Part shown: positions 1-64,000 of the stretch, piece by piece
Layout: every line of letters begins with the position of its first letter
Position numbering within the stretch: the stretch's first letter is position 1
From: Candidatus Caldarchaeum sp.
GTDB taxonomy: Archaea > Thermoproteota > Nitrososphaeria_A > Caldarchaeales > Caldarchaeaceae
Length of the DNA stretch: 64,000 nucleotides
Assembly (NCBI GenBank): GCA_038831915.1
Contig: JAWBKB010000003.1
Span: forward strand, 68,662-132,661
Direction of reading: 5' to 3'
Notes under the pieces: generated by a model
Seen by the model: the letters and a program-made list of their open reading frames with translations, nothing else
Database searches by the model: none
What the model was told of the DNA's origin: nothing
Program-made: the position numbers and the translations under genes

Positions 1-176
1 GTTGATGGGTTGAAGGTTTTCTGCAGGGAACACAACATGAAAATGTATTCGCTTGAATTTACCAAGCTCTACGTGGAAGCTATTGATTTGGCACGTGAAG
101 CCGCGGCGAAAGGCTACCGCACCCAGGAACTAATAGCAAAGCTCGAGAAGGAAATTCGCGAGGCGATGTCCAAGTG
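1..176 (+). CDS. 3' end of a CDS that starts upstream of the window (hypothetical protein)
   Basis: Open frame from position 1 reading ...FTKLYVEAIDLAREAAAKGYRTQELIAKLEKEIREAMSK, stop TGA at 174-176. No recognisable family. Confidence 0.3.
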
Positions 177-1004
177 AATCAGTCGAAGACCATGTTTTTC
201 CCGCCGAAGAAAATTCTCGACGCGTTGATGATTGTTCTCGGAACATTCATCCTGGCCAATTTTTTGCTTTTCGTCTTTACCGGGCCTAACGACGTCGGCG
301 TCGATTCTCAATGGCTTTACAACGTTTACCTAGGCGGTTCGGGCGGCGTCGCCACATACTGGTATGAGGAGAAAATCTGGGTTGAATCGATTACATACTG
401 TGAAAAGATTTTCTGCAGCGTTGTGATGAAAACAAATCCAACTCATTTTCACACAAGCTACGTGACAGGCGACAACCATCTCGTAAAATCAACCATCATC
501 GACAAAGAATACGGAACGACATACGAAATCAGCTACAGTCCTCCGCTGCTCCTACGGCCCGAATCGCTGTCCGTCGGCGACACGTGGAGGGGAAATACCG
601 TCGTCAAAGTAAGAACCACGGCGGGTGAACTGGTGCGAGAAGAATCACACACAATATCCGGTGTGGAGTCTAAGGTCGTGGATAGGCTGGTTTTAAGCGG
701 CAGCCGCGGAACCGTTGAAGCTTTTCTCATCGAAGAATGGACACGCGGAGTTCTGACCCGTCGCAGCGTTTACAGCCCAGCCCTTCATCAAGAAATCCGC
801 TATGAAATTCCTGTTTCGATGGCTTGGGGGGAGCTCGTCGACGTAAGTCTCCGCCAGCCCAGCGTGTTTGATTTTTTTAGGATAAGGATGTTTCTCGGTC
901 TTGAGCTGGCTCACGTCTTTGTCGCTTTTCTCGTGCTGGCGTTTTTAAGGCTTGCAAAGTCTATGGGGTTGATTGTTTCCGAGGAACGGAAAAATACCCC
1001 TTAA
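174..1004 (+). CDS. hypothetical membrane-anchored protein (N- and C-terminal hydrophobic helices)
   Basis: 276-aa ORF with GTG start overlapping the upstream stop. N-terminal TM segment (ILDALMIVLGTFILANFLLFVF) and C-terminal hydrophobic stretch. No family recognised. Confidence 0.4.
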   Translation: MNQSKTMFFPPKKILDALMIVLGTFILANFLLFVFTGPNDVGVDSQWLYNVYLGGSGGVATYWYEEKIWVESITYCEKIFCSVVMKTNPTHFHTSYVTGDNHLVKSTIIDKEYGTTYEISYSPPLLLRPESLSVGDTWRGNTVVKVRTTAGELVREESHTISGVESKVVDRLVLSGSRGTVEAFLIEEWTRGVLTRRSVYSPALHQEIRYEIPVSMAWGELVDVSLRQPSVFDFFRIRMFLGLELAHVFVAFLVLAFLRLAKSMGLIVSEERKNTP

Positions 1005-1374
1005 GATCATTTTTCGCAGCATGTCCATCGTCTTGTATTCGACGATGTGGACGGGTGATTTAGCTCTTGGCGAAGCCGTCGTAGAGCTCCTCCAGCAAGA
1101 GCTGAGCAAAAGAGGTGTGAGCTTCAGGGTTGTTGAAAAGAAATGGAGCGAGTTGGAGTTTGCACGGCTTTTAGGAGAATCGGCTGAAACCGGTGTGTTG
1201 GTCGAGGTCGAAGTCGATGAAAAATTCCGAGACATCGGGGAAGAATGTTTAACCGCTGTTTATTCCGATGTAAAAAGGTTGAAGGAAACCGCGGTAAAAA
1301 TAGCGATGACAAAATACATCAAGGACAAAGCGGAGCTCGAAGAATACAGGAAAGGCCTCGACGAAACATATTGA
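973..1374 (+). CDS. hypothetical protein (acidic, helical)
   Basis: 133-aa ORF. The real start is probably an internal Met (MSIVLY...). No recognisable motifs. Confidence 0.3.
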   Translation: MFPRNGKIPLKIIFRSMSIVLYSTMWTGDLALGEAVVELLQQELSKRGVSFRVVEKKWSELEFARLLGESAETGVLVEVEVDEKFRDIGEECLTAVYSDVKRLKETAVKIAMTKYIKDKAELEEYRKGLDETY

Positions 1375-1406
1375 GGTGAAAAAAGTTGACCGAGGATAAA
1401 ATTTTC

Positions 1407-1547
1407 ATGATTTGCCCCAGTTGCGGAAGAAAAACGGTTCGAAAGAAGAGATGCATGCACTGCTGGGCCCGTCTCCCCGTCGAAGAACAGGGGAAGCTCG
1501 GCGGTGAAGGCATTCCCTACTGGCAGCGGGGGCTGGGGGAAGATTGA
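1407..1547 (+). CDS. small zinc-ribbon protein (46 aa, CxxC...CxxC)
   Basis: ATG at 1407. Translates to MICPSCGRKTVRKKRCMHCWARLPVEEQGKLGGEGIPYWQRGLGED with two CxxC pairs. Its TGA stop (1545-1547) overlaps the TTG start (1544) of the next ORF as TTGA, suggesting translational coupling. Below the 60-aa cutoff of the ORF track. Confidence 0.3.
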   Translation: MICPSCGRKTVRKKRCMHCWARLPVEEQGKLGGEGIPYWQRGLGED

Positions 1548-2158
1548 TAGAGCTTCTCGCCGACGACTTTGTCAACTACTATCGCTCCGAAGAAGCCAAA
1601 CAGGTTTCAACTTTCCTCGATGAGAAAAAGAAGTTCTTCACAATGGTTTTCGGTGAAGAATCGATTGATTCGGTCAAGCCCGAACACCTGAATGACGTGT
1701 TTGGAATGTTGTCGACGGCTGGGTGGCGGCAAATCCTCGAAGCTGTCTTAAATAAGTATGGATTTGAAAGCGTGGTCGAGCATGTGAAATATTTTCTTTA
1801 TGGGTCGGAGCCTTTGGAAATTAGGTTTGACACGTTTTTCGAACGTTTACCCGAAGTTCCGCAGCTGGCCTTGATGGAGGTTGCGACCTTCGCTCAGCCG
1901 AAAAACTTCTGCATCTGGGACGATGCAGCGAAAAAAACCATCATCTACATCGGGCACAGCCGGATGCATGGCCTTTCCGAAACATCGTTCCAGGAAACAA
2001 TTTCAGGGCTTGACTATGTTTGGGCACGGTTCGCGTTAAACCATGTTCGTCAGATTCTTTCCGCTTACGTGAGCCGTAAAATCGACTATGTAGACGTTCA
2101 TCTGTTTACGAGGTTTGTTTATGATAGATTTGTCTTGAAAAAATTTGTGAATGTTTAG
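1544..2158 (+). CDS. hypothetical protein
   Basis: 204-aa ORF with a TTG start coupled to the upstream zinc-ribbon ORF. No recognisable family. Confidence 0.4.
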   Translation: MIELLADDFVNYYRSEEAKQVSTFLDEKKKFFTMVFGEESIDSVKPEHLNDVFGMLSTAGWRQILEAVLNKYGFESVVEHVKYFLYGSEPLEIRFDTFFERLPEVPQLALMEVATFAQPKNFCIWDDAAKKTIIYIGHSRMHGLSETSFQETISGLDYVWARFALNHVRQILSAYVSRKIDYVDVHLFTRFVYDRFVLKKFVNV

Positions 2159-3027
2159 AAGAATTGGCCTGCGTATAGCATCGATATTCTGAGGGCGAGT
2201 GCTCCGACGATTAGGCTGACGTAGAGTCTTAGCAGTATGTTTCTTGACGGTGGTGTTTTGGCGGCGAAAGCGATGTATGAATGGGTTGCGGGCAGACCGA
2301 GTCCAACCAATATGTATCCGATGTAGAACATGGGGGCGGCGAGTGGGAACGGGTTGGCTAACAGATTCATCACAGCTACGGGGCTTTCGACGAATACGAG
2401 GTGGGCGATTGTTGCGAGGCCGCTGACCGTGAGAAGCAGCACTGTGTAGGTGTTCATATCGACGAGCAAATCTGTGAATTCTTCATAGAGCTGTTTGTTG
2501 CGTATGATCATTAGTCCGACGACGCCTATGGCCGCGAGTATTCCTGTGAAAAGGTATAGGTATGGTAGGATGGGTGTTTGCCAGAGCAGTCTTTTCGAAG
2601 CCGCCATCAACAAAATACCTGCTTGAAGACCGGCTGGAAACGCTGAAAGCAGTAAGATTATTTCGAAGAACCTTCGCACTTTGACGACGGCGGCTGGCTT
2701 GACCCAGAAAACCGCCGTGACAACGGCGGCTAACGTGAAAACTGTCAAAACGGGGACTGTTCGAGACATCACGGAGGTGCCGAGGACGAGGAGGTTGACT
2801 ATGGCGTATGCGGCTCTTTCGGGACGTCCAAGCTCGACTACCAGCGTTATCATTCCGACGACGGCTAAAACTGCTGAAATCGTGATTGAAGCCCTGATTA
2901 GGGATGAAAACCGCTGCCAGTTTCGGAGGCTTAGGAGCACGCCGATGATGGCGAGGCCCGCGGCGAGTCCGAAGACATATTCTTCGATGACTATAGGCCA
3001 GTCCCAAGCGAACTGACCGGCTGCCAT
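2155..3027 (-). CDS. NrfD/PsrC-type polytopic membrane anchor subunit of the molybdopterin oxidoreductase (formate dehydrogenase-like) complex
   Basis: 290-aa protein, hydrophobic throughout (about 8 predicted TM helices). It is the last gene in the operon with the catalytic and 4Fe-4S subunits, and its start abuts the Fe-S subunit stop (3027/3029). Confidence 0.65.
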   Translation of the reverse strand: MAAGQFAWDWPIVIEEYVFGLAAGLAIIGVLLSLRNWQRFSSLIRASITISAVLAVVGMITLVVELGRPERAAYAIVNLLVLGTSVMSRTVPVLTVFTLAAVVTAVFWVKPAAVVKVRRFFEIILLLSAFPAGLQAGILLMAASKRLLWQTPILPYLYLFTGILAAIGVVGLMIIRNKQLYEEFTDLLVDMNTYTVLLLTVSGLATIAHLVFVESPVAVMNLLANPFPLAAPMFYIGYILVGLGLPATHSYIAFAAKTPPSRNILLRLYVSLIVGALALRISMLYAGQFF

Positions 3028-3028
3028 C

Positions 3029-4024
3029 CTACTTCCCCTGACCGTTGTTCTTCTTCAAAATGCTGTTTTTCCGTTCGCCAAGCCATCTAATGGCTCCGAC
3101 GACGCCGAGAACGAGAACTCCGGCGAGGCCGAGGGCGTTAAACTGTGAAATGAGTCGTTCGGTGCGTGTGCTCGGCCTTTCTTTGTAGACTTCAGGCAGG
3201 CCAAGCTCTTCGGGAGGTCGTTTTAAGACGTAGATGACGTTCGTCCCACCTGCTTCTTCGAGACCGTAGATGAAGCCGCCTGTTCTCGCGGCTTTTTCAC
3301 GAGCCATCCGGACGATTTCGTTGCGTGGACCCCATTTCAACGCGTCCGTTGGACATGTTTCAACACACGCAGGTTCGAGAAGGTTGTGCGAGCTGTATGG
3401 GAAGATGTTTTTGATTTCGAACTGCGGGTTGTAGGTGTCGCCTTTGAAAGCCGTTACGGCTATGGGTTTGTTCGATATTCTGTCGGCGCAGAGTGTGCAT
3501 TTTTCGACGACTCCTAGTTCAAAGTTCATCCTTGGAACGTCGAAGGGACATGCTTCGATGCAGTTGCGGCATCCGATGCAGAGGTCGGTTCTAACCACGA
3601 CCGGGCCTTCTGGATATTTCCACAACGCGGTGGTGGGACATCCATAGACACATGGAGCTTCGACACAGTGCATACAGCTTACTCTCGTAAACAGCCACTG
3701 AAGCGTGTCGCCTTCTCCGAATTCGTCGAACTTCATCGTCAGCCATGTATGTGCTTCGAGGTTCTGCGGATTGGTGAACGAAACGATTTCCGAGCCGGCG
3801 TAGCCTTTCTTCCCAACGGCGATTTCACGGCCGAGCTTCGCGACAGGGTCGTCTACTTCCCTGTACATCGGCTCTCTGTCGTTCCATCTTTTGCACGCAA
3901 CTTGGCAAGCTCTGCATCCGATGCAGAGGTCTTGGTCGAAAAGCATCGCGAAACTGTTGGCGGCTACTTGCTCATATTTTCCGAACCGGTCTTTTGTTGC
4001 TTGTTCAGGTACGAGCGACATCAT
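3029..4024 (-). CDS. 4Fe-4S ferredoxin-type electron-transfer subunit (FdnH/HybA-like) with C-terminal TM helix
   Basis: Several CxxCxxCxxxCP cluster motifs (e.g. CIGCRACQVACKRWN, CMHCVEAPCVYGCP, CIGCRNCIEACP). C-terminal hydrophobic helix LGLAGVLVLGVVGAI. Confidence 0.85.
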   Translation of the reverse strand: MMSLVPEQATKDRFGKYEQVAANSFAMLFDQDLCIGCRACQVACKRWNDREPMYREVDDPVAKLGREIAVGKKGYAGSEIVSFTNPQNLEAHTWLTMKFDEFGEGDTLQWLFTRVSCMHCVEAPCVYGCPTTALWKYPEGPVVVRTDLCIGCRNCIEACPFDVPRMNFELGVVEKCTLCADRISNKPIAVTAFKGDTYNPQFEIKNIFPYSSHNLLEPACVETCPTDALKWGPRNEIVRMAREKAARTGGFIYGLEEAGGTNVIYVLKRPPEELGLPEVYKERPSTRTERLISQFNALGLAGVLVLGVVGAIRWLGERKNSILKKNNGQGK

Positions 4025-4032
4025 GTATCACC

Positions 4033-7000
4033 TCACGCTTTCTCCACCCTGACAAGGGCTATCTTGGTCTCCGGCATGCCTGTCTCCTCATCCATCGCGT
4101 CGGGGAAGAGCTTGTTGGTTATCACGTTGGGACGGCCGAGCGGGCGCTGGAACCCATAAGCCCACGGCATCGCGATAATTTCCCAAAGCTTCCCGTTGAT
4201 CACCAAAGGCCTCACCCTGTTAGTAACCATGACTTTGGCGACAACAGGGTCGTTGAGGTTGCGTTTCGACACAATTTTGACCCGGTCTCCTGTCTTGACG
4301 CCGAGCTTGTTGGCGAGCGACGGGCTCATTTCGACGAACAGCTCAGGCATCATTTCTGCAAGCCATGGAATCGTCCGCGTCAATATACCGGTGTGCTGAT
4401 GTTCAGTAAGCCTGAACGATGTGAGGATGACGTTGAACCCTTCCTCGACGGTTCCTATAACCATGCCGGCTTCGAACTTGTTTCCAGGATGGAATCCTTT
4501 CGGCGGCGTAATTCCAAGCTCTTTGAAGTATGGATGGTCTCCCACGAGGGGTGGATATTGTTTGACGAGTTCTTTGTCAGGTGATTCGGCTGGCTCATAA
4601 TAGCCTGCGAATCCACGGCCTCTTCGTGCGTAGAAGCTCGACCAGAAAGTCGCCCTGTTCCCCGGTTTGAAGAAGTTGAAGCCGAGGGCCATCAGTCCAC
4701 GTGGGTCGCGCGGTTCCTTCAAGTCATACATGTTCCTCTGGTTGTCGGGCCAAGCCCATCCCCAGTACTTGAATATCTTGAACCGCTCCGTGTAAGCGTC
4801 CATAAATGTTTTGTCGCGTTGAGCCATCCTGTTTTCACCGTTCGGCCCAACGATGCCTCGGTAGATACGGACTGTTTTGTCGATTTCTTTCGATACTTCA
4901 AATGCTTCGGGCTCTGTGTCGAGGTCTTCGATGCTTGGTTTAGTTCGTTTCGTTGGATGACGGTAGTCCCAGAGCTCGTCGACGTTTTTGCCGTTGCTGA
5001 GTCTCCGCAGCTCGGCCAGAGGTACGCCTTTGTCACTTGAAAATCTTTCCGAAGGCAGGACGATCAATCCTTTCTGGCGTAGGCGTTTGAACAGCTGGTC
5101 GATGAACCAGAGATCGGATCTGATGTCTTTGAACGTCCTTTTCTGCGGGTCATACGGATCGACGACGCGGTTGTTGTCCTGGAGCTTGTGCCTCCACTGA
5201 ATCGTGTGACCCGTGTTGGTGACGCTTCCGCTGTTCTCGTATTTGCTGGCGGCGGGAAGCACGATGTCGGCAAAATGAGCTGTTTCGGAAAGGAATAAAT
5301 CCATCACCACGACGAAAGCGTTGGGCGAGCTGAGTCCTCGGATTACTTGGCTCGCGTTACCCACAGAGACGACCGGGTTCATGCCTTGGAGAATGATGAA
5401 TTTGATGCGGCCTGCCTCCATTTCTCTGAAGTATTCGATGGTTGTTAGGCCGGGTTCAACTGGCACGTCTGAAATGACTATGCCGTTGTCTGGGTCGGTT
5501 TCGGGATAGGTTCCGATGAAGATGCCCCAGTGCATTTCGGCTTCGCGCCACGAGGCGTAGTGGCGAAGGTCTCCGACCCATGCGATGTTCAACGCTTGAG
5601 CGATTTCAGCAGCTGTTTTTCCTTCCCTGACCAAGTTCTTGTATTTCTGGTAGCGTCTGATGTCTGCTTCAGCTCCACCCGATATTCTTTCTCTTTCACC
5701 GAGACCTCCCGGAACACGTCTGTATCCAAGCCAAATGTGCATCAGATGGTTCATGTCGTTGGAGCCTTGGACGTTGCTGATTCCTCTCAACACATTGGCT
5801 CCTCCTCCCGGCTGTCCGACGTTGCCGAGCAGAAGCTGAAGCTGTCCGAACAAGCGGATTATCTGTGTTCCGCATGTGTGCTGCGTTGCTCCGATGCACC
5901 AGACGAATTGTCCGGGCCTGTTAGCTGGGTTGGTGTATTCGGCTGCCATTTGCAGGAATTTGTAGGCAGGGACGCCGGTGATTCTTTCGACTTCTTCGGG
6001 CGTGAACCTGCTGACATGTTCTTTGAATTTTGAAAATACTGAGTCGGGGTTTTTCTCCCAGTCTTCGAGGAACTGGCCTGTTTGATGATGAAGTGGGAAG
6101 TCGGTTCTTTCTTGGAGGAATTGTTTGTCATAGAGGCCGTTGCGTATGGCGTAGTTCATTATGCCGAGAACGATGGCAGCTTCGGTGCCCGGCCTGAACC
6201 AAGCAAACATGTGAGCTTTTGATGCTGTCCGTCCAAACCGCGGGTCGAAGACAAGCAGTTTACCGCCTTTCTCTATGGACCTTGACGTAAACTTATAGGC
6301 TTCGGGATGTTGTTCAGCGTGGTTTGAGCCGATGTTTATCGTGACTTTTGCGTTCTGCATGTCTACGGCTGAATTGGTCATGACTCCGAAACCGTAGACA
6401 TCGGCGAGGCCTGCGACCGTTGTCGAGTGGCATCTGCGCGCTTCGATGTCGCAGTTGTTGGTGCCCATCAGCATGGCGAGCTTTCTGCCGAGATAGGCTT
6501 CTTCGTTGCTCAGGTAGTCTGTGGAAATGCGCGCGATGGGTAATGCACGTGGATGAAGCTGCCATGCTTTTTCAGGGTCGTCGAGGTTGCGGCCTCCGGG
6601 TATGAGATAGTTGCCTTTAGCGTCAAGCCATGGCTTGTTCTTTTCCCATTCACGGTAAATCTGTTCGTATTTTTCGATGATTATTCGGAAAGCTTCTTCC
6701 CATGTGATTTCACGCCACATCGGGTCTTCGTTCTCACCTTTCCGCGGGTTAGTGCGCATCAACGGCCTTCGAAGCCTGTATGGGTTGAACTGCGGCAACA
6801 ACATTATGGAAGCCTGACCCTTTGAGCAGAGCGTGCCTTCGGTGTGAGGAGCTTCGAGGTCTGGAGCGATGTCGACTACACGGCCATCGACAACTGTTCC
6901 GACAACTGTGCATCCGACGGCGCAGTATGGACAAACGCTCGGAATTCGCTGTCCTTCTAGCAGCTTCGGCTTCGGAGCCGGCAGAGCTCTTGCCGACTGG

Positions 7001-7131
7001 ATACTTAACCCCGCCAGCGAAAAGCCGGACAGAGCCGTCGTTGCAGTTGTAGCTACTTTTAAAAAGTCTCGTCTTTTTAGTGAAACTGCCTGACTCATTT
7101 GTTGAACATACTGTGATAACAGTAAATACAT
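4033..7131 (-). CDS. fdhA: formate dehydrogenase catalytic (molybdopterin) subunit, Tat-exported, Cys at the Sec/Cys position
   Basis: Twin-arginine signal LKRRDFLKVATTATTALSGFSLAGL. N-terminal Fe-S motif CPYCAVGCTV...C. Active-site signature ARRCHSTTVAGLADVYGFGVMTN resembles E. coli FdnG ARV(U)HGPTVASL. No in-frame TGA. The likely true start is the internal Met (MSQAVSLKRRD, about 7098). Confidence 0.85.
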   Translation of the reverse strand: MYLLLSQYVQQMSQAVSLKRRDFLKVATTATTALSGFSLAGLSIQSARALPAPKPKLLEGQRIPSVCPYCAVGCTVVGTVVDGRVVDIAPDLEAPHTEGTLCSKGQASIMLLPQFNPYRLRRPLMRTNPRKGENEDPMWREITWEEAFRIIIEKYEQIYREWEKNKPWLDAKGNYLIPGGRNLDDPEKAWQLHPRALPIARISTDYLSNEEAYLGRKLAMLMGTNNCDIEARRCHSTTVAGLADVYGFGVMTNSAVDMQNAKVTINIGSNHAEQHPEAYKFTSRSIEKGGKLLVFDPRFGRTASKAHMFAWFRPGTEAAIVLGIMNYAIRNGLYDKQFLQERTDFPLHHQTGQFLEDWEKNPDSVFSKFKEHVSRFTPEEVERITGVPAYKFLQMAAEYTNPANRPGQFVWCIGATQHTCGTQIIRLFGQLQLLLGNVGQPGGGANVLRGISNVQGSNDMNHLMHIWLGYRRVPGGLGERERISGGAEADIRRYQKYKNLVREGKTAAEIAQALNIAWVGDLRHYASWREAEMHWGIFIGTYPETDPDNGIVISDVPVEPGLTTIEYFREMEAGRIKFIILQGMNPVVSVGNASQVIRGLSSPNAFVVVMDLFLSETAHFADIVLPAASKYENSGSVTNTGHTIQWRHKLQDNNRVVDPYDPQKRTFKDIRSDLWFIDQLFKRLRQKGLIVLPSERFSSDKGVPLAELRRLSNGKNVDELWDYRHPTKRTKPSIEDLDTEPEAFEVSKEIDKTVRIYRGIVGPNGENRMAQRDKTFMDAYTERFKIFKYWGWAWPDNQRNMYDLKEPRDPRGLMALGFNFFKPGNRATFWSSFYARRGRGFAGYYEPAESPDKELVKQYPPLVGDHPYFKELGITPPKGFHPGNKFEAGMVIGTVEEGFNVILTSFRLTEHQHTGILTRTIPWLAEMMPELFVEMSPSLANKLGVKTGDRVKIVSKRNLNDPVVAKVMVTNRVRPLVINGKLWEIIAMPWAYGFQRPLGRPNVITNKLFPDAMDEETGMPETKIALVRVEKA

Positions 7132-7210
7132 AAGCTTTTTTTAGTTACAATTCGCCTTTTAAAACGGCGTTATAAAAAATTTAATTCAACATAATTCCGC
7201 AGCATAAGCG
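7132..7210. promoter_or_regulatory. AT-rich divergent promoter region between fdhA and the fdhE-like gene (TATA-like boxes)
   Basis: Contains ttttaaaa and ttataaaaaattt between divergent gene starts. Confidence 0.3.
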
Positions 7211-8020
7211 TTGAGTCTTCTTAAAGCAAGGCTTAAAAGGCTTGAAAATAACTACGAAATCGTCAGATTTGCCTCCTTTCTGATCGAAGTTCGCGACGAA
7301 TTCGTCGAAAAAGTGGAGCTTTCGCGGTTAACCAAGCCGGGTTTCGTCGAAAAGACAGCGTCAGCCATCGCGAAAGGCAGCAGACCACTGCTCGACGAAG
7401 AAATCATCAACAACATAAATTTCGACTATCTTTCACAAGTCTTCGTCGACCTGTTCAAAACACTTAAGGAGAGAGCGGCTGTCGATGGAGAAGTTGACAG
7501 AATTACTCAGGGTCTGAAAAATGATTCGAACTTTGTTCGGAAGCTTTTCGAATACGCGGCGGGTTTATTGGATGAGCCGCCGGCTAACGTCGAACGCGAG
7601 CTCCTACTGCACATCGTCTTCATCCCACTGCAGCCGCTGCTAAAATCCATCAACCAACTGAATTCGAGGCTTGACACGCCGACATACGTTCGCTCATGCC
7701 TGACATGCGGCAAAAAATACATCACCGGTGTTTACCGCGGAGGCTTCAGACACATGCTTTGCTCGGCGTGCGGACATCTCGCCCGCGTCGACTTCTTCTA
7801 CTGCCCATCATGCGGAACAACAGACCCGCACGCCCTCCGCTTCCAAAGGTTTCAAGAAGAACCCTACTTCCAGCTCGAAATCTGCGACCGATGCGGAGCC
7901 TACTACAAGATGGTGAATGAAGATATCGTCGGCTCTGTTTCAGAAGACCCCATGCTTCTCGATTTTGCAACGATTGATTTGGATAACGTCGCGAACACCG
8001 TCAAACAGAAGACAGGCTAA
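7211..8020 (+). CDS. fdhE: FdhE-like formate dehydrogenase accessory protein (four CxxC pairs)
   Basis: C-terminal half carries CLTCG...CSACG...CPSCG...CDRCG rubredoxin-like CxxC clusters as in FdhE. Divergent from the fdh operon. TTG start. Confidence 0.55.
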   Translation: MSLLKARLKRLENNYEIVRFASFLIEVRDEFVEKVELSRLTKPGFVEKTASAIAKGSRPLLDEEIINNINFDYLSQVFVDLFKTLKERAAVDGEVDRITQGLKNDSNFVRKLFEYAAGLLDEPPANVERELLLHIVFIPLQPLLKSINQLNSRLDTPTYVRSCLTCGKKYITGVYRGGFRHMLCSACGHLARVDFFYCPSCGTTDPHALRFQRFQEEPYFQLEICDRCGAYYKMVNEDIVGSVSEDPMLLDFATIDLDNVANTVKQKTG

Positions 8021-8895
8021 ATCTCGAGACCCACTACTGATTCGCCGCCGAAGAAAATCCCGAAATCCAAGTTGACATGCAAATCTTTGTAACCCACGTT
8101 TACCTCCGCCTCCTGATAGTTTTCGTAGAGCCGTGGATGTTTGGCCCGTATTTTCAAAGGCCCGCTTCCCGCCTTCACCTTGAATTTAGCGAATCCTGCG
8201 TTATCCGTTACACCGGATTGCCCGTCGCTGAGAAACACAAGTGCTTCGGGCACGGGGTTGGGCACGCCGCTGTGGTCATCCAAAGTTATGCAGACAAAAA
8301 CCGTCACCTCGACGAATTCCCTTTTCTCATCCTGGGCAACGTATTTTCCTTCGACGGTCATGAGTTCGACGGAAAAATTGGGGTTGACATACAGCCTCAC
8401 GGGTTCCGGTGTCTCATATCCGTCGACTTTCCCCCAGCTTATCACGTAAATTCCCGGAACGGTGATGATTTTCTCAGCCTTTCCAACACCTATTTTTTCA
8501 CCGTTGACGAAAATTTCACCTCGTTCAATGTTGTTCATTATTTTAACCGGTGTGGCTGTTTCAACGACTTCGACGACCGCTTCGGCTTCAGCCGGCTCAA
8601 ACCCCTCTTTCTCAACCTTGACCACAAAGATGTCTCTACCTGTTTTGAATGAATAGTAGGATGCGAGAGCCAACCCGTTTTTGTCGGTTGTTCTGTAGGA
8701 ATGCGGGTCGATTACCCCCATGCCGCATCGATAAGAAACCTTGCAGTCCTCGATTGGGGCTCCTTTTTCGTCTGTTACGACGGCGACGATGTTGCAGACT
8801 CTTGGTTCTACGTATTTCGTGGCGGGGAATATTTTCGGATTGATTGTGTTGATGGCGACAAGTAGTTTGGGAAGCGGTTTCTGTTCCTGCTGCAT
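8017..8895 (-). CDS. hypothetical beta-rich protein
   Basis: 292-aa ORF. No family recognised. Confidence 0.4.
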   Translation of the reverse strand: MQQEQKPLPKLLVAINTINPKIFPATKYVEPRVCNIVAVVTDEKGAPIEDCKVSYRCGMGVIDPHSYRTTDKNGLALASYYSFKTGRDIFVVKVEKEGFEPAEAEAVVEVVETATPVKIMNNIERGEIFVNGEKIGVGKAEKIITVPGIYVISWGKVDGYETPEPVRLYVNPNFSVELMTVEGKYVAQDEKREFVEVTVFVCITLDDHSGVPNPVPEALVFLSDGQSGVTDNAGFAKFKVKAGSGPLKIRAKHPRLYENYQEAEVNVGYKDLHVNLDFGIFFGGESVVGLEI

Positions 8896-8931
8896 TTTTA
8901 CCTTTGATTTGTTCTGATGGCTTAAAAGGTT

Positions 8932-9705
8932 TCAGGGTTTAAGCATGCTGAGCCAGCCCGGGTAGGAAGGAAGGTATGTGTGTGTTTTCGTGAATCCCGC
9001 CAGCCTAAACCCGTACATCATGAATGAGGAGCTCGTTCCTTCCTCGCAGTAAAAAACAACTGAAACATCAGGGTTGATTTGTTTCTCTTCGGCCGCTTGT
9101 TTTATCGCTTCAAAGTTGAATAAATTCGTTGATGAATAGATTTTGTGCCATGGAATGTTTACGGCGGAGGGGATGTGTCCGAATTCATAGTCGGCTGGAG
9201 AACGTGTATCGACTATCACGGTTTTTTCATCGCTGTTTTGGATAAGTTGTATGATTTTCTCACGCGTAATTATACTTTGTTCATCGTATCGTAGTGTCAG
9301 GTTTGTTTTCTGAATGAGTGGTTGTTTCTGCGCTGTGACTGGATGGTTTTGTTTGACGTATTCGTCGAAAGTAGTTGAAAGCAGTCCGAGCTTTCTGAAA
9401 CCGAGAAGCTCTAAAGTGTATGCTGCACGTGCCGCGTGCCTGCCGTAAAAATTGTCATAAAAAATTATGAAATCATCCTCGGTGACGCCGATGTGGGAAA
9501 GGGTTGCTGATAATTCTTCTGCCGGAGCTGGATATAGGGCCACGCCTACGAGTTTGATGAAGTTCGAAAACGGCAGAGGTAGAGCATTTGGAATGTGTCC
9601 CGCCCTGTATTCTATCAGCCGTCTTACGTCGATGATTTTGTAGTTGTCGATGTTGTCCAGGAGGTTATGTGGTGTGATGAGTTTTGGGATGATTGGTGAC
9701 TTCAA
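8932..9705 (-). CDS. tandem rhodanese-domain sulfurtransferase
   Basis: Two rhodanese-like halves. Candidate catalytic Cys in VVFYCEEGTSSSFMMYGF. Lies next to Moco and thiolation genes. Confidence 0.65.
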   Translation of the reverse strand: MKSPIIPKLITPHNLLDNIDNYKIIDVRRLIEYRAGHIPNALPLPFSNFIKLVGVALYPAPAEELSATLSHIGVTEDDFIIFYDNFYGRHAARAAYTLELLGFRKLGLLSTTFDEYVKQNHPVTAQKQPLIQKTNLTLRYDEQSIITREKIIQLIQNSDEKTVIVDTRSPADYEFGHIPSAVNIPWHKIYSSTNLFNFEAIKQAAEEKQINPDVSVVFYCEEGTSSSFMMYGFRLAGFTKTHTYLPSYPGWLSMLKP

Positions 9706-11660
9706 TCTGCGACGACGCTGCCTGTGTCGGGTAGGACGCGGTAGCCGGGCAACGTGTTTTCCAGCTTTCTTTGAAATGGTTTGCTTGCGAGGGTTTCGAT
9801 GAATTTTTGGACGGCTGGTTTGCTGAACCGCTGCTTTGGGATGACGAAGTCGTAGATTTCCTCGGCGAGCGGGATGAATTCGAGGCCGTAGTGTTTGGCG
9901 ACCGCTTCAAGGGTTATGCCGACGTCAGCGGTTCCATGCATCACCGCGGCGGCGACAGCCGTATGTGTCCTGACTTCGTAGTCGTATCCACGGATGCGTG
10001 TGTAGGGGTTATGGACACCGTGTTCGGCGAGCATGATGTCCAGATAAGTTCTTATCCCCGAGCCTTTCACACGGTTGACAAACATCACGTCTTCACGGAG
10101 AAGGTCTTCAAAGGACGTGACCTTGAGCGGGTTGCCCTGCCGTGTCACGAATCCGATTTTTCTCGCGTAGCCACGTATGAGGAGGACTTTTCCCCGTAGC
10201 CCAAGCCGGTCCATCATGAAGCCGTTGTATTCGCGGGTTTTTTCGTCGAGGAGATGTGTTCCTGCGATGTCTGCTTCACCGCGTTTGACAGCCTGCCACC
10301 CGCCTATGGAGCCGACGTTAATCACTTTCGAGTCAGTTGACCAGTTTTGATCGAGGAGTATGTCGACGCCGGGGCAGTGGCTTCCGATTATCACGAGTTC
10401 TGCTGGTGTTATTTTTTCGGAGAGAAGGCTGACCTCGACGGTTTCGCCTTCTTCGAAAAATTCGCGTGTTTCATCTGCTTCCACTATTCCGTCGGCAACC
10501 GACAAAACATATGTCGAGCCCGACTGTCCGAGCAACGGATACGCGACAACACCGTTCTCAGACACGACCGTCTGTACGGCTATCATCTCTTTTTTTCCAC
10601 GTCCAGCCTCTACTCGGAAAGCCAGTTTAGCGGTGATTGTTCCGGATTTTCGCGGCCTGGCTCCGGCGAGTTTTTCGACGATGGGTTTGACGAGTTTCTG
10701 GAAAACCATCATCGCGGACAGGGGGAAGCCGGGAAGACCTATGAGAATCGTGTTTCCCGAGACGGCTAAGGCCGTTGGTTTTCCCGGCTTGATTTTCAAC
10801 CCATGGACGAGAACCCGGCCACCGCTCAGCTCGCTGAAAACCCTGTAAACCATGTCGCCGAAACCCGCCGAAGTGCTTCCCGAAGTAATCACGAGGTCGT
10901 ATCCATTTTTCACCGCGTAACCAATCTTCTCAACGAGCAGCTGGTGGTCGTCGGCGATGATTCCGTGAAACTCTGCGTCAGCTCCTAACTCGGTCAGCAT
11001 CGCTGTCAACGTGGGGCCGTTAATGTCGTAGATTTTGCCGAGCTCAAGAGGTTGTCCACAGGGGATTACTTCGTTTCCCGTCGAGAAAACCGCGGCCCTT
11101 ACCTTCCGGTAGACTGGAATTTCGGTCACGCCAACTGACGTGAGCACAGCGATTTCCCTCGGCGAAATCACGGTGCCTTTTCGAAGAACCATGTCCCCCA
11201 CCGATACGTCTGAACCCGTTTGAGCGATGTTCTCACCCGGTGAAACAGGTCTGAAAATCATCACTTTGTTATCGCCGACTTTCTTGGTGAACTCCACCAT
11301 CACGACAGCGTTGGCCCCGCGTGGAATGGGGGAGCCGGTCGCGATTTCAACACACTGGCCCCGAGCGACCTCGCCGTGGAACGGGACGCCGACCTCAGCG
11401 TTTCCAACCACTTCGAGGATGACTGGGTTTTCCTCGGTGGCTGTGAAAAGGTCGGATGCTTTTACCGCGTAGCCGTCGACCGTCGACCTGTCAAACGGCG
11501 GATAGGATGTTTTGGCGAGCAGGTTTTCCGCGAGAATTCTGCCGAGCGATTGGTTCACATGTATTTTTTCGACGCCGAGCGGTTTGAGGCCGCCGACTTG
11601 CTTGTCCAGAAGTTCAAGCGCTTCTTCGATTGATACGAGGGTGTGGAAAACCGTCGCCAA
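9702..11660 (-). CDS. moeA: molybdopterin molybdenumtransferase MoeA fused to a C-terminal periplasmic-binding-protein-like domain
   Basis: N-terminal 400 aa match MoeA (SLGRILAENLLAKTSYPPFDRSTVDGYAV...GDNKVM...ISPREIAVLTSVGVTEIPVYRKVRAAVFSTGNE...VITSGSTSAG). An extra C-terminal ~230-aa PBP-like domain is typical of archaeal MoeA. Confidence 0.8.
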   Translation of the reverse strand: MATVFHTLVSIEEALELLDKQVGGLKPLGVEKIHVNQSLGRILAENLLAKTSYPPFDRSTVDGYAVKASDLFTATEENPVILEVVGNAEVGVPFHGEVARGQCVEIATGSPIPRGANAVVMVEFTKKVGDNKVMIFRPVSPGENIAQTGSDVSVGDMVLRKGTVISPREIAVLTSVGVTEIPVYRKVRAAVFSTGNEVIPCGQPLELGKIYDINGPTLTAMLTELGADAEFHGIIADDHQLLVEKIGYAVKNGYDLVITSGSTSAGFGDMVYRVFSELSGGRVLVHGLKIKPGKPTALAVSGNTILIGLPGFPLSAMMVFQKLVKPIVEKLAGARPRKSGTITAKLAFRVEAGRGKKEMIAVQTVVSENGVVAYPLLGQSGSTYVLSVADGIVEADETREFFEEGETVEVSLLSEKITPAELVIIGSHCPGVDILLDQNWSTDSKVINVGSIGGWQAVKRGEADIAGTHLLDEKTREYNGFMMDRLGLRGKVLLIRGYARKIGFVTRQGNPLKVTSFEDLLREDVMFVNRVKGSGIRTYLDIMLAEHGVHNPYTRIRGYDYEVRTHTAVAAAVMHGTADVGITLEAVAKHYGLEFIPLAEEIYDFVIPKQRFSKPAVQKFIETLASKPFQRKLENTLPGYRVLPDTGSVVAD

Positions 11661-11672
11661 CCGCTACACCGC

Positions 11673-12956
11673 TTAATCTTGTTTGAGTAGATGCACCTCC
11701 ACTATGTCGCCTTCGTCAAATCCTTCGACGTCTTCGGGAACAACGAGGATGCCGTTCGCTTTCGTCAACGTTGACAATAGCCCTGAACCGGTGAGCATCA
11801 GAGGCTCGACAACGTATCCTTCGTCAGTTTTCCGCACAAACACTCTGACGAAGGCTTTTGACAGCGATGGGTTGGCAACCCGCCGCGAAAGCTTTCCCCT
11901 GACTGTACATGGTATTTGAGGCTGTCTCCAGTAAAAAGTGTTGACGACAGGCTCGACGAACAACACAAACCCCAGCAACGCTGAAACAGGGAAACCCGAC
12001 AACATGAAAACCGGTTTGCCGTCTATCACGGCGGCGCCCGTTGGCTTAGCCGGCCTTACCCTCACACCGTGAAATATCACTCCGGGTTTTCCCAATTTGT
12101 TGACGGCTTCCGGGACGATGTCACGTTCTCCGACGCTTGTGCCGCCTGTTACGATAACCATGTCAGCTGTTCTCAGCCCTTCTCTTATCATCGCCGAAAC
12201 AGTGTCTATGCTGTCTTCCGCTGTTCCAAGGTCGACGGGCTCGCATCCCAATTCAGTTATCAGTGCTTTGAGCATGGGTTTGGAGCTGTTGATTATCTGG
12301 CCTTTTCTGGGTTGTTGACCGAGTTCGACGAGCTCTGACCCTGTGCTGAGAACCGCGATTCGCAGCTTGACGTAGACCGGGATGTGTGTGATGTTGAGGG
12401 AAGCAAGTGCTCCGATGTGCCAGGGCCTAATCCGAATGCCTTTCGCCACCACGAGCTCACCTTCCGCAAAATCTTCACCAACCCGCGAAACGTTCTGAAA
12501 CGGATAAACCTGCCTGTAAACCTCGATGAAGCCATCGCTGGTTTTCTTGACGTTTTCAGCCATCACGACGGCGTCTGCGCCCGCTGGAATAGGCCCTCCT
12601 GTGTAGATTTCAACGGTCTGCCCCGGCGAAATCTTCGGCGTTTCGTCCAGCGTCATCCCCGCATGCGAAACTCCCACAAGCTCGAGTGTTACCGGGTTGG
12701 TCGGCGACGCTCCGAAAGTATCTTCAGCCCGAACCGCGTATCCATCCATCGCGCTCCTGTCAAAAGCCGGAACATTCACAGGTGAACGAACATCTTCACC
12801 ACAGTAACGACCCAGACAGGCTTCCAATGGAACTCTTTCAACACGCAGTTCTCGAAAATCAATTTTTTCCAAAAGCATGGAAAGAGCTTCGTCGGCTTTA
12901 AGAAGTGAGGGAAAACCAGTCATTTTTTTCCGCATCATGAATAGTTTATCCGTCAA
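11673..12956 (-). CDS. moeA: MoeA paralog (molybdopterin molybdenumtransferase)
   Basis: 427 aa with MoeA motifs (PAFDRSAMDGYAV, IAVLSTGSELV, VIVTGGTSVGERD). Confidence 0.8.
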   Translation of the reverse strand: MTDKLFMMRKKMTGFPSLLKADEALSMLLEKIDFRELRVERVPLEACLGRYCGEDVRSPVNVPAFDRSAMDGYAVRAEDTFGASPTNPVTLELVGVSHAGMTLDETPKISPGQTVEIYTGGPIPAGADAVVMAENVKKTSDGFIEVYRQVYPFQNVSRVGEDFAEGELVVAKGIRIRPWHIGALASLNITHIPVYVKLRIAVLSTGSELVELGQQPRKGQIINSSKPMLKALITELGCEPVDLGTAEDSIDTVSAMIREGLRTADMVIVTGGTSVGERDIVPEAVNKLGKPGVIFHGVRVRPAKPTGAAVIDGKPVFMLSGFPVSALLGFVLFVEPVVNTFYWRQPQIPCTVRGKLSRRVANPSLSKAFVRVFVRKTDEGYVVEPLMLTGSGLLSTLTKANGILVVPEDVEGFDEGDIVEVHLLKQD

Positions 12957-12975
12957 CTGGTTGGGTGGATTTGAT

Positions 12976-13188
12976 TTAAGCGTTTTTAAGGGCCTCAGCT
13001 GCTTTGTTCAACAAAGCCGCCAGCAGGTTGTTCAACTCGAGGTAGCTCGTGAAAAGCTGTTGCTGTGCTTCGCGGTAGGCGGCGATGTTTTCAGCCGAGG
13101 GGTTGCTTTCCAGCCTCTGAACAGCTTCCTCGAACCGCGTAGCGTTTATGCCGAACAACTTCAAAGCTGAACGCAGCTGCTCAGACAA
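12976..13188 (-). CDS. small helical hypothetical protein (70 aa)
   Basis: ORF between fdhD and moeA with amphipathic-helix character and no Cys. Coding status uncertain. Confidence 0.3.
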   Translation of the reverse strand: MSEQLRSALKLFGINATRFEEAVQRLESNPSAENIAAYREAQQQLFTSYLELNNLLAALLNKAAEALKNA

Positions 13189-13195
13189 ACAACGA

Positions 13196-14047
13196 TCACT
13201 GAATTTTCACGTGCTGAGTAGCCCCTATTATTCTTTCCGGATATGAATAAACAGTTAAGCCGCGGCCTCTCACGGTGCTGACCATGGTTACGCCGCTTTT
13301 CAAAGCAGCGTAAAGCCCTGAGAAAATCGGGCCGCGGAGTGAAACGGTAATCGGTATACCTACACGTGCGGCTTTAAGCACCATGTCGGATGCTTGACGG
13401 CCCGTCGTCAAAAGAACCGAACGGGAGAAATTCACGTTCATCAAAACCGCTTTTCCGATGATTTTGTCAACAGTCACGTGTCTGCTAACATCCATCGCCA
13501 ACACCGCGAGCTTGCTGTCATATGTAGTGTATAGCCCGGCGGTGTGAACTGAAACCGTCCGGTTCGAAAGACGGCCGAACTCTGAGATTATGGTGCGGAG
13601 CCCGTCGACGGTTATCTTGAGATTTGACTTGACGCGGGGTTTGTTTATGGTGTCGAAAGCTCTCATGTAGTCTTCGACCGAGCCGCATGAAGTCATGATG
13701 AGCTTGAAGGCTTGATGTTGTTCTACACGGTTTCGCAGCGTTTCTTCGTCGATGTCGAGGTAGACGAGGATGTCGAGGCCGTCGATTGTGATTTCCCGAA
13801 TGCTTTTCACGTCTGAAACGATGCCATGGCCGAGAAGATGGCCTATCGTCATTTCACGGAGCTCGTAGGGGGTTGCGAAAACCGTGACGAAATGCTCGTC
13901 GTTAAGGTAGATATTCACAGGAGACTCCATCGCGATTTCATCCGTTATTTCCTCGCCTGTGTCGACGCGGAAGCCTTTAGCAGACGTGGAGAAACCGAAT
14001 CCCTGCATGAATTGCCACCCTTTATCCGGCGAATTGCTTTTAAACAT
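13196..14047 (-). CDS. fdhD: FdhD-family sulfurtransferase (formate dehydrogenase maturation)
   Basis: 283 aa, FdhD-like, including the conserved Cys loop context IMTSCGSVEDY. Confidence 0.7.
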   Translation of the reverse strand: MFKSNSPDKGWQFMQGFGFSTSAKGFRVDTGEEITDEIAMESPVNIYLNDEHFVTVFATPYELREMTIGHLLGHGIVSDVKSIREITIDGLDILVYLDIDEETLRNRVEQHQAFKLIMTSCGSVEDYMRAFDTINKPRVKSNLKITVDGLRTIISEFGRLSNRTVSVHTAGLYTTYDSKLAVLAMDVSRHVTVDKIIGKAVLMNVNFSRSVLLTTGRQASDMVLKAARVGIPITVSLRGPIFSGLYAALKSGVTMVSTVRGRGLTVYSYPERIIGATQHVKIQ

Positions 14048-14062
14048 TTATGGCTGTAACAG

Positions 14063-15010
14063 ATGGAAGAAGACGGAGTGTTGCTGGAAACGGTTCAGAA
14101 ACAGGCTGATTGTAACGTCTGCCACGAAGGCCCCGTGGTCTATCACAGAGTCTATTCAGGTGAAAAACTGTGCCGCAAATGCTTCATCAAAACATTTGAA
14201 AAAAGGGTTATCCGAACCATCGGACGCTACGGACTGCTTAGGCCCGACGACAGAATAGCCGTGGCTGTTTCAGGCGGCAAAGACAGCCTGTCGCTTCTCC
14301 ATGTGTTGAAAAAATTGGAGAAGAATTTTCCACGGGCCTCGCTTTTCGCCGTAACAGTTGACGAAGGAATTCCAGGCTACCGCGACGAAGCAATCGAATA
14401 CGTCGTCGAAACAACTCAGAGGCTTAACGTGCCTTTAGTTAAGACGTCTTTCGAGGAACTGTTCGGCATGACACTGACAAAGATGATTTCGACTTCTGTG
14501 TTCCGGGAAAGCGGGCTCGCGGCATGCACTGTTTGCGGGCCTCTGCGGAGAAGAGCCATAAACATCGCGGCGAAAAAAGCGGGCGCAACCGTGATAGCCA
14601 CCGCACACACGTTAGACGACATCGTCCAAACCTATTTTCTCAAAGTTTTCAGAGGTGAGCTGGGAAGCTCAGACGTCGGGCTCCGCTCTGAAGGGCCTGT
14701 GATTCCACGCGTGGCGCCGTTCCGCCTCACCCCGGAAAGAGAAGTGGTTTTCTACGCCTATCTCCGCAACATTCCGTTCCAGTCCCATGTCTGTCCAAAC
14801 GCGGCTGAAGCCATGAGAAACCCCATCAGACAGTTTCTCGCAGAGTTCGAGGAAAGACATCCCGGCTCGCTTTTCGCAGCTCTTCGAAGCTTTGAAAAAG
14901 CAACACGCACCACGCCGAAGAATTTGCATTACTGCCGAACCTGTGGGGAGCCGACCAGCCGTGAAACATGTAGGGTCTGCGAACTGCTGACCTCGCTCAG
15001 GATAAGTTAG
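14063..15010 (+). CDS. TtuA/NcsA-like tRNA 2-thiolation PP-loop ATPase with N- and C-terminal zinc fingers
   Basis: PP-loop SGGKDS. N-terminal CNVCH...CRKC and C-terminal CRTCG...CRVC zinc ribbons. Confidence 0.75.
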   Translation: MEEDGVLLETVQKQADCNVCHEGPVVYHRVYSGEKLCRKCFIKTFEKRVIRTIGRYGLLRPDDRIAVAVSGGKDSLSLLHVLKKLEKNFPRASLFAVTVDEGIPGYRDEAIEYVVETTQRLNVPLVKTSFEELFGMTLTKMISTSVFRESGLAACTVCGPLRRRAINIAAKKAGATVIATAHTLDDIVQTYFLKVFRGELGSSDVGLRSEGPVIPRVAPFRLTPEREVVFYAYLRNIPFQSHVCPNAAEAMRNPIRQFLAEFEERHPGSLFAALRSFEKATRTTPKNLHYCRTCGEPTSRETCRVCELLTSLRIS

Positions 15011-16188
15011 ATTTGGAAGAAGCCGAAAGTTGTGTAGGTGAACGCGATGTTCGCGACAACTAGGCCTATGCAGAGAAGAGCGGCGGCGTTGGCGATGCCC
15101 GTCATCGTCTTCTGGTTTTTGACGAATTTTTCGAGAACGGCTCGGAGCATTAAATGGCCGTCAAGCGCGTAGATCGGAAGCATGTTGAACACGGCGACTC
15201 CGATTGATACGAGCTGAAGCCAGAAAAGAGTTCGGTAAAGATTGTAAGAGCCGATTATGTCGACGCCAGGTATTCGAGACATCAAGTATGTGTCGATTTG
15301 GACTACGCCAAGTCCTCTGATGACGGAGCCAAGTGGAATTTCTCGTCCGCGAACCTCTGGGTTGGTGTCGAAAACGTATTCATCGGTTAATGTTTTCACG
15401 CGGATTTTCTCGGCGATTATGATTGATTCCGTCCGGATAGTGTAGCTGTTTACAGGCACGTCGTCGATGCTTACGATGACGTCATTGACCTTGATTCTTG
15501 CGTTTTCCTCCACCTGTAAAGCGATGAGGCCCGCTTCCTGGGGTATGAACAACCCGAACATCATCAGCAACGCGATGACGCCGACGGCTATGTTGGCGAA
15601 AGAACCAACCGCGGCGACCCGCATCTTTGCACCGGGCTTCGCGGATTTGAAAGCCTGTTCATCGGGCTCGACAAACCCGCCGGGCACCACGAAAATCATG
15701 AAGATGCCAGCCGACTTGACTGGCAGTCCTTCACGTCTCGCGATTATTCCATGCATTCCTTCATGTGTGAGAAGAACGAGGGCGAACGCGATGAATAGGT
15801 AGGGAAGATTTTCAAGCCTGATGGTGACTCCCACTATGAGCGGTATGACGATGTTCTGCCCGGTTACCTGCTCAGGCCTGAACAGATACGTGGATAAATT
15901 AGTGGCGAGCACGTAGACCGCGAAAGCCATCAACCCGAACCCGGTCGCTATCGCGGCCCGTGAAACAGCATCCCAGAAACGCGGTGCCCTCTCAGTCAAA
16001 ATGTCAAGAGGCCGTGTCACCTTCTTGAACTTCACGATTAGAAGCAGTGGATAAAGCGAATAGGATAAGCCGTTTCCCTCAGCTTCAACTCTTTCGGTTT
16101 TACGCCGTCGGTAAACCAGTCTGTCGACCGCGAAAGCAACCATCCAAGCCGCCGCGAGAACGGCGAGAACTTCGACAATCGTCACCAT
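15007..16188 (-). CDS. site-2 protease family (peptidase M50) membrane metalloprotease with PDZ-like insert
   Basis: HEGMHG zinc motif, multiple TM segments, C-terminal LDG-type motif region. Confidence 0.75.
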   Translation of the reverse strand: MVTIVEVLAVLAAAWMVAFAVDRLVYRRRKTERVEAEGNGLSYSLYPLLLIVKFKKVTRPLDILTERAPRFWDAVSRAAIATGFGLMAFAVYVLATNLSTYLFRPEQVTGQNIVIPLIVGVTIRLENLPYLFIAFALVLLTHEGMHGIIARREGLPVKSAGIFMIFVVPGGFVEPDEQAFKSAKPGAKMRVAAVGSFANIAVGVIALLMMFGLFIPQEAGLIALQVEENARIKVNDVIVSIDDVPVNSYTIRTESIIIAEKIRVKTLTDEYVFDTNPEVRGREIPLGSVIRGLGVVQIDTYLMSRIPGVDIIGSYNLYRTLFWLQLVSIGVAVFNMLPIYALDGHLMLRAVLEKFVKNQKTMTGIANAAALLCIGLVVANIAFTYTTFGFFQI

Positions 16189-16292
16189 TTACACATCTCC
16201 GCGGAAATCCACCAATAATAGATTTCCCCACAACCCAGCGGTTCAAACATCTTCCATTCTAACCATATTTAGAGTTGGACACATGATTTGGT

Positions 16293-16904
16293 ATGATGTC
16301 TCAGGTTAACGTTGCGAGAAACACTTCACGCGCGGTTTTCAAACTCGTTTTCTACATCGTCGTTTACGTGGCGGTGGCCGCTGATATTCAGTGGCTTTTC
16401 AGCGCTTTTCTCCCTGTTTACCGCGTGAACATAGCCGACTACCTCGTCTATGTTCAGATTTTGTTGTCTCTCGCGTTTGGTTATTTGATTGTGTCATTTG
16501 TAGCTGAACTGCTTTACAAGATTCTCAGCGTAAAGTATGAACATTCAGCGGCTGCGGCAGTGAGAAACCTCTTGAAAATAATTGGGCTGGGCGCATTGGC
16601 GGCGTCGATAGCCGGTGGAGTAGCCGGTGGAGCGGTTGGTCTCGCGTTGGGCGGCTTCATCGGATTGGTGATAGGATTCGCATCACAGCAGATTCTCGGA
16701 CAAGCCATAGCGGGCCTGTTCCTTCTCATCGCGCGGCCGTTCAAAATAGGCGACGCCGTAGTAATCGCCGGCGAAGAAGGAGTGGTCGAAGACATCGCAA
16801 CCCTTTTCACATCAGTAGTAAAAGCTGACGTCACGAAAGTATTGATTCCAAACAACAGCCTCATCGGCGGCAAAATCGTGTTGAAGAAAGCTCAATGGTT
16901 ATAG
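16293..16904 (+). CDS. small-conductance mechanosensitive channel (MscS family)
   Basis: Three N-terminal TM helices plus the MscS beta-domain signature FKIGDAVVIAGEEGVVEDIATLFT. Confidence 0.7.
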   Translation: MMSQVNVARNTSRAVFKLVFYIVVYVAVAADIQWLFSAFLPVYRVNIADYLVYVQILLSLAFGYLIVSFVAELLYKILSVKYEHSAAAAVRNLLKIIGLGALAASIAGGVAGGAVGLALGGFIGLVIGFASQQILGQAIAGLFLLIARPFKIGDAVVIAGEEGVVEDIATLFTSVVKADVTKVLIPNNSLIGGKIVLKKAQWL

Positions 16905-17353
16905 CGTGGATTCGTCTTCATCCGACGCCGTTGCCGTATTTCATCCGCTGCGTCGACGAAGACAAGTGGCTGACGGAGTCGCGGTCGATAGCTACTTGGC
17001 GTGCTCTCGAAATGCTGGCAAAAAACCTCATGGAGTCCACGGCCCTTCAACTACCACATCGGAGAAAAATCTACTCGAAGGAAGAAGCAGCGGCGTGGAC
17101 TATGTTCTTCTTCAAAGTAAGAGACTATAAGCCAAACCCAACCATCAACATATCGGATTTCTACACATCCACGAACCAGATAGACTACGAAAAACTTGCT
17201 TCAACGCTCGGAGTTAAACCCGACGAAGCCGCGTCATATGTCAAAACTTTCGACAAACCGCTTATGATGGCCGCTGTAGAGGAAGCTCTCCAAGCGGTAC
17301 GGCACAGTTACCAATATCGACATTTGGTCGAATTGGTGAAAGGCAGAGTTTGA
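16895..17353 (+). CDS. hypothetical protein
   Basis: 152-aa ORF overlapping the MscS gene end by 10 nt. Confidence 0.35.
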   Translation: MVIAWIRLHPTPLPYFIRCVDEDKWLTESRSIATWRALEMLAKNLMESTALQLPHRRKIYSKEEAAAWTMFFFKVRDYKPNPTINISDFYTSTNQIDYEKLASTLGVKPDEAASYVKTFDKPLMMAAVEEALQAVRHSYQYRHLVELVKGRV

Positions 17354-17358
17354 AAAGG

Positions 17359-18321
17359 TTATTTGATGAACTTGATGCGACGTCTGTCTATTGTTAGGAT
17401 TGCCATGATGATTGCTATTGCTCCGAAAATTATCATTCGCACATTCAAGTCGATTGCAAGCATGCTTAGCCCGGAGTCAAGCCATCTGATTATCAAGACT
17501 CCGAGAAGAGTTCTATGCACGCCTCCTATTCCACCCGTCAACGCGGTTCCTCCAACCACGACGCTGGCGAACATGGGAATGGTGTCCAACACACCGACCT
17601 GCATGTGCGCACCCTGACTCTGCGACGCATACAGTATTCCCGAAACAGCTGCCAGCAACGCGCAAATCATGAAAACCAGAACACGTGTTCTGAGGATGTT
17701 TATTCCCGCTAGCCGAGCTCCAACCAAGTTGCCGCCGACCGCGTAAATAGCTCTGCCAAACGGCGTCGCCAACGTCAAGAACACGACGACCGCCCATATC
17801 CCTATGGCCCAGTAGAAAATTGAAGGCAATCCGAAAATCATCGTGGTTGAAAGCGCTCTGAAAGCTGGGTCGGTTATAATTCGTGTGTATCCTCCTGATA
17901 TGACTTGTGCGATTCCTTCAGCAACCATGGATGTCGCGAGAGTAGCCATGAAGCTTGGAATGTTGAATTTCGCCAGTAATATTCCGTTGACGAATCCGAA
18001 GCCAAGGGCTACGGCCAAAGTGATGGGCAACGCGCCGAACCCAAGCGAAGGATAAAGCACAGCAAAAATCATAGCTGACAACTTTAACACGCTTGGGACG
18101 GAGAAGTCAAACGACCCCATCATGATGACAAGCGTAAGTCCGCATGCCGCGATGAGGAAAAACGACATTCCATACAATAAAGTGATGACACTTTCGACGC
18201 TTGCAAGAAAGTAGGGATTAGCCAGCCGGAGAGAAACAATCAAAACCAACAGCCCAGTCAGCGGGATAATGGTGTTGAGGTTTCGCTGAACCCATTCCCT
18301 GTAGACAACTGGTTGCTTCAT
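17359..18321 (-). CDS. ABC transporter permease (monosaccharide/RbsC-type family)
   Basis: 320 aa, about 9 TM helices, typical BPD-type sugar permease organisation. No ATPase or binding-protein gene nearby. Confidence 0.7.
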   Translation of the reverse strand: MKQPVVYREWVQRNLNTIIPLTGLLVLIVSLRLANPYFLASVESVITLLYGMSFFLIAACGLTLVIMMGSFDFSVPSVLKLSAMIFAVLYPSLGFGALPITLAVALGFGFVNGILLAKFNIPSFMATLATSMVAEGIAQVISGGYTRIITDPAFRALSTTMIFGLPSIFYWAIGIWAVVVFLTLATPFGRAIYAVGGNLVGARLAGINILRTRVLVFMICALLAAVSGILYASQSQGAHMQVGVLDTIPMFASVVVGGTALTGGIGGVHRTLLGVLIIRWLDSGLSMLAIDLNVRMIIFGAIAIIMAILTIDRRRIKFIK

Positions 18322-18331
18322 GTTTTCACCT

Positions 18332-18604
18332 CTACGTGATGAGCGCGCCTTTAAGCGCTCGGGAGGATATCACGACTGCGCCGAGAAGCAGAGCGCCGAT
18401 GTAGAGTTTGAGATGGTTGTGGTCTACTCCGGGTAAGAGAAAGAGCCCGTTGAATATGAGGACGTAGATTAACGCGCCGAGAAGGGTGCGGTGCGGCCCT
18501 CCCATTCCACCGGCTAACGGTGTTCCGCCCAAAACTATCGCAGCCAATCCACGTATCAACTCGTTGGGGTCGAAATCGACACAAACATCATCCACTACAA
18601 GCAA
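18332..18604 (-). pseudogene. remnant: C-terminal ~90 codons of a second RbsC-type ABC permease (N-terminus missing)
   Basis: Translation ...LAGGMGGPHRTLLGALIYVLIFNGLFLLPGVDHNHLKLYIGALLLGAVVISS matches the conserved C-terminal permease helices. The upstream frame is closed and runs into an unrelated gene remnant on the opposite strand. Confidence 0.5.
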
Positions 18605-18649
18605 ATCAGAGTGTTGGGGACTTGGGGACTTCTATGTCGACGCCGACCG

Positions 18650-18795
18650 AGTTCAAACGCGCTCTGGATTTGGTGGTGAACAACGTAGTTGATTTGAAGC
18701 CTTTAATTACTTTGAAGCTTCCTCTCGTCGACGGTGTAAAAGGGTTCGCCGAAGCTCAGAGCTTCAGCAACCTCCGCGTAATGCTCAACCCTTGA
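18650..18795 (+). pseudogene. remnant: C-terminal ~48 codons of a zinc-type (MDR) alcohol/threonine dehydrogenase
   Basis: ...TEFKRALDLVVNNVVDLKPLITLKLPLVDGVKGFAEAQSFSNLRVMLNP* resembles the C-terminus of the MDR family (the same pattern appears in the intact paralog at 20458..21516). The upstream in-frame sequence is not ADH-like. Confidence 0.45.
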
Positions 18796-19378
18796 CAGAG
18801 GACGTTAGGTATTTCGGGTTGTCTACGAGTTTCGGCCGGCCGTTTTCCTCGACCACGAGCTTGGCGAATCCCTTTGTCTTCACGATTTCGTAGTCGTGGC
18901 CCGCGTCGAACGGGTAGGCGAAGAAGAAAACCAGTTCCTTCGAGCCTGTGTTCACTGTTCGGTGGCCCCAGCCGGGAGGAACATACACCACGGAATTCGG
19001 GGTAAGTTCCCGGGCTTCAACCACGCCGTCAGCCGTCTGCATAACTATCAATCCTTCTCCCTCAAGCCCGTAGTAGATTTCAGCCGCGGGCTTCTCGTGA
19101 AAATGTCCACGTGTCATGAAATATTAGCGGCCAACCTTTCCGGGATACATCACCGTCAACCCAAAATTAACATGTCCCATCCCACTTTCAAACGTCTTTT
19201 CATAATATTCGTAGACAACGAAGTCGCCGCGGGTTTGTAGTAGTTTCTCGACTTCATGGGTTTCGCTGAAGTATTCTTTGAGTGCTGAAAGCTTGACGAT
19301 GCGGTGGTTGGTATAGGGCTCGATTAAACGCTTGTGTAAATCAATTTTCGCGGAAAAAGTGCTCATGTTTCTCAGCAT
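18785..19378 (-). pseudogene. cupin-type glucose-6-phosphate isomerase (cPGI) interrupted by an in-frame TAA
   Basis: N-terminal ORF (19124..19378) ends ...MYPGKVGR. After the stop TAA at 19124-19126, the same frame continues as YFMTRGHFHEKP...VVYVPPGWGHRTVNTG (cupin His/Glu metal ligands). TAA sits where cPGIs have Glu (GAA). Confidence 0.6.
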
Positions 19379-19397
19379 ACTGGTGTGTTTTGCTGGT

Positions 19398-20425
19398 TTA
19401 ATGTTTTATTGTTCGGACTGTTTTCTCGAAGACTCTGGGGTTTGCTGTGTTTTTTGGTTTTTCGCCTCTTGCGAGGGCTTCTATCGCCTCGGCAACCGCC
19501 ATATCTATTCCGATGAATGATTCGTAGGTGTATGCTCCGATGTGAGGTGTGACAACTACGTTTTCAAACTGTAGCAAGGGATGGCTTGAATCTATGTAGT
19601 CGCCTTCGACAACGTCCAGCCCTGCGTAACGGATTTTACCCGTTTTCAGAGCGTTGACCAGTGCATCGGTGTCGACGAGGCCGCCTCTCGCCGTGTTCAC
19701 AAGCATCGAGCAGGGCTTCATGAGCTCAAAGGCCTTCGCGTTCATCATGTGCCGTGTTTCCGGTGTTTGGGGCGTGTGAAGAGACACGATGTCCGATTCC
19801 TTGAGCAGGGTTTCAAAATCTGTTAAAACCACGTCGAGGTCTTTCACGGTTTCGGGGCTGATAAATGGGTCGTATGCGAGAACTTTGGCTTTGAACCCTT
19901 TGCTGAGAATTTCAGCGACTCTTTTGCCGATGTTTCCGAGACCAATGATACCTATTGTTTTACCCTTTAACTCGGGCCCGATGAACTTTGTTCTTTCACG
20001 CCATCGGTTTTCCCGAACCGCGATAAAGGCCTGTGAAACCATTCGGTAGGCGTCGAGCATTAAAGCAACAGCCAGCTCCGCCACAGCCTCTCTTTCAACC
20101 TCGCCGGGAACACGTGTAACAATCACTCCATGCTCCGTGGCTGCTTCCTAATCGATGTTATCCACTCCGATGCCGTTCCGCACCAACAACACAATATCAG
20201 AGTTTTTTCAAAAAATTCTCTGTCATAACGCGGGTTGGTGCTTACGACTGCAACATGATATCCTGCGAGAACAGCTGCGAGCTCACTGCCGCGGATGTCA
20301 CGTGGAACGTTGAGCCGCGTAACTTCGCCGAGACGGTTCAAACACGTGAACACATCAGTATATGCTCCAAAAGTCAAAGAATTTACAACAGCTATTTTCA
20401 GCTTCATAACCGTGTATATCTGCAT
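19398..20425 (-). pseudogene. D-isomer-specific 2-hydroxyacid dehydrogenase (glyoxylate reductase/PGDH family) with frameshift plus in-frame TAG
   Basis: N-terminal 100-aa ORF, then a 1-nt frame change in a homopolymer (plus-strand T6 at about 20203-20208). The correct frame reads ...KNSDIVLLVRNGIGVDNID, then TAG at 20148-20150, then EAATEHGVIVTRVPG... and the NAD-binding GIIGLGNIGKRVA domain. Confidence 0.6.
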
Positions 20426-20457
20426 GCGTCAACCTAAAATAAGTTCCGTGGAAGATA

Positions 20458-21516
20458 GTGTCGGTTTTGTCTGGCGGTGATGTTCCCAAAGTGATGAAAG
20501 CCGCGGTTGTTCTTTCTGTCGACGAAATAGCCGTCGATACAGTGCCTGTTCCCAGTTTAGAGGCTGAAGACGTTTTGGTCAAGGTGTTAGTTTGCGGTGT
20601 CTGCGCAAGCGATGTGAAGTTCGTGAAAGGCTTGAAAACCTATCGTGAAACCTCTTTCGGACGGGGTTTTCCCGGTTTTACTGGTCATGAATGGGTCGGC
20701 GAAGTCGTGGCTACTGGTGCAAAAGTGGAGGGATTTGAGCCGGGAGACAGGGTTGTTCCCTTTCTGATAAAATCATGTGGAACGTGCAGGTTTTGCAGGA
20801 CCGGTAGAGTAAACCTCTGCGGCTCAAAGACATACGTGCATGGCGGCTTCGCGGAATATGTGAAAGTGCCGCTGAGAAATTTGATAAAAATTCCGAGACG
20901 CATCGATGCTATGAATGCTTGTCTGGTTGAGCCGTTGGCGTGCTGCTTTCACGGCTTCGAGAAGCTCGCGTTGCACAAAGATGGCTTGGTTTTGATGGTT
21001 GGCGACGGGCCCATGGGTCTGCTCAACACCATGTTGTTCAAGGCGTTTGGAATGAAGGTTGTGGTGGTGGGCCGCCGAGAACAAAGGCTTCAAACCACAT
21101 TAAAACTTGGAGCCGATTACGCGGTCAACGAGAAAGAAAAAGATTTGCAGGAAAAAGTGATGGAGCTGTCAGACGGGGTTGGAGCTGACGCTGTGATTTT
21201 GGCGATAAACAATCCTTCAGCGTTTGAAACCGCGTTACGTCTCGTTTCCAAAGGCGGCACTGTGAACATCTTGGCCGGCTTCCATCCCGACTACGACGCA
21301 GTTTTCAGCACAAACAAAATCCACTACAGTGAAATCACCATCACAGGTTCAGCTGACGCAAACACAGAAAATTACATCAAAGCTGTTGAACTCATCGAAA
21401 CAGGTAGAGTGAAGCCCTCCGCGATAATTTCCAACATCTACACGCTGGATGAAATCCGTGAAGCGTTCCGAACAGCAATGGCTAAAACCGGAAACAAAGT
21501 AGTGGTAAAGTCCTAA
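20458..21516 (+). CDS. zinc-dependent alcohol/threonine dehydrogenase (MDR family)
   Basis: Zn ligands CGVCASD, structural-zinc CxxCxxC...C (CGTCRFCRTGRVNLC), GxGxxG (MVGDGPMG). Confidence 0.8.
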   Translation: MSVLSGGDVPKVMKAAVVLSVDEIAVDTVPVPSLEAEDVLVKVLVCGVCASDVKFVKGLKTYRETSFGRGFPGFTGHEWVGEVVATGAKVEGFEPGDRVVPFLIKSCGTCRFCRTGRVNLCGSKTYVHGGFAEYVKVPLRNLIKIPRRIDAMNACLVEPLACCFHGFEKLALHKDGLVLMVGDGPMGLLNTMLFKAFGMKVVVVGRREQRLQTTLKLGADYAVNEKEKDLQEKVMELSDGVGADAVILAINNPSAFETALRLVSKGGTVNILAGFHPDYDAVFSTNKIHYSEITITGSADANTENYIKAVELIETGRVKPSAIISNIYTLDEIREAFRTAMAKTGNKVVVKS

Positions 21517-22055
21517 CCTTCACCTGTTCCAAATACCTCTGTCAAATCGACGATGAGTATGATGCCGTTCTCGGATGGAAATGGCTCGCCTTGGCCGAGT
21601 GCCTCTAACACGTCTTCAGCCCGGTTTGTGAGTTCTTCAAAGTCTTGCTTTTCAACGGGGACAAGTATGACCGAGAATTTCGGTTCTTTTTCGATTTCTT
21701 CGAGGTCGGATTCGGTTATGGGAAAGACTATCCAGGTGAGTCGTCGAAGCCGGTGCATGGGGACGGCGATCACCCAGAGGTCGAAGCCTTGTCCTTCGAG
21801 AGGCGACATCAAAATGAACGACGCTGATTCGCGGAAGCCATTCCACTGCTCCATGAAAAAATGATTCGGCACACCGACGAGAAGCACGTTTTTGCCGGGA
21901 AGCGATTTGGTTTTCTCGACGTCGATTTCTCCGAGAGTGGTTATCGTGCCTGGCAAGACACGGTTTTCATAGCCTGAATAAGTGGAAAACACGGGCTTGT
22001 ATGATTCTATCCGTGTCAGTGATTCAAGCAGTCTTTCTTCGTCTGGGTCCCTCAA
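21513..22055 (-). CDS. hypothetical protein
   Basis: 180-aa ORF with a 4-nt overlap with the ADH gene end. No family recognised. Confidence 0.4.
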   Translation of the reverse strand: MRDPDEERLLESLTRIESYKPVFSTYSGYENRVLPGTITTLGEIDVEKTKSLPGKNVLLVGVPNHFFMEQWNGFRESASFILMSPLEGQGFDLWVIAVPMHRLRRLTWIVFPITESDLEEIEKEPKFSVILVPVEKQDFEELTNRAEDVLEALGQGEPFPSENGIILIVDLTEVFGTGEG

Positions 22056-22078
22056 CCAGTGTAGTTGGTTTTACTTTC

Positions 22079-23488
22079 TTATGAATTTTGTTTACCAAGC
22101 CCGTATTCTGAATGGATGGCTTTGACCGCTTCGACTCCGTCCGATTCTTTCACCGCGAAACTTATGTTCAGCTCCGAACTTCCCTGAGCTATCATTTTGA
22201 TGTTGATTCCTTTCGACGCAACCGCTCCGAAAACCCTGCTAGCCACACCCGGCGTTCCCTTCATGCCTTCACCGACGACCGCGATGACAACTATGTCTTC
22301 TTCAGGCTCGACCGCGGCCACTATCCTTGTCCCGAGAAGAGCTTTCTCGATTGCTGTGACCGCTTTGTTAAGCATGCTTCGCCGAATTATCAGGGAAATG
22401 CTTGACTCGGATATGCTTTGGCTTATCATCATGACGTTGACGCCGGCCCGGTATAATGTGTCGAGGATTTTCGCCGCTGTTCCGGGCTCGCCGACCATGC
22501 TCGGGCCTTTGACCGTAAGCATCGCTGTGTCGTTTACGAGAAGAACCGCTTTGACGGGCTTGCCTGTTTTTTCGGATGACTCGCTTATCAAAGTGCCTTC
22601 CGCTGAAGGGTTGAATGTGTTCTTGATTTTGACGGGGATGTTCGCGGCCATGACTGGTTCGAGGGCCCGTGGATGAAGTCCTTTCGCACCGAATAGAGCC
22701 ATTTCGATTGCTTCGTTGTAGCTGATTTTCCTGATGACGACGGCGTCGGAAATGAGCTTAGGGTTGGCGGTCATCAGCCCGTCGACGTCGCTCCAAAGCC
22801 AAACTTCGTCCGCAGGCAAACTGCTCGCCAAAATAGTCGCGGTGTAGTCCGAGCCACCGCGTCCCAAAGTCGTCGTCACACCTTCCTCATTCGTTGCTAT
22901 GAACCCTGTAACCACAGGGGTGATTCCTTCGTCAAGCATGCGTCCTATTCTCCGCCGGACGTTGAGACGTGTTACCTCAATCAACGGAGTTGCGTTTCCG
23001 AAGTTGGAGTCGGTTACGATGCCTGCTTCACCGCCGTCGAGATGCATCGAACGAATTCCTATAGAAGCCAACGCGCCAGCCATCACTAGTGTCGAAAATC
23101 TCTCTCCGAAAGAGAGGACGTAGTCGGTGCTGCGTGGAGTGGCTTCACGTAGGTAAAGAATTCCAAGAACCGCTCGCCTCAGCTCACGCAGCCACTGCTT
23201 CAGCGTCTCCGATGTTTCTTCCTTGATTCGGTCATCTGAAATCGCGTCCAAAAGGTTGAGATGTCTCTGCTCAAGGTTTGAAAGCCTACGTTCGACCTCT
23301 TCGCTTCTTCCTCGCCGAGCGGTTTCAACGAGCATTAACAAGTCATCTGTTGTGTCACCAGAAGCGGAGCAAACCACGACAATTTCATTATTTTCACTGT
23401 GTTGTTTAATGAGTGATGCGCAGTGTTTGATGAGGTCTGCTGACGCAAGAGAAGAACCGCCGAATTTCATCACGATTTTCATGGTCAT
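22079..23488 (-). CDS. aspartate kinase with C-terminal ACT domains
   Basis: N-terminal KFGGSSLA kinase motif. Two ACT-like repeats at the C-terminus. Confidence 0.85.
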   Translation of the reverse strand: MTMKIVMKFGGSSLASADLIKHCASLIKQHSENNEIVVVCSASGDTTDDLLMLVETARRGRSEEVERRLSNLEQRHLNLLDAISDDRIKEETSETLKQWLRELRRAVLGILYLREATPRSTDYVLSFGERFSTLVMAGALASIGIRSMHLDGGEAGIVTDSNFGNATPLIEVTRLNVRRRIGRMLDEGITPVVTGFIATNEEGVTTTLGRGGSDYTATILASSLPADEVWLWSDVDGLMTANPKLISDAVVIRKISYNEAIEMALFGAKGLHPRALEPVMAANIPVKIKNTFNPSAEGTLISESSEKTGKPVKAVLLVNDTAMLTVKGPSMVGEPGTAAKILDTLYRAGVNVMMISQSISESSISLIIRRSMLNKAVTAIEKALLGTRIVAAVEPEEDIVVIAVVGEGMKGTPGVASRVFGAVASKGINIKMIAQGSSELNISFAVKESDGVEAVKAIHSEYGLGKQNS

Positions 23489-24504
23489 TCACCTGCTTCG
23501 GTTCGTGTTATTTTAATGGAGGTGATGTCTCTTATGATGGCTGTTGCTGTTTCGGTTCCTCCAGCCCCCTTACCCGTGATAACGTGGCTGCCTGAAAAAG
23601 TCGTCCGAAACCTCACGGCGTTCATCGCCATTTTCACGGCTAAGGGGTCTCGCGCATCCAGCTCCCGAGGCCTTACTTCGAGCATTCCGCCACCAGCGTA
23701 AGCCACGAGCCGCACGGCTTTTCCAGCCGCACGAGCTCTATTTACCTCTTCAGACGAAACTTCTTCAATACCCGTCGTTTTGACGTCGTGAACCGTTGCC
23801 TTCATTCCGAGGATTTCGTTGGCGAGTATGGTTATTTTACAGGCCGTGTCGAGGCCTTTGATGTCGAGAGAAGGGTCGGCTTCGGCGTATCCAAGACGCT
23901 GAGCCTCGGCCAAAGCCTGTTTGAAATCAAGACCTTCCTCCTCCATCTTCGTCAAAATGTAGTTGGTCGTGCCGTTCAAAATGCCTTCAACGGCTTCGAC
24001 GCGGTCGGCGAGGCTACATTCTCTCGCGAAAGCGAGAACCGGCATGCCACCACCAACAGTTCCGCTAAACTTGAGCAGAACACTGCGTCTCTGAGCCATT
24101 TCCTTCAAAGCGGGCATGTAGAGAGCAAGAGCTCCTTTACTAACCGTCACAACGTCCATGCCTCTCAACATGGCGGCGCGCAAGATGCTGTAGCTTGGCT
24201 CGCCGTCGACGATGTTTGTCGGCGTCGCGTCGACAAGCACATCGGCTTCGACATCCTCCAAGCCGTCCAGAACATCTCTGTAAACTTTTCTGTCACCGAC
24301 AAATTCTATGTTTCCACTTTTCTTCGCCGCGAGCAATTCGTCAGGTGAAAACCCTGAAGCCCTGTATACACATCCACTTCGGTCGGCGGCCAAAACAACA
24401 CGTAAACCCAGTCCATACCTGCTGACCAGCTCCGCCCTGTTCTTTGAAATGAGACTGAGAAAACTCTGCCCAACCACTCCCAAACCGATTAAAGCAACCC
24501 TCAA
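23485..24504 (-). CDS. homoserine dehydrogenase
   Basis: N-terminal NAD-binding VALIGLGVVG, homoserine-dehydrogenase-like catalytic region. Forms an operon with aspartate kinase (4-nt overlap). Confidence 0.75.
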   Translation of the reverse strand: MRVALIGLGVVGQSFLSLISKNRAELVSRYGLGLRVVLAADRSGCVYRASGFSPDELLAAKKSGNIEFVGDRKVYRDVLDGLEDVEADVLVDATPTNIVDGEPSYSILRAAMLRGMDVVTVSKGALALYMPALKEMAQRRSVLLKFSGTVGGGMPVLAFARECSLADRVEAVEGILNGTTNYILTKMEEEGLDFKQALAEAQRLGYAEADPSLDIKGLDTACKITILANEILGMKATVHDVKTTGIEEVSSEEVNRARAAGKAVRLVAYAGGGMLEVRPRELDARDPLAVKMAMNAVRFRTTFSGSHVITGKGAGGTETATAIIRDITSIKITRTEAGE

Positions 24505-24609
24505 ACCGCATACACCGACTACATCGAATCATAAAAATCCAAAATCCCGCTCCGAAACCCATAACCCGCTTATGCACAGGTTTAAGAACAGACAGGCGAA
24601 AAACCTGCC

Positions 24610-25245
24610 GTGAATGCTAAACAGTTTCTCGACGAAACACGAAACAACCTCAAACCATTCAACAGACGGATAATCAATCATCCGCTGCTGATGGAAGTCG
24701 AAAAAGGAGAACTTTCCATCGACAAAATCAAGCTTTTCGCAGAAAACCAACACTACATAGTTCACCACGACATCAGAAGCATCGCCTTGATGGCGAGCCG
24801 GTCGGTGACAGGCTTTGAAGCCGAATACTTCACGGCTTTGCAGAACGGCGACTTGGCGGCTTTCAAGGAATTGAAGAAACTCATGGAAGAGCTCGGGGTC
24901 GTCCACTCAAAACTCCGCATTCTTCACGAAGCAATCGCTTACACCCATTACTTGGCATGGCTTAGCCTCTATGCAACCCCCGGCGAACAAGCATTCGCCC
25001 TCATCGTCAACCTGCCTGTCTGGGGTGAAGCCTGCCGAAAACTATCACACGCACTCAAAACAAAATACGGCGTCAAGAACACCGGCTTCCTCGACTTCTT
25101 CGAAAAAACACCTGAATGGGTTGAGAACGACGGCCTGAAAATCGTCGAAGGATATCTACCGTCATCGGCTGAACGTATGAAGACCATCGCGAAACTCATT
25201 CAAGGCTACGAGCTGATGTTCTGGGACGCCATCTACAAGGGGTAA
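24610..25245 (+). CDS. TenA/PqqC/heme-oxygenase-like family protein
   Basis: 211 aa, all-alpha protein with TenA-like HHD...Y pattern. Paralog of the next gene. Confidence 0.5.
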   Translation: MNAKQFLDETRNNLKPFNRRIINHPLLMEVEKGELSIDKIKLFAENQHYIVHHDIRSIALMASRSVTGFEAEYFTALQNGDLAAFKELKKLMEELGVVHSKLRILHEAIAYTHYLAWLSLYATPGEQAFALIVNLPVWGEACRKLSHALKTKYGVKNTGFLDFFEKTPEWVENDGLKIVEGYLPSSAERMKTIAKLIQGYELMFWDAIYKG

Positions 25246-25250
25246 CTATC

Positions 25251-25922
25251 TTGACCAGAGTAAACGTGTTGTGGAAAAGCATTTCCGACGTCTTCGAAGC
25301 CACTCTACGTCATCCATTCCTCCAAGAACTCATCGAAGGACGTCTCCCGTTCGAAATTTTCCGTCACTACATCGTCCAAGACGCCCTCTACCTCAGCTCT
25401 TTTTCACGAAGCGTCGCCACGGTCGCGACCAAGGCAGACGACGACGAATCAGTGGTCATCCTGCTAACAAACGCTCGCGACGTCTTACTCGTCGAAAGAG
25501 CATCACTTCACGAAATGTTCTTCTCCAAATGGGGAATGACCATGGACGACGTCAACAGGACACCCATGACGCCGACCAACATGGCTTACACAAACTACTT
25601 ATCCGCCGTCGCCTACTCTCGACCATTCATCGAAGGATTAGCGGCGATACTTCCGTGTTTCTGGGTTTACCTCGAAGTCGGAAAACACCTCGTCTCGAAA
25701 GGCTCGCCAAACCTGTTATACCAAAAATGGATAGACACGTATTCGTCGAAAGAATACGAAGAAGCCGTCCGCAAAACCGTCGACATCACGGAAAAACAAC
25801 TCCAAAACATCGGACAAAACGAGCTTAAACAAGTCATCTGTCATTTCCGCCTTTCCACGATATACGAATATCTCTTCTGGGATTCGGCTTACAGGCTTGA
25901 ATCATGGCCTTTCCAACCGTAG
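25251..25922 (+). CDS. tenA: TenA-family (thiaminase II-like) protein
   Basis: HPFLQEL..G.L....F..YIVQDALYL pattern typical of TenA. Confidence 0.6.
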   Translation: MTRVNVLWKSISDVFEATLRHPFLQELIEGRLPFEIFRHYIVQDALYLSSFSRSVATVATKADDDESVVILLTNARDVLLVERASLHEMFFSKWGMTMDDVNRTPMTPTNMAYTNYLSAVAYSRPFIEGLAAILPCFWVYLEVGKHLVSKGSPNLLYQKWIDTYSSKEYEEAVRKTVDITEKQLQNIGQNELKQVICHFRLSTIYEYLFWDSAYRLESWPFQP

Positions 25923-25954
25923 CGCATTAATACAGCGGAAACAACACATCAAAC

Positions 25955-26530
25955 GTGGGGTTTGCTGGTTTTCTCGCTGACGTGTTGTCCGAAAAAAGCT
26001 CCAAACGGGTTTTCTTCCTTTCATCATCGGTTTTCGCCGTCGTCTACGTTTTCATGGTTGGAATAGTGTTCCAGCTGCCCTACGTTCTTCCAGAAACATT
26101 CCCCCGGCTCGCCCACCAAATCATCTTCGAAGGTTTTTCGCCACAGTATCCCGTGCTTATCGTCTATTTTCAAAGGCAGTGGGTTTTCTCAATCAACCCC
26201 GAAGCAGCGATATCGCTGACCACACTGTCCGTACTGGTTGGGCTTAATGCAGCCGCCATCATCCACGCCCAGAAACACCTAACATGCAGAACATCATCGA
26301 AAATTCACTTTTCATGGATGGCGGTCGTCCTATCCTTCTTCTCCTTCTTCACATGCTGCGGAAGCGGAATAGTTTTCACCATCCTATTGTCCGCTGGAGC
26401 AGGACTTTCAGTCCTCGGCTTCCTACAAGAATATGGTAGGCTCTTCACGTTTCTGTCAGCCGTCTTGCTCGTGTTCAACCTCTACGCAATCTACCGCGAA
26501 CACAGAAAAAAATTGGTCAAATCTTTTTAA
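25955..26530 (+). CDS. hypothetical polytopic membrane protein
   Basis: 191 aa, 4-5 TM segments, CC pair in FFTCCGSG. Confidence 0.4.
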   Translation: MGFAGFLADVLSEKSSKRVFFLSSSVFAVVYVFMVGIVFQLPYVLPETFPRLAHQIIFEGFSPQYPVLIVYFQRQWVFSINPEAAISLTTLSVLVGLNAAAIIHAQKHLTCRTSSKIHFSWMAVVLSFFSFFTCCGSGIVFTILLSAGAGLSVLGFLQEYGRLFTFLSAVLLVFNLYAIYREHRKKLVKSF

Positions 26531-26927
26531 GCTGAGTGATGAGAACAGCCACGCCTAGCAAAGCGAGGATAAAACCCGCCATCCAAGTTAGAGCCGCCGC
26601 GAAAAACGGAAAGCCGAAAAACGTTATCGGGGAGCCGCCCATCAATCCAGAGCCAATTACTATCAGGACAAGCCCCACCACGGCGGGCCCGACCTTAGCC
26701 ATGTCGAAAGAATCAGAAACAAACGCCGCACCGCCTTTTCTCGGAAGCAGAAAAGCCGCAGCCGTGTAAACAATCACCATGACAAGCGGCGCGACGATAA
26801 GCAGAACAACCCCGACAATTCTCAACAAGTTGGGGTCGACGTTCAAATATTCACCCAAACCACCGAAAACACCTGACAAAACACGGTTATGGTCGCTTCT
26901 TTCCAAGACTTTTGAAGACATCAACAA
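26517..26927 (-). CDS. PspC-domain membrane protein
   Basis: N-terminal PspC motif RSDHNRVLSGVFGGLGEYLNVDPNLLRIV followed by TM helices. Confidence 0.6.
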   Translation of the reverse strand: MLMSSKVLERSDHNRVLSGVFGGLGEYLNVDPNLLRIVGVVLLIVAPLVMVIVYTAAAFLLPRKGGAAFVSDSFDMAKVGPAVVGLVLIVIGSGLMGGSPITFFGFPFFAAALTWMAGFILALLGVAVLITQLKKI

Positions 26928-26975
26928 TATTGGTGACCGGTGCTAAAAGAGGTTTACTTATATATTGGGTTTTGA

Positions 26976-28712
26976 GTGGCTACGCTTAGGATGGTCGAAA
27001 TAGTTCTGACGTTCGACCCTTCGCTCGGTCATCGTTTTCACGACTTCCCGCTTCTCAGCTTCCTACCATGCGCGCCTGTAAGATTCGTTCCCGGGCCCAT
27101 CTACCATTACCTGTCTCTGCCCGACGCGCCCTACGATCATTATGGCAGAGCACTTCTAGCACCATACGCCATCCGGAAAATAGAAGCCTGCCTCGTTAAA
27201 AAATCACGTCTACGAGTCGTCGTAGCTCATCCACGATTTGTTTCACGTTTCATCGGCCCCGACACAAAAATAATCGGCGTCAACACCATGGACCCGCTCG
27301 GCATCGGCCCCCTCACCCTCATGTTCAACAACGCCGGCCGCGAAAAATCATGGGTTACAAAAGAGTTTGAAGACTTGATGTGGCGCATAACTGTCGCCAA
27401 GAAGAACGCAGGCAGCAAGGCGAAAGTGGTGGTTGGCGGCGCGGGTGAATGGGAGTTCGAACACAGACCCGAGGCGATTCAGCAACTGGGAATCGACCAT
27501 GTTGTTCAGGGCGAAATGGATGACATCGTCCATTTGCTTTTTGAACAGCTGGCAGAAGACAGCGTAGACCACAGCATCTTCATGTATGGACACAAAACAA
27601 CCGTCTTCGACGCGCATGGCAGGCCTTTCATCCGGTACGTCAGAGACCCTGAGGGAAAATTCATCTGCCGCAACCCCGCATCCCGTTACAGGCTTCCAAA
27701 AATCGACGACATCCCAACCATCGTCAACCCCGTAATCAGCGGCCAAGCCGAAATAATGCGGGGATGCGGAATAGACTGCGACTTCTGCGAAGTCACGACA
27801 CGTCCGCTCCGATACTATCCGCCTGAAAAAGTGCTTGAAGAAGTCAAGGTAAATCTCCGTGCGGGAATTCGGAACGCATGGTTTGTGACAGACAACCAGT
27901 GGGCCTACATGGTTCGCGACCCGATGTTCTGGCCCAACAAAGAAGCCATCTTCACCCTTTACAGAACCATCATGTCCTACGTCTTCAAAGCAAACCCCAT
28001 GCATGCGACACTTGCACCGGTCGCAGCAGACCCTGAAGCAGCCATGGGTGTTTCGAAAATCGTTGGAGCAGGGCCCGACAAACACATCGGCGTCCAAATC
28101 GGCCTCGAAACCGGAAGCGACAGGCTTGTTCTCAAACACATGGTCAACAAAGCAAAACCCTTGAGGGTTGGAGTCGACGGAACATGGGCCGAAATAGTTG
28201 TCGAAGCCCAGAAAGTCTACAACGCCGCATACTGGATACCCGCATACACCATCATCCTCGGACAGGAAGGAGAAACAGATGAAGACAGCTGGGACACCAT
28301 AGGCCTCATCAACTACATGGCATCTCTAAACCTCTACTTCACAGTTACACCGATGGCCCTCGTCAACCTCGGAAGCCTCCGCGGCACAAACGTCCTAACA
28401 GATGTCTACGCAAACCTCACACCAGCCCAAGCGGCGCTAATATACGTCTGCTGGCGAAACACCAAAAGAATGGCCGAATCCATCGCGTTTAAAATCGCCA
28501 AAGACAACTTCCTATTCCGCGTGCTAACCACAACCATTCTCAACACAGGCGCACGGTTCTGGCTCGACAGACTCGAAAAATACTTCAACCGCCTCGGTAA
28601 AGAATATGAAAAAGCCATCGACAAAGCAAAAACCTACACACACATCAAAACAACAGGAACCGACTTCAACAAACTCAGGCAGCAGTACAAGGCTATGAAA
28701 GTGGCTGTTTAG
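26976..28712 (+). CDS. radical SAM protein, probably B12-binding-domain class
   Basis: CGIDCDFC (Cx3Cx2C) radical-SAM cluster motif in the centre. An N-terminal Rossmann-like stretch (KVVVGGAGEW) precedes it. 578 aa. Confidence 0.55.
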   Translation: MATLRMVEIVLTFDPSLGHRFHDFPLLSFLPCAPVRFVPGPIYHYLSLPDAPYDHYGRALLAPYAIRKIEACLVKKSRLRVVVAHPRFVSRFIGPDTKIIGVNTMDPLGIGPLTLMFNNAGREKSWVTKEFEDLMWRITVAKKNAGSKAKVVVGGAGEWEFEHRPEAIQQLGIDHVVQGEMDDIVHLLFEQLAEDSVDHSIFMYGHKTTVFDAHGRPFIRYVRDPEGKFICRNPASRYRLPKIDDIPTIVNPVISGQAEIMRGCGIDCDFCEVTTRPLRYYPPEKVLEEVKVNLRAGIRNAWFVTDNQWAYMVRDPMFWPNKEAIFTLYRTIMSYVFKANPMHATLAPVAADPEAAMGVSKIVGAGPDKHIGVQIGLETGSDRLVLKHMVNKAKPLRVGVDGTWAEIVVEAQKVYNAAYWIPAYTIILGQEGETDEDSWDTIGLINYMASLNLYFTVTPMALVNLGSLRGTNVLTDVYANLTPAQAALIYVCWRNTKRMAESIAFKIAKDNFLFRVLTTTILNTGARFWLDRLEKYFNRLGKEYEKAIDKAKTYTHIKTTGTDFNKLRQQYKAMKVAV

Positions 28713-28781
28713 ACTGCTGAAAGACGTGTGGATATCAGTCTACAGGTCGTTTAACGCTTCAACGAATTTTCTGAAGCTCTC

Positions 28782-29228
28782 TTATTTCTGCGCGAGTTTT
28801 TCAGGGTCGATTCTTTCACCGTAGCCTGGAAGCTTGTATTTCTCGTAGCGATGTTGGTATTTCAAATATTTCAAAGCATTTTCCCTACGTGGGTCTATGC
28901 ATTCGTTCGCCACAATCCAATCCTCCACCGATTTCTCAATAACAACAACACGTAAACCGTCTGTTGTTCCGCATTCTTTTTTGATGCGGTCTTCCACCTC
29001 CCGCGTATTGCTGCCGTGTGCGTCGACGACCACTATGACCACGCCGTTCATGCTGGCGGCCTTGACCGCTCTTGCCGCCTTGCTGTCAAACGGCCCTTTA
29101 ATGGATTTGACAATAATTTCAAGCCTCAAAGCCTCCGTGTTCTTAAGTTTCTTTATGAGCTTTTCAAAGGATAATTTGCCATACGTGTCTTCGCACAAAA
29201 TTGTCTTCTTCATATAATTGTAATCCAT
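28782..29228 (-). CDS. small Toprim-like/RloB-like protein, partner of the adjacent AAA ATPase
   Basis: 148 aa. N-terminal KKTILCEDTYGKLSF (acidic Glu motif like Toprim/RloB ilvvcEGekTE) and a second acidic strand VVIVVVDAHG. Overlaps the 3' end of the ATPase gene on the same strand. Confidence 0.4.
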   Translation of the reverse strand: MDYNYMKKTILCEDTYGKLSFEKLIKKLKNTEALRLEIIVKSIKGPFDSKAARAVKAASMNGVVIVVVDAHGSNTREVEDRIKKECGTTDGLRVVVIEKSVEDWIVANECIDPRRENALKYLKYQHRYEKYKLPGYGERIDPEKLAQK

Positions 29229-30611
29229 AGAGCCACATTTCGCTCGGTGTCAGCCCCTTCTCTTTCATCCATCGCCTCACCAGTTCGAGGTTTTCGACAC
29301 GTTTGACAACGCTGCCCTCAGGCGTCCTCTCGACCAACAGCAAATTTTCCAAACCCGCGACATCTACGACGACGGGCGAATGTGTAGCAATCAAGCACTG
29401 AACGCCGGAGTTTTTCAGCTCATTCACAACATATTCTAGAATTTCGCTGTGGAGAGAGTTTTCTATCTCGTCTATGCAGAGTATCGAAGGCTTGCTCTCT
29501 AGTGCTGTTAAGATGTGGAGAACCTTGTAGAATCCGTCGGGCAAGCTTGGCGAATGTATCTTAGCACCATAAAGCCGATCTCTTACAGAAGGAAAAACAC
29601 GACCATCGGATGTCAGCTCAATTTTCAGCACAAAATCAGGAAAAAGATTTTTCAAAGCATTCTCGATCCTCTCAGGCAAAACACCCGACAGAAACATCCG
29701 AGCAATCTGTGCGTTAAGTGTTTCACCTCTCTCAGATATGGTATGTGAAACGACCAAAATACTTGGTTCCCGCACCTTCCCCAAGTCAGGGTGGCGGATC
29801 AACAAGACTCTATTGAAAAATAGCCTTAAACTACTGATAACATATTGCAGCATGGACGTCCTTTCCCTTTTAAAGTAAGGGTTAATGAGCTTGATTCTTC
29901 CAAGACGAGGTTTCTCTCCTTCAAGAGTGAAGATTTATTATTACGCTAGTTAATGCAATCTTTCCGTCTACCTCGCTGTCGGTGATGATCAAGGACGGCG
30001 AAAATATTTCGGAAAATTAACGTATCGGCAAAATAGTGACAGGTGTTTTGGAAAGGATATGGGTTTGTGTGTCCCTAGTTATGTCTTCGAGTTTCACCCC
30101 ATGTCTTCTTCGCTGAAGAATTTTTCTCGTGTGGTGTTCATGTGTTTTTCGATAAATCGTAATTCCCCAACAACTCGAAGAGTATCTCCTTCTCTGCTGA
30201 TTGTTGCAATTCCGTGTAGCTTGATCTTTTCCATGATGGGTTTTACAGTGCCTTCCGCGCTAGTGAAAACGACTTCATACGATGCAGTGTAGTTTTCTTG
30301 ACATTCGAATTCGAGCTCGAAAGTAATGGGTTTTGTTTCATCATTGCCGTAAACGATGTTTTTGTATGACCACCATTCGAGATGAGGGATGTAAGGTGAT
30401 GTAATTTCGCCGACGGCCTTTTTTCAAGAATTTGAAAGCTTCTAAAAGACTTGTCTTGCCTGAGGCGTTGGGGGCCCACGAGAACGTTTAGCCCGGCGTA
30501 CAGCTCAACTACCGTGTCTTTGAGAGATTTCCAGTTCTGTAGTCGTATCATCCTAGGCTTCATCTGTTCTACGCCCAAACATGGCCCCGATGGATATAAG
30601 TGTTGGCACAA
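29164..30611 (-). pseudogene. AAA/ABC-type ATPase (AAA_21/RloA/OLD-like) disrupted by multiple frameshifts and a stop
   Basis: Intact C-terminal 229 codons carry Walker B LCIDEIENSLH and H-loop LIATHSP. The N-terminal part reads MIRLQNW...LNVLVGP, then a frame change at a G5/C5 run (about 30470) gives NASGKTSLLEAFKFLKK (Walker A). A second change at a T6/A6 run (about 30419-30424) gives AVGEITSPYIPHLEWWSYK...EEDMG*. The ~390 nt between has stops in all frames. Confidence 0.6.
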
Positions 30612-30638
30612 TTAGGACTCGTGGAATTCGTGCATAAA

Positions 30639-30932
30639 CTATTCGTATTCCTCAGGTTTTGAATCGCCGCGGCGTGTTAATAGGCTCAGAGCTATGAAGA
30701 TTGACAGGGCTGTCAGAAGCGATCCCGTGCCTATTGTGACGAAAAGCTGTGGGTCTTTCTCGGCTGCAGTATCGACATGTAGGTATATTTCAGGGGTCGC
30801 TGCACGAGCTGATTCAGCACTTTTTCTAGGCTCGTTAACGTATATTCCTCCGAATAAAAACAACGCAGTCATCACACCCAACAAGACAGGCGTAAACCGC
30901 TTCAACATCAAAACCCTTTCAAACCTCCTCAT
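30639..30932 (-). CDS. small membrane protein (hypothetical)
   Basis: 97 aa with two hydrophobic helices. Confidence 0.35.
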   Translation of the reverse strand: MRRFERVLMLKRFTPVLLGVMTALFLFGGIYVNEPRKSAESARAATPEIYLHVDTAAEKDPQLFVTIGTGSLLTALSIFIALSLLTRRGDSKPEEYE

Positions 30933-30956
30933 AAGTCCATGTTGTAGAACACAGGG

Positions 30957-31484
30957 TTACCATGGTTTTTTGCGCCATGTTCGCACGGCTTCATAGATGG
31001 TTGCAGCCGAGGAGATGACTCCGAGCGTGAGTACGTAGGGGTCGGGTGAGGAGAAATGGGTGGTTAGGTAGAGGATGGTGAAGGTTGTGAAGAACGCGGC
31101 GTAGAAAGCCATTCGTGGAAGAAGTCTTCGGCCAACCATGACGAATGACTGGAAAAATGAGATGTCGATTTTTTCAATGGCGGTGTATGCTCCTTTTTCG
31201 TCTTTGGTCAACACACCGAGGGAATGCAGTTTTTCGAGATGATGATGCGCCACGCTTGGGCTTGAAAGGCCCAGCCCACGTTGAACATCCCTTACCCCGA
31301 CCGGTTTGCCAGCCCGCAGCACGAATAAAAACACGTCAAGACTTCTGCCCCGAAGCTCCGCCTCCAACCGCTTCCTATCCCCAGACAACCCGCTGAAAAC
31401 AAGAAACCAAACCATAAAAACCATGCACAGCGGAAAACGATGTATAATAAGCCGGGCAACCCATCGCAGACATGGCCGCCGCAA
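30957..31484 (-). CDS. membrane-anchored winged-helix (ArsR/PadR-like) transcriptional regulator
   Basis: wHTH segment DVFLFVLRAGKPVGVRDVQRGLGLSSPSVAHHHLEKLHSLGVL followed by two C-terminal TM helices. Confidence 0.5.
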   Translation of the reverse strand: MRRPCLRWVARLIIHRFPLCMVFMVWFLVFSGLSGDRKRLEAELRGRSLDVFLFVLRAGKPVGVRDVQRGLGLSSPSVAHHHLEKLHSLGVLTKDEKGAYTAIEKIDISFFQSFVMVGRRLLPRMAFYAAFFTTFTILYLTTHFSSPDPYVLTLGVISSAATIYEAVRTWRKKPW

Positions 31485-31690
31485 AGTTTCTAGGCTATTT
31501 TCTGATGGGCTTCGCGGTTCTGGGAGCTTTTTTCTACACCGCGTGGTGGGCGGGGTTCATCAATTTTCTCAACCCAGACGACGCAGTCCGACTAACAGCC
31601 CTACTCGTCACGCTCGCAGTATTCCTCGCGGTCGGATTCATCGGATACGTAACAGCCACAACCAAGCCACCCAAACCCATCAGCCGATAA
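31472..31690 (+). CDS. small two-TM membrane peptide (72 aa), hypothetical
   Basis: MAAAKFLGYFLMGFAVLGAFFYTAWWAGF...LLVTLAVFLAVGFIGYV. Lies in the gap between the regulator and the tRNA. Confidence 0.3.
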   Translation: MAAAKFLGYFLMGFAVLGAFFYTAWWAGFINFLNPDDAVRLTALLVTLAVFLAVGFIGYVTATTKPPKPISR

Positions 31691-31724
31691 CATCATAAAC
31701 ACCCTCAACAACCATTTAAACGGA

Positions 31725-31796
31725 GCCGGGGTGGCCGAGCAGCGAGGCGGCGGCCTGCAGAGCCGCTCTACAGGGGTGCAAATCCCCTCCCCGGCT
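31725..31796 (+). tRNA. tRNA-Cys (anticodon GCA), no encoded CCA
   Basis: Cloverleaf read by eye. Acceptor GCCGGGG/CCCCGGC (7 bp) with discriminator U. Anticodon stem GCGGC/GCCGC with loop CUGCAGA (GCA). 5-nt variable loop. T-stem AGGGG/CCCCU with loop UGCAAAU. Confidence 0.7.
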
Positions 31797-31977
31797 TTAA
31801 CGGAGCGCTTTGGATTTGTGCCGGCACATTTCGATTGTTCATAAAACGTATCATCTGCTAATTCGTTGATTAGCGGGGTATGCAGATAGCCTTTGTTAGG
31901 GATCCCGAGCAACATGAGCTATTGCAGATGCCTCGATGGGGTAAGACGACTTCACGAATTTTACAGATTATCAAAGA

Positions 31978-33057
31978 ATGTGGAAAAAAAAGCGGCTTGC
32001 AGAATTGACAGGCTATAGCATGGCAACTATCAACGCTCAGATAAGCATTCTTAAACGAGCACAACTAATTAGTTACGTGCACGACACATCCCACAGCGAC
32101 TTTCATCAGGTAAATCCTGAAATCGCTGAAGCTAGGCCAAAAATTAAAATGCGAGAGATTACTTGGGAAGAATACCGCGAATACGTTGAGAAGAACAAGT
32201 TTGTGCAGGTTGAAGACGTTAAAATCGAAGTTGGGAAAACGCATCGGATAACTTCTTACGGCCCGCCGCCGGGCTACGGCCTTGAAACGACGACTGTGTG
32301 GAGTTTTCCTAATAGAGGTGATTGGGCGACACATTCCGGTGATTACCGCGGCAACTGGAGCCCTTACATTCCGAGGAATCTGATTTTGAAATACACGAAG
32401 CCGGGCGATTGGGTTCTTGATCAAATGGTCGGGTCAGGGACGACTCTGATCGAGGCAAAATTATTGGGCCGTAACGCGACAGGTGTGGACATCAACTATG
32501 AGGCGTGCATCCTTGCCATGGATAGGATTAATTTTAGCTACCAACCTTTGGACATGGAGAAACCTACGGAAATTCGTGTTTACCATGGAGACGCCGCGAA
32601 TCTTGATGCAATAGAGAACAACACCATAGACCTTATCGCCACGCACCCGCCCTATTGGAATATAATTCCCTATGCACGACATTTGGTAGAGGAGGACCTG
32701 TCTGGGATGCGTGATTTGAATAATTATTTACTTAAAATGAAGCAAATCGCGCTTGAGTCTTTTAGGGTTTTGAAACCGGGACATTATTGTGCAATTCTCA
32801 TCGGAGATACACGCAAACACAAGCATTATGTTCCCATCTCCGCAAAAGTGTTGAAAACTTTTCTCGAAGCCGGCTTCATACTTGCTGACGACATCATAAA
32901 GCTCCAGCACAAAATGAAGACAACACGCGAGAAATGGCGAGCACAAAGTTTCGAAGCATATGGCTTCCACAAAATAGCCCACGAACATCTATACATTTTC
33001 CGCAAACCATCAACTGAAACAGAATATTCTAAACTTAGGCTGAGCACATGGACGTGA
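31978..33057 (+). CDS. SAM-dependent methyltransferase (Rossmann fold: motif I VLDQMVGSGTTLIEA, motif IV ATHPPYW) with N-terminal HTH-like segment. Candidate DNA modification methylase.
   Basis: Motif I precedes the (D/N/S/T)PPY-like motif by about 85 aa. N-terminal LAELTGYSMATINAQISILKRAQLI looks like a helix-turn-helix. The gene is lower in GC than its flanks and sits 180 nt downstream of tRNA-Cys. Confidence 0.6.
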   Translation: MWKKKRLAELTGYSMATINAQISILKRAQLISYVHDTSHSDFHQVNPEIAEARPKIKMREITWEEYREYVEKNKFVQVEDVKIEVGKTHRITSYGPPPGYGLETTTVWSFPNRGDWATHSGDYRGNWSPYIPRNLILKYTKPGDWVLDQMVGSGTTLIEAKLLGRNATGVDINYEACILAMDRINFSYQPLDMEKPTEIRVYHGDAANLDAIENNTIDLIATHPPYWNIIPYARHLVEEDLSGMRDLNNYLLKMKQIALESFRVLKPGHYCAILIGDTRKHKHYVPISAKVLKTFLEAGFILADDIIKLQHKMKTTREKWRAQSFEAYGFHKIAHEHLYIFRKPSTETEYSKLRLSTWT

Positions 33058-33665
33058 CAGAACGGGATGAATTCAGTGTCGGTAGCTATTTTGGGTCAGG
33101 CAGCCGACGGAAGAAAATACTCGACGTCGTCAGGCTGAGCAACGGTTGGATTCTCTTGAAAACTGAGAATAGCAAATCTGCCAAGGATTTTAAAGTCAGA
33201 ACCGTTTATCAAACTTATCCACGGATAAGGTCATACACTCCTAAACACGCTCATTTTGCGATAGATTTTTACGGTAAAATTTGTTCTAACCAGTCGTTAG
33301 CGTTTCGTCTTCTGGAATGCATCCTACAAGTTTGGTCTCGAAAGGCATCCCCTCAGCGAGTAATCGATGAAAATCAAAATGTTTTAGCTACTCTTCCAGG
33401 ATACAGCTTGGAATACATCGTCTATGCTTTGGACTGGATATTTGACCAGGAGGACGTCAATTTCACCGGAAGGCCTGCCAAAAAGCAGAAAGAAATTGAA
33501 GACAAACTCATGTCCCTTAGAATTCCGATTCTTACGAACAGATTGGGAAGTCAGCTGGCTTTATCCTTGTTCTGCGACATTGCGTTGGGAACTCATCCCG
33601 TTGAAGCTTTGCTCCGAGCAAACTTGGACATCCTCCCGGCAAAGAAAGGACGTGGAACCAAGTAA
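33048..33665 (+). CDS. hypothetical protein translationally coupled to the methyltransferase (candidate restriction/effector partner)
   Basis: 205-aa ORF whose start overlaps the MTase stop by 10 nt. Lower GC like the MTase. No family recognised by eye. Confidence 0.45.
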   Translation: MDVTERDEFSVGSYFGSGSRRKKILDVVRLSNGWILLKTENSKSAKDFKVRTVYQTYPRIRSYTPKHAHFAIDFYGKICSNQSLAFRLLECILQVWSRKASPQRVIDENQNVLATLPGYSLEYIVYALDWIFDQEDVNFTGRPAKKQKEIEDKLMSLRIPILTNRLGSQLALSLFCDIALGTHPVEALLRANLDILPAKKGRGTK

Positions 33666-33749
33666 ATCACATATGACAACGCGCATGTTTTCCTACGTAA
33701 TTCTTTAAAAAGTGTTAAGACTTGCAGTTGAAACTAAATTGGTTCATTT

Positions 33750-33766
33750 ATGCAACAATGTTGCAT
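33750..33766. promoter_or_regulatory. 17-bp perfect palindrome ATGCAACAATGTTGCAT followed by T-rich tract (terminator or operator candidate)
   Basis: 8-1-8 inverted repeat in the AT-rich spacer between the MTase operon end and the next gene, followed by gttttgtttatatttttg. Confidence 0.3.
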
Positions 33767-33811
33767 GTTTTGTTTATATTTTTGTGTGCTGTTTGATGTA
33801 TTGATGTAGGG

Positions 33812-35242
33812 TTGAGTGGTCAGAAGAATATTGTTCTTGGGTTAAATCTATTGATGTTCATCGCGGGCTTGGTTGCGATGGGTTCGGGGACTTTGGTGGG
33901 CATGATGGGGATTTGGGGGGCCGCGGCGTGGGGAAAGCCTGTGCCGGAATGGGAGAAAGTCGGACACGCCCATTCATCGTGGTGGGGAATCCTCATCATG
34001 ATAGCGGCCCTCGTTCTGCCCAGCCTGAGCCTCAAGCCGTGGGCGAAGAAACTCATCATCGCCGGCACCTTCATAGGCCCAACCGCGTGGATAGGAGTGC
34101 TCGCAACCTACTACGAAATCGGAGGCCCGGCGCTTTGGCGGCTTGAAGCACCGACCGCTCCCGGCACCTACTACGAACTTCCAGTGATAGGTTTGGCTGC
34201 TTCGGCTTTCGAGTTTCTCGGCTTTGTGGCGTTGGGCGTCGTCGCTTTATCAGCCGCTGGCGTAAACATTCCATTCATTTCGTCAAGCCAGCCACCGGAA
34301 AAATCACGGTTCGAATTTCTCAGCAACATCGAAGTTCCGCGGCGAATCTTCCTCGTCCCAACGCTGTCGATAATATTCGCTGTCCTCGCGGGCTTCACGT
34401 TGACGGCCCTTTTCAAAGCATTCCACCAACCAGTATCTCCCGCCGCCTTGGTTCAGCTTCACGACCATCCAGCGCTGTTCGCCGCCAGCTCCATCCTCAT
34501 CCTACTGATGATGCATCTCTTCGATGTCCGTGAAAGAATAAGAATCATCGCAATACGGTTGATGGAGATTAGTCTTCCGCTCATCGTGGTCGGGCTTCTG
34601 CTTTTCAACTTCCTACGTCTGCCGAGCGTTGTGTGGGTCGCCCCCGCCGGCATATACTACCTACTTCTTTTACTCGCCATTCCAGCGTCCTTGGGAGTTT
34701 ATTCTAGTCGAGCAAACGCCTCTTCGAATCCGGCTTTTCCAGCTTTTCGCATCGCCGCTGCCGTAGTTCTCGTTGGTCTGGCGATTCTGATCGCAACAGG
34801 CGCCTACATCGCAGTCACTTGGAACTCTTCCCCCGAAGTAACTGTTACGTATAAACAGCCGGAGAACAGTCCTTATCCAGGGCCTTATCCAGCCGTCTAC
34901 ATCGGCACAGCACCTGTTAGAAACACGCCGAGAGGCCTGGAAAACGCCCATCTCAGCCCCGGCAGCTGGTATCACGGCGCCATCGTCTGGCTGCTCGTCC
35001 TCACCGTTTTTGGCACTGTTTTGTTTGGAGCGAACAGGCCTGGGTTGCTGTATTTGTTCGCATTTACGATTCCGCTGGCTCCGACGTTCAACATGCTCGG
35101 CCGTTATTTGGCGTGGCTCGGCATCCCCAACGGCATCGGCGCGCTCTGGTTCGCAGGCCATCCGCTTAAAGGATTCAACCTCATCAGCCTATTCATAGTC
35201 GCGGTCGCAGTAGCCGTCATCCTCTACACGAAAAAACCCTAA
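33812..35242 (+). CDS. large polytopic membrane protein (hypothetical, about 12 TM)
   Basis: 476 aa, hydrophobic throughout. No family recognised. Confidence 0.5.
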   Translation: MSGQKNIVLGLNLLMFIAGLVAMGSGTLVGMMGIWGAAAWGKPVPEWEKVGHAHSSWWGILIMIAALVLPSLSLKPWAKKLIIAGTFIGPTAWIGVLATYYEIGGPALWRLEAPTAPGTYYELPVIGLAASAFEFLGFVALGVVALSAAGVNIPFISSSQPPEKSRFEFLSNIEVPRRIFLVPTLSIIFAVLAGFTLTALFKAFHQPVSPAALVQLHDHPALFAASSILILLMMHLFDVRERIRIIAIRLMEISLPLIVVGLLLFNFLRLPSVVWVAPAGIYYLLLLLAIPASLGVYSSRANASSNPAFPAFRIAAAVVLVGLAILIATGAYIAVTWNSSPEVTVTYKQPENSPYPGPYPAVYIGTAPVRNTPRGLENAHLSPGSWYHGAIVWLLVLTVFGTVLFGANRPGLLYLFAFTIPLAPTFNMLGRYLAWLGIPNGIGALWFAGHPLKGFNLISLFIVAVAVAVILYTKKP

Positions 35243-35341
35243 CCTTTTTTCTGCTTATTTATGTTGGCAATTTATAGAATAGTTATTATGTTTTTGTAAC
35301 TGTTATATGTGACTGTAATGTAAATATTATCGATAAGGAAA

Positions 35342-37165
35342 ATGGTTTCAGCCCATGGCTATGCGAACTGTATCGCTTGGGTTGATTTAACCAACAAGAA
35401 AATCGAATACCGTGAAGTCGATGAAGAAGATGCGAGGAAGTTCATCGGCGGCAGAGGTCTGGGTGGAAGAATTATTTTGAAGAACGAGGTTGGGAAAGAC
35501 CCTCTCGCCCCTAAAAAGGTCATCGCGGTTTTGAACGGCCTGCTCACGGGAACAACCGTGCCGATGAGCGGAAGAATCGTCGCGGTTGCACGTTCACCTC
35601 TCACTGGTGTATTTGCGGACACTCACGCCGGCGGATGGGCCGGCGCAGCTATGAAATGGGCCGAGTTCGACGCCGTGGTCATGCATGGTGCAAGCGACCA
35701 GCCCGTGTACCTGCTTGTGAAAAACGAGACGGTTTCGATCGAGCCTGCAGATGGGCTGTGGGGTAAAACACCTGAGGAAGCATATCATCTGCTTGTGCAG
35801 AAATACGGAAAAGCTGTTCAGTTCTATGGAATAGGACCTGCTGGAGAAAACCTCGTTAAATTCGCAAACCTTATGCATTTTGGAGAAGGCGCGCTGGGAA
35901 GGGCATCCGGCCGAACAGGATTAGGAGCTGTATTTGGCTCGAAGAAAGTCAAGGCCCTCGTAATAATCGGCGACGAAAAAACATGCCCAAGCCCGCCAAC
36001 CCCGAAGAATACGAAAGAATCCGTGCGTTGAAGAACATTCTCGACAGCGCTGTGACAGGTCCGAGGAAAGGCGGATTATCTGTTTACGGAACAGCTGTTC
36101 TGGTGAACGTGGTCAACTAAATCGGAGCATGGCCGACCCGCAACGCCAAAGACACTCAGTTCGAATTCGCCTACTATCTTTCAGGTGAAAACTTGCGGAG
36201 CACGATTTTGAAGGAAACACCAACGTGCCACCCCTGTCCCGTCGCGTGCAAACGTGAAGTCGAAGTGTATGACGGCAAGCTGAAACACAAATCCGAAGGC
36301 CCTGAATTCGAAAGCATCTGGGCCCTCAGAGCTATGATAGGTCTGGGTCACATCGAAGCCGTTTCATACCTCAACTATCTCGCAAACCTCTACGGCTTAC
36401 ACAATCGAGCTCGGCAACACACTGGCCGTCGCAGCCGAAGCGAACGAAAAAGGACTTCTCAAAGACGGTGTGAAATGGGGAGACGTCGACCGCTTCGCTG
36501 AACTTGTCAAACAAATTGCCCACCGTGAAGGCGAGCTGGGAAACATTCTCGCAGAAGGAGGTACGAAAGCCGCGAAGCTGTTAGGCGACCCAGACCTTTC
36601 CATGTCCGTGAAAGGAATGAGCATCCCCGCATACGACCCTCGCGGCCTCAAAGGATTCGCTCTCGCTTACAGCGTTTCGCCACGTGGTGTATGCCATCTT
36701 CGAGCCTACACACCGGCTTCGGAAATACTCGGCATCCCCTACAAAACAGACCCCCTCGCAACAGAAGGAAAAGTCGACCTTGTCATGGTTCTCGAAAGAT
36801 TGTTCGCTTTCAGCGACAGCCTCCACATGTGCAAATTCAGCAGCTTCGCCCTCGGGCCCGAAGACTACGCCGACCTATTCGCAACATTCACAGGAATCGA
36901 AATGACGCTCGACGAATTGTTCAAAGTCGGCGAAAGAATCATCACACAAGAGAGATACTTCAACCAACTGCACCGAATAACAAGAAAAGACGACAGACTT
37001 CCCAAACGATTCATGAAAGAACTTGCTTCGAGCGGGCCATCAAAAGGCCACGTCATCGACGAAGCCACTTTGAACAGCCTACTCGACGAATACTACCGCA
37101 AACACGGATGGAACCCCGACGGAACAGTTCCAGCCGAAATACTACGTCAACTCGCCATAGCCTAA
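35342..37165 (+). pseudogene. aor: tungsten-containing aldehyde:ferredoxin oxidoreductase (AOR family) disrupted by two indels and an in-frame TAA
   Basis: Three ORFs (35342..36031, 36193..36501, 36470..37165) cover the AOR N-terminal, middle and C-terminal domains, with a total span of 608 codons. Lesions are a frame change in an A6 run at 35976-35981 (GDEK|NMPKPANPEEYERIRALKN...), TAA at 36118-36120 within ...LVNVVN*IGAWPTRN, and a 2-nt change in a CACA tract at about 36400 (NLYGL|DTIELGNTLAV...). Confidence 0.7.
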
Positions 37166-37185
37166 ACATCCCATTTTTCTTTTTT

Positions 37186-37950
37186 CTACGTCTTTCTCGA
37201 TGAACAAACCGGACATTTCGGGGATTTCGCAACCGGTAGCAGGAAAAATTCCAAATTCAACCCGTTGAAGACCAGAAGCTTTCCAACCAGAGGTTTGCCG
37301 GCACCCGTCATGATCTTAATCGTTTCCAACGCTTCGAGAGAGCCGATGGCACCTGGCACCGGCCCGACCACCGGAATAACTTCTTCAACCGTGGGAGTTT
37401 GAGGAATCAAACACCGCAGACAAGGCCCCTTACCCGGTATTATCGTCATCAGCCTCCCTTCAAACCCATACACCGCGGCATGAACAAACGGAACACCAGC
37501 CTGAACACATGCCTCGTTCAACAGAAACCTCGTCTCAAAATTATCCAGCCCATCAACAACCACGTCTACATCCTTCAACAGCTCAGATACATTATCTACC
37601 GACAACCTTAGTTGCAGGGCTTCCACGACAATTTCAGAGTTGATTGAACGGAGTCGACGCGCCGCTAAATCCACTTTCGAACAGCCCAAATCATGTTCCG
37701 AATAAGGCAGTTGACGGTTAAGATTGCTTAATTCGAGCACGCCGTCCTCGACGAGCCTAATACGGCCGACACCCGCCGCGGCCAAATACATCGCCGCAAC
37801 ACCACCCAGCCCTCCAACACCCACAACAAGCACCGTCGACCTCTTCAACCGAACTTGTCCGTCCACACCAATCTCGGGAACACGAAGCTGCCTGTCATAT
37901 CTTTCGAGCTCCCTACCGCTCAGCACACCAAAAAAGAACAAACACCTCAA
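37186..37950 (-). CDS. moeB: E1-like adenylyltransferase (MoeB/ThiF/TtuC family) with C-terminal CxxC...CxxC zinc motif
   Basis: ThiF Rossmann motif VLVVGVGGLGGVAAMYLAAAGVGRIRLVEDGVLELSNLNRQ. C-terminal CLRC...CPVC. Start abuts the stop of the MoaD-like gene. Confidence 0.75.
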   Translation of the reverse strand: MRCLFFFGVLSGRELERYDRQLRVPEIGVDGQVRLKRSTVLVVGVGGLGGVAAMYLAAAGVGRIRLVEDGVLELSNLNRQLPYSEHDLGCSKVDLAARRLRSINSEIVVEALQLRLSVDNVSELLKDVDVVVDGLDNFETRFLLNEACVQAGVPFVHAAVYGFEGRLMTIIPGKGPCLRCLIPQTPTVEEVIPVVGPVPGAIGSLEALETIKIMTGAGKPLVGKLLVFNGLNLEFFLLPVAKSPKCPVCSSRKT

Positions 37951-38250
37951 TTAAAAACAGCCGCCGGCAACAGGCGGAACCAACGCCACTTCATCCCCTT
38001 CGTTCAGAACAGTCGCCAACCCGTCGTGAAAATCGATGTCCCTGCCGTTCATAAAGATCTTGAACATCTTCTTGGGTGAGCCAGATTCATCGAGCACGGT
38101 TTCCACAAACTTTTGACCAAACTGTTTCGAAAGAATTTCCAGCAGAAACCTTACATCACCATGCTGTGAAAGCTCCACAAAAATTTTTCCAGATCCACCC
38201 AAAGCATCGCGAGCAGAAGCGTAAGCCTTGACGAAAACCCGCGCCATCAC
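37951..38250 (-). CDS. moaD: MoaD/ThiS-family ubiquitin-like sulfur carrier with a C-terminal Cys-Phe extension after the Gly-Gly
   Basis: 99 aa. The VFVKAYASARDALG...MNGRDIDFHDGLATVLNEGDEVALVPPVAGG pattern matches MoaD. The ORF ends ...AGGCF*, read directly from the reverse complement of 37951-37980. Confidence 0.6.
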   Translation of the reverse strand: MMARVFVKAYASARDALGGSGKIFVELSQHGDVRFLLEILSKQFGQKFVETVLDESGSPKKMFKIFMNGRDIDFHDGLATVLNEGDEVALVPPVAGGCF

Positions 38251-38341
38251 TAGCCATACACAAAAACATAAAAACCCAATTTAAACCAACCACGGGAAAA
38301 CCGAAAACGTATAAAACACACTCAGCCAACTTGACAGAGGG

Positions 38342-39178
38342 TTGGCGACCAAACTGAGAAAGGACTTCATCAAGCTCCTCGAAGAAGACCGAGAATTCAG
38401 ATACACAGTAGCGGGATACCTCGGCCTTTCAGAGATACTGAAAAGACTTGACACAGTCCAAGACCAGATAAGAGGATTACAGGAAGCGCAGAACAAGTTA
38501 TGGGAAGAAGTTCGCAGTCTAAGGGAAGGACAGAACAAGCTATGGGAAGAAGTGAGGAGCCTAAGAGAGGGGCAGAACAAGCTATGGGAGGAAGTACGCA
38601 GTCTAAGGGAAGGACAGAACAAGCTATGGGAAGAAGTGAGGAGCCTAAGAGAGGGGCAGAACAAGCTATGGGAGGAAGTTAGGAGCTTGAGAGAAGGCCA
38701 GAACAGTCTTTGGGAAGAGGTGAAAAATCTCCGTGCTGAGCAGATGAAGCTGCGTAACTATGTTATTTCTGGGTTTACTGAGCTTCGTTCGGCTTTGGGG
38801 GTGACTTTCGAGATGCATGCCGCAGCTTATTTGGAGCTTGTTTTGGATGAAATGGGTTATTCCTCAGCGAAAATTAATCGGAAGTTGTTTGTTCACGACG
38901 GCGAGGTTGTTGAGGTGAATCTTTTCTGTGAAGAGCCGTTGGTTGTGGGAGAGGTGACTGTTGCTGTGAGGAGCGAGGAAGACGCTGTTAGGGAGGTTGC
39001 GAAACTTGTTGAACGTGTCGATGTGGTGGTGTCGAAGTTTGGTAGGAAGCCTGATCTCACGGTTTTGTCGGTTGGCCGTGCTTCGCCTGAGGCGGCTGAA
39101 AAGCTTCGAGCCGAAGCTGAAAAACACGGTGTTAGGCTTGTTTTAGGCAGAGAAATTGAGGAATTTCTAAGCGTCTAG
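38342..39178 (+). CDS. coiled-coil protein with six tandem 14-aa repeats (LWEEVRSLREGQNK) and a C-terminal alpha/beta domain of unknown function
   Basis: 278-aa ORF. The repeat block is encoded by six to seven 42-nt tandem repeats at about 38484-38718. Confidence 0.55.
   Translation: MATKLRKDFIKLLEEDREFRYTVAGYLGLSEILKRLDTVQDQIRGLQEAQNKLWEEVRSLREGQNKLWEEVRSLREGQNKLWEEVRSLREGQNKLWEEVRSLREGQNKLWEEVRSLREGQNSLWEEVKNLRAEQMKLRNYVISGFTELRSALGVTFEMHAAAYLELVLDEMGYSSAKINRKLFVHDGEVVEVNLFCEEPLVVGEVTVAVRSEEDAVREVAKLVERVDVVVSKFGRKPDLTVLSVGRASPEAAEKLRAEAEKHGVRLVLGREIEEFLSV
38484..38718 (+). repeat. in-frame tandem repeat, 42-nt unit x ~6 (alternating two variants, i.e. an 84-nt higher-order repeat)
   Basis: gcagaacaagctatgggaagaagtgaggagcctaagagaggg alternating with gcagaacaagctatgggaggaagtacgcagtctaagggaagga, inside the CDS 38342..39178. 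Confidence 0.8.
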
Positions 39179-39307
39179 CAGGATTTTTGATGTTGGCTGG
39201 CGATTTCGCGTTTGGGCGGATGTTTCGGTTTTGCTGTGATTCCGCTAAGCATTACATTGTAGTTATGCGATGTCAGTTTAGTTGTTGTGTTGTGTTTGTG
39301 ACTGGTT

Positions 39308-40966
39308 TTATTTTTTGAGTATTTGTATGATGTGTTTGGCTGCGATGTATCCGAAGGTGCATGCTGGGCCGGGTGTTGAGCCTGGGCCGGGATATGTTCC
39401 TCCGAATATCGTGGCTGCGGTGTTTCCTGCGGCGTATATCCCGGGTATTGGGTGGCCGTCTTGATGTATGACTTGGGCGTTTTCGTTGGTGAGTAGCCCG
39501 CCGCATGTGCCAAGCTCTCCGGGATATACGGCTGTTGCGTAGAAAGGCGGGTGTGTTAGTGGGCCGAGGTTGGGGTTGGGTTTAACCGCCGGGTCGCTGT
39601 AGAAACGGTCGTACGCGCTTTCACCCCTGTGATAGTCTTCGTCCACTCCTTTCCGAGCCATTTCGTTGAACCGCTGACCTGTTTTCAGCAATCCTTTTTC
39701 GTCGACATCTATTTTTCGAGCGAGTTCTTCGAGGGAGTTGGCACGTGTCAAATATTGTGGGCTTGTTGCTTTTTCCGGTGTTCGTCTTGGCATGAGTGTT
39801 CCGAAGAGGTATTTGGAGCGGTGTTTGTTGTCGATGATGAGCCATGCGGGGATCGCTGCTGATGTTTTGCGTTGGTGGTTGTAGATGTCTCGCCAGCAGT
39901 CGACGTATGAAGCTGATTCGTTCATGAATCTTTCGCCGTTCTGGTCGACGATGAAGCCGAATGGTAGGGAGCGTTCGGCGAGGACAAAGGATGCACGTCC
40001 ATCGGGAGTTATTGCGACGGGGCCTCCCCATGCCTTATCCATCAAAGCGGTTTTGGCGCCGATTTCCATGGCGGCTTTGATAGCGTCACCTGTGTTGCCC
40101 GAAGCTCCCACCGTCCATTCCTAACTCGTCGGCTTGAGAAGAAACTGTTCCCGCATTTCTTGACTTTGTTCGAAGCCTCCAGCGGCGAGCAGAACGCCGC
40201 CTCGGGCCTTCACCGTCACGGGTTTTCCTTCGTGTAACACCACGGCGCCGACCACTCTGTCGTTTTCAACCAGCAGGCGTTCAAGCGGTGACTCGAGCCA
40301 GATTTTCACATTTTTCTGCAGACAGAGATAGAGCAGTTGACCGATGAGTGAGTTGCCGAGTGTGACGAGCCGGCGGCCAAGAAGCCTTCCGCCGACCAGC
40401 CGAAGCCCGAGCCGAAGCATGGTCGCCATGCCTGCCGAGCTCCGGGCCAAATACATCTTCGATGCCTCGGTTATGTAAATCGGTATGGGCGGAGCCCCGG
40501 GATATCGACGGAGTTTGTCACGCCATTTTCCGAGCTTGTTTACGTCGAAAGCGACTCCTTCGATTGCTCTTCCAAAAACGGAGCCTCCGGGTTTTTCAGG
40601 GTAGTAGTCAGGATATTCTACTGATGCTCTCCATCTGAAGCCGAGGTCTTCGAGGAACTTGACCATTTCAGGGCCGTTGGTGAGGTAGGCGTGGAATTTT
40701 TCCGGCGTCGTTGCTTCGCCTACTTCCGGGACAACGTGTTTGAGATATGTCATGGCTTCTTCGTAAGAATCTTTGAGACCAGCTCGAGCTGAAACATGAT
40801 TGTTGGGTATCCAGAGGCCTCCCCCGGACATCGCGCTCGAGCCGCCCACCAGCTCGGTCTTCTCAACAACTAATACTTCATAGCCGGCGTGACGAATTGT
40901 CAAGGCGCCTGTCAACGCGGCCGCTCCGCTGCCTACAACTAACGCATCGACCGATACATGTTCCAT
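39308..40966 (-). pseudogene. FAD-dependent oxidoreductase (fumarate reductase/3-ketosteroid dehydrogenase flavoprotein-like) interrupted by an in-frame TAG
   Basis: N-terminal ORF (40121..40966) has the FAD-binding motif VVGSGAAALTGA and ends ...FLLKPTS. TAG at 40121-40123 is in frame with the downstream ORF, which begins EWT(V)GASGNTGDAIKAAMEIGAK and ends ...YAAGNTAATIFGGTYPGPGSTPG. Confidence 0.6.
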
Positions 40967-41621
40967 GGCTCAATTATTATGTGGACTCATATTTGTTGCA
41001 TGTAGCCCGGGCTATATCTCGGCATATTGCGGTGTCTTCTGCTTGGGTAATGCTTATTATTGTCGGGCCTTGTGTGGTGATGGGTTGCAGGCTGAAGATG
41101 CTGAAGTTAGAAAGCTGGCGGAGTTGAAATCGTTTCTCGAACAAAGGCTTTCGGAGCTCGAAAAAGAAGCTGAAAACATCAAATCGTTGCTGGAAATCAT
41201 CGATAGGGAGCTTGTGGCGAAAAGCTTCAAAAAAGCTCAGCCACCCGCCGAACCTTCGGAGAAAGAACCATCAGCTCTCAGGATGATACGCAGCCGCTCT
41301 GGAACGCTTCTCGCCACGATGTCGCTGAAAGAACGTGAAGCCCGAATCGTTTTCAACCCCGAAATCAGAGTAACACAGGACATGCGGCCTTTTTCATCGT
41401 TTCTTCTCCGGAAGGTGCTGGATTCAATGCGTGAAGCTGACTTGCAGAAGGTTGTGGAGGGTAAGCTTGACCAGTCAAATGTTTTGACTTACGAAGTTAT
41501 TTACGACGGCGACGTGGCCCGTGAACTCGTGGTGAAAAACTACCGCGAAGAAGCAAGGCTGAGAGAAATAGTTAATTCTGTCAAATGGACGCTCGACACA
41601 ATCGCGTCGAGCACCCGGTAA
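40965..41621 (+). CDS. hypothetical coiled-coil protein
   Basis: 218-aa ORF. The true start is probably an internal Met. No family recognised. Confidence 0.35.
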   Translation: MAQLLCGLIFVACSPGYISAYCGVFCLGNAYYCRALCGDGLQAEDAEVRKLAELKSFLEQRLSELEKEAENIKSLLEIIDRELVAKSFKKAQPPAEPSEKEPSALRMIRSRSGTLLATMSLKEREARIVFNPEIRVTQDMRPFSSFLLRKVLDSMREADLQKVVEGKLDQSNVLTYEVIYDGDVARELVVKNYREEARLREIVNSVKWTLDTIASSTR

Positions 41622-41700
41622 CTGTTCGGGTATGACGGCTGAAACTTTGAAAATGTTCGAAAAACCATAGAATATAAGCTGGTTTCACGGCGTATTTTCC

Positions 41701-44424
41701 ATGGTTTTTTACAGCGGGTTACGGGCGATTCTACTGGCTTCAGCGGTTTTCGCATCATGTTTCCTTTTTCTCGCCTCAATTCCGCAAGCCGAAGCATCAA
41801 ATTGGACCGTTTTAATCGTCAGAACGGCGGACACAAACCAGCCTATAAGAGGAGCTGAAATAAAAGTAAACGGAACATCTTTAGGTTTTACAGATGCGAA
41901 CGGCCGGTACAACATCACCAACATAAACCGTCAAGCAACTTCCACTCTCACTGTTCTTTTCAGAGGATACGTTGTCTACAACAACCCTAGTTTCAGACCG
42001 AATTCTGCGCAGGTCACTATTCAGGTTAACGTCACCACGATGGTTATCAACATCCGAACTGCTTTGGGCAATCCTGTCGCATACGTCAGGCTTAACGTTT
42101 CCTACGGGTCTTTTCTGAACATGACGGTCACAGGTTCGGACGGCCGTGCGTCGATACCGTTCATGCCTAACACGACCTATACGATTATGGCGAGATACCG
42201 TGGCTACGACGTCGGACAAGTTCCAGTTAATTATGGAGGCGCACCCATCACCTTGAACGTCAACCTTTACAGCATTAGGGCCGAAGTTCAAGATTTCAAC
42301 GGAAACCCTGTTCCAAACGCCGTGGTGAAAGTCTGGTATGGAGCGAGGCAGACGGGGAATACAACTGGGTTCGAGTCGGCTACAAGCGATTCGAACGGAA
42401 TAGCCGTCATCGATAAACTTCCCAACGGAAACTATCCTTTGAACGTCGAATACCGAGATGAAACAGTTTACCAGTCATCGCTCAACGTCGTCGTCGGCGG
42501 TGGACAAGCCTCCCACGTCGCGAGAACAGAACTCGTCCGCTACCGTGTCCGCGTCCTCGACAACGACGGAATAGATTTGATGACTGGCATCAGTTTGGAG
42601 GCCCGTCTTTACCGCGACAACAATCCATACGGTGACCCTGCAGTAACCTCTACCGGCGAATTTTCTTTCGGACTTGTTGTCAGACGAAGCTATCTCCTTG
42701 TCATTAGGATGGGTGATTTGGAGGTTTTCCGCGACCAAGTGGAGGTGCCGCTTGTTACGGAGGTGCGGGCGAGGTTCTATGACGTGGCTGTGAGAATTGA
42801 TGCTTCCGGGACGCCGAGCGAAAGACTTGTCTCGACCGCGGGTGTTAAGTTGAGGGTCGGTGGCTACAATGTCGAAGCCACAACCACAAACGGCGCCACA
42901 GCGTTTCGCAACCTACCCGCCGGCCGCTACCAATACGAGCTGACACTAGGGCCCTACGTTATCGGCTCCGGTACAGTTGATGTAAACGTCGAAGACGCGC
43001 GGCTTATCCTCCGGCCAACCCTTTACACCGTCAAACTCATCATTAACAACGACCAAGGCCAGGGAATTCCGGCGTCGACACAGCTCAAAACATACGACGA
43101 CATCGTGATAGGAACTTTTCAGGCCAACGAGGAAGGCAGATTAACTATCAGCGGCCTTCTTCCGATTTTGTTTAGAGGTGTGGTGTCTTTCCGCGGTGTG
43201 ACGGTGAACGAGGGCTACGAGTTTCTCCTCGACGAAAACGAGAAAGAAGTAGTTGTCTCGACGCGGGTTTACAACGTTGTGCTGCGGGTGCAGGACTACG
43301 ATGGACAAGTGGATTTGGCTGACGCCGAAACATCTGTTTCACTCGGTCAAATACAGGAAACAGGCGCCACAAATTCGAGCGGCCGTGTTCAGTTCAGAAA
43401 CCTTCCGTTCGGAAGCTACGCGATTCGAATCAGCTACTTCAACGTGCCGGTTCATGAAGAAACGCTGCGAATTGAGGCGAGCAGGGAATTTGTCATTAAG
43501 GCCCGTAACGTAATTGACGTGGTTGTTGAAGTTGTTGACGATGATTCAGTTCCGCTTGAAAGCGGTGAGGTTGAAATTGTCTCCGGACCTATAAAGTTGA
43601 CGGATGCGATTTCTGAAGGCCGCGTTCGGTTTGAAAACATTCCAGCCAGTAATTACAGGGTTTTGGTGAAGTATAAAGGGCTTCCGGTCTACGACCGGCA
43701 GGTCTCTTTCAGAGCTGATGAGGAGCTTTTGAAGGTTTCCGCCGCGGTCTATTATCTCCGGTTGAATGTTGAAAAAGCAGATGGAACAGCTTTGCCGGCC
43801 GCCTATGTATCTGCTTTGCAGGGAGGTAGGAAAATCGTGGACGGGTTTACTGACTCGGCTGGACGCGCAGAGCTAAAGCTTCCAAGAGGAGAATTCCTCA
43901 TCGAAGTTGTTCACCAAGACACGAGAGTTGCGTCGCAGCAAGTATCACTCACCCAATCAACTCTGCTTAACGTCAAATCCAAGGTCTACCGTGTCGACGT
44001 TAGGCTTCTGAAGCCAGACGGCGAACCTGTCATCGGAGCCGAAATATCCGTGAGCCGGGGCGATAAAATCATCGAAAGAGCTGTGACCGACAGCGATGGA
44101 AAAGCACGGCTCTACGTCGCTGAAGGAGATTATTCGTGGTCGATGAAGATCGGGGAATACACGTATTCGTCGAGTTATTCGTCGCGGACGAACAAGGAGC
44201 TTGCGATTGTCCACGTCGAGGAGAATCCGCAGTGGCAGGGTGTTGTTCTGGCTGCGACAGCCGCTGTTTCGGCTTCGTCTGTTTTTGGTTTGGTCAGATG
44301 GGGTAGGCTTAAGCCGGCTGGAAGAACTCGAAGCCCGGCTAGAAAAACGCCGGTTCAGCAACAGCAGCCTCAGCCTGAGCGGCGACCTCAAACATTTAAA
44401 CGGCCGCGTCCACCACGAATTTAG
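41701..44424 (+). CDS. large secreted/surface protein built of repeated beta-sandwich (carboxypeptidase-regulatory/Ig-like) modules, with signal peptide, C-terminal TM anchor and basic tail
   Basis: N-terminal signal LLASAVFASCFLFLASIPQAEA. About 9 repeats of roughly 90 aa with NGxY/TDSxG motifs and many N-x-T/S sequons. C-terminal hydrophobic segment followed by an RK/Q/P-rich tail. Confidence 0.6.
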   Translation: MVFYSGLRAILLASAVFASCFLFLASIPQAEASNWTVLIVRTADTNQPIRGAEIKVNGTSLGFTDANGRYNITNINRQATSTLTVLFRGYVVYNNPSFRPNSAQVTIQVNVTTMVINIRTALGNPVAYVRLNVSYGSFLNMTVTGSDGRASIPFMPNTTYTIMARYRGYDVGQVPVNYGGAPITLNVNLYSIRAEVQDFNGNPVPNAVVKVWYGARQTGNTTGFESATSDSNGIAVIDKLPNGNYPLNVEYRDETVYQSSLNVVVGGGQASHVARTELVRYRVRVLDNDGIDLMTGISLEARLYRDNNPYGDPAVTSTGEFSFGLVVRRSYLLVIRMGDLEVFRDQVEVPLVTEVRARFYDVAVRIDASGTPSERLVSTAGVKLRVGGYNVEATTTNGATAFRNLPAGRYQYELTLGPYVIGSGTVDVNVEDARLILRPTLYTVKLIINNDQGQGIPASTQLKTYDDIVIGTFQANEEGRLTISGLLPILFRGVVSFRGVTVNEGYEFLLDENEKEVVVSTRVYNVVLRVQDYDGQVDLADAETSVSLGQIQETGATNSSGRVQFRNLPFGSYAIRISYFNVPVHEETLRIEASREFVIKARNVIDVVVEVVDDDSVPLESGEVEIVSGPIKLTDAISEGRVRFENIPASNYRVLVKYKGLPVYDRQVSFRADEELLKVSAAVYYLRLNVEKADGTALPAAYVSALQGGRKIVDGFTDSAGRAELKLPRGEFLIEVVHQDTRVASQQVSLTQSTLLNVKSKVYRVDVRLLKPDGEPVIGAEISVSRGDKIIERAVTDSDGKARLYVAEGDYSWSMKIGEYTYSSSYSSRTNKELAIVHVEENPQWQGVVLAATAAVSASSVFGLVRWGRLKPAGRTRSPARKTPVQQQQPQPERRPQTFKRPRPPRI

Positions 44425-44429
44425 CAAAT

Positions 44430-45014
44430 TTGAAGGCAAGGTTTTCGAAAATCCTTTACGGCGCTGTTTTGGTCGCGGCCGCTACGCTGCTTCTTCTTTC
44501 GGTGCTTCACATGTTTTTCGGCTTCACCTTCCCCTTGCTTGTGGTTAAAAGCGGCAGCATGAGGCCCGTCATTGAAGTCGGTGACATCATAGTTGTGCTC
44601 CCCGTGGATGTTAACCAGATCAGAGCCGACCCCTTGAACGGCGACGTCATCGTCTTCTACAGACCAGGTGAAAAAGGCTCTCTCGGCTCGATAATCGTTC
44701 ACAGAGCCATTGCACGTGTTTCGAACGGGTTTATCACGAAAGGCGATGCGAACGCTGCCGCTGACTATTGGGGCCCTGTTCCGTTTGACCATGTCATCGG
44801 CAGGTGGACAGGGGTGAGTATTCCATCGTGGACAGGCATCGGGTTCGTCAGCCTGTTTCTCCGCGGCGAAATCTACTATCCTGCAGGGCCTCTCCTCGTA
44901 GTCTTACTCATCGCTGTGAACATCTATTTCATGGCTCGCGACTATTCACGCAACAGGTCTAAGAAAAGCGATAGCGGCGAATCAGCCGCACCCTCCGACT
45001 CCATCCAATCATGA
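44430..45014 (+). CDS. archaeal-type signal peptidase I (S26/Sec11-like)
   Basis: N-terminal TM helix then catalytic Ser motif VVKSGSMRPVIEVGDIIVV. Lies directly downstream of the surface protein gene. Confidence 0.7.
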   Translation: MKARFSKILYGAVLVAAATLLLLSVLHMFFGFTFPLLVVKSGSMRPVIEVGDIIVVLPVDVNQIRADPLNGDVIVFYRPGEKGSLGSIIVHRAIARVSNGFITKGDANAAADYWGPVPFDHVIGRWTGVSIPSWTGIGFVSLFLRGEIYYPAGPLLVVLLIAVNIYFMARDYSRNRSKKSDSGESAAPSDSIQS

Positions 45015-45309
45015 AAAACCCGAGAGCCGCCACAGCAACCAAAACAGCCAACTCATACAATCCGAAGAACATGAAAACAGCAAGCGCGGCGGCCGATGCA
45101 GCCGATGAATAAAACACGGGCCGTGCTAGTTTCTTCGCTTCACCAAGATATTGGGGATGTTTTTCAACGAGATGGCGTGGGAAGGGAATTAGTGGAACGC
45201 AGACTGTTAGACACGCGTATTCGCCGGCCTGCTTCTCGGCCCATGAAACAGGTTCTCCGCAGAGCGGGCATCTGTGGACCGAAGCCAACTCAAATCTGCG
45301 TTCTGTCAT
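44959..45309 (-). CDS. small zinc-ribbon membrane protein (hypothetical)
   Basis: HRCPLCGEPVSW...ACLTVC followed by two hydrophobic helices. Coding status uncertain. Confidence 0.25.
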   Translation of the reverse strand: MTERRFELASVHRCPLCGEPVSWAEKQAGEYACLTVCVPLIPFPRHLVEKHPQYLGEAKKLARPVFYSSAASAAALAVFMFFGLYELAVLVAVAALGFFMIGWSRRVRLIRRYRFS

Positions 45310-46254
45310 CTATGTTATAAAGGTCCTGTGTTAACGCTTCGTGCGATGGAGAGGTTTCGAATCGAGCCTTCTACGCGGATGGCGTGGGTGTCGCTCATCG
45401 TCTCCGACATAGAGAGGTCGCTGCGTTTTTACACGGAGTTACTTGGGCTTGGGGTTGTGAAGAAGGGTTCAGATGGGGGAATCATGCTGGGGCCTTCCCC
45501 CGAAACCGTGGTCGCAACTCTATATGAGCAACAGGATGCACAGCCGGCAGTTGGACGACGAGGCCTTTACCACTACGCCTTGCTGCTTCCCAACCGACGA
45601 GATTTAGCCCGTGTTTTCGTGAGAATAGCCCGGCGATGGAATTTCGAGGGATTCGCAGACCATTTAGTCAGCGAAGCCCTATACATCCGAGACCCCGACG
45701 GCCATGGAATCGAACTCTACGCCGACAGGTCCTCCACGGAATGGATGCGTAATCCACGAGGTGAAATCGAGATGGCTACTTTTCCGCTTGACGTTGATTC
45801 ACTGCTCATGGAGCATAAACCTGAAGGAACTTCAGCCGCTTTGGCGGATGATTGGCGCATGCCGGAAGGGACACGTCTCGGCCATGTTCATCTCCATGTT
45901 TCATCCCTGGCCCGGGCTGCGAAATTCTACCACGAAACCCTCGGCTTCGACATCACCAACCGCAGCTATCCAGGAGCTTTGTTCATGTCGGCGGGAGGGT
46001 ATCATCACCACATCGCGGTAAACATCTGGGCCGGGACAAACGCCCCACCTCCTTCACCCAACCACGCGAGGCTCCGAAGCTTCGCCGCTAAACTACCTTC
46101 TCGACAGTCTTTGGAGAAAGTGGTTGAACGGCTGAAGAGAGGCGGATTTGACGTGCACAACTCTTTGACCACATCCGTTGCTGGCTACGATGGGTTTTCC
46201 GTCTTGGATTTCGACGGCAACGTAGTCGAATTGGTTTGTCGAAGAGATTTTTAA
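45274..46254 (+). CDS. two-domain glyoxalase/VOC-family (extradiol dioxygenase-like) protein
   Basis: Two VOC modules (WVSLIVSDIERSLRFYTELLG... and GHVHLHVSSLARAAKFYHETLGF). Probable start at the Met near 45345 (MERFRIEPS). Confidence 0.6.
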   Translation: MDRSQLKSAFCHLCYKGPVLTLRAMERFRIEPSTRMAWVSLIVSDIERSLRFYTELLGLGVVKKGSDGGIMLGPSPETVVATLYEQQDAQPAVGRRGLYHYALLLPNRRDLARVFVRIARRWNFEGFADHLVSEALYIRDPDGHGIELYADRSSTEWMRNPRGEIEMATFPLDVDSLLMEHKPEGTSAALADDWRMPEGTRLGHVHLHVSSLARAAKFYHETLGFDITNRSYPGALFMSAGGYHHHIAVNIWAGTNAPPPSPNHARLRSFAAKLPSRQSLEKVVERLKRGGFDVHNSLTTSVAGYDGFSVLDFDGNVVELVCRRDF

Positions 46255-46267
46255 GGCCCGTGAGAAA

Positions 46268-47119
46268 GTGTTGCCGATGCTTCTCGGAGCACATGTCTCG
46301 ATTTCAGGCTCGGTTGCCATGGCTGTTGACAGGGCGGTCGAGCTGGGATGCACCACTTTCCAAATATTCACGCGGAATCCGCGTGGATGGACTTACACAA
46401 AGCTCAAGCAAACCGAAGTCAGCGAATTCCGTGAAAAATTCGCCAAAGCCGGGTACAAAGTGGCTATGGCTCACATGCCTTATCTCCCTAACATCGCGTC
46501 GCCGAAAAAACTCATCTACGATAAATCCGTGAAATCTCTAGCCGCTGAGCTGGAAAGATGCGGCCTTCTCGGAATAGACCTACTCGTAGTCCACATAGGA
46601 AGCCATCTAGGAGCTGGAATAGAAAAGGGAATAAACAACGCCGCGAACGCCGTCAACACAGCACTGAGAAAAGTCGACAACAAAGTGATTGTTTTGTTGG
46701 AGAACATGGCGGGCCAGCGAAATTCATGCGGCTCAAAGTTCGAAGATATTTCTCAGATTTTACGGAAAATCGAACAGCCTGAACGGGTTGGAATTTGTCT
46801 CGACACGTGTCATTTGTTGGCCGCGGGATACGACATACGCAACGTCGAAGCCGTTGAAAGAACTTTGAACCAATTCGACCGAGTGATTGGGCTGGAAAAG
46901 TTGAAAGCCGTTCATCTTAACGATTCGAAAGGCGGGTTAGGCAGCGGTCTTGACAGGCATGAACACATCGGGCACGGCAACATCGGCGACGAAGGATTCA
47001 GGGCTTTCATCAACCACCGCGTCATCAGGGACAAGCCCATGGTCATCGAAACACCTGAAGACGACGCAGGCAACTACCAAACAGATCTCCAAAAACTTCG
47101 CAGCCTATACAAGCCGTAG
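46268..47119 (+). CDS. nfo: endonuclease IV (AP endonuclease, xylose-isomerase-like TIM barrel)
   Basis: Nfo-like motifs LGAHVSISG, HAPYL-like HMPYLPN, LENMAGQ, HLND. Confidence 0.8.
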   Translation: MLPMLLGAHVSISGSVAMAVDRAVELGCTTFQIFTRNPRGWTYTKLKQTEVSEFREKFAKAGYKVAMAHMPYLPNIASPKKLIYDKSVKSLAAELERCGLLGIDLLVVHIGSHLGAGIEKGINNAANAVNTALRKVDNKVIVLLENMAGQRNSCGSKFEDISQILRKIEQPERVGICLDTCHLLAAGYDIRNVEAVERTLNQFDRVIGLEKLKAVHLNDSKGGLGSGLDRHEHIGHGNIGDEGFRAFINHRVIRDKPMVIETPEDDAGNYQTDLQKLRSLYKP

Positions 47120-47133
47120 CGGAGAGATGTGAA

Positions 47134-47958
47134 TTGGGTTTCAAAGTTGCGGTGGTTCAGCCGGCAGTAACAAATTCCGTGAATAGAAACCTGCAGAAAA
47201 TCGATGAACTGCTCGCCGAAGCGGGTAAACATTCGCCCGATTTGGCTCTCTTACCTGAAACATGGCAGCATTCCAACGTTTTCGCGGTGGCTGGACATCT
47301 TGCGGGAAAGGTCGACGATGTTTTGAGGGTTTTGGCGAAGCATGCGTCTGAGTTTGGAATGGTTGTCGCGGGCGGTGGCGTGGTTGTCCGACGTGAAAAA
47401 GGTTTGATGAATAGTTGTCCGGTCGTCGGGCCGGATGGTGAGGTTTGGGGATGGCAGGACAAAATCCATCTCTACCGCGGCGAAAAACAACATTTCGTCA
47501 GAGGAGACGGCGTCAGAGTGTTTAGTTTCCGAGGCGTGGGCTTCGGTGTTCTGATTTGCCATGACATCGTTTTCCCCGAATTAGGGCGGTTAATGGCTCT
47601 GAAGGGAGCTGACGTTTTGCTCAACCCTTCACGCATGCCATCATCCGGCGTTGAGCCATGGCACGACTACGTCAAATCCAGATGTCTCGAAAACCGCGTC
47701 GCGGCCGCGACCTCAAACGTCTGCGTAAACACGTCGACATGCGGGGGAACAGCCGTCTTCACGCTTGAAAGAGCCAACAGCTACATGTTCCGCGTCAGGA
47801 AAACTACGCTGAACGAGGTTGAAGATGTTTTGGCGGTTGAGATAAATGGTTTTGAGGAAATGCGTAAAGCACGGCGTGAAAGACTAGCCCACCGCTTGCC
47901 AAGCCTTTACAGAGAAATCGTCGAGGAAAATTACAGCAGCCCCGTCATCATGAAATAG
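47134..47958 (+). CDS. carbon-nitrogen hydrolase (nitrilase-superfamily amidohydrolase)
   Basis: MGFKVAVVQ start, catalytic-triad context E(LPET)...K...C (VLICHD). Confidence 0.7.
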   Translation: MGFKVAVVQPAVTNSVNRNLQKIDELLAEAGKHSPDLALLPETWQHSNVFAVAGHLAGKVDDVLRVLAKHASEFGMVVAGGGVVVRREKGLMNSCPVVGPDGEVWGWQDKIHLYRGEKQHFVRGDGVRVFSFRGVGFGVLICHDIVFPELGRLMALKGADVLLNPSRMPSSGVEPWHDYVKSRCLENRVAAATSNVCVNTSTCGGTAVFTLERANSYMFRVRKTTLNEVEDVLAVEINGFEEMRKARRERLAHRLPSLYREIVEENYSSPVIMK

Positions 47959-48737
47959 TTTTCGATTTGCTGTTTAGTTGTTTTATGGATTTCGTTCGCG
48001 AGGCCCAGCATTTCCAGAACCTGTATGCAGTTGTAGACTGCGTATCCGTGGAAGTGGTTGTTGAAGTAGCCGTAGGTTTTCTCTGTCCGGTCTATTATCT
48101 GTGTTAGTTTGGGTATCCATTCGCGGAGTTCTTCGGGCTTGTAGAGATAGTTGTACCATGGGTCTTTTCCTCTTCCATGCCATCGGACGTAGGCGAAATC
48201 AGCGGTTATCCATGTAATTGGTGGAAGCAGAGGCTCGTCGACGATTGTGTATGCGACATTGTGGCGTTGGAGGATGATGTATGTTTCGTCGGTCAGCCAG
48301 CTTGGATGCCGAAACTCTACAGTGTATCGGAAGTCTGTGTCGAGGTTTTTGAGAAAAGTTTCGAGTTTTTCGGTGTCTCTGCGTAGGCTCGGCGGAAGCT
48401 GAAAAAGAATGCATCCGAGCATTCCAGCCCTGTTCATGGGGGTCAAAAGCTCGGTAAACTCTTCCAAGGCCTTCAAAACACCAAGCCTGACATCGAGCCG
48501 TAGCTCATGTGTGATTTTCTGCGGAGCCTTCACGGCGAAGACAAATCCAGCGGGCACGGAATCCATCATAGTCATCAAAGCTTCCCGACGTGGATATGCG
48601 TAGAAGCTCGAATCCATTTCAGCGGTGTTGAAAAGCCTGCTGTAAAGCCGTAGCTTCGGCTGCTTGCTGCCCCCGTAGACAGGGCCCGTCCATTCTTCGT
48701 AGCTCCAGCCACTCGTCCCGAGAAAAACAGAACCCAA
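47931..48737 (-). CDS. DUF72-family protein
   Basis: DUF72 N-terminal signature LGTSGWSYEEW...RLFNTAEMDSSFY. Start placed at a TTG giving MGSVFLGTSGWSY. Confidence 0.55.
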   Translation of the reverse strand: MGSVFLGTSGWSYEEWTGPVYGGSKQPKLRLYSRLFNTAEMDSSFYAYPRREALMTMMDSVPAGFVFAVKAPQKITHELRLDVRLGVLKALEEFTELLTPMNRAGMLGCILFQLPPSLRRDTEKLETFLKNLDTDFRYTVEFRHPSWLTDETYIILQRHNVAYTIVDEPLLPPITWITADFAYVRWHGRGKDPWYNYLYKPEELREWIPKLTQIIDRTEKTYGYFNNHFHGYAVYNCIQVLEMLGLANEIHKTTKQQIENYFMMTGLL

Positions 48738-48774
48738 CCCGCCGAGAAATCCTTTTTCCAACCATTTATCAACT

Positions 48775-49704
48775 TTGGTCTGGATGTCGTCGACGGTGCT
48801 GGTGGGAGGCGGTGGATGGCAGTATTTCATCGTGCCGGGCAAAGACAGGCTACACACGTATTCGCTGGCGTTTGACTTCGTCGAAGTCAACAGCAGCTTC
48901 TACCGGAAAATCCCCCTCTCACAGGCTACTTCGTGGCGGCGACGAGTCAGGCCCGGTTTTATCTTCACCGTCAAATGCCACCAAGCCGTAACACATGTCC
49001 ACCGGCTTCAACCAACCGATTCAGCCGTCGACGCATTCAACCATTCCATCAAAATCTGCAAAACACTCAACGCACCTCTTCTCGTTGTCGAAACACCACC
49101 AACACTTAAACTCACTCCGTTCATCGTGAAACAATTTTTCTCAAGCGTCAGAACTGAAGGAGTTCGCGTCGGCCTCGAAATAAGAGGCCCCGCATCATCC
49201 GATGTTTTGACAGCCATGCAGGATTTGAACATCATCCACGTAACCGACCTTTCACGAGAAACTCCGAAATACTTTGACGAAGAAATCACGTATTCGCGGT
49301 TGTTCGGGAAAGGCGTTCACAACATGTACATGTTCGACGATGACGAAATACGGGAAATCAGTAGAAAAGCCGACGAATCTTCTTCGAAGAAGGTTTTACT
49401 GAGTTTTCACGGCCTCCGGATGTATGTCGACGCGGCGAGGATAAAGGTTTTCCGCGAAAAAGGCGTCATGGCTCCTGTGACCCGTGAAACAGGGATTGAT
49501 TCAGTGAAAGCAGCTTTGGCCGACGCTGTTTTTCCAGCGACTAAACATGAGCTGGAAACACGTCACGGATGGAAGCTTTTCGACCTCACCGTTGAAACAC
49601 GTGTAAGACTCGCGTCAATCCTTTCAAACATCCCCGACCAAACCTACACCAGCCTAGACAACCTTCTCGAAACCATCAAACTCCAGCTACTGACCACGCG
49701 GTAA
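48775..49704 (+). CDS. DUF72-family protein (divergent paralog)
   Basis: VGGGGWQY...FDFVEVNSSFY N-terminal DUF72 pattern. Confidence 0.55.
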   Translation: MVWMSSTVLVGGGGWQYFIVPGKDRLHTYSLAFDFVEVNSSFYRKIPLSQATSWRRRVRPGFIFTVKCHQAVTHVHRLQPTDSAVDAFNHSIKICKTLNAPLLVVETPPTLKLTPFIVKQFFSSVRTEGVRVGLEIRGPASSDVLTAMQDLNIIHVTDLSRETPKYFDEEITYSRLFGKGVHNMYMFDDDEIREISRKADESSSKKVLLSFHGLRMYVDAARIKVFREKGVMAPVTRETGIDSVKAALADAVFPATKHELETRHGWKLFDLTVETRVRLASILSNIPDQTYTSLDNLLETIKLQLLTTR

Positions 49705-49732
49705 AATTCAAAACCCATCAATACATGAAGAA

Positions 49733-50770
49733 ATGAGTGATGGTGTGGTGAAAGCCGTAGTTGTCGAAACACCTGGCGGGCCTGAAGCCCTGAAATACAC
49801 AGATGTTTCAGAGAGAAAACCGGGCCGCGGCGAAGTTCTCGTAAAACTCGAAGCCGTTGGAATGAACCGTATCGACATCTGGATTCGCAGCGGCCTATAC
49901 AAGGTTCAGCTACCGAGAATAATAGGTGCGGACGGCGCGGGAATTGTAGAAGAAGTAGGCGAAGACATGACCAACTTTTCGAAAGGAGACAGAGTTTTAA
50001 TCAACCCCGCTATCACATGCGGTCGATGCAGGTTCTGCATCTGCGGAGTTGACTCGCTGTGTGAAAACCATCGGCTTCTCGGACATGGCTTGGACGGAAC
50101 ATACGCGGAGAAAATCGTCGTTCCAGCGATCAACCTTCACCATGTTCCAACAGAGTTGAGCACCGTTCAAGCAGCAAGCATCGTAGTTAATTACGCGACG
50201 GTTTGGAACGCGGTGGTTCGCCGTGCAGGGTTGACTCCTGGCATGAACGTGTTGGTGATAGGTGCGGGAAGTGGGGTCGGAGTCGCAGCCATCCAGCTCT
50301 GTAAACTTTTCGGATGCACAGTAATCGGAACGGTCGGCGAAGACTGGAAAGCTGAGAAAGCCTACAAAATTGGAGCCGACTACGTCATTAATCGAAGAAG
50401 GCAGAGCATCAGCGAAGCCGTCAACGCTTTCACAAAAGGCCTCGGAGTTGACTTGGTTGTTGAGCATGCAGGCCAAGCGGTGTGGGAAGAAGCCGTGAAA
50501 AGCATGAGTCCCGGCGGAAAGCTTGTCTACTTCGGTGCGACAAGCGGTGAAAACGCGTCCATCAACATCCGCTATACTTATAGGCGTCAGCTCAGCTTCA
50601 TCGGGTCATACGGCTGGAACAAACAAGACATTCCACATGTTCTACAGCTGTTTCACAAAGGCCTTATCCGACCCATCATTCACACCACTTATCCGCTTAG
50701 CGAAGCAGCTGAAGCACACCGCCTCATGCAGTCCGACAACTTCTTCGGCAAAATCATTCTCCTACCTTGA
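49733..50770 (+). CDS. zinc-binding alcohol dehydrogenase/quinone oxidoreductase (MDR family)
   Basis: CGRCRFCICGVDSLC structural Zn motif, Rossmann motif VLVIGAGSGVG. Confidence 0.8.
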   Translation: MSDGVVKAVVVETPGGPEALKYTDVSERKPGRGEVLVKLEAVGMNRIDIWIRSGLYKVQLPRIIGADGAGIVEEVGEDMTNFSKGDRVLINPAITCGRCRFCICGVDSLCENHRLLGHGLDGTYAEKIVVPAINLHHVPTELSTVQAASIVVNYATVWNAVVRRAGLTPGMNVLVIGAGSGVGVAAIQLCKLFGCTVIGTVGEDWKAEKAYKIGADYVINRRRQSISEAVNAFTKGLGVDLVVEHAGQAVWEEAVKSMSPGGKLVYFGATSGENASINIRYTYRRQLSFIGSYGWNKQDIPHVLQLFHKGLIRPIIHTTYPLSEAAEAHRLMQSDNFFGKIILLP

Positions 50771-51582
50771 AAACATTCGAAATCCTCGAAAACATTCGGA
50801 ACGAAAGAAGACGGGGCTCGACAGGCCTGGCGTACATGGTTCTCGACGCATACCGAACGCTGGCTTTTGAAAGCCGCGACATCGCCGCCGACGTCTCCAA
50901 ACTATCATACATGATTGAAAACCTACGGCCTGCTATGCCTCTCATAGCTCGGTTCAGCCGCGAAATCGTGAAAAGACTGTCGAAGCCAACCCCTGAAGAG
51001 CTTCTACACGCCGTCGAAATAGTTCAGAACACGTATCGCAAAATGCTGGATGAACTTGTTAAGGTAGCTGTGTCGGCTTTAACGGACGTTAGGTGTCTTG
51101 CTACTTTGAGCCATAGCGGCTCTGTTGAAGCCGTTCTGAAAAATCATAGTGGTTTGAGGAGGTTGTTTGTTCTGGAGTCGAGGCCTCTCCGTGAAGGGTT
51201 GCTTCTGGCCTCATCGGTTTCGAAACACGTGGATGTCGAGGTGTTTGTCGACGCGGCGATGGCTTACGCGGTTGAAGAAGCTGACGCGGTCGTGGTTGGT
51301 GCAGACGCTGTGTTCGCCGACGGCTCTTTTTCGGGAAAAATCGGTGTAAGGCCTTTGGCGATGGCCGCTAAGGAATTGGGGAAGAGTTTCTACGTGTTGG
51401 CTGACACGTGGAAGTTTTCCGAGAAATTTGTCAACGAATTCGGGCCTCCGAATGACGTTGCCGCTGAGCATGCGGCGAGAAACCCTGTCTTCGAAAAAGT
51501 CGACGCAAAATTCGTGACATGGTTTCTGACGGAGAAAAAAGCCACAGAACCTCGCTCCATCCACTCCCTAATTACAGAATGA
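50767..51582 (+). CDS. eIF-2B alpha/beta/delta-family protein (ribose-1,5-bisphosphate/MTR-1-P isomerase-like)
   Basis: IF-2B family core TLSHSGSVEAVL...LESRPLREG...VGADAVFADGSFSGKIG. Confidence 0.6.
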   Translation: MKTFEILENIRNERRRGSTGLAYMVLDAYRTLAFESRDIAADVSKLSYMIENLRPAMPLIARFSREIVKRLSKPTPEELLHAVEIVQNTYRKMLDELVKVAVSALTDVRCLATLSHSGSVEAVLKNHSGLRRLFVLESRPLREGLLLASSVSKHVDVEVFVDAAMAYAVEEADAVVVGADAVFADGSFSGKIGVRPLAMAAKELGKSFYVLADTWKFSEKFVNEFGPPNDVAAEHAARNPVFEKVDAKFVTWFLTEKKATEPRSIHSLITE

Positions 51583-52976
51583 GGAAAGGGAGGTAAATCA
51601 ATGAGGTGAACCCGACGACGGGGACGCCGATTTTGAAGAACCGCCAAAACGATATCGTCAGCCGGTATTTTCTTTCAAGCACTTCGAGAACTATGATGTT
51701 TGAAGCTGCTCCGAGGATTGTGAGGCTTCCGGCGAGGGTTGAATAGGTTGCCAGGCCGAGCCAGAGGTTTTCGTCAAGCCCTATCACGCCGTTTTCCTTC
51801 ATGTATTGGATGAAGAGCTTGGTGAAGGGGACGTTCCTGAGTATTTGGCTGAAGCCGAGAGAAGCACCCATGATGAGCAACAGTCCTTGAAAACCGTTGA
51901 ACCCGTTCACGGCGGCGAAAGCGATAACTTTCTGCAGAAGGCCCGAACGCCAGACACCTTCCATGGTTACGAACATCGCGATGAAAAACAGTATCGTGCC
52001 AAGGTCTATCCGGGATGCGACGTCCCTGGGGTTGGTTACGAAAGGCCAGACAGCTGCCGCGACGATGAACGGAATAAGCCCGCGGCTTGAAACATGCGGC
52101 AATCCCAACGCCGCCAACACGTCGTTGAAAAACAAAGGCGCTACAGCGACACCGCCGCCTAACAAAGCGATGTAAGCATCTCTACGGAAAACAATAGCTT
52201 CGGGAGGAACCGCGACAGCCGCGACGGGTCTCCGCTTCACGTCGTAGATTTTGGCGATGTAAAGGCCGAGTAGCGTTAGTGAGATTAACGTGGGAATCGC
52301 GAGCTTTGCCAGGAAGGAGATGAACGGTGATTTAATTCCTGACTGAACAGCTGTCATCATGTTTTGCGGGTTGCCGAGCGGCGTCATCACGGAGCCGATT
52401 GTGATGGCGTGGCAGGGAAGCATGAAAGATGCTTCGTATTTGTCGCCGATTGCTTTTCCGACGAGAACGGCTATCGCGAGCCCTAGTAACGCGACGGTGT
52501 CGTTGACGAAGAAAGCCGCCATCAACCCGAAGACCAGGGATGAGCCGACGACCATCAACTTGGTGTTGCTGAAATATGATTAGAGCGAGTGATGCGATGT
52601 AGTTGAGAAGACCCGACGATTCCGCTATGCTGACCAAAGCGAACATTCCGATGAGGAAGAAGACGACGAAGTCGATGTAGTTGACTGCTTCATCAACATC
52701 AACGAGGCCCGTCAAAAACTTGAGAAACATCGCGGCCATCATGATAGACCAGACAGGGATGTGGGGAAATTGGTCTCGTAGAAGCAGGCCGCCGAGAAGA
52801 AACGCCGCCACTATAAACCCGCTAACTTCGGAATTCATCAGAAACATCCGTAAACTATGTTTATGGAAAAAAGCGATGGGAAAGAGTTTTCCACGGACTT
52901 GGAAAACCATTAATAGCCGTGTCAAGCCCATCAAACAAGTATGCAGACCGCTGAACACGAACATGAACACGGTCAT
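51572..52976 (-). pseudogene. ArsB/NhaD/CitMHS-superfamily permease split by a 1-nt frameshift
   Basis: N-terminal ORF ...SIAESSGLLNYIASLALII. The frame changes at about 52568-52582 (atcatatttcag) and continues as SNTKLMVVGSSLVFG...GNPQN in the 328-aa ORF. Confidence 0.5.
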
Positions 52977-53780
52977 GAAGGAAGCCTCTGGCCCGCCGTG
53001 ATAGGTCTCGCGGTGTTGGTTCTCGTCGCCGGCCTGATACTAATTCTCCGCAACATCAACTTCACGCTCGGAGTTGGGCTTATAGCGGTTTTCATAATCA
53101 CGTTCGGCGTTTTTGTGACCCGCGAAGTAAAGTCATGGCCGCATGTGATTGAAATGTTTTTCGCACGATTAAGAGGAACCGCTATACCGTCTGAGCCTGA
53201 GAAAGTAGGCGGCGTCGGATTTCCAACAGCCATATTTCTCTTCACGGAGGTTGCGTTGTTCGGAGCAGGGTTCGGCAGCTATTTCGTGATAAGGGCTTCT
53301 TTCCCGGTATGGCCTCCGCTCGGCGCACCTCACCTCGACGACTTCATTCCACGCCTCCAAACATTCATGCTTCTGTTCAGCAGCCTCGCCATCGAATACG
53401 CTGTCTACTCGGTTAAACGTGACAGACAGAAACCACTTCTCGCCGGAATCATCGCTACAGCTCTATTCGGAACAGGGTTTCTTGTCCTCAAACTCGGACT
53501 CGAATGGCCGCACCTCCTCTTCGACCTTGGATTCACACCTGACACAGGCATCTACGCATCGATGTTCTACATCCTGCTCGGAGCACACGGCGCACACGTC
53601 TTCGGCGGCGTCGTCGCACTCGTCATCGTCGCGGGAAGAGCCAAACTTGGCCAGTTCAACTCAAGAAGCTACGGCCTACTCGAAGGAGTCAGCATCTACT
53701 GGCACTTCGTCCACCTCGTCTGGCTGTTGCTATTCGCACTCATCTACGAAGGAGCCCTGCCATGGCTCCACCACCATTAG
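52941..53780 (+). CDS. heme-copper oxidase subunit III-like protein
   Basis: His-rich N-terminus then 7 TM helices ending with the subunit III signature YWHFVHLVWLLLF. Confidence 0.55.
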   Translation: MQTAEHEHEHGHEGSLWPAVIGLAVLVLVAGLILILRNINFTLGVGLIAVFIITFGVFVTREVKSWPHVIEMFFARLRGTAIPSEPEKVGGVGFPTAIFLFTEVALFGAGFGSYFVIRASFPVWPPLGAPHLDDFIPRLQTFMLLFSSLAIEYAVYSVKRDRQKPLLAGIIATALFGTGFLVLKLGLEWPHLLFDLGFTPDTGIYASMFYILLGAHGAHVFGGVVALVIVAGRAKLGQFNSRSYGLLEGVSIYWHFVHLVWLLLFALIYEGALPWLHHH

Positions 53781-53795
53781 GACGGTGAACGTGAA

Positions 53796-54281
53796 ATGAT
53801 GCGTCTCACCTCAACGCATTTCGGTATTTTCGTCATCTTCGCAGCTATTTACGCGGCTGGAACGCTTGCACTCGGCAGTCTACCGCTTGGCGATATCCAG
53901 GTCAAAACAGGTGAAATCGCCACACCTCTCGCCGCCTTGTTCGGGTTCGCGTCTGTAGTCGGCCTCGTGTTCGGCCAATTCATAGCAAACATGGCTTCGC
54001 CACTCGGGCCCCTCGACCTCATCACGCCGGGAATAGCTTTCGTCGCTCTACTCATCCTCCGCAGGCTCGCCAACAAATCCATCCTACTCGGCGTCGCTGC
54101 TTACTACGTCATCACAGCCGTGTGGATAGCTTTCCTCACATCAACCGTCACTGGTAGAAACGACGCTTTCATCAATCCATTCATCAGCCAAGCGATAGCC
54201 CTCGCGATAGGCACAGTACTATACTTCGTCGTCAAGTCACGGATGCCGAAACCCGTTCCAGCTCAAACAGCCGAAGCATAA
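53796..54281 (+). CDS. hypothetical membrane protein (ECF-S/QueT-like small transporter component?)
   Basis: 161 aa, 5 TM helices. No firm family. Confidence 0.35.
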   Translation: MMRLTSTHFGIFVIFAAIYAAGTLALGSLPLGDIQVKTGEIATPLAALFGFASVVGLVFGQFIANMASPLGPLDLITPGIAFVALLILRRLANKSILLGVAAYYVITAVWIAFLTSTVTGRNDAFINPFISQAIALAIGTVLYFVVKSRMPKPVPAQTAEA

Positions 54282-54313
54282 ACAGTTTTAAAGCAAACAA
54301 ATAGGTCAAACAC

Positions 54314-54906
54314 GTGCAAGACATCGCCTTCGAAATAATCAAATCAACCATTGCACTGTTCGTCATCGTGGACCCTGTAGGAGCCCTGCCTTTCGTCGCA
54401 TCCTTTGCGAGGGGCTCGACAGACAGGAAAGAAAGAAAATCATCGACCAATCCGTGTTGGCTGGAACTTTCCTGCTACTGGTTTTCTCGATAAGTGGACA
54501 TGGAATTCTTTCGTTTCTCGGCATTTCGGTTGCGAGCTTCACCGTTGCAGGCGGTCTTCTACTTCTTGTTCTCGCGTTTAGAATAGTTCAAGGAGGTGAA
54601 GGATGGCAGACCCGGGGTTCCAGCCCCGGTGTCTTCCCCCTCGCCTTTCCCCTTCTCGCAGGCCCCGGCGCAATCATCACCGTCATCTTCTCAATAAACT
54701 CGCTGGGAATTCCCTATTCGGTGGCACCCGTCGTCATAGTGGTGACGACTACTTGGCTGGTTCTCCTCGCAATCGACCGCGTGCTGGTCATTATCGGCGA
54801 ATCGGGAGCGGACGCAGTAGCACGAATAATGTCTGTCTTCGTCGCGGCCATCGGAATACAGTACGTCGTCACAGGGTTGATGGAATCCGCCCAACTACTG
54901 AGATGA
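54314..54906 (+). pseudogene. MarC-family (UPF0056) membrane protein with a 1-nt frameshift in an A-run
   Basis: GTG start. N-terminal IALFVIVDPVGALPFVASF (MarC signature). The frame is lost at the A4 run 54436-54439 (...TDRKERK|). The correct frame resumes as IIDQSVLAGTFLLLVFSISG... (ORF 54454..54906). Confidence 0.5.
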
Positions 54907-55380
54907 GGATTTGACGAGAACCGCGAAAACCCGTCCTCCACCCTTTTTCACGGATTGCTGCCTATAGCCACGTGTTCCAAGAAGTTTTTCCAGCAAATCT
55001 TTCTTGATCCCGGTTTTGTGAAAGAATGTTCTGAGCCTGGTCAAAATCACAAGCGTTCCACCTTCTTTCAACAATCTCAACGCTTCAGTCATGAAACCTG
55101 GTTTGTTCAAAGCCTTCTCCAACCCGTTCAACGAAACAATAACGTCGAAGCTCTGTGACGGAAGTTCAACAAGCCTCTCGATAACACGTGTATAAACAGG
55201 TACCACTTTCACCGATTTCTGGGCAGAGGCTACTTTCTCCAGCTTAGCCCAGTCATCGTCGGCAACGTAAACCTCCGACAACCCCAGCTTTTCCGCTGTC
55301 ATTACAGCGGCTTCGGCGTCGCCGATGAACAAAACTCGACCTGTCAACTCGGCTTGTTTCAGCTCCTCGACAACGTTCAT
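54895..55380 (-). CDS. hypothetical Rossmann-like protein (possible small SAM-dependent methyltransferase)
   Basis: VLFIGDAE...GGTLVILT pattern. Weak. Confidence 0.3.
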   Translation of the reverse strand: MNVVEELKQAELTGRVLFIGDAEAAVMTAEKLGLSEVYVADDDWAKLEKVASAQKSVKVVPVYTRVIERLVELPSQSFDVIVSLNGLEKALNKPGFMTEALRLLKEGGTLVILTRLRTFFHKTGIKKDLLEKLLGTRGYRQQSVKKGGGRVFAVLVKSSSQ

Positions 55381-56885
55381 TAGCCGAGCACCAAACGGTA
55401 GTAAGGCCTCATAGAGCCCGTTTGGCTGTCGACGTAAATGCCCTTTGCTTCGAGATAATGTTCGATGGCTAAAACCGTGTTGTTCCGGCCGATTCCGGAC
55501 TGCTTAAACCCTCCCCAAGGCATTTCTACAGGCAGAGTATAGTATGTGTTTATCCAGACAGCGCCGGCTTTCACGCGTTCTGCAACTCTCATCGCCTTCC
55601 CCACGTCGCTGCTCCAAACACCAGCCGCCAAGCCGTAAATCGTCGCGTTCGCCAGCTCAACAGCTTCGTCCTCGTCGCGAAACTCCGTAACCGTCAAAAC
55701 GGGGCCGAAAATCTCTTCTCTGAAAAGCTTGCTTTCACGCGGCGTGTCATCAACCACGGTGGGCTGCACGTAGTTGCCGCGGGCGTAGAATCCATCCGTC
55801 AACCTGTTGCCTCCATACGCGATTTTCAAACCTTCCGCAATAGCGGCGCCAACATATTCAAGAACAGCTTCCAACTGCTTCCTGCTCACCAAAGGCCCCA
55901 AATCGCTTTTTTCGTCAAGCTGATAGCCGACACGGATGTTCTTCACACGTTCGACAATCATTTTAACGAACTTCTCCTTCACAGAGGATTGGACAAGTAG
56001 ACGAGAGCCTGCCGCGCATGATTCCCCGTTGTTCGCATATGCTCCGTAGGTGACGGCGTTGGCTGCTCTTTCGAGGTCGGCGTCTTCGAAGACGATGTTC
56101 GGGTTTTTACCGCCCAGCTCGAGAATCACACGTTTCAACGAACTAGCAGCCCGCTCCATAATCCATTTACCGGTAGATGTTTCGCCCGTGAAATTAATGG
56201 CGTCAACTTTCTCGTTTCTAATCAAGCTGCTGCCCACCGTTTGACCGCCGCCTGTCACAACGTTGAAAACACCTTTAGGCGCACCTGCTTTCATGAATAG
56301 TTTGGCAAGCTCGAACGCCGACGCCGGCGTAAAAGAAGCCGGCTTGACCACCACTGTGCATCCAGCCGCGAGAGCGGGAGCGATTTGTCTGCAGAGAATC
56401 ACGAGCGGGAAGTTCCAAGGTGTTATGGCGACCACCACTCCCACGGGCTGTCTGACTACAGCCACCAAATCACCGGTTCGCAGTATTTGCGACGTTCCAA
56501 GAATTTTATCTGCGAGTCCTGCGTAGAATTCCAGCAGCTCCGCGGCCCGCGGCACGTCGCTGTTTCTACTCGTGCGAATAGTCTTCCCCACAAAGAGACT
56601 TTCCATTTCAGCGAAAATGTCAAGGTTTTGACGGAGAAGTTCAGCTGTTTTGAGAAGAACCCGGGCCCTGAGCCGGTAGTCGGAAACCCAGCCACCTACA
56701 TCTCGGTCAAAGGCACGCCGCGCAGCATCAACAGCAGCTCCAACATCCATAACACCGTCGGCCACATGCGCGATAACCTCCTCCTCGTTGCCGGGATTTC
56801 GTCTTTCAAAATAATTTCCCGAACTCGGCTCAACTTCTTCTCCATCTATGAAAAGATTTACCTGCACGGGATTATTGCTTTTCAA
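55380..56885 (-). CDS. NAD(P)-dependent aldehyde dehydrogenase
   Basis: ALDH signatures ELGGKNP, FTGETSTGK, catalytic Cys context ESCAAGSRL. Confidence 0.85.
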   Translation of the reverse strand: MKSNNPVQVNLFIDGEEVEPSSGNYFERRNPGNEEEVIAHVADGVMDVGAAVDAARRAFDRDVGGWVSDYRLRARVLLKTAELLRQNLDIFAEMESLFVGKTIRTSRNSDVPRAAELLEFYAGLADKILGTSQILRTGDLVAVVRQPVGVVVAITPWNFPLVILCRQIAPALAAGCTVVVKPASFTPASAFELAKLFMKAGAPKGVFNVVTGGGQTVGSSLIRNEKVDAINFTGETSTGKWIMERAASSLKRVILELGGKNPNIVFEDADLERAANAVTYGAYANNGESCAAGSRLLVQSSVKEKFVKMIVERVKNIRVGYQLDEKSDLGPLVSRKQLEAVLEYVGAAIAEGLKIAYGGNRLTDGFYARGNYVQPTVVDDTPRESKLFREEIFGPVLTVTEFRDEDEAVELANATIYGLAAGVWSSDVGKAMRVAERVKAGAVWINTYYTLPVEMPWGGFKQSGIGRNNTVLAIEHYLEAKGIYVDSQTGSMRPYYRLVLG

Positions 56886-56931
56886 GCCGGCTTTTATGGT
56901 CTTTGCAACGCGTTATTCAGGAAAACTCTAA

Positions 56932-58482
56932 TTGCTGAAAACCCATTTCAGCTTTGTGGATTTTGAAAAAGCGTTGACTTTCCACGAACTGACCAAGCAC
57001 AGCTATTTCAGCGTGAGGACGGATCTCCACCGCCTCGACTGGGCCAACAAACCACACCCCTTCAAAATCTACGAAAACGCGGAAAAAATTTCACTTCCGA
57101 GAGATTTTCCTAAACCCGAAAAACCCGTTTTCAAATGTTTCACCGCTCAAACAACTTCGAGAAAAAACATCAGCGTCGAAACACTTGCTTCGATTCTTTT
57201 TTTCACAGGCGGGATAACCCGTGTATTCAAATATCCAGACGGTATGCATTATTTTCGAGCGGCTCCAGCCACGGGCGCTCTCTACCCTATCGAGCTTTAC
57301 GTGGTCGTAGGCGACGTCGAAGGCCTTGAACCTGGCGTGTATCACTTTGACCCTAAAACATTCAGCCTAAACGTTTTGAGGAAGGATGATTTCCGAAAGT
57401 TTCTCGCGGAAAACTCTCACCCTGCCGTGACTGAAAGCTCGGCCGTCGTTGTGTTTACGTCGATTGCGTGGAGAAACGCGTGGAAATACCGTGAAAGGTC
57501 TTACCGGCACTGGTTCTGGGATTCAGGCGTAATGGCCGCCAACATGTTCCTCACATGCAACGCGTTTGACGCCCGGTGTTTGTTCGTCGCCGGCTTCGTG
57601 GACAAACAGGTGAACAAACTCTTGGGAATAGATGGAGAGAAGGAAGCAGCGGTCATCGTAGCGCCGATTGGCTTTTCTTCTCTTTCACCGGCTTCTATCG
57701 GAGACGTTGAACCCATCAACTTGGAAACAAGACCTTTGTCACGAAAAGAGATTCATTACCCAGCCATCGCTGAAATCCACGCAGCATCTTCAATAAATTC
57801 AGTCGAGGAGCTTGATGAATGGCGTCGCAGAGCAGAAGCAATCGGTGAATTATCTTTCCCTGAAAAATCCAGGGGTCATAATTTGTCAGTCTTCAAAACG
57901 GAGGGCCCGCCTCTGTGGACGGTCATTCTCCGCCGCGGCTCAACCCGTAAATTCACAAGAACATCGATAAGTTATCAAACGTTTTCCACGATTGTCCACA
58001 TGGGTTCAACAACCCTGCCCACGGATTTCAACGGTCCGCACACCCGATTCTTCGTGATAGTTAATGCCGTGGAAAACATCGAACCCGGAGCATACACCAT
58101 AGCAGACGCGAAACTCTTTCCCGTAAAACGAGGTGAATTCCGCAAGATAAGCGGATACCTCTGCCTCGAGCAGGAGCTGGGAGCCGACGCGGCCGCGGTG
58201 TTCTACATCATGGCGCCGCTGGAAAAAATCCTTCAACGAATGGGGAACAGAGGCTACCGTGTAGCTCAGCTCGAAGGCGGGATAAGAGCGGGATTGATTT
58301 ATCTGGCGGCCTACGGAAGCGGCGTAGGCGCAACCGGTTTGACGTTTTACGACGACGACGTGAAACAGTTTTTCAGCCCGTGTTCAACGGAGTTGGAAAA
58401 CATGATAGTTACGGCGGTTGGAAATCCTGCTTATAGAGCGAAGCCCGGCCGGATAGTATTTGCTGGAAGCGAAAAAATATAG
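56932..58482 (+). CDS. tandem nitroreductase-fold protein (SagB-type dehydrogenase domain family)
   Basis: 516 aa with two nitroreductase-like halves. N-terminal LTKHSYFSVRTDLHRLDWANKPHPFKIY is characteristic of SagB-type proteins. Confidence 0.55.
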   Translation: MLKTHFSFVDFEKALTFHELTKHSYFSVRTDLHRLDWANKPHPFKIYENAEKISLPRDFPKPEKPVFKCFTAQTTSRKNISVETLASILFFTGGITRVFKYPDGMHYFRAAPATGALYPIELYVVVGDVEGLEPGVYHFDPKTFSLNVLRKDDFRKFLAENSHPAVTESSAVVVFTSIAWRNAWKYRERSYRHWFWDSGVMAANMFLTCNAFDARCLFVAGFVDKQVNKLLGIDGEKEAAVIVAPIGFSSLSPASIGDVEPINLETRPLSRKEIHYPAIAEIHAASSINSVEELDEWRRRAEAIGELSFPEKSRGHNLSVFKTEGPPLWTVILRRGSTRKFTRTSISYQTFSTIVHMGSTTLPTDFNGPHTRFFVIVNAVENIEPGAYTIADAKLFPVKRGEFRKISGYLCLEQELGADAAAVFYIMAPLEKILQRMGNRGYRVAQLEGGIRAGLIYLAAYGSGVGATGLTFYDDDVKQFFSPCSTELENMIVTAVGNPAYRAKPGRIVFAGSEKI

Positions 58483-58494
58483 TTGAGATGCGAG

Positions 58495-58569
58495 CTACAA
58501 GTTGTAATTAATGTATGATTTAAACTATGTGGATTATAGTGTCTTTCTGAGAATTGAGGATATATATAT
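58495..58569. promoter_or_regulatory. AT-rich promoter region with TATA-like element upstream of the phoU-like gene
   Basis: tttaaacta...gaggatatatatatatg immediately 5' of the start codon. Confidence 0.3.
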
Positions 58570-59637
58570 ATGACGGCGTTTTTACTGCTTATCGACATGC
58601 CGTACGTAAGAAGAGTACAACGCGTCGGTTCTGGAACTTTGACGGTTTCGCTACCCCGGAAATGGGTGGAAAAATCGGGTCTTAAACCCGGCGACGTAAT
58701 ATCCATCATCGAAATGTCAGATTCCGCCCTCAAGCTCGAAACAAAACCTAACCCGTCAGCTCAACACATGATTCTGACCCTTGACGTTTCGAAGCTAAAG
58801 GATAGGTCTCTTTTAAGCAAGCTCATAATCGGTGCATACCTACAAGGCTATGAAGAAATTAACGTCATCGGCGGTGAAGGAATTCCCGAAGACGTTCAAA
58901 CCGAAATATCGGCTACGGTCGACATGCTGCCCGGCGTTGAAATCGTCGAACAATCACTTCGCCGAGTCGTGATACAGTCTTTCCTAGACCCCAGCAAATT
59001 CCCCGTCCAAGGCATAATCAAACGAATCCAGGTGATGTTGACGATGGGCATCAACACGCTTATCGAAGCTTTGAAAGACGGCAAAAGAGAAGCCCTCGTC
59101 GACATCACGAAGATGGAGACAAAAATCGACGAACTCTATTTCCTCTGCATCCGGCAGATATTTTTCAGCGTCAAGAAAGAGGTTTGGGGTGAGGAAGCTT
59201 CCGACCCCTACATAGGAGCCATCGGAGACAGGCTTGTCGTCCGTGCTTTGGAGGAGATGGCTGATTCGCTTAAGCTGGCAGCCGACGAAGTAAACAAACT
59301 ACTCAACAACAAGCTTTCTCCATCGCTAATAAACAAAATGATAAAACATCTCGAATCGTTGCAGGTGCTTTTCGGAAAAACGATGAAAGCGTTTCTCACC
59401 CTCGACATAATGCTGGCGAACGAAGTCATCGAAACAACAGCCCGAGAATACGGAGAGGAAATGGCGTTCAACGATGTTTTCGGCCATGGTGTAACCGACC
59501 CCAGCACAGCTGTGAGCATCCGCAACTTCATATACAACATCGTCAACTTTGCGAGAAACTGTAAAATCGTTGCAGAAGTTACGATGAACAGATTCGTCCG
59601 AACACCGTCTAAACTCATTACAGTCGAAAAAGTTTAA
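58570..59637 (+). CDS. AbrB/SpoVT-type DNA-binding domain fused to tandem PhoU domains (archaeal phosphate-uptake regulator type)
   Basis: N-terminal swapped-hairpin motif VQRVGSGTLTVSLPRKWVEKSGLKPGDVISI. Two PhoU-like helical repeats follow. Confidence 0.65.
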   Translation: MTAFLLLIDMPYVRRVQRVGSGTLTVSLPRKWVEKSGLKPGDVISIIEMSDSALKLETKPNPSAQHMILTLDVSKLKDRSLLSKLIIGAYLQGYEEINVIGGEGIPEDVQTEISATVDMLPGVEIVEQSLRRVVIQSFLDPSKFPVQGIIKRIQVMLTMGINTLIEALKDGKREALVDITKMETKIDELYFLCIRQIFFSVKKEVWGEEASDPYIGAIGDRLVVRALEEMADSLKLAADEVNKLLNNKLSPSLINKMIKHLESLQVLFGKTMKAFLTLDIMLANEVIETTAREYGEEMAFNDVFGHGVTDPSTAVSIRNFIYNIVNFARNCKIVAEVTMNRFVRTPSKLITVEKV

Positions 59638-60743
59638 ACACGTGTCCTGAAGTTCATCAAACCTCCGACCACGGCGGAAAGACCAAACACAGCTAAGACA
59701 GCTGAAAACCCATAAACATCCATTAACACTCCCGCAACCAAAGGCCCTGTCAAAAACGAAAACCCAATCAAGGCTTCAAACATTCCGATGAAAAAGGCCG
59801 GGTTCTGACAGGCAGTTTTTTCTGAAACAAGGTAGAGCGTTAGGATGTATGCCACCGACACCGCCGCTCCGATAAGAATAAGCAGGATGACGTAGGAAGG
59901 GAAAGACGACGGATACATCGATGTGATGATAAAGGAAAGAGCCGTCGCAGCACTGAGAATAATCAGCAACTGTTTGACATTCCTTGGCTTCATCCGGGAA
60001 AGGCCGAAGCTCGTCAGCATCCGTGAAAGCATTAAAGTGAAGAAAAGAAGGCCTACGTCTAATTCTGTGAACCCTGTTAAAATCAAGTATCCGGGAAAAA
60101 CGCTATAGCTCGCGGCGAGAATCAGGAAGAAAGGTGCGCTATACAGAATTGGAAGAGCTGTTTTCAGGATGTTTCCGTTGTTCGACGTTGTCATCTGAAT
60201 GGTTGAAGGGTTCGCCTTCGCCAGCAGCACAGACGACGATGCGGAAACAATTGCAGCGAGAAGAAATATCTGTTTGAGCCCGAAGACGTATGCGACGAGT
60301 CCGGAGAAGACGCTGCCGAGGAGAAAACCGGCGCTGACCGCTGAAAGAAAGAGGCTGAAGGCTTTGAGGCGGCCTGCTCCGTCGAAAGAATACGAGACGA
60401 TGGATTCTCCGCATGGAAAGAAACAGAACATCGCCACGCCCATCACGAGTTGGGCGGCTAACACCATCGACAAATCGCCGGCGAAATACATCAACATCGA
60501 AACCAAAGCCATCAACAGCCCGGAAACGGGAAGAGGAATATTCCATTTAACGTGGCCGAGAAACACGGCTGTTAACGGCGAAAGCAAAACGTATAAAAAG
60601 TTTCTGACAAACCCCATCAAAAACCCGACATCCGTGAAAGATGCTTCGAGCAGAACGGCTTGGATGGGTGCATTTTGCATCATCGTCATCAGAGAAAAGC
60701 CCATCAACAGAGAGCCGGCCCAAAGCATGCGAATGCTGGCCAA
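59634..60743 (-). CDS. MFS transporter
   Basis: 369 aa, 10-12 TM helices, MFS-like loop motifs. Confidence 0.65.
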   Translation of the reverse strand: MASIRMLWAGSLLMGFSLMTMMQNAPIQAVLLEASFTDVGFLMGFVRNFLYVLLSPLTAVFLGHVKWNIPLPVSGLLMALVSMLMYFAGDLSMVLAAQLVMGVAMFCFFPCGESIVSYSFDGAGRLKAFSLFLSAVSAGFLLGSVFSGLVAYVFGLKQIFLLAAIVSASSSVLLAKANPSTIQMTTSNNGNILKTALPILYSAPFFLILAASYSVFPGYLILTGFTELDVGLLFFTLMLSRMLTSFGLSRMKPRNVKQLLIILSAATALSFIITSMYPSSFPSYVILLILIGAAVSVAYILTLYLVSEKTACQNPAFFIGMFEALIGFSFLTGPLVAGVLMDVYGFSAVLAVFGLSAVVGGLMNFRTRV

Positions 60744-60746
60744 CTG

Positions 60747-61865
60747 CTACACCAGTTTCATGAGTTCGACTGATTTGTGGCCATGACCAGTGACAATCAC
60801 CAACACACTTTTCCCAGACGCAACAATTTCATCAAGCTTCCGACGAACAGCCGCGTAGGCAACAGCTGAAGAAGGCTCGGCGAAAACACCCAGCCAACCC
60901 AGCTGCCGATACGCCTTGACAATTTCATCTTCTGAAACAATTTCGACATCCCCTTTCACAGCCCTCAGCAAATCAATCATCTGCCAAAGCCGCGGCGGGT
61001 TCTTAACCGTCAACGCATCAGCCAAGCTCACGCTGGGAATGTCTTCGGGCGGCATCGCTTTTTTGTAGGCGACGTATAGAGGCGGGTTGGCTTCGGGCTG
61101 TACCGCCACTATTTTCGGAACTTTCTCGACAACCCCTGCTTCAACCATGTCGATGAACCCTTCGATGAGGCCGATGAGTAAAGTTCCAGCAGAAACCGGT
61201 AGGTAGATTTCGTCTGGCGGGTTCCAAGCGGTCTGCTCAGCTATTTCATACGCAGCTGTTTTCATTCCCTCCACGAAGTAGGGGTTCCATGCATGCCCGA
61301 CGTAGACATATCCACGGTTTATCGCTTCTTCCACCGCAGCCGCCGCCACCTGTTCACGGCTGCCTTTCACGACTTTCAGCTCCGCACCATACGCCGTGAT
61401 TTGCAGAGCTTTTTCAGGCACCATGTTTTCGCTTCCGAAAACCACACAGGGCAGACCGACTGCCGCTGAATACGCCGCGAGAGAAGCCCCTGCGTTGCCT
61501 GAGGAATCTTCGCATATTCCAGCTGCGTCCGGCATGATGTTTCGGAGGCTTGTTAGAAGGCCTGCGGAGCCTCTGTCCTTAAAAGACCCTGACGGATTCA
61601 TGTATTCGAGTTTGACATAGATGTTGGGTGTTGACGTTTTAACGAGCGGTGTGTTGCCTTCGCCAAGCGAAACGATGTTTCGCCTCATGCTCGGTGGAAG
61701 AAAATCGACATAACGCCACATCGTTGAAACATCTCTCTTAATAGCGGAAACCGTGAATTCGTTGCTGTATTTGACGACCGCGGGGCCTCCGCATGAAGGA
61801 CATCGATGTTCGCGGAAAGGCTTCACCGCGGCACCACAGAAATAACAGATGACTTCTTCGTCCAA
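60747..61865 (-). CDS. thrC: threonine synthase (PLP-dependent) with N-terminal zinc ribbon
   Basis: PLP Lys motif SGSFKDRG. N-terminal CYFCG...CPSCGG zinc ribbon. Confidence 0.85.
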   Translation of the reverse strand: MDEEVICYFCGAAVKPFREHRCPSCGGPAVVKYSNEFTVSAIKRDVSTMWRYVDFLPPSMRRNIVSLGEGNTPLVKTSTPNIYVKLEYMNPSGSFKDRGSAGLLTSLRNIMPDAAGICEDSSGNAGASLAAYSAAVGLPCVVFGSENMVPEKALQITAYGAELKVVKGSREQVAAAAVEEAINRGYVYVGHAWNPYFVEGMKTAAYEIAEQTAWNPPDEIYLPVSAGTLLIGLIEGFIDMVEAGVVEKVPKIVAVQPEANPPLYVAYKKAMPPEDIPSVSLADALTVKNPPRLWQMIDLLRAVKGDVEIVSEDEIVKAYRQLGWLGVFAEPSSAVAYAAVRRKLDEIVASGKSVLVIVTGHGHKSVELMKLV

Positions 61866-61882
61866 ACTTTTCCCACAAGAAC

Positions 61883-63028
61883 ATGGACAGGCATTATATT
61901 TTCCTTGTTTTCTCGTTTAAATTGCTGTTCAGGCTGGTGTTGCATGTGAAATGGCCTTCGCCGACACGCGTTGCGGTTGCCGCCGCTCTGATTTCATGGG
62001 CGGTGAGCTTCTACATACATCATCCCAACGTCCAAGGCAACATCTATAGCGACGTCACGTCTTTCTGGTGGCGTGAAACAAATCTTCAACGCGGAGAAAT
62101 CCCCTGCATTCAGTATTTTTTCGAATATCCGCCCGCTGCCTGCTTCATAGTTTACGCCGCCCGTCTCTTCGGCGGCGACACCATGGTTGGTTACTATGTG
62201 GGGTTTTCATGGCTCAGCCTGATTGCTTTCGTGGCTGTTGCGTGGGCTATGTCGCGGCTGGCGGGCTACGCGGGAGCCGTTTTCATCCTTCTACCCAGCA
62301 TGATTGTCTACGGTGTGTACAACTTTGACCATTTTTTCACCGCGTTTATGGTTCTCTCACTCCTTGCATACATCAACGGAAAGACAAAACTCGCATACCT
62401 TTTACTCGGCGCCGGCTTCTCGGTTAAGCTTTTCACAATCCTCTTACTGCCCATTTATCTTTCAGAAAACCGTGAACCCAGAAAAATCGTCGAAGGCGTC
62501 TTGTTTTTTGTTTTGGGTGCTTTACCTGCTTCTCTGCCGGTCGTGTTGCTGAATCCGGGATGGATTTTGAGATTTTTGGAATTTCATGCAAGTTGGGGGT
62601 TGGAAAACGCTTGGATGGTGTGGCTTTCGAACGACCCATTTTCACAGTCGGCGAAGACGGTCGGCTATCTCGTTGCCGCTCTGCTTCTCATCAGAACTTA
62701 TTTGTCGAATTTGCCGCTGGCGATGAAAGGGTTTCTCGCGTTGTCCAGCTTTCTGCTCGGCAGCCCAACCTTCACGCCTCAGATGGCGATTTGGCTGATT
62801 CCATTCACAGCAGCTTTGAAAAACGTCTGGCCGTGGCTTCCCCTTTTCGAATCAGCCAACGCAGCCATCATTCTGACATGGTTTACTACTGATACGCCGA
62901 CACTGCCGTGGACGCCTCCCCAATCCATGGCCGTTCTACGAGCTGCTGCTCTCGCGTCGATGTGGATAACGGTATATAGAGCACAAACACCTATAAACTT
63001 CAGGACGTTGAACGTGAAGCAAAGTTGA
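61883..63028 (+). CDS. polytopic membrane protein, probable GT-C-type glycosyltransferase (DUF2029-like)
   Basis: 381 aa with about 10 TM helices. The assignment is tentative. Confidence 0.4.
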   Translation: MDRHYIFLVFSFKLLFRLVLHVKWPSPTRVAVAAALISWAVSFYIHHPNVQGNIYSDVTSFWWRETNLQRGEIPCIQYFFEYPPAACFIVYAARLFGGDTMVGYYVGFSWLSLIAFVAVAWAMSRLAGYAGAVFILLPSMIVYGVYNFDHFFTAFMVLSLLAYINGKTKLAYLLLGAGFSVKLFTILLLPIYLSENREPRKIVEGVLFFVLGALPASLPVVLLNPGWILRFLEFHASWGLENAWMVWLSNDPFSQSAKTVGYLVAALLLIRTYLSNLPLAMKGFLALSSFLLGSPTFTPQMAIWLIPFTAALKNVWPWLPLFESANAAIILTWFTTDTPTLPWTPPQSMAVLRAAALASMWITVYRAQTPINFRTLNVKQS

Positions 63029-63072
63029 GCCGGAAGAACAAGACATTCATCTGGTTTTCGGTGTTTTCCGCG

Positions 63073-64000
63073 ATGTTCACCGCCCAGATGACGATGCCGG
63101 TCATCGGGCTTTATTCCTCCGTGATGCTACGTGCTGACCCTTTCACGGTCGGGCTTATCTACGGCTCAGCAGCCCTAACCGCTTTCGTTTTCCGCATTCC
63201 AGCTGCTTTGATGACTCGCGGCATCGGCGAGAAAAAAACCATGGTTCTCGGGCTCAGCGCCAGCTCTCTCGGCTACATCATCTATGGAATGGCCACGAGG
63301 CCCGATCACATGGTTTTGGGAAGCCTCGTCAGGGGCCTTGGGTCGGCTTTCTTCTTTCCAGCCGCTTTAACCACAATGTATGAAGAAGCAAATGAAGGTA
63401 AGGGCGTGGCTAAGAATCTTGGCTACATGTTGACGGGCCCAGCCATGGGTATGACTCTTGGCCCGGTGTTCGGGGCAGCTTCCCTAACGGTGGGCGGCTA
63501 TCAGCAAACCTTTTACGCAGCAGCGGTCATCTCCATCGCAGCAACAACGCTAACCTCGCTAACCGAGGAACATCACAGAGAAAACGGCCAAACATCTTTC
63601 ACGGTTTTGAAAAACCCGAGGTTCGTCTCCATCCTTGTTTCCAGGCTTTTCATCAACTACGTCACCGGTACAATTGCAGCCTTCCTCCCCCTCATGGCCA
63701 ACCAAGTACTCGGATACAGCGAAGCCGTAGTTCTTCTCCTTTTCACCGCAGCTGCTTTCACAAACCTTCTTTCACGTGTTTTGATGGGCTCAGCCGCCGC
63801 GAAAATAGGGCCCGGCAACTACGTCGCCCTCGGCTCATTCATCGTTTCGGTCGCAGCCATTTTACTGATATTCGCGAATGAAGGATTGACATGGACGAGC
63901 ATGATTATCTACGGGTTCGGAATGGGAGTATTCGTTCTCGGCAGCGTCTACGTCGGCGGGATGATCATTCCGTCTTCGATGAGAACCGTTGGTTTCGCCT
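63073..64000 (+). CDS. MFS transporter (3'-partial, runs off window end)
   Basis: Open frame from ATG 63073 (possible TTG 63025) to the window end, hydrophobic throughout. Not in the ORF track because it has no stop. Confidence 0.55.
   Translation, partial: MFTAQMTMPVIGLYSSVMLRADPFTVGLIYGSAALTAFVFRIPAALMTRGIGEKKTMVLGLSASSLGYIIYGMATRPDHMVLGSLVRGLGSAFFFPAALTTMYEEANEGKGVAKNLGYMLTGPAMGMTLGPVFGAASLTVGGYQQTFYAAAVISIAATTLTSLTEEHHRENGQTSFTVLKNPRFVSILVSRLFINYVTGTIAAFLPLMANQVLGYSEAVVLLLFTAAAFTNLLSRVLMGSAAAKIGPGNYVALGSFIVSVAAILLIFANEGLTWTSMIIYGFGMGVFVLGSVYVGGMIIPSSMRTVGFA

Follow-up and report, generated by a model that had tools for sequence, protein, structure and literature searches.

Disrupted accessory genes in a 64 kb window from an uncultured Candidatus Caldarchaeum population: probable recent gene decay

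Results

Lesions in the sugar island

The DNA analysed here (the window, 64 kb in length) comes from a population of uncultured Aigarchaeota, Candidatus Caldarchaeum sp., and was examined together with about 9 kb of flanking sequence. Relatives are found among MAGs of Ca. Caldarchaeum and Aigarchaeota. The original prediction was that nine genes in the window are disrupted, four of them by in-frame stop codons. All nine lesions were found, including the four stops, but two of the supposed genes proved to be the two sides of a single structural junction. The description of the broken genes as metabolic or transport genes suits the accessory catabolic and transport functions among them, but not one member of the set, which is a defence-island ATPase.

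The junction lies in a group of genes for sugar uptake and catabolism. A CUT2/RbsC-type ABC permease (permease 2; 17359–18321, minus strand) is encoded by an intact ORF of 320 amino acids, which matches Pfam BPD_transp_2 over positions 3–268 of 269 and NCBIfam RbsC over positions 23–316 of 321, and which aligns at 100% coverage with homologues of 319–323 amino acids. This permease is orphaned, with neither a binding protein nor an ATPase gene upstream. The adjacent remnant of a second RbsC-type permease (permease 1; 18335–18580, minus strand) retains the last 82 or so codons, the 5' three quarters of the gene having been lost. By tblastn it corresponds to residues 249–330 of permease 1 from a sister species with 94% identity, and it shares 41% identity with the C-terminal end of permease 2. 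As the ORF at 17359–18321 is full length, the earlier report of a truncated RbsC-type permease fits the remnant and not its neighbour.

A Zn alcohol dehydrogenase remnant follows on the plus strand (18569–18792) and comprises about 72 C-terminal codons with a frameshift near 18622; tblastn matches it in two frames to residues 281–298 and 296–352 of the alcohol dehydrogenase ADH352 of L102. The truncated 5' ends of the two remnants meet head to head and overlap at 18569–18580. A single event, deletion or rearrangement, took out most of permease 1 together with the binding-protein and ATPase genes. The sister species has a complete SBP-ATPase-perm1-perm2 operon at the syntenic place, beside the M50, FdhD and MoeA genes. 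Because the window lacks the thermosome and FGGY kinase genes, which flank the operon in that species, the junction could mark the breakpoint of a rearrangement rather than a deletion. The ABC ATPase of the sister species also carries a frameshift, which is segregating.

Next to the junction, the gene for a cupin-type glucose-6-phosphate isomerase (GPI; 18785–19378, minus strand) is interrupted by an in-frame TAA at 19124–19126, beyond which the C-terminal fragment matches PF06560 over positions 68–170 of 182. The stop is polymorphic and derives from GAA, the codon found in SRR27730031; L001, with GAA at this site, carries an intact allele of 197 amino acids. A D-2-hydroxyacid dehydrogenase pseudogene (2-HADH; 19398–20425, minus strand) combines a frameshift in a T6GA6 tract, of which the A6 run occupies 20203–20208, with an in-frame TAG at 20148–20150, where homologues have Leu or Ile.

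Defence ATPase and aldehyde:ferredoxin oxidoreductase

The defence-island pseudogene (29164–30569, minus strand) belongs to the AAA_21 ATPases and is AbiL/AriA/HEC-01A-like ('RloA-like'), the type of system being called from profile matches only. Frameshifts fall in and after the P-loop, near 30473 and 30420, and the middle of the gene (29935–30121, about 190 nt) is degenerate, with eight stops; a C-terminal ORF of 229 amino acids survives. Its neighbours are a small partner ORF, a type II methyltransferase gene and a tRNA-Cys gene, in a GC-poor stretch. This setting resembles that of AbiL, PARIS-AriA and HEC-01-type AAA_21 defence islands, which stand beside restriction-modification and tRNA genes; a difference from defence-island turnover is that the ATPase accounts for only one of the nine lesions. 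A second split AAA ATPase gene lies just beyond the edge of the window.

The aldehyde:ferredoxin oxidoreductase (AOR) pseudogene (35342–37165, plus strand) has three lesions: a frameshift at an A6 run (35976–35981), an in-frame TAA at 36118–36120 and a deletion of 1 nt near 36400, outside any homopolymer. Strain L097 shares both frameshifts but has GAA in place of the stop, which is thus the younger lesion. The third lesion arose once the gene was already dead, which is a signature of neutral decay. An intact syntenic orthologue of 610 amino acids is present in a sister species (L012), within a conserved 469aa-AOR-ThiF-ThiS block.

Flavoenzyme, anion permease and MarC

The gene for a FAD_binding_2/KstD-like oxidoreductase (39308–40966, minus strand) contains a single in-frame TAG (40121–40123) and, when repaired, matches NF009478 over positions 7–550 of 559 (1.5e-198). 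The stop replaces a lysine codon, AAG, that is retained in L097 and L098, whose intact allele encodes 552 amino acids (P0001); the enzyme of a sister species is likewise intact, at 554 amino acids (P0002). An SLC13/CitMHS ('ArsB-like') anion permease gene (51572–52840, minus strand) carries a +1 insertion at about 52580–52583 and is annotated only as a C-terminal part of 327 amino acids. The sister orthologue (P0122) has 425 amino acids in an unshifted frame. In the gene for a MarC/NAAT-family membrane protein (54305–54906, plus strand), the frameshift lies in an A-rich, (GAAA)n-like tract at 54422–54444.

Reality and age of the lesions

Logan contigs of SRR27730016 match the window at 100% identity, and five NCBI MAGs and the contigs of four other runs match it at 99.8% or more, all with the same indels; the source population has been assembled many times, at 99–100% identity. 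The lesions are identical across per-run Logan assemblies (at least five runs) and MAGs (at least six), all of which derive from two sequencing projects, a shared technical bias being possible for the two A-run indels. Because they recur in independent assemblies, the lesions are not consensus errors, a judgement that was made on assemblies and that agrees with the original view of them as more likely genuine than artefactual. The accompanying statement that the indels sit mostly in homopolymers was overstated, as only two of the five small indels of metabolic genes are in A6-type runs. The tracts at the lesions, either A6 or without repeats, are not of the long simple-sequence kind expected of phase-variable contingency loci, and no variation in their length was seen among the assemblies.

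Homology extends to both sides of the lesions: fragment-wise Pfam coverage is contiguous, the repaired proteins span NCBIfam profiles end to end, and tblastn with orthologues changes frame at the lesions. Comparison with sister genomes, which had been proposed as a check, gave intact orthologues for AOR, the FAD enzyme, the SLC13 permease and ABC permease 1. Among close strains, alleles that lack the disabling change exist for GPI and the FAD enzyme, and likewise for the stop in AOR. These comparisons also took in 2-HADH and the ATPase, with distant homologues only.

Three of the four stops (GPI, AOR and FAD enzyme) are strain polymorphisms, and strains at least 99% identical keep the ancestral sense codon; these stops still segregate within a group of strains no more than 1% divergent. 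The older lesions, fixed in all strains seen, are both frameshifts of AOR, the changes in 2-HADH, the ABC/ADH junction and the shifted frames of the SLC13 and MarC genes.

Intact genes and substitution patterns

About 35 genes between 17 and 55 kb are intact, and about 27 genes outside this interval have no lesion. All biosynthetic and cofactor genes in the window are free of lesions, as had been noted for its housekeeping genes. With at least eight of 66 genes disrupted, the Poisson probability is 0.02 for a background of 5% and 0.001 for a background of 3%, values to be read with the caveat that the window is not a random sample. Intergenic gaps at least 90 nt long sum to 1.7 kb of the 64 kb, GC content is about 50% (range 0.45–0.54), and no transposase families or insertion sequences occur among the Pfam matches in the window.

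Between strains, the intact genes differ by 41 non-synonymous and 22 synonymous substitutions (dN/dS about 0.7). Nonsense changes make up 3 of 84 coding SNPs (3.6%), against the 3–4% expected without selection. In AOR, there are 11 non-synonymous changes, one of them the stop, and a single synonymous one; set against the intact genes, this excess is not significant (Fisher P = 0.09). Selection arguments from these SNP numbers are weak because the AOR excess is not significant and the intact genes, too, have a high ratio of non-synonymous to synonymous changes, as would be anticipated in strains so closely related.

Discussion

The disrupted genes are very probably genuine pseudogenes of recent evolutionary origin, carried by an uncultured Ca. 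Caldarchaeum sp. whose natural population is near-clonal. Judged from the sequences, their products are likely to be non-functional, and we infer relaxed or inefficient purifying selection as the cause. Relaxed selection on sugar and aldehyde catabolism and transport had been proposed; it fits the accessory nature of the genes, the defence gene included, and the substitution pattern in AOR may point the same way. Accessory genes that the cells can do without would have been inactivated by ordinary spontaneous mutations: substitutions to TAA or TAG, 1-nt indels of which only some are in A/T runs, and a single larger deletion or rearrangement. The targets would be a sugar-uptake and catabolism island (CUT2 ABC transporter, Zn-ADH, cupin GPI and 2-HADH) and, beyond it, AOR, the KstD-like flavoenzyme, the SLC13 anion permease, the MarC-family protein and the defence ATPase. 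Decay appears to be stepwise and ongoing.

It is conceivable, though unlikely, that the lesions reflect genome-wide reductive evolution, in which selection has become ineffective after a severe bottleneck or with a shift to life in dependence on a partner or host. The population is near-clonal over many samples, its SNPs show a nearly neutral spectrum, intact genes included, and such a process would also be compatible with the split AAA ATPase outside the window and the segregating ABC ATPase frameshift of the sister species. Against this stand the many intact genes inside and outside the 17–55 kb interval, biosynthetic and cofactor genes included, and a high ratio of non-synonymous changes among very close strains is said to be a known time-dependence effect. 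None of the signs of a reductive genome, namely proliferation of insertion sequences, falling coding density and AT enrichment, was seen within the window. The suggested host or partner dependence found no backing: coding density is high, GC is balanced, no insertion sequence was seen, and the relatives, Aigarchaeota of hot springs, live freely. That a free-living thermophilic archaeon is in genome-wide decay following clonal expansion or a bottleneck, with nonsense and frameshift alleles fixing near the neutral rate and the window being representative, is doubtful; if true, the population would serve as a natural model, among archaea, of how genome reduction begins. Selection for inactivation itself, for example to save costs or avoid toxic uptake, seems improbable. 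The lesions do cluster in functionally linked genes of the sugar island, most samples are dominated by the FAD enzyme and GPI alleles that carry the stop, and the same ABC transporter has been damaged independently in the sister species. AOR, however, went on to acquire a further lesion when already dead, as neutral decay would have it, and no gene shows parallel independent lesions within this species.

Consensus errors, especially in homopolymers, or a chimeric consensus of mixed strains have very little probability as the source of the lesions. Two indels do lie within A6/T6 runs, an A8/A9 tract differs between assemblies, and N-gaps in MAG scaffolds can mimic split genes; but the agreement among runs and MAGs, the cleanly sample-specific distribution of alternative alleles, and the 60 other runs of at least 6 nt in the window without a frameshift all speak for real mutations, and substitutions and non-homopolymer indels (near 36400 and 52583) are atypical of such errors. 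Programmed recoding or phase variation, with stops read through (for example, TAG as pyrrolysine) and frameshifts programmed or reversible, has even less to recommend it. Four of the genes (GPI, FAD enzyme, SLC13 permease and MarC) are otherwise well-conserved ORFs broken at just one point, and some shifts fall in A-rich tracts. Strains at least 99% identical and the sister species nevertheless have GAA, GAA, AAG and unshifted frames at the interrupting sites. Both TAA and TAG occur, several lesions are combined in AOR and 2-HADH, the lesion tracts are short (A6), and two shifts lie outside repeats. The window contains no pyl genes or suppressor tRNA, its sole tRNA gene being that for tRNA-Cys. 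We reject recoding because the sites are not conserved among orthologues and the three AOR lesions are of different ages.

The recent pseudogenes favoured here bear on metabolic inference for these Aigarchaeota MAGs, which is corrected accordingly: AOR, cupin GPI, 2-HADH, the KstD-like enzyme, the sugar ABC importer and the SLC13 transporter should be left out of the functional repertoire of this strain, and some of these pseudogenes are now annotated as normal, shortened proteins. The locus also provides a small, clean case of stepwise gene loss resolved among natural strains. Since the sampling includes ancestral as well as derived alleles, allele frequencies can be traced directly in public read sets.

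The phenomenon is already known, and what is seen is ordinary gene decay caught in progress. Pseudogenes accumulate in bottlenecked or niche-restricted bacteria such as Mycobacterium leprae, Yersinia pestis, Shigella, Salmonella Typhi and Sodalis glossinidius. As in those bacteria, there are many young pseudogenes with one to three lesions apiece, mainly catabolic, transport and accessory genes are affected, housekeeping genes are spared, and the orthologues of close relatives are intact. The present organism differs in being an uncultured and presumably free-living hot-spring archaeon, in that several lesions are still polymorphic, and in the lack, within the window, of insertion sequence expansion, low coding density or AT drift. 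Among archaea, recoding is known from pyrrolysine at UAG and from the programmed −1 frameshift of fucA1 in Saccharolobus solfataricus; an in-frame UAG or a single frameshift within a conserved ORF resembles these cases, but here the nearest strains and species do not share the interrupting sites, UAA is found as well as UAG, some genes have multiple lesions, and no recoding machinery was seen in the window.

Gene-inactivation polymorphism between strains is known from natural archaeal populations through the population genomics of Sulfolobus and Ferroplasma, and here, too, near-identical co-occurring strains differ by nonsense or frameshift alleles, with some of the indels in A/T runs. Instability of mononucleotide runs has reportedly been described among thermophilic Thermoproteota in Pyrobaculum aerophilum. 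Most lesions in the present window, unlike that instability, are outside long homopolymers, but a poly-A tract at 31984–31991 resembles it in that its length varies between assemblies. This A8/A9 run, the only variable tract, lies in a methyltransferase gene, outside the nine lesions.

Disrupted genes in the window

The 64 kb window, with a GC content of approximately 50%, carries approximately 66 densely packed genes, and its intergenic gaps of at least 90 nt sum to only 1.7 kb. The original prediction described at least nine broken genes. All nine lesions were found in the sequence, and none was seen in genes outside the 17–55 kb region of the window. However, two of the nine (the remnants of a first ABC permease, permease 1, and of a Zn-ADH) represent one structural event, and another is a defence ATPase.

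The cupin glucose-6-phosphate isomerase (GPI), for which no matching model was found in NCBIfam, is interrupted by an in-frame TAA at 19124–19126. In the 2-hydroxyacid dehydrogenase, codons 1–74 lie in one frame and the remainder in another, the change falling in a T6GA6 tract; further downstream, at 20148–20150, a TAG occupies a codon that specifies Leu or Ile in homologues. A metagenome scan with the repaired protein returned only distant relatives (at most 49% identity) without synteny and served only to confirm the frameshift. The aldehyde:ferredoxin oxidoreductase (AOR) changes frame in an A6 run (35976–35981) and again near 36400 through a 1-nt deletion outside any homopolymer, and between these sites carries a TAA (36118–36120) at a position occupied by Glu in Pyrococcus-type AORs. 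The halves of the FAD_binding_2 gene share one frame and are split by a TAG at 40121–40123; when joined, they match a 3-ketosteroid-dehydrogenase-like model over positions 7–550 of 559. The SLC13/CitMHS permease has a +1 insertion at approximately 52580–52583, the MarC frameshift is located in GGAAAGAAAGAAAA, and the AAA_21 ATPase has two frameshifts around the P-loop and a middle segment full of stops.

Beyond the Aigarchaeota, the KstD-like flavoenzyme (39308–40966) is most closely related to proteins of Chloroflexota (Thermoflexus, Anaerolineae and Thermomicrobium; 60–65% identity), a hint of transfer between domains in hot-spring organisms.

Recurrence of the lesions in independent assemblies

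Exact-protein look-ups revealed that the population behind the window has been assembled repeatedly. The window matches Logan per-run contigs of SRR27730016 at 100% identity, and contigs of SRR27730013, -14, -15 and -31, as well as the NCBI MAGs GCA_038831565.1, GCA_038828585.1, GCA_038885715.1, GCA_038827665.1 and GCA_038885335.1, at 99.8–100%. The nearest other species are represented by 'Candidatus Caldarchaeum sp.' and Aigarchaeota MAGs, which places the source organism among the uncultured Aigarchaeota/Caldarchaeales; its habitat is presumably hot springs. Divergence from MAG GCA_038886635.1 (L097) is uneven, at approximately 1.0% over 31800–38550 (the segment of the methyltransferase, a 476-aa protein and AOR) versus approximately 0.1% over 44000–50500, a pattern that suggests recombination or locally faster evolution.

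The original prediction ranked sequencing error and programmed recoding as the weaker readings, and the comparison bears this out on both counts. An artefactual origin appears very unlikely because independently made assemblies of several runs and MAGs show identical indels and stops, the differences between assemblies split cleanly by sample, only 2 of the 62 homopolymers of at least 6 nt in the window carry a frameshift, and the extra split genes in L097 (a 907-aa surface protein and AP_endonuc_2) and in a further sequence, L006 (PspC), are N-run scaffold gaps and no lesions. Programmed recoding is likewise rejected on sequence grounds, since the lesion sites are not conserved and some genes carry several lesions, while a reassigned genetic code is ruled out by approximately 55 long ORFs that run without interruption. 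Phase variation, which might account for shifts in A-runs, was rejected for all nine lesions.

Age of the lesions and selection

At three of the four stops, strains of at least 99% identity differ, the alternative allele being a sense codon, and this is the most informative result of the analysis. A contig of SRR27730031 has GAA at the GPI stop and encodes an intact 197-aa GPI. Both L097 and a contig of SRR17794512 (L098), which belongs to another project, have AAG at the stop of the FAD enzyme and encode the intact 552-aa protein (P0001). These two genes have thus been hit very recently. In AOR, the frameshifts killed the gene first, and the stop was acquired later, because L097 keeps GAA at the stop position yet contains both frameshifts.

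The original prediction had also called for comparison with orthologues in sister genomes. Intact copies were found there of SLC13 (425 aa, 77% identity), of the FAD enzyme (554 aa, 81% identity) and of AOR, a 610-aa protein with 82% identity whose gene keeps its place in the 469aa-AOR-ThiF-ThiS block. For SLC13, the truncated form is the only one on record in the window species.

Between-strain SNPs comprise 41 non-synonymous, 22 synonymous and no stop changes in genes without a lesion, 10, 1 and 1, respectively, in AOR, and 4, 3 and 1 in the FAD enzyme. Random mutation of these genes is expected to give 69–72% non-synonymous, 24–29% synonymous and 3–4% nonsense changes; the observed nonsense fraction is 3.6% (3/84). 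The difference between AOR and the intact genes has P = 0.09 with small numbers, and the ratio of transitions to transversions (58:34) is unremarkable. Overall the SNP pattern is close to neutral, although the numbers are small and very close strains usually show a high ratio of non-synonymous to synonymous changes.

The best reading of these observations is ordinary mutational decay, in which dispensable accessory genes would be lost by successive mutations and several stages would be visible within a near-clonal population. Dependence on a host or partner, which the original prediction named beside a recent bottleneck, finds no support within the window; a genome-wide bottleneck effect is possible. 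Pseudogenes and strain-level inactivation polymorphisms are already well known. Our literature search returned no paper on either in Aigarchaeota and nothing relevant for the SRA run. The value of the present case is mainly practical, in that it corrects annotation and metabolic reconstruction, and it offers a tidy population-genomic example.

The sugar transporter and ADH junction

The permease 1 remnant (18335–18580, minus strand) comprises the last 82 residues of the protein at 94% identity, and the Zn-ADH remnant (18569–18792, plus strand) its last 72 or so residues, with a frameshift of its own. Both were recognised only by means of sister-genome proteins; the permease 1 remnant alone gave no match in PDB or Pfam. 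The permease ORF at 17359–18321 is the second permease, full length and intact. Permease 1 and ADH are both truncated at the 5′ end, and these ends abut head to head at 18569–18580; everything between them appears to have been lost in one event, either a simple deletion or the breakpoint of a rearrangement.

In the sister species, the region that corresponds by synteny to window 7–18 kb encodes an FGGY kinase, a binding protein, an ABC ATPase, permeases 1 and 2, a 140-aa ORF, an M50 protease, FdhD and MoeA; nothing within the window matches the thermosome and FGGY genes of this species. In a more distant relative the same transporter is linked with ADHs, 2-hydroxyacid dehydrogenase, a KDPG-type aldolase, ALDH, cupin GPI and AOR, which makes these genes a sugar-utilisation island in this group.

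A Logan contig of SRR27730013 (L003) stops exactly at the junction, at window position 18569, which might be coincidental or a sign that the sample is structurally heterogeneous. In two of three sister-species MAGs (L099, near 6990, and L101, near 7900, versus L100, near 2460) a 1-nt deletion, CTCAGAAAA to CTCGAAAA, breaks this sugar transporter's ABC ATPase in two. A 203-aa MscS-like ORF (16293–16904), between the M50 protease and a 152-aa ORF, is without a counterpart at the sister's syntenic place; a few genes from there, the sister carries a HEPN/nucleotidyltransferase pair instead.

The GC-poor region and flanking sequence

The degraded AAA_21 ATPase, a defence gene, has a type II methyltransferase and tRNA-Cys as neighbours in a GC-poor island, a setting in which gene turnover is expected. 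The GC-poor stretch (28000–34000; 0.45–0.48) surrounds tRNA-Cys (31724–31797) and contains, besides the ATPase, a 148-aa partner ORF with weak mad4/HEC-01B matches, two small membrane/HTH ORFs and the methyltransferase pair; the stretch resembles a defence island or an integrated element. The longest homopolymer of the window, A8 at 31984–31991, lies at the 5′ end of the type II DNA methyltransferase gene (31978–33057). In place of A8, three other MAGs have A9 and L097 has A5TTA7. With these three forms the predicted N-termini give 359, 392 and 350 aa, respectively, and the tract could be hypervariable or phase-variable, or reflect an assembly difference. Downstream, a 205-aa ORF (33048–33665) that returned no family match is a possible restriction partner; near its 5′ end, at approximately 33113, the window and L097 differ by an A4 versus A5 indel.

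A 42/84-nt tandem repeat encoding 'LREGQNKLWEEVRS' units (38483–38723) lies within a 278-aa coiled-coil ORF, and its copy number and sequence vary among MAGs, with gene calls of 228–306 aa. A MAG contig that reaches past the left edge of the window (L104) contains a CRISPR array at 13417–15004, approximately 0.4–2 kb beyond that edge, with at least 24 copies of the repeat CTTTCAATTCCCTCTTGCGGGATTAC at approximately 67-nt spacing and no gene called there in the MAG. Just outside the window, at 17959–18950 of the same contig, a second AAA_15/AAA_21 ATPase appears as two separate calls, of 77 and 211 aa, and is probably another broken defence gene.

Follow-up and report, generated by a model that had tools for sequence, protein, structure and literature searches.

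A tungsten aldehyde:ferredoxin oxidoreductase locus that is very probably a fixed unitary pseudogene in a hot-spring Caldarchaeum

RESULTS

Layout of the AOR locus

The window, by which we mean the whole 64-kb stretch of Candidatus Caldarchaeum DNA that was analyzed, contains on its forward strand an aldehyde:ferredoxin oxidoreductase (AOR) gene of 1824 nt (35342-37165), with an ATG at 35342 and a stop codon at 37163-37165, that is read in frame 2, then in frame 1 (35980-36399), and then in frame 2 again. The features of the locus, with lesions defined by codon alignment with the intact orthologs on contigs L011, L013, L014, and L015, are as follows.

35342..35980, + strand: putative AOR pseudogene, segment 1; frame 2 mod 3; N-terminal AFOR_N domain (Pfam 3-198/199, E 3.8e-65)
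35976..35981, + strand: lesion 1, 1-nt deletion, A7 to A6; GAA AAA AAC (E-K-N) expected; shifts reading to the -1 frame
35980..36399 (420 nt), + strand: putative AOR pseudogene, segment 2; frame 1 mod 3; start of AFOR_C (Pfam 5-127/385, E 4.4e-30)
36024/36025, + strand: site of a 6-nt deletion that keeps the frame; the two missing codons read "EA" in the sister species
36118..36120, + strand: lesion 2, in-frame TAA from GAA; near-invariant Glu in a VNEIGAWPTRN context
36399/36400, + strand: lesion 3, 2-nt deletion; near-invariant Asp codon GAC reduced to C (TTA|C ACA ATC); returns reading to frame 2 mod 3
36400/36401..37165, + strand: putative AOR pseudogene, segment 3; frame 2 mod 3; remainder of AFOR_C (Pfam 129-385/385, E 4.3e-85)
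37186..37950, - strand: ThiF/MoeB-like E1 gene, intact, convergent with AOR (Pfam ThiF, E 8e-74)
37951..38250, - strand: ThiS/MoaD-like sulfur-carrier gene, a conserved AOR neighbor

A preliminary description of this DNA had placed both outer thirds of the gene in frame 2 mod 3 and a middle part of about 415 nt in another frame; the translations and the open reading frame list agree with this layout, and the middle part is the 420-nt segment at 35980-36399. Pfam coverage runs on over the three segments without a gap except for a single profile position (128), lost at the second junction, and such a contiguous match to AFOR_N and AFOR_C is far beyond chance. The middle segment is itself AOR-like (AFOR_C positions 5-127, E 4.4e-30), and its translation, aligned to the Pyrococcus furiosus AOR (1AOR), contains the CxxCxxxC [4Fe-4S] ligand triad as CHPCPVAC. 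While the AFOR_N domain (PF02730 3-198/199, E 3.8e-65) is present, AFOR_C does not form one polypeptide with it and lies in two pieces in different frames, the first with the TAA. From the native start, the only long product is one of 229 amino acids (35342-36031), of which the last 17 are an out-of-frame tail.

Family identity and intact orthologs

The conceptual AOR translation aligns end to end with Haloferax volcanii WOR83 (9q1t; E 6e-140) and P. furiosus AOR (1aor; E 1e-130), and scores lower against FOR (1e-95) and WOR5 (5e-46). These alignments, together with the AFOR_N and AFOR_C matches, are in keeping with the earlier naming of the gene as an aldehyde:ferredoxin oxidoreductase of the tungsten type. 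Its closest intact homologs, from metagenome-assembled genomes (MAGs) of Caldarchaeales (formerly Aigarchaeota) and Nitrososphaeria, are 58 to 82% identical, and a search of 5.8 billion clustered proteins gave no intact one above 82% identity. We also found an intact 610-amino-acid ortholog, 82% identical, at the same locus in a sister species represented by two MAGs (L011 and L012/L013; GCA_026413695.1 is a MAG of this species), where the gene (L011, L012) sits between a 481-amino-acid membrane protein and ThiF/ThiS. The orthologs on L014 and L015 are likewise intact. When the repaired AOR protein was searched against genome contigs, matches were found in four relatives, and tblastn with four AOR-family proteins detected no second AOR copy in the 64-kb window.

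The domain order of the AOR family (PF02730 plus PF01314), the CxxCxxxC...C ligands, and the second Dxx..C motif are all recognizable in the window AOR. All four [4Fe-4S] cysteine codons (CHPCPVAC; SLHMCKF) align to the P. furiosus AOR cysteines and lie 3' of the frameshift and the stop. The 1AOR structure reportedly has two pterin-binding DxxGL(C/D)x motifs; in the window AOR, the first lacks its Asp as a result of the 2-nt deletion, and the second reads DSLHMCK, compared to DSLDMCK in relatives. The gene thus differs from the family in a frame broken twice, an in-frame TAA, the destroyed Asp of the first pterin motif, and the replacement of several near-invariant residues, and it is a relic of the AOR family, not a working member.

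Four lesions relative to intact orthologs

Codon alignment resolves each of the three disruptions that had been proposed from the window sequence. The entry into the second frame, described as an indel at the A6 run (35976-35981), is a 1-nt deletion; at these codons the orthologs have GAG AAG GAC/AAT, and the protein alignment reads GDEK(N/D)MPKP. The in-frame TAA at 36118-36120 is a GAA-to-TAA change: the sister species has GAA at this site with identical flanks, and the lost Glu aligns with a Glu of P. furiosus AOR in IINEN (about residue 251, counted along the 1AOR alignment). The exit, first seen as a 2-nt change in a CACA tract near 36400, is a 2-nt deletion at TTA|CACA (36399/36400), and the Asp it removes aligns with the second Asp of P. 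furiosus AOR DELGLDT (about residue 343, likewise an alignment count).

The count of three lesions was correct as far as it went but overlooked a fourth change, the 6-nt in-frame deletion at 36024/36025. This deletion is unique to the window AOR among 13 aligned sequences, and both residues are kept in 12 of the 12 closest homologs; it is not necessarily disabling by itself, since distant AORs tolerate indels in this region. The two indels had also been called compensating, which holds arithmetically (-1 and -2 sum to -3, and the C-terminal third regains its frame) but not functionally, because the 140 codons in between are unreadable in the original frame and carry the TAA. We rejected the idea that the indel pair is a selected feature: the same frame is regained by chance one time in three, and the intervening stretch is unreadable and contains the TAA.

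The lesions recur in 10 independent assemblies

Lesion 1 sits in an A6 homopolymer, a classic error site, so one explanation for the broken frame is that the AOR is intact in the organism and that the indels and the stop are sequencing or assembly errors, such as homopolymer miscalls. However, the lesion-bearing sequence was found in 10 independent assemblies, 6 of them NCBI MAGs and 4 of them Logan assemblies of different SRA runs. In comparisons made on consensus assemblies, all 1824 nt of the AOR are identical in L001-L009, and L010 is identical over its 1172 nt, which cover all three lesions, while the flanks differ by 0 to 0.3% among the assemblies. Those MAGs whose origin could be followed were assembled with SPAdes, one sample at a time, from Illumina HiSeq reads of the spring GXS (Gongxiaoshe, Tengchong), separately from the Logan assemblies of individual SRA runs; the four that could be dated were sampled in 2017-09, 2019-07, 2020-07, and 2021-01 and are classified as g__Caldarchaeum. 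Elsewhere, the window contains long uninterrupted open reading frames of up to 1032 amino acids. In addition, the MAGs differ from one another at a nonsense single-nucleotide polymorphism (SNP; position 19126) in another gene of the window, which encodes a cupin-type glucose-6-phosphate isomerase (GPI); this shows that the assemblies report true allelic states. Ten identical independent assemblies, the dated ones from 2017 to 2021, mean that the AOR lesions are no artifact, as had been judged likely from the number of lesions; the error explanation is effectively refuted, and we leave it hardly any probability at all. At the level of consensus assemblies, the AOR allele is fixed, being identical in every one from this population over at least 3.3 years.

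Amino acid change is raised in the window AOR

We polarized only amino acid changes, since synonymous sites are saturated relative to the outgroups (pS 0.8 to 0.9). With two outgroups, 33 changes in AOR were derived in the window lineage compared to 12 in the sister lineage, and with one outgroup the numbers were 58 and 26 (binomial p = 6e-4). The excess is spread across all three segments, with 14 window-derived and 5 sister-derived changes in the N-terminal segment. At columns where no more than 2 of 120 homologs deviate, the window AOR also carries 6 substitutions, with 2 in the next highest sequence, and the radical substitutions at almost invariant positions include P67L, G330R, G546R, and N59K. 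About twice as many amino acid changes as in the sister, together with the six at near-invariant columns, argue that selection on AOR has been relaxed, although this signal is not fully separable from a lineage-specific rate increase; ThiS is accelerated as well, and ThiF is not.

The AOR dN/dS between window and sister is 0.088 overall, with a dS of about 1.4 that is near saturation. This low value indicates that most of the divergence accrued under purifying selection, and it makes any estimate of age crude. A rough estimate suggests neutral drift of the AOR over about 0.02 substitutions per site, or about 3% of the time since the sister split. This drift would be far older than the diversity of the present population (at most 0.3% divergence).

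Neither recoding nor reuse of a fragment explains the pattern well

A full-length AOR could in principle still be made by programmed recoding. Ribosomes or RNA polymerase would have to slip by -1 in the A-run, the TAA would have to be read through, and a +1 shift would be needed at TTA-CACA. If tRNA-Lys slipped by -1 in the P site on A-AAA-A, the exact native GDEKNMPKP would result. However, one gene would need three separate events, and the near-invariant Asp would be missing even after a +1 shift at lesion 3. Selenocysteine and pyrrolysine use UGA and UAG, not UAA. Archaeal stop readthrough is confined to the insertion of these two residues (PMC1616953). A member of the Thermoproteota is known to use programmed -1 frameshifting on A-AAA-AAT (PMC1616953; reviewed in PMC8211752), and the window AOR resembles Saccharolobus solfataricus fucA1 in having an A-rich slip site between two open reading frames in the 0 and -1 frames. 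In contrast to fucA1, its heptamer (A-AAA-ACA, from the zero-frame codons GAA-AAA-ACA) does not fit the X-XXY-YYZ motif (PMC1616953), and two further lesions lie downstream. None of the lesions is conserved, as every ortholog in the alignment has a continuous reading frame and no A-run, and the surplus of radical changes at invariant positions also speaks against a protein that is still made in full. We consider recoding of this gene very improbable.

Alternatively, a fragment could have been kept for a new role, either the 229-amino-acid AFOR_N product or a C-terminal piece with an internal start. The native AOR start and the AT-rich region upstream of it are intact, gene callers predict open reading frames of 229 and 231 to 262 amino acids, and the region is without SNPs among the assemblies. 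This lack of SNPs is uninformative, however, because the diversity of the population is so low (0 to 0.3%). The excess of changes in the N-terminal segment is as strong as elsewhere (14 compared to 5), with P67L and N59K among the near-invariant sites hit, and from general structural knowledge of 1AOR, the AFOR_N domain takes part in binding the cofactor only jointly with domains 2 and 3. Retention of a fragment thus seems very improbable too, if slightly less so than recoding.

The neighboring ThiF and ThiS genes

The ThiF neighbor of AOR is also found on L011, L014, and L024, and the ThiS neighbor on these contigs and on L015. In ThiF, derived changes number 18 in the window and 19 in the sister lineage, showing no acceleration, while ThiS has 17 derived amino acid changes in the window compared to 4 in the sister. 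The window ThiS ends in ...PPVAGGCF, compared to the usual ...PPVAGG, with an identical 3' end in L001-L009; the additional Cys-Phe is due to a small deletion that removed the native TGA. QbsE has such a GG-CF tail, which a JAMM protease is thought to remove (PMC5925218), so the ThiS tail is no proof of inactivation.

On L024, AOR is preceded by two MoeA genes and a PBP-like gene. P0014, a candidate AOR paralog, was rejected as such; it belongs to another MAG and informs only the conservation of the neighborhood. The aor operon of Aromatoleum aromaticum contains the MoaD-like genes aorD/aorE (PMC6365974), and the AOR clade studied here is similar in that it consistently occurs with ThiF/MoeB-like and ThiS/MoaD-like genes. 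The arrangement differs in that the ThiF/ThiS pair of the window is convergent with AOR and not cotranscribed with it, and the window ThiS has gained the Cys-Phe tail.

DISCUSSION

A fixed unitary pseudogene as the preferred reading

We conclude, with a probability of roughly 0.93, that the locus is a fixed unitary (nonduplicated, positional) pseudogene of a single-subunit tungsten-type AOR in the Caldarchaeum species of the GXS spring. The preliminary description had called the AOR genuinely dead, and this reading is supported by the lesions in 10 assemblies, the AOR-like middle segment, the intact positional ortholog of the sister, and the excess of amino acid change. In this pseudogene, the ancestor would have had a 610-codon open reading frame as in the sister, in the arrangement membrane protein > AOR > < ThiF < ThiS. 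The homopolymer of lesion 1 would itself have arisen by substitutions (GAG AAG GAC to GAA AAA AAC), followed by the 1-nt deletion; lesion 2 would be a G-to-T nonsense mutation at the near-invariant Glu, and lesion 3 would have removed, by its 2-nt deletion, the near-invariant Asp of the first DxxGL(C/D)x-type pterin motif. The 6-nt in-frame deletion and the radical substitutions at almost invariant positions would represent further decay. Because the core that would bind the Fe-S cluster and carry out catalysis is frameshifted and contains a stop, the locus is predicted to make no AOR enzyme.

The loss was probably tolerated through aerobic respiration, as COX3 is present, and through an intact NAD(P)-type aldehyde dehydrogenase encoded in the same window, and it probably took place amid a more general inactivation of genes in this lineage. 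In its intact syntenic ortholog, several disabling lesions, raised amino acid rate, and fixed allele, the locus is like other prokaryotic unitary pseudogenes and is ordinary among them, being particular only in its 2017-2021 time series and in the six other broken genes nearby.

On its own, the AOR result is of little weight, and its use is to correct the functional inventory of this Caldarchaeum species, to which automated AFOR_N/AFOR_C annotation of the fragments would wrongly assign a tungsten AOR. The correction is relevant because tungstoenzymes underlie ecological inference in the Caldarchaeales, as in two studies (PMC9246946; PMC11094006); the accessible text of the second (PMC11094006) gives no per-MAG aor calls.

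Other broken genes in the window

The window also holds an intact Mo-oxidoreductase, two MoeA genes, FdhD, the aldehyde dehydrogenase, and COX3, and Rfam and ARAGORN detected in it only a tRNA-Cys, which has no bearing on the AOR locus. Besides AOR, six genes are broken: the cupin-type GPI, a D-2-hydroxyacid dehydrogenase, an AAA_21 ATPase, a 554-amino-acid FAD flavoprotein, a CitMHS permease, and MarC. This brings the count to at least 7 of about 65 genes, AOR included. An MscS-like pair (16293-16904 and 16895-17353), possibly a frameshifted gene, was left uncounted, its second open reading frame having no Pfam match, and a split nitroreductase in the MAG JAWBLR (L022) was left out as an artifact of an N-run scaffold gap. 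Two of the broken genes could be compared with the sister species, and both are intact there. A more far-fetched possibility is that some of those with a single lesion are still expressed by recoding, a reading that is highly improbable for AOR itself.

As a tentative proposal, to which we give somewhat less than even odds, a wave of gene inactivation may be under way across the whole lineage of this free-living hot-spring archaeon, with the dead AOR as the earliest loss still visible. If it is true, the wave could be directed away from fermentative sugar and aldehyde metabolism, and if the whole 1.5-Mb genome has such a load (about 10%), the GXS series would capture reductive or specializing evolution as it happens in a nonsymbiotic archaeon. 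Seven broken genes in 64 kb, one of them polymorphic in a dated series, are of more interest than AOR alone, and they would make the GXS population a convenient natural system in which to measure the rates of pseudogene origin and fixation in thermophilic archaea. The polymorphic one is GPI, whose nonsense allele (GAA/TAA) is still segregating between samples taken from the same spring five months apart.

The AOR gene carries four lesions

The tungsten aldehyde:ferredoxin oxidoreductase (AOR) gene occupies the following position:

35342-37165, + strand: AOR gene, with ATG at its start and TAA at its end

Translated from the ATG without a change of frame, the gene gives 213 AOR-like residues, a stretch of nonsense containing many stops, and AOR-like sequence again through to the end. 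The middle part is readable one frame over, from 35980 to 36399, where its sole interruption is a TAA at 36118-36120. The three conceptual pieces match Pfam AFOR_N (positions 3-198 of 199, E = 4e-65), AFOR_C (5-127 of 385, E = 4e-30), and AFOR_C (129-385 of 385, E = 4e-85), respectively, and this coverage is contiguous, with one profile position missing, at the second junction. Thus, the preliminary description and its coordinates were correct: the gene consists of three segments in switching frames, the middle one being AOR-like and containing an in-frame TAA.

We defined the lesions by protein alignment and by codon alignment to four orthologous genes. First, the A7 run of GAA AAA AAC (Glu-Lys-Asn) has been shortened by one A to A6 (35976-35981); since the orthologs read GAG AAG GAC/AAT at this site, the homopolymer arose in the window lineage before slipping. 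Second, the GAA codon for the near-invariant Glu of VNEIGAWPTRN now reads TAA, with flanking codons identical to those of the sister species. Third, the GA of the Asp codon GAC in YG(L/M)DTIELGN is gone, at 36399|36400. All three had been described previously, but a fourth had been missed: a 6-nt in-frame deletion at 36024/36025, which removes two residues found in 12 of the 12 closest homologs. In an alignment to the Pyrococcus furiosus AOR structure (1aor), the lost Asp corresponds, by hand count, to the second Asp of DELGLDT (about residue 343), a stretch that we take to be the first of the two pterin-binding DxxGL(C/D)x motifs, and the three clustered Fe-S cysteines fall within the out-of-frame middle segment. 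The two frame-changing indels (-1 and -2 nt) had been called compensating, and the last third does regain the original frame, but this brings no functional rescue, and a return to frame has a 1-in-3 chance of occurring.

The same lesions recur in separate assemblies

The truncated 229-aa product has exact matches recorded for 13 contigs, 10 of which we retrieved (loci L001 to L010). They come from six NCBI MAGs (GCA_038885715, 038832125, 038831565, 038827665, 038885335, and 038828585) and four Logan assemblies, each of a different run (SRR27730012, 15, 17, and 32). Nine match the window at all 1824 nt of the AOR gene; the tenth covers 1172 nt, all identical to the window, every lesion included. 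The flanks of these contigs differ by 0 to 0.3%, showing that each is a consensus in its own right and that all come from one population. Four of the MAGs are g__Caldarchaeum bins from the Gongxiaoshe (GXS) hot spring, sampled in 2017-09, 2019-07, 2020-07, and 2021-01 (Qi et al. 2024 supplementary table, PMC11094006), and the samples were read on an Illumina HiSeq 4000 and each assembled separately with SPAdes. Together with the lack of any intact AOR protein more than 82% identical among 5.8 billion clustered proteins, this recurrence excludes, for practical purposes, a sequencing or assembly artefact as the source of the lesions.

The broken gene is a positional ortholog of intact AOR genes

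With the conceptually repaired AOR as query, those 5.8 billion clustered proteins yielded full-length homologs, the best of which (82% identity) is from a "Candidatus Caldarchaeum sp." MAG, while others, at 58 to 76% identity, are from Aigarchaeota and Nitrososphaeria MAGs. In the sister-species MAGs (L011, L012/L013), an intact 610-aa AOR is flanked, as in the window, by a 481-aa membrane protein on one side and by convergent ThiF- and ThiS-like genes on the other. The order AOR > < ThiF < ThiS is kept in two further relatives, L014 (77% identity) and L024 (64%); a third, L015, also carries the ThiS-like gene, and L024 has two MoeA genes and a PBP-like gene directly upstream of AOR. This shared neighborhood makes the window gene the positional ortholog, a unitary pseudogene rather than a decaying duplicate; no second AOR-family gene was found in the 64-kb window.

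We also observed a change in the adjoining ThiS-like gene:

37951-38250, - strand: ThiS/MoaD-like gene, ending in PPVAGGCF versus PPVAGG in three orthologs

Its native TGA has been removed by a small deletion, and it has 17 derived amino acid changes versus 4 in the sister lineage. A GG-CF tail has a precedent in QbsE, from which a JAMM protease presumably removes it (PMC5925218).

Constraint on the AOR gene has been relaxed

Between the window and the sister, AOR dN/dS is 0.088 at a dS of about 1.4, showing that most of the divergence predates inactivation. When changes were polarized, the window lineage had 33 derived amino acid changes versus 12 in the sister when two outgroups were used and 58 versus 26 (binomial P = 6e-4) when one was used, whereas the adjacent ThiF had 18 versus 19, so a general rate increase does not account for the AOR excess. 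When 120 full-length homologs were aligned, the window AOR proved to have six substitutions at columns where no more than two sequences deviate (N59K, P67L, Y323F, G330R, A451V, and G546R); every other homolog has at most two of this kind. The excess is distributed across all three segments, the N-terminal one included, which argues against retention of the N-terminal fragment as a working product. Amounting to ~32 amino acid changes over ~1394 nonsynonymous sites, the excess suggests, as a rough figure, that the gene has gained ~0.02 neutral substitutions per site after losing constraint; drift of that extent would be expected, again roughly, to yield about as many lesions as are seen here (three small indels and one nonsense mutation).

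It is very improbable that the gene is read through by programmed recoding. At the first lesion, the native sequence would be recovered by a -1 slip in the P site on A-AAA-A, and fucA1 of S. solfataricus provides a documented case of programmed -1 frameshifting, on A-AAA-AAT (PMC1616953; review PMC8211752). However, the zero-frame heptamer here is A-AAA-ACA, every ortholog lacks the interruption, and the gene has decayed at invariant sites. In addition, a TAA and a second shift lie downstream, and that second shift would still skip the near-invariant Asp.

The preliminary judgment that an artefact was unlikely and the AOR genuinely dead is thus supported by the shared lesions of the ten retrieved assemblies, the relaxed selection, and the intact sister ortholog. 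On this sequence evidence, the locus is a real and fixed unitary pseudogene with multiple lesions, the remnant of an AOR-type tungstoenzyme gene in a Caldarchaeum species.

Retained functions may make the loss tolerable

The window retains an intact molybdopterin oxidoreductase with Fe-S and NrfD partners:

2155-14047, - strand: molybdopterin-oxidoreductase module, intact, with 1032-aa catalytic subunit, 4Fe-4S subunit, NrfD, rhodanese, MoeA-PBP_like fusion, second MoeA, and FdhD

This oxidoreductase, the two MoeA genes, and FdhD show that pterin-cofactor machinery is kept for other enzymes despite the loss of AOR. Also intact are a 501-aa NAD(P)-type aldehyde dehydrogenase, which would provide an oxygen-tolerant aldehyde-oxidizing enzyme, and cytochrome oxidase subunit III; the host appears to respire oxygen. 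AOR-type enzymes are oxygen sensitive and sparse in Caldarchaeales outside Wolframiiraptoraceae (PMC9246946). The loss of AOR may be tolerated thanks to the retained pterin machinery, the aldehyde dehydrogenase, and oxygen respiration.

Six other genes in the window are broken

An AOR pseudogene is an ordinary kind of object, and its wider interest is limited to the density of broken genes nearby and to the dated series of samples from a population where GPI, one of the broken genes, is still segregating. Pfam matches to fragments, and single full-length matches to conceptual repairs, identified six broken genes besides AOR in the 64 kb:

18785-19378, - strand: cupin-type glucose-6-phosphate isomerase (GPI), with a single in-frame TAA (19124-19126) at the conserved Glu of PGKVGxEYFMT.GHFH
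19398-20419, - strand: D-isomer 2-hydroxyacid dehydrogenase, with a frameshift in T6GA6 / TTTTTTGAAAAAAC (about 20195-20210) and an in-frame TAG (20148-20150)
29164-30550, - strand: AAA_21 (AbiEii-like) ATPase, heavily degraded, with Walker A split over two frames and several frame changes and stops
39308-40966, - strand: 554-aa FAD_binding_2 flavoprotein, split by a single in-frame TAG (40121-40123)
51572-52850, - strand: CitMHS-family permease, with a frameshift at about 52560 and N-terminal profile positions 10-73 and C-terminal positions 80-314 in different frames
54305-54906, + strand: MarC-family membrane protein, with a frameshift at about 54427-54445 within GGAAAGAAAGAAAATC

Those open to comparison recur in other MAGs and runs. 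The stop in GPI is polymorphic: the MAG JAWBLR (GXS, 2019-12; L019) has GAA, giving an intact 193-aa gene, as its sole difference from the window in 8963 nt, and TAA is found in JAWBKM (2019-07) and one Logan assembly. The repaired dehydrogenase gives full-length 2-Hacid_dh and 2-Hacid_dh_C matches, and its broken sequence is common to L017 to L019. The ATPase remnant, common to L001 to L006, adjoins tRNA-Cys (31724-31797), an HTH protein, and a DNA methylase, neighbors that suggest the locus may be a decaying mobile or defense island. The sister ortholog of the flavoprotein (L011, 554 aa) is intact, with Lys (presumably an AAG codon) at the site of the TAG, and the remainder of the protein aligns closely to it; the TAG is present in L001 to L003. 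The gene tables of these three loci call no gene over the region (about 13921-15828, equivalent to window 39178-41085) despite two long ORFs. After repair, the permease gives one continuous match and MarC matches profile positions 3-201 of 203; L021 to L023 are identical to the window across both genes. An apparent extra split gene in one MAG was discarded as an N-run scaffold gap.

Two further regions were observed:

16293-17353, + strand: region with an MscS-like 203-aa ORF that stops just after the beta-domain and shares 10 nt with a 152-aa ORF that is in a different frame and lacks a Pfam match, possibly another frameshifted gene
38342-39178, + strand: coiled-coil ORF with ~84-nt tandem repeats (about 38488-38723), whose copy number varies between MAGs, the ORF having 278 aa in the window and 306 or 250 aa in others

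Follow-up and report, generated by a model that had tools for sequence, protein, structure and literature searches.

Carriers of the MoaD/ThiS/ubiquitin type have to lose any residues that follow their Gly-Gly end before they can be adenylated by an E1 enzyme. The window analyzed here, a stretch of 64,000 nucleotides from Candidatus Caldarchaeum sp., encodes such a carrier next to an E1-like gene, with a product that, as translated, continues beyond Gly-Gly with Cys-Phe and therefore lacks a free Gly-Gly carboxylate end. Since E1 adenylates the carboxylate of the glycine, Cys-Phe must be removed first. The locus thus raises the question of where this tail came from, and whether it is an evolved gate of activation, a sign of decay or an accident that is tolerated.

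The features concerned are collected in Table 1. On the minus strand, direct reading gives the 3' end of the carrier gene as gtt ccg cct gtt gcc ggc ggc tgt ttt taa, with the last five codons at 37965-63 (ggc), 37962-60 (ggc), 37959-57 (tgt), 37956-54 (ttt) and 37953-51 (taa). Gene callers on the conspecific contigs place the start at ATG 38247, giving a protein of 98 aa; the 99-aa version stems from a mechanical ORF list, in which the gene starts at GTG 38250. In profile searches, the carrier matched TIGR01687 (moaD_arch; 58.1 bits, cutoff 49.5) and PF02597 (ThiS; 44.2 bits, cutoff 22.5), and stayed below the cutoffs of the SAMP1 equivalog NF041918 (49.8 bits, cutoff 60) and of the bacterial MoaD model TIGR01682 (22, cutoff 66). 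As TIGR01687 ends (position 88/88) at residue 97 of the 99-aa ORF, the second Gly, Cys-Phe lies beyond what the family model covers. The original prediction of a MoaD-family protein with two additional residues after Gly-Gly, adjoining an E1, is borne out by this direct reading and by these matches, together with that of the E1 to PF00899 (248 bits). Alignment A2 shows no variation at either glycine (G95 and G96), and the best-matching solved structures, 2M19 and the Methanosarcina acetivorans SAMP1 homologue 2L52, end in Gly-Gly. A protein 99% identical to the carrier (P0001) is named MoaD/ThiS family protein [Candidatus Caldarchaeum sp.]; the four conspecific contigs described below encode exactly P0001, GGCF included.

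Table 1. Positions of the carrier locus and associated features, numbered from the first letter of the window
Feature	Position	Strand	Remarks
Tandem rhodanese	8932-9705		
Aldehyde:ferredoxin oxidoreductase (AOR, tungstopterin enzyme) pseudogene	35342..37165	(+)	Convergent with the E1 gene
ThiF/MoeB/UbaA-family E1-like adenylyltransferase, 246 aa	37186..37926	(-)	Start GTG 37926
Carrier-E1 spacer, 24 nt	37927..37950	(-)	GAGGTG Shine-Dalgarno-like motif at 37948-37943; lacks conservation as a coding region
Derived tail: tgt (Cys), ttt (Phe), taa (stop)	37951..37959	(-)	Former intergenic DNA according to alignment A1
Ubl/sulfur-carrier gene	37951..38247	(-)	Archaeal MoaD/SAMP1-type beta-grasp protein, end ...VPPVAGG-CF
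Gly-Gly codons ggc ggc	37960..37965	(-)	End of the family profile and ancestral C-terminus
TTTAAAT, TATA-box-like element	38279..38285	(-)	About 35 nt upstream of the carrier ATG; read from the sequence

The tail is real and fixed among the sequences available for this species. The GGCF junction is base-for-base the same in four independent assemblies (GCA_038886635.1, Logan SRR17794512, Logan SRR27730019 and ENA ERZ27245615), so that it is identical across five conspecific sequences including the window. A sequencing error hiding a true stop after Gly-Gly, which the original prediction had considered, is excluded by this agreement. The longer contigs L002 and L003 are approximately 99% identical to the window at the DNA level, and within the species the carrier gene varies at a single site, a non-synonymous M/V exchange at residue 66 of the 99-aa ORF.

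The origin of the tail became apparent from comparison with the closest distinct relative, P0002 on contig L001 (83% protein and 79% DNA identity), which ends with ...VAGG-TAA. In DNA alignment A1, L001 reads GCCGGCGGT TAAAGACATG TGTTTTTTACTG and the window species reads GCCGGCGGC TGTTTTTAATTG, the aligned ends being GGCGGT-TAAAGACATG-TGTTTTTTACTG in L001 and GGCGGC-TGTTTTTAATTG in the window and L002 to L005. The 10 bp missing in the window lineage comprise the ancestral stop codon and 7 nt of spacer, with the deletion junction lying between 37960 and 37959. The deletion moved intergenic TGTTTTTAA into the reading frame, and the window Cys-Phe-stop is homologous to intergenic TGTTTTTTA of L001, the homologous downstream DNA of the two reading TGTTTTT(T/A)A. 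Since 10 bp including the stop were lost, Cys-Phe represents translated former intergenic DNA. The original prediction had set against itself the case that close relatives end in Gly-Gly and that Cys-Phe arose from a point mutation in the stop codon; the relatives do end in this way and a stop was indeed lost, but through a 10-bp deletion, which rules out the point mutation.

In addition to L001, the stop directly follows the Gly-Gly codons in the orthologues on L006 (Ca. Caldarchaeum SKYG24, 64%), L007, L008, L009 and L010. An exhaustive search of the wider family gave 144 cluster representatives, of which 105 end at Gly-Gly (a word-indexed search gave two carrier homologues only). The remaining 39 do not end in Gly-Gly and nearly all carry unrelated tails of 1–34 residues; one of them has no Gly-Gly at all, and another ends with ...ADG and has Gly-Gly further upstream. 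Since L006 to L010 and 105 of the 144 representatives end at Gly-Gly, the polarity of the change is clear, and the alignments indicate that the tail is derived, young and specific to the lineage of one species. The metagenome scan gave no lineage of intermediate identity (83% to 99%) from which the deletion could be dated; the locus scan used the 3-sequence alignment A3, a 14-sequence alignment being too diverse. In the same E1-linked orthologous group, L062 and L063 have tails unrelated to that of the window, RDCLAE and RDCLA, one on each contig; since their length differs at 97.7% contig identity, tails in this group are labile. The comparison of C-terminal extensions in related carriers proposed earlier thus reveals no conservation of Cys-Phe.

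Carrier and E1 very probably belong to one operon. The block GGTTTA[A/T]ATTGGGTTTTT at the TATA-like element is kept in L001, and TTTAAAT is probably the promoter of the pair. The translational coupling originally proposed, in which the stop of the carrier adjoins the start of the E1 at 37951/37950, was not upheld: when the window is compared with L001 and L006, conservation sets in at LSGRELERY, the spacer before this motif having a 1-nt indel relative to L001 and showing no similarity to L006, and the gene callers place the E1 start at GTG 37926, 24 nt past the carrier stop. TTG 37950 is merely the first possible start codon after that stop. Alignment of the E1 with ThiF (1ZFN) and MoeB (1JW9) located the GxGxxG motif (GVGGLGG) and two CxxC zinc motifs (CLRC and CPVC). 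The protein scored below the cutoffs of all NCBIfam equivalogs, contains no rhodanese domain and has no crossover-loop cysteine, as MoeB C187 aligns to Glu and ThiF C184 to a gap; the loop cysteine is absent from the orthologous E1s of L001 and L006 as well. We take this residue to correspond to UbaA Cys188, presumably needed for sampylation. Its absence favors an enzyme that only adenylates, the sulfur being delivered in trans, and weakens the role in conjugation, i.e. as a SAMP-like protein modifier, that had been offered for the carrier. C. subterraneum has a single prokaryote-type E1 of the ThiF/MoeB type.

The other genes named in the original prediction, two MoeA genes, FdhD, a two-domain (tandem) rhodanese and a PP-loop/TtuA-like protein, were all found in the window, together with a large molybdopterin oxidoreductase operon. 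The window ORFs scanned included no MoaE, and the window contains no other small ORF ending in Gly-Gly. Adjoining the E1 gene is an AOR gene with frameshifts at approximately 35986-36007 and approximately 36400 and an in-frame TAA at 36118-36120; in ungapped tblastn, the intact 610-aa AOR of L006 matched the window in three pieces (frames 2/1/2), and the gene is likewise split into three in L002 and L003. In the relatives, AOR is unbroken where covered, at full length in L006 to L010 and for the C-terminal portion only in L001 and L062/63 (in the latter, the C-terminal 224 residues). Judged from the Ubl-E1-AOR arrangement kept in L006 to L009, L001 and L062/63, this neighborhood is conserved across Caldarchaeales.

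A protease able to expose Gly-Gly was not encoded nearby. A motif search in all frames of the window confirmed the earlier statement that no JAMM protease is visible there, the regular expression giving only two chance matches in unrelated ORFs, and the same search over the loci fetched around the carrier relatives (L001 to L029) gave none. Searching elsewhere in the genome, as had been suggested, yielded P0178 on JAWALW010000003.1 of the conspecific MAG GCA_038886635.1, which carries the GGCF gene on another contig (JAWALW010000012.1). P0178 is an orthologue of CsJAMM (56% identity, PF14464) with an intact E...HSHx7Sx2D motif, HSHPDHPPNPSAYD; it is also present, together with the GGCF contig L003, in sample SRR17794512. 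Its operon has the order PALP enzyme, JAMM and a 180-aa ThiS precursor ending with GG-AAVSQ.... The proteins CsJAMM, C0702 and C1603 were rebuilt from the synthetic genes in the supplement of PMC6043591, with scan-induced frameshifts corrected. Three other candidates for the JAMM of this species, P0172, P0173 and P0182, were rejected as belonging to other Caldarchaeum genomes, in which CsJAMM orthologues are widespread. P0173 does co-occur with the GGCF junction in assembly ERZ27245615.

Processing of such precursors is known in this genus. According to the literature, C. subterraneum has four prokaryote-type Ubls, of which CSUB_C0702 and CSUB_C1603 have 89 and 12 residues after Gly-Gly, respectively (PMC3082918). 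CSUB_C1012 and CSUB_C0525 of that species are the candidate orthologues of the window carrier. The stand-alone CsJAMM (CSUB_C0703) cleaves both precursors after Gly-Gly (PMC6043591, Supplementary Fig. 8a), and CsRpn11 cuts the ubiquitin precursor only and neither of these two (PMC6043591). In the conspecific MAG, a MoaE gene overlaps that of a C1603-type MoaD (P0215) ending with GG-HLKLGSLTPRCP, with MoaB and MoaC alongside, and the 12-residue C1603-type tail (xLKLGSxTPxxP) recurs in conserved form in many Caldarchaeum genomes. P0221, a MoaD ending with GG-FT, was set aside because it comes from another species. Since a separate MoaE-coupled MoaD is present in the same MAG, the window carrier is a third paralogue and is probably not the main molybdopterin-synthase subunit, which makes its suggested feeding of Moco synthesis doubtful.

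From these data, we consider it probable that the tail is a tolerated stop-loss accident and that Cys-Phe is trimmed by the resident JAMM. With the ancestral stop removed by the 10-bp deletion, translation runs two codons into former intergenic DNA to the next TAA. The CsJAMM orthologue, which would normally cut the MoaE-coupled MoaD (12-residue tail) and the 180-aa ThiS/CysO-like protein after Gly-Gly, is the likeliest remover of Cys-Phe, cleavage of the window carrier being putative. Once trimmed, the carrier could undergo adenylation by the E1 and then thiocarboxylation in trans, possibly with the tandem rhodanese, as the E1 has neither a rhodanese domain nor a loop cysteine; its sulfur may then be used for the tungsten or molybdenum cofactor or for tRNA thiolation. 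In Thermococcus, Ubls show partial redundancy between the synthesis of the tungsten cofactor and the thiolation of tRNA (PMC11323500). The tail would accordingly be near-neutral, buffered by an existing maturation protease, and not an evolved gate of the QbsE kind. Retained function is supported by i) the long-term dN/dS of the carrier (0.084), ii) its intact frame, iii) a suitable protease in the genome and iv) another lineage (L062/63) that tolerates a tail. Against trimming by JAMM stand the unlinked position of its gene, the low identity (28–31%) of the carrier to the two proven CsJAMM substrates, the non-synonymous nature of the one difference seen in the gene within the species, and the restriction of the AOR pseudogene to this species, which fits relaxed selection on the carrier.

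This last observation leads to the principal alternative, which we regard as unlikely though worth serious consideration, namely that the carrier is decaying: loss of the stop would block adenylation of a protein whose purpose was lost when AOR became a pseudogene, and the E1 would remain intact through other Ubls. The conserved Ubl-E1-AOR arrangement points in this direction, as does the occurrence of the broken AOR (two frameshifts and a nonsense codon), found here only, in the very species that has the Cys-Phe tail. The MoaE-coupled MoaD would make the carrier dispensable for Moco, and the window strain has a fresh nonsense codon in a nearby FAD oxidoreductase. In a relative-rate test, the carrier showed 9 amino acid changes on the window branch versus 4 on the L001 branch, as compared with 15 versus 16 in the E1; however, neither this excess (p = 0.27) nor the difference between carrier and E1 (Fisher test, p = 0.32) is significant. 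Moreover, apart from the lost stop, the carrier frame is unbroken in each of the five sequences, L062/63 have tails and yet the covered portion of their AOR is unbroken, and the species has a JAMM that can remove tails of this kind.

Trimming by a non-specific carboxypeptidase or other exopeptidase that halts at the glycines appears improbable. The two-residue tail would be exposed on a flexible C-terminus, and broad-specificity carboxypeptidases of thermophiles release hydrophobic residues readily and Gly poorly; however, a dedicated Gly-Gly-specific protease is present in the genome. Still less credence can be given to an evolved pro-peptide, with Cys-Phe selected so that activation depends on JAMM as proposed for QbsE and QbsD. 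Such a gate would agree with the GG-CF end, which is the same as the reported tail of QbsE, with Cys as the first residue after Gly-Gly in the CsUb precursor and in 4 of the 39 representatives not ending in Gly-Gly, and with the conserved pro-peptides on other Ubls of the genus. It is largely refuted by the phylogenetic distribution, since neither the nearest relative nor the orthologues recovered from genomes have the tail, whose age does not exceed that of this species; furthermore, the tail consists of homologous intergenic DNA exposed by the deletion, and no JAMM gene is linked to it in the window or in loci L001 to L029. A sequencing or assembly artefact, which has nothing but prior possibility in its favor, is virtually inconceivable, the junction recurring in independently assembled data sets and differing from L001 by a 10-bp indel, not by a homopolymer slip.

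The tolerated accident, with trimming by JAMM, adds little to what is known of the mechanism, since experiments on this genus and on bacteria have already documented JAMM-matured precursors of the MoaD/SAMP type. The window carrier is an evolutionarily young instance of a phenomenon already known in the genus, and is ordinary to that extent. Its value is modest and evolutionary: the exact mutation that turned the gene of a mature-form carrier into a precursor gene, a 10-bp stop deletion, is visible in a genome that already had the protease and in which the gene of an adjoining cofactor-dependent enzyme has newly become a pseudogene. The locus is therefore a natural test case for the neutrality of tails given a Gly-Gly-specific protease, and for the specificity of such a protease among Ubl paralogues. 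One may speculate, at long odds, that the accidental Cys-Phe now acts as a gate which ties the carrier to the protease of the CysM-JAMM-CysO-like operon, and thereby cofactor synthesis or tRNA thiolation to cysteine/sulfur status, and that, more generally, a Gly-Gly-specific JAMM lets stop-loss tails of Ubls become fixed. If stop-loss tails are indeed fixed where such a JAMM is present, the locus would be a snapshot of the origin of ubiquitin-type precursors.

Among the known systems, the CsJAMM system of Caldarchaeum is the closest. It belongs to the same genus-level lineage and involves MoaD/ThiS Ubls made with residues after Gly-Gly, where a stand-alone JAMM cuts in vitro, and the conspecific MAG has orthologues of this JAMM and of both precursors. 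The window carrier differs in that its tail has 2 residues instead of 12 or 89 and, unlike the conserved C1603-type tail, is not shared by orthologues; moreover, its cleavage is putative, whereas that of C0702 and C1603 was demonstrated in vitro. In the QbsE/QbsD system of Pseudomonas fluorescens (thioquinolobactin) and the CxnE/CxnF system (chuangxinmycin), a MoaD-like carrier likewise has residues after Gly-Gly, and a JAMM enzyme removes them before adenylation (PMC5925218). The QbsE tail is literally Cys-Phe, and its removal by QbsD has been proposed in work cited in PMC5925218. However, these systems are bacterial and reside in secondary-metabolite clusters that also encode the JAMM, which is unlinked in the window species. 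Since the window tail is the product of a species-specific deletion, and the orthologues end in Gly-Gly, its match with QbsE is a coincidence, and the analogy originally drawn does not extend to an evolved design. SAMP1 of Haloferax volcanii and 2L52 of M. acetivorans are also beta-grasp carriers paired with an E1 of the MoeB/UbaA type; however, these known proteins end in Gly-Gly, the window carrier falls short of the SAMP1 equivalog cutoff, and the window E1 differs from that of the SAMP1 system in lacking the loop cysteine. Finally, the JAMM operon of the window species has the same gene content (PALP, JAMM and ThiS-like) as the CysO/CysM/Mec+ system of Mycobacterium, in which Mec+ hydrolyzes a GG-Cys bond, the very bond that needs cutting in the window carrier; this operon is not at the carrier locus, however, and the carrier that belongs to it is the 180-aa ThiS protein, not the window carrier.

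The E1 encoded next to the GG-CF carrier lacks the crossover-loop cysteine, with Glu or a gap aligned opposite MoeB C187 and ThiF C184, and the same residue is absent from its orthologues in L001, the locus of the closest distinct relative, and in the Caldarchaeales locus L006. It does not have a fused rhodanese; a tandem rhodanese is encoded by a stand-alone gene. This gene, a plain MoeA gene and an FdhD gene adjoin the other of the two MoeA genes of the window, whose product is fused to a PBP_like domain, and an operon for a Tat-signal molybdopterin oxidoreductase lies nearby.

Tails after the diglycine were not confined to GG-CF. In a different Caldarchaeales species, the orthologous carrier (1501-1809 of loci L062 and L063) has an unrelated tail. 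A GAA/TAA change makes its length differ between the two contigs, which are 97.7% identical: GG-RDCLAE in one, GG-RDCLA in the other. In Caldarchaeum, the MoaD that is coupled to MoaE (L058, 4001-4315; P0210-P0219 and P0224-P0226) extends 12 residues past GG, and this tail is conserved, with the consensus [YH]LKLGS[LR]TP[RL][WC]P; some relatives end in GG-FT or a bare GG. The conservation of the 12-residue tail in many genomes suggests that the MoaD pro-peptide does more than serve as a cleavable extension.

The aldehyde:ferredoxin oxidoreductase gene beside the E1 gene is a pseudogene: its reading frame changes twice, around 35986-36007 and around 36400, and a Glu codon of L006 is replaced by an in-frame TAA (36118-36120). 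It is also in three pieces in the conspecific contigs L002 and L003, and is uninterrupted (609-610 aa) in loci L006-L010. Immediately upstream of the carrier gene, in divergent orientation, a coiled-coil protein contains a tandem repeat coding for LWEEVRSLREGQNK. Because the gene calls for this protein (236 and 155 aa versus 278 aa) differ in L002, repeat copy number is suggested to vary among strains. The TAG in the FAD-dependent oxidoreductase gene is AAG (Lys) in the conspecific MAG contig L002, where the gene is whole (552 aa). Either the strain has its own nonsense mutation here, or the consensus of this one assembly is wrong.

Positions of the features discussed, in the window
Feature	Position	Strand	Remarks
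Tat-signal molybdopterin oxidoreductase operon	2155-7131		
Tandem rhodanese	8932-9705		
MoeA with C-terminal PBP_like domain	9702-11660	-	molybdate/tungstate-binding type; 652 aa
Aldehyde:ferredoxin oxidoreductase pseudogene	35342-37165	+	reading frames 2/1/2
E1	37186-37926	-	
Coiled-coil ORF	38342-39178	+	
Tandem repeat	38483-38723		within coiled-coil ORF; 42-bp (14-residue) unit, ~5.7 copies
FAD-dependent oxidoreductase (FAD_binding_2)	39308-40966	-	TAG in frame at codon 40123-40121

The JAMM protease gene, located elsewhere in the genome, was invariably found within an operon encoding PALP (cysteine-synthase-like), JAMM and a 180-aa ThiS/Urm1-like protein, with the PALP stop overlapped by the JAMM start (L050, 2090-4030, of GCA_038886635.1; L030-L054). 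The same set of genes makes up the CysM/Mec+/CysO cysteine pathway of mycobacteria.
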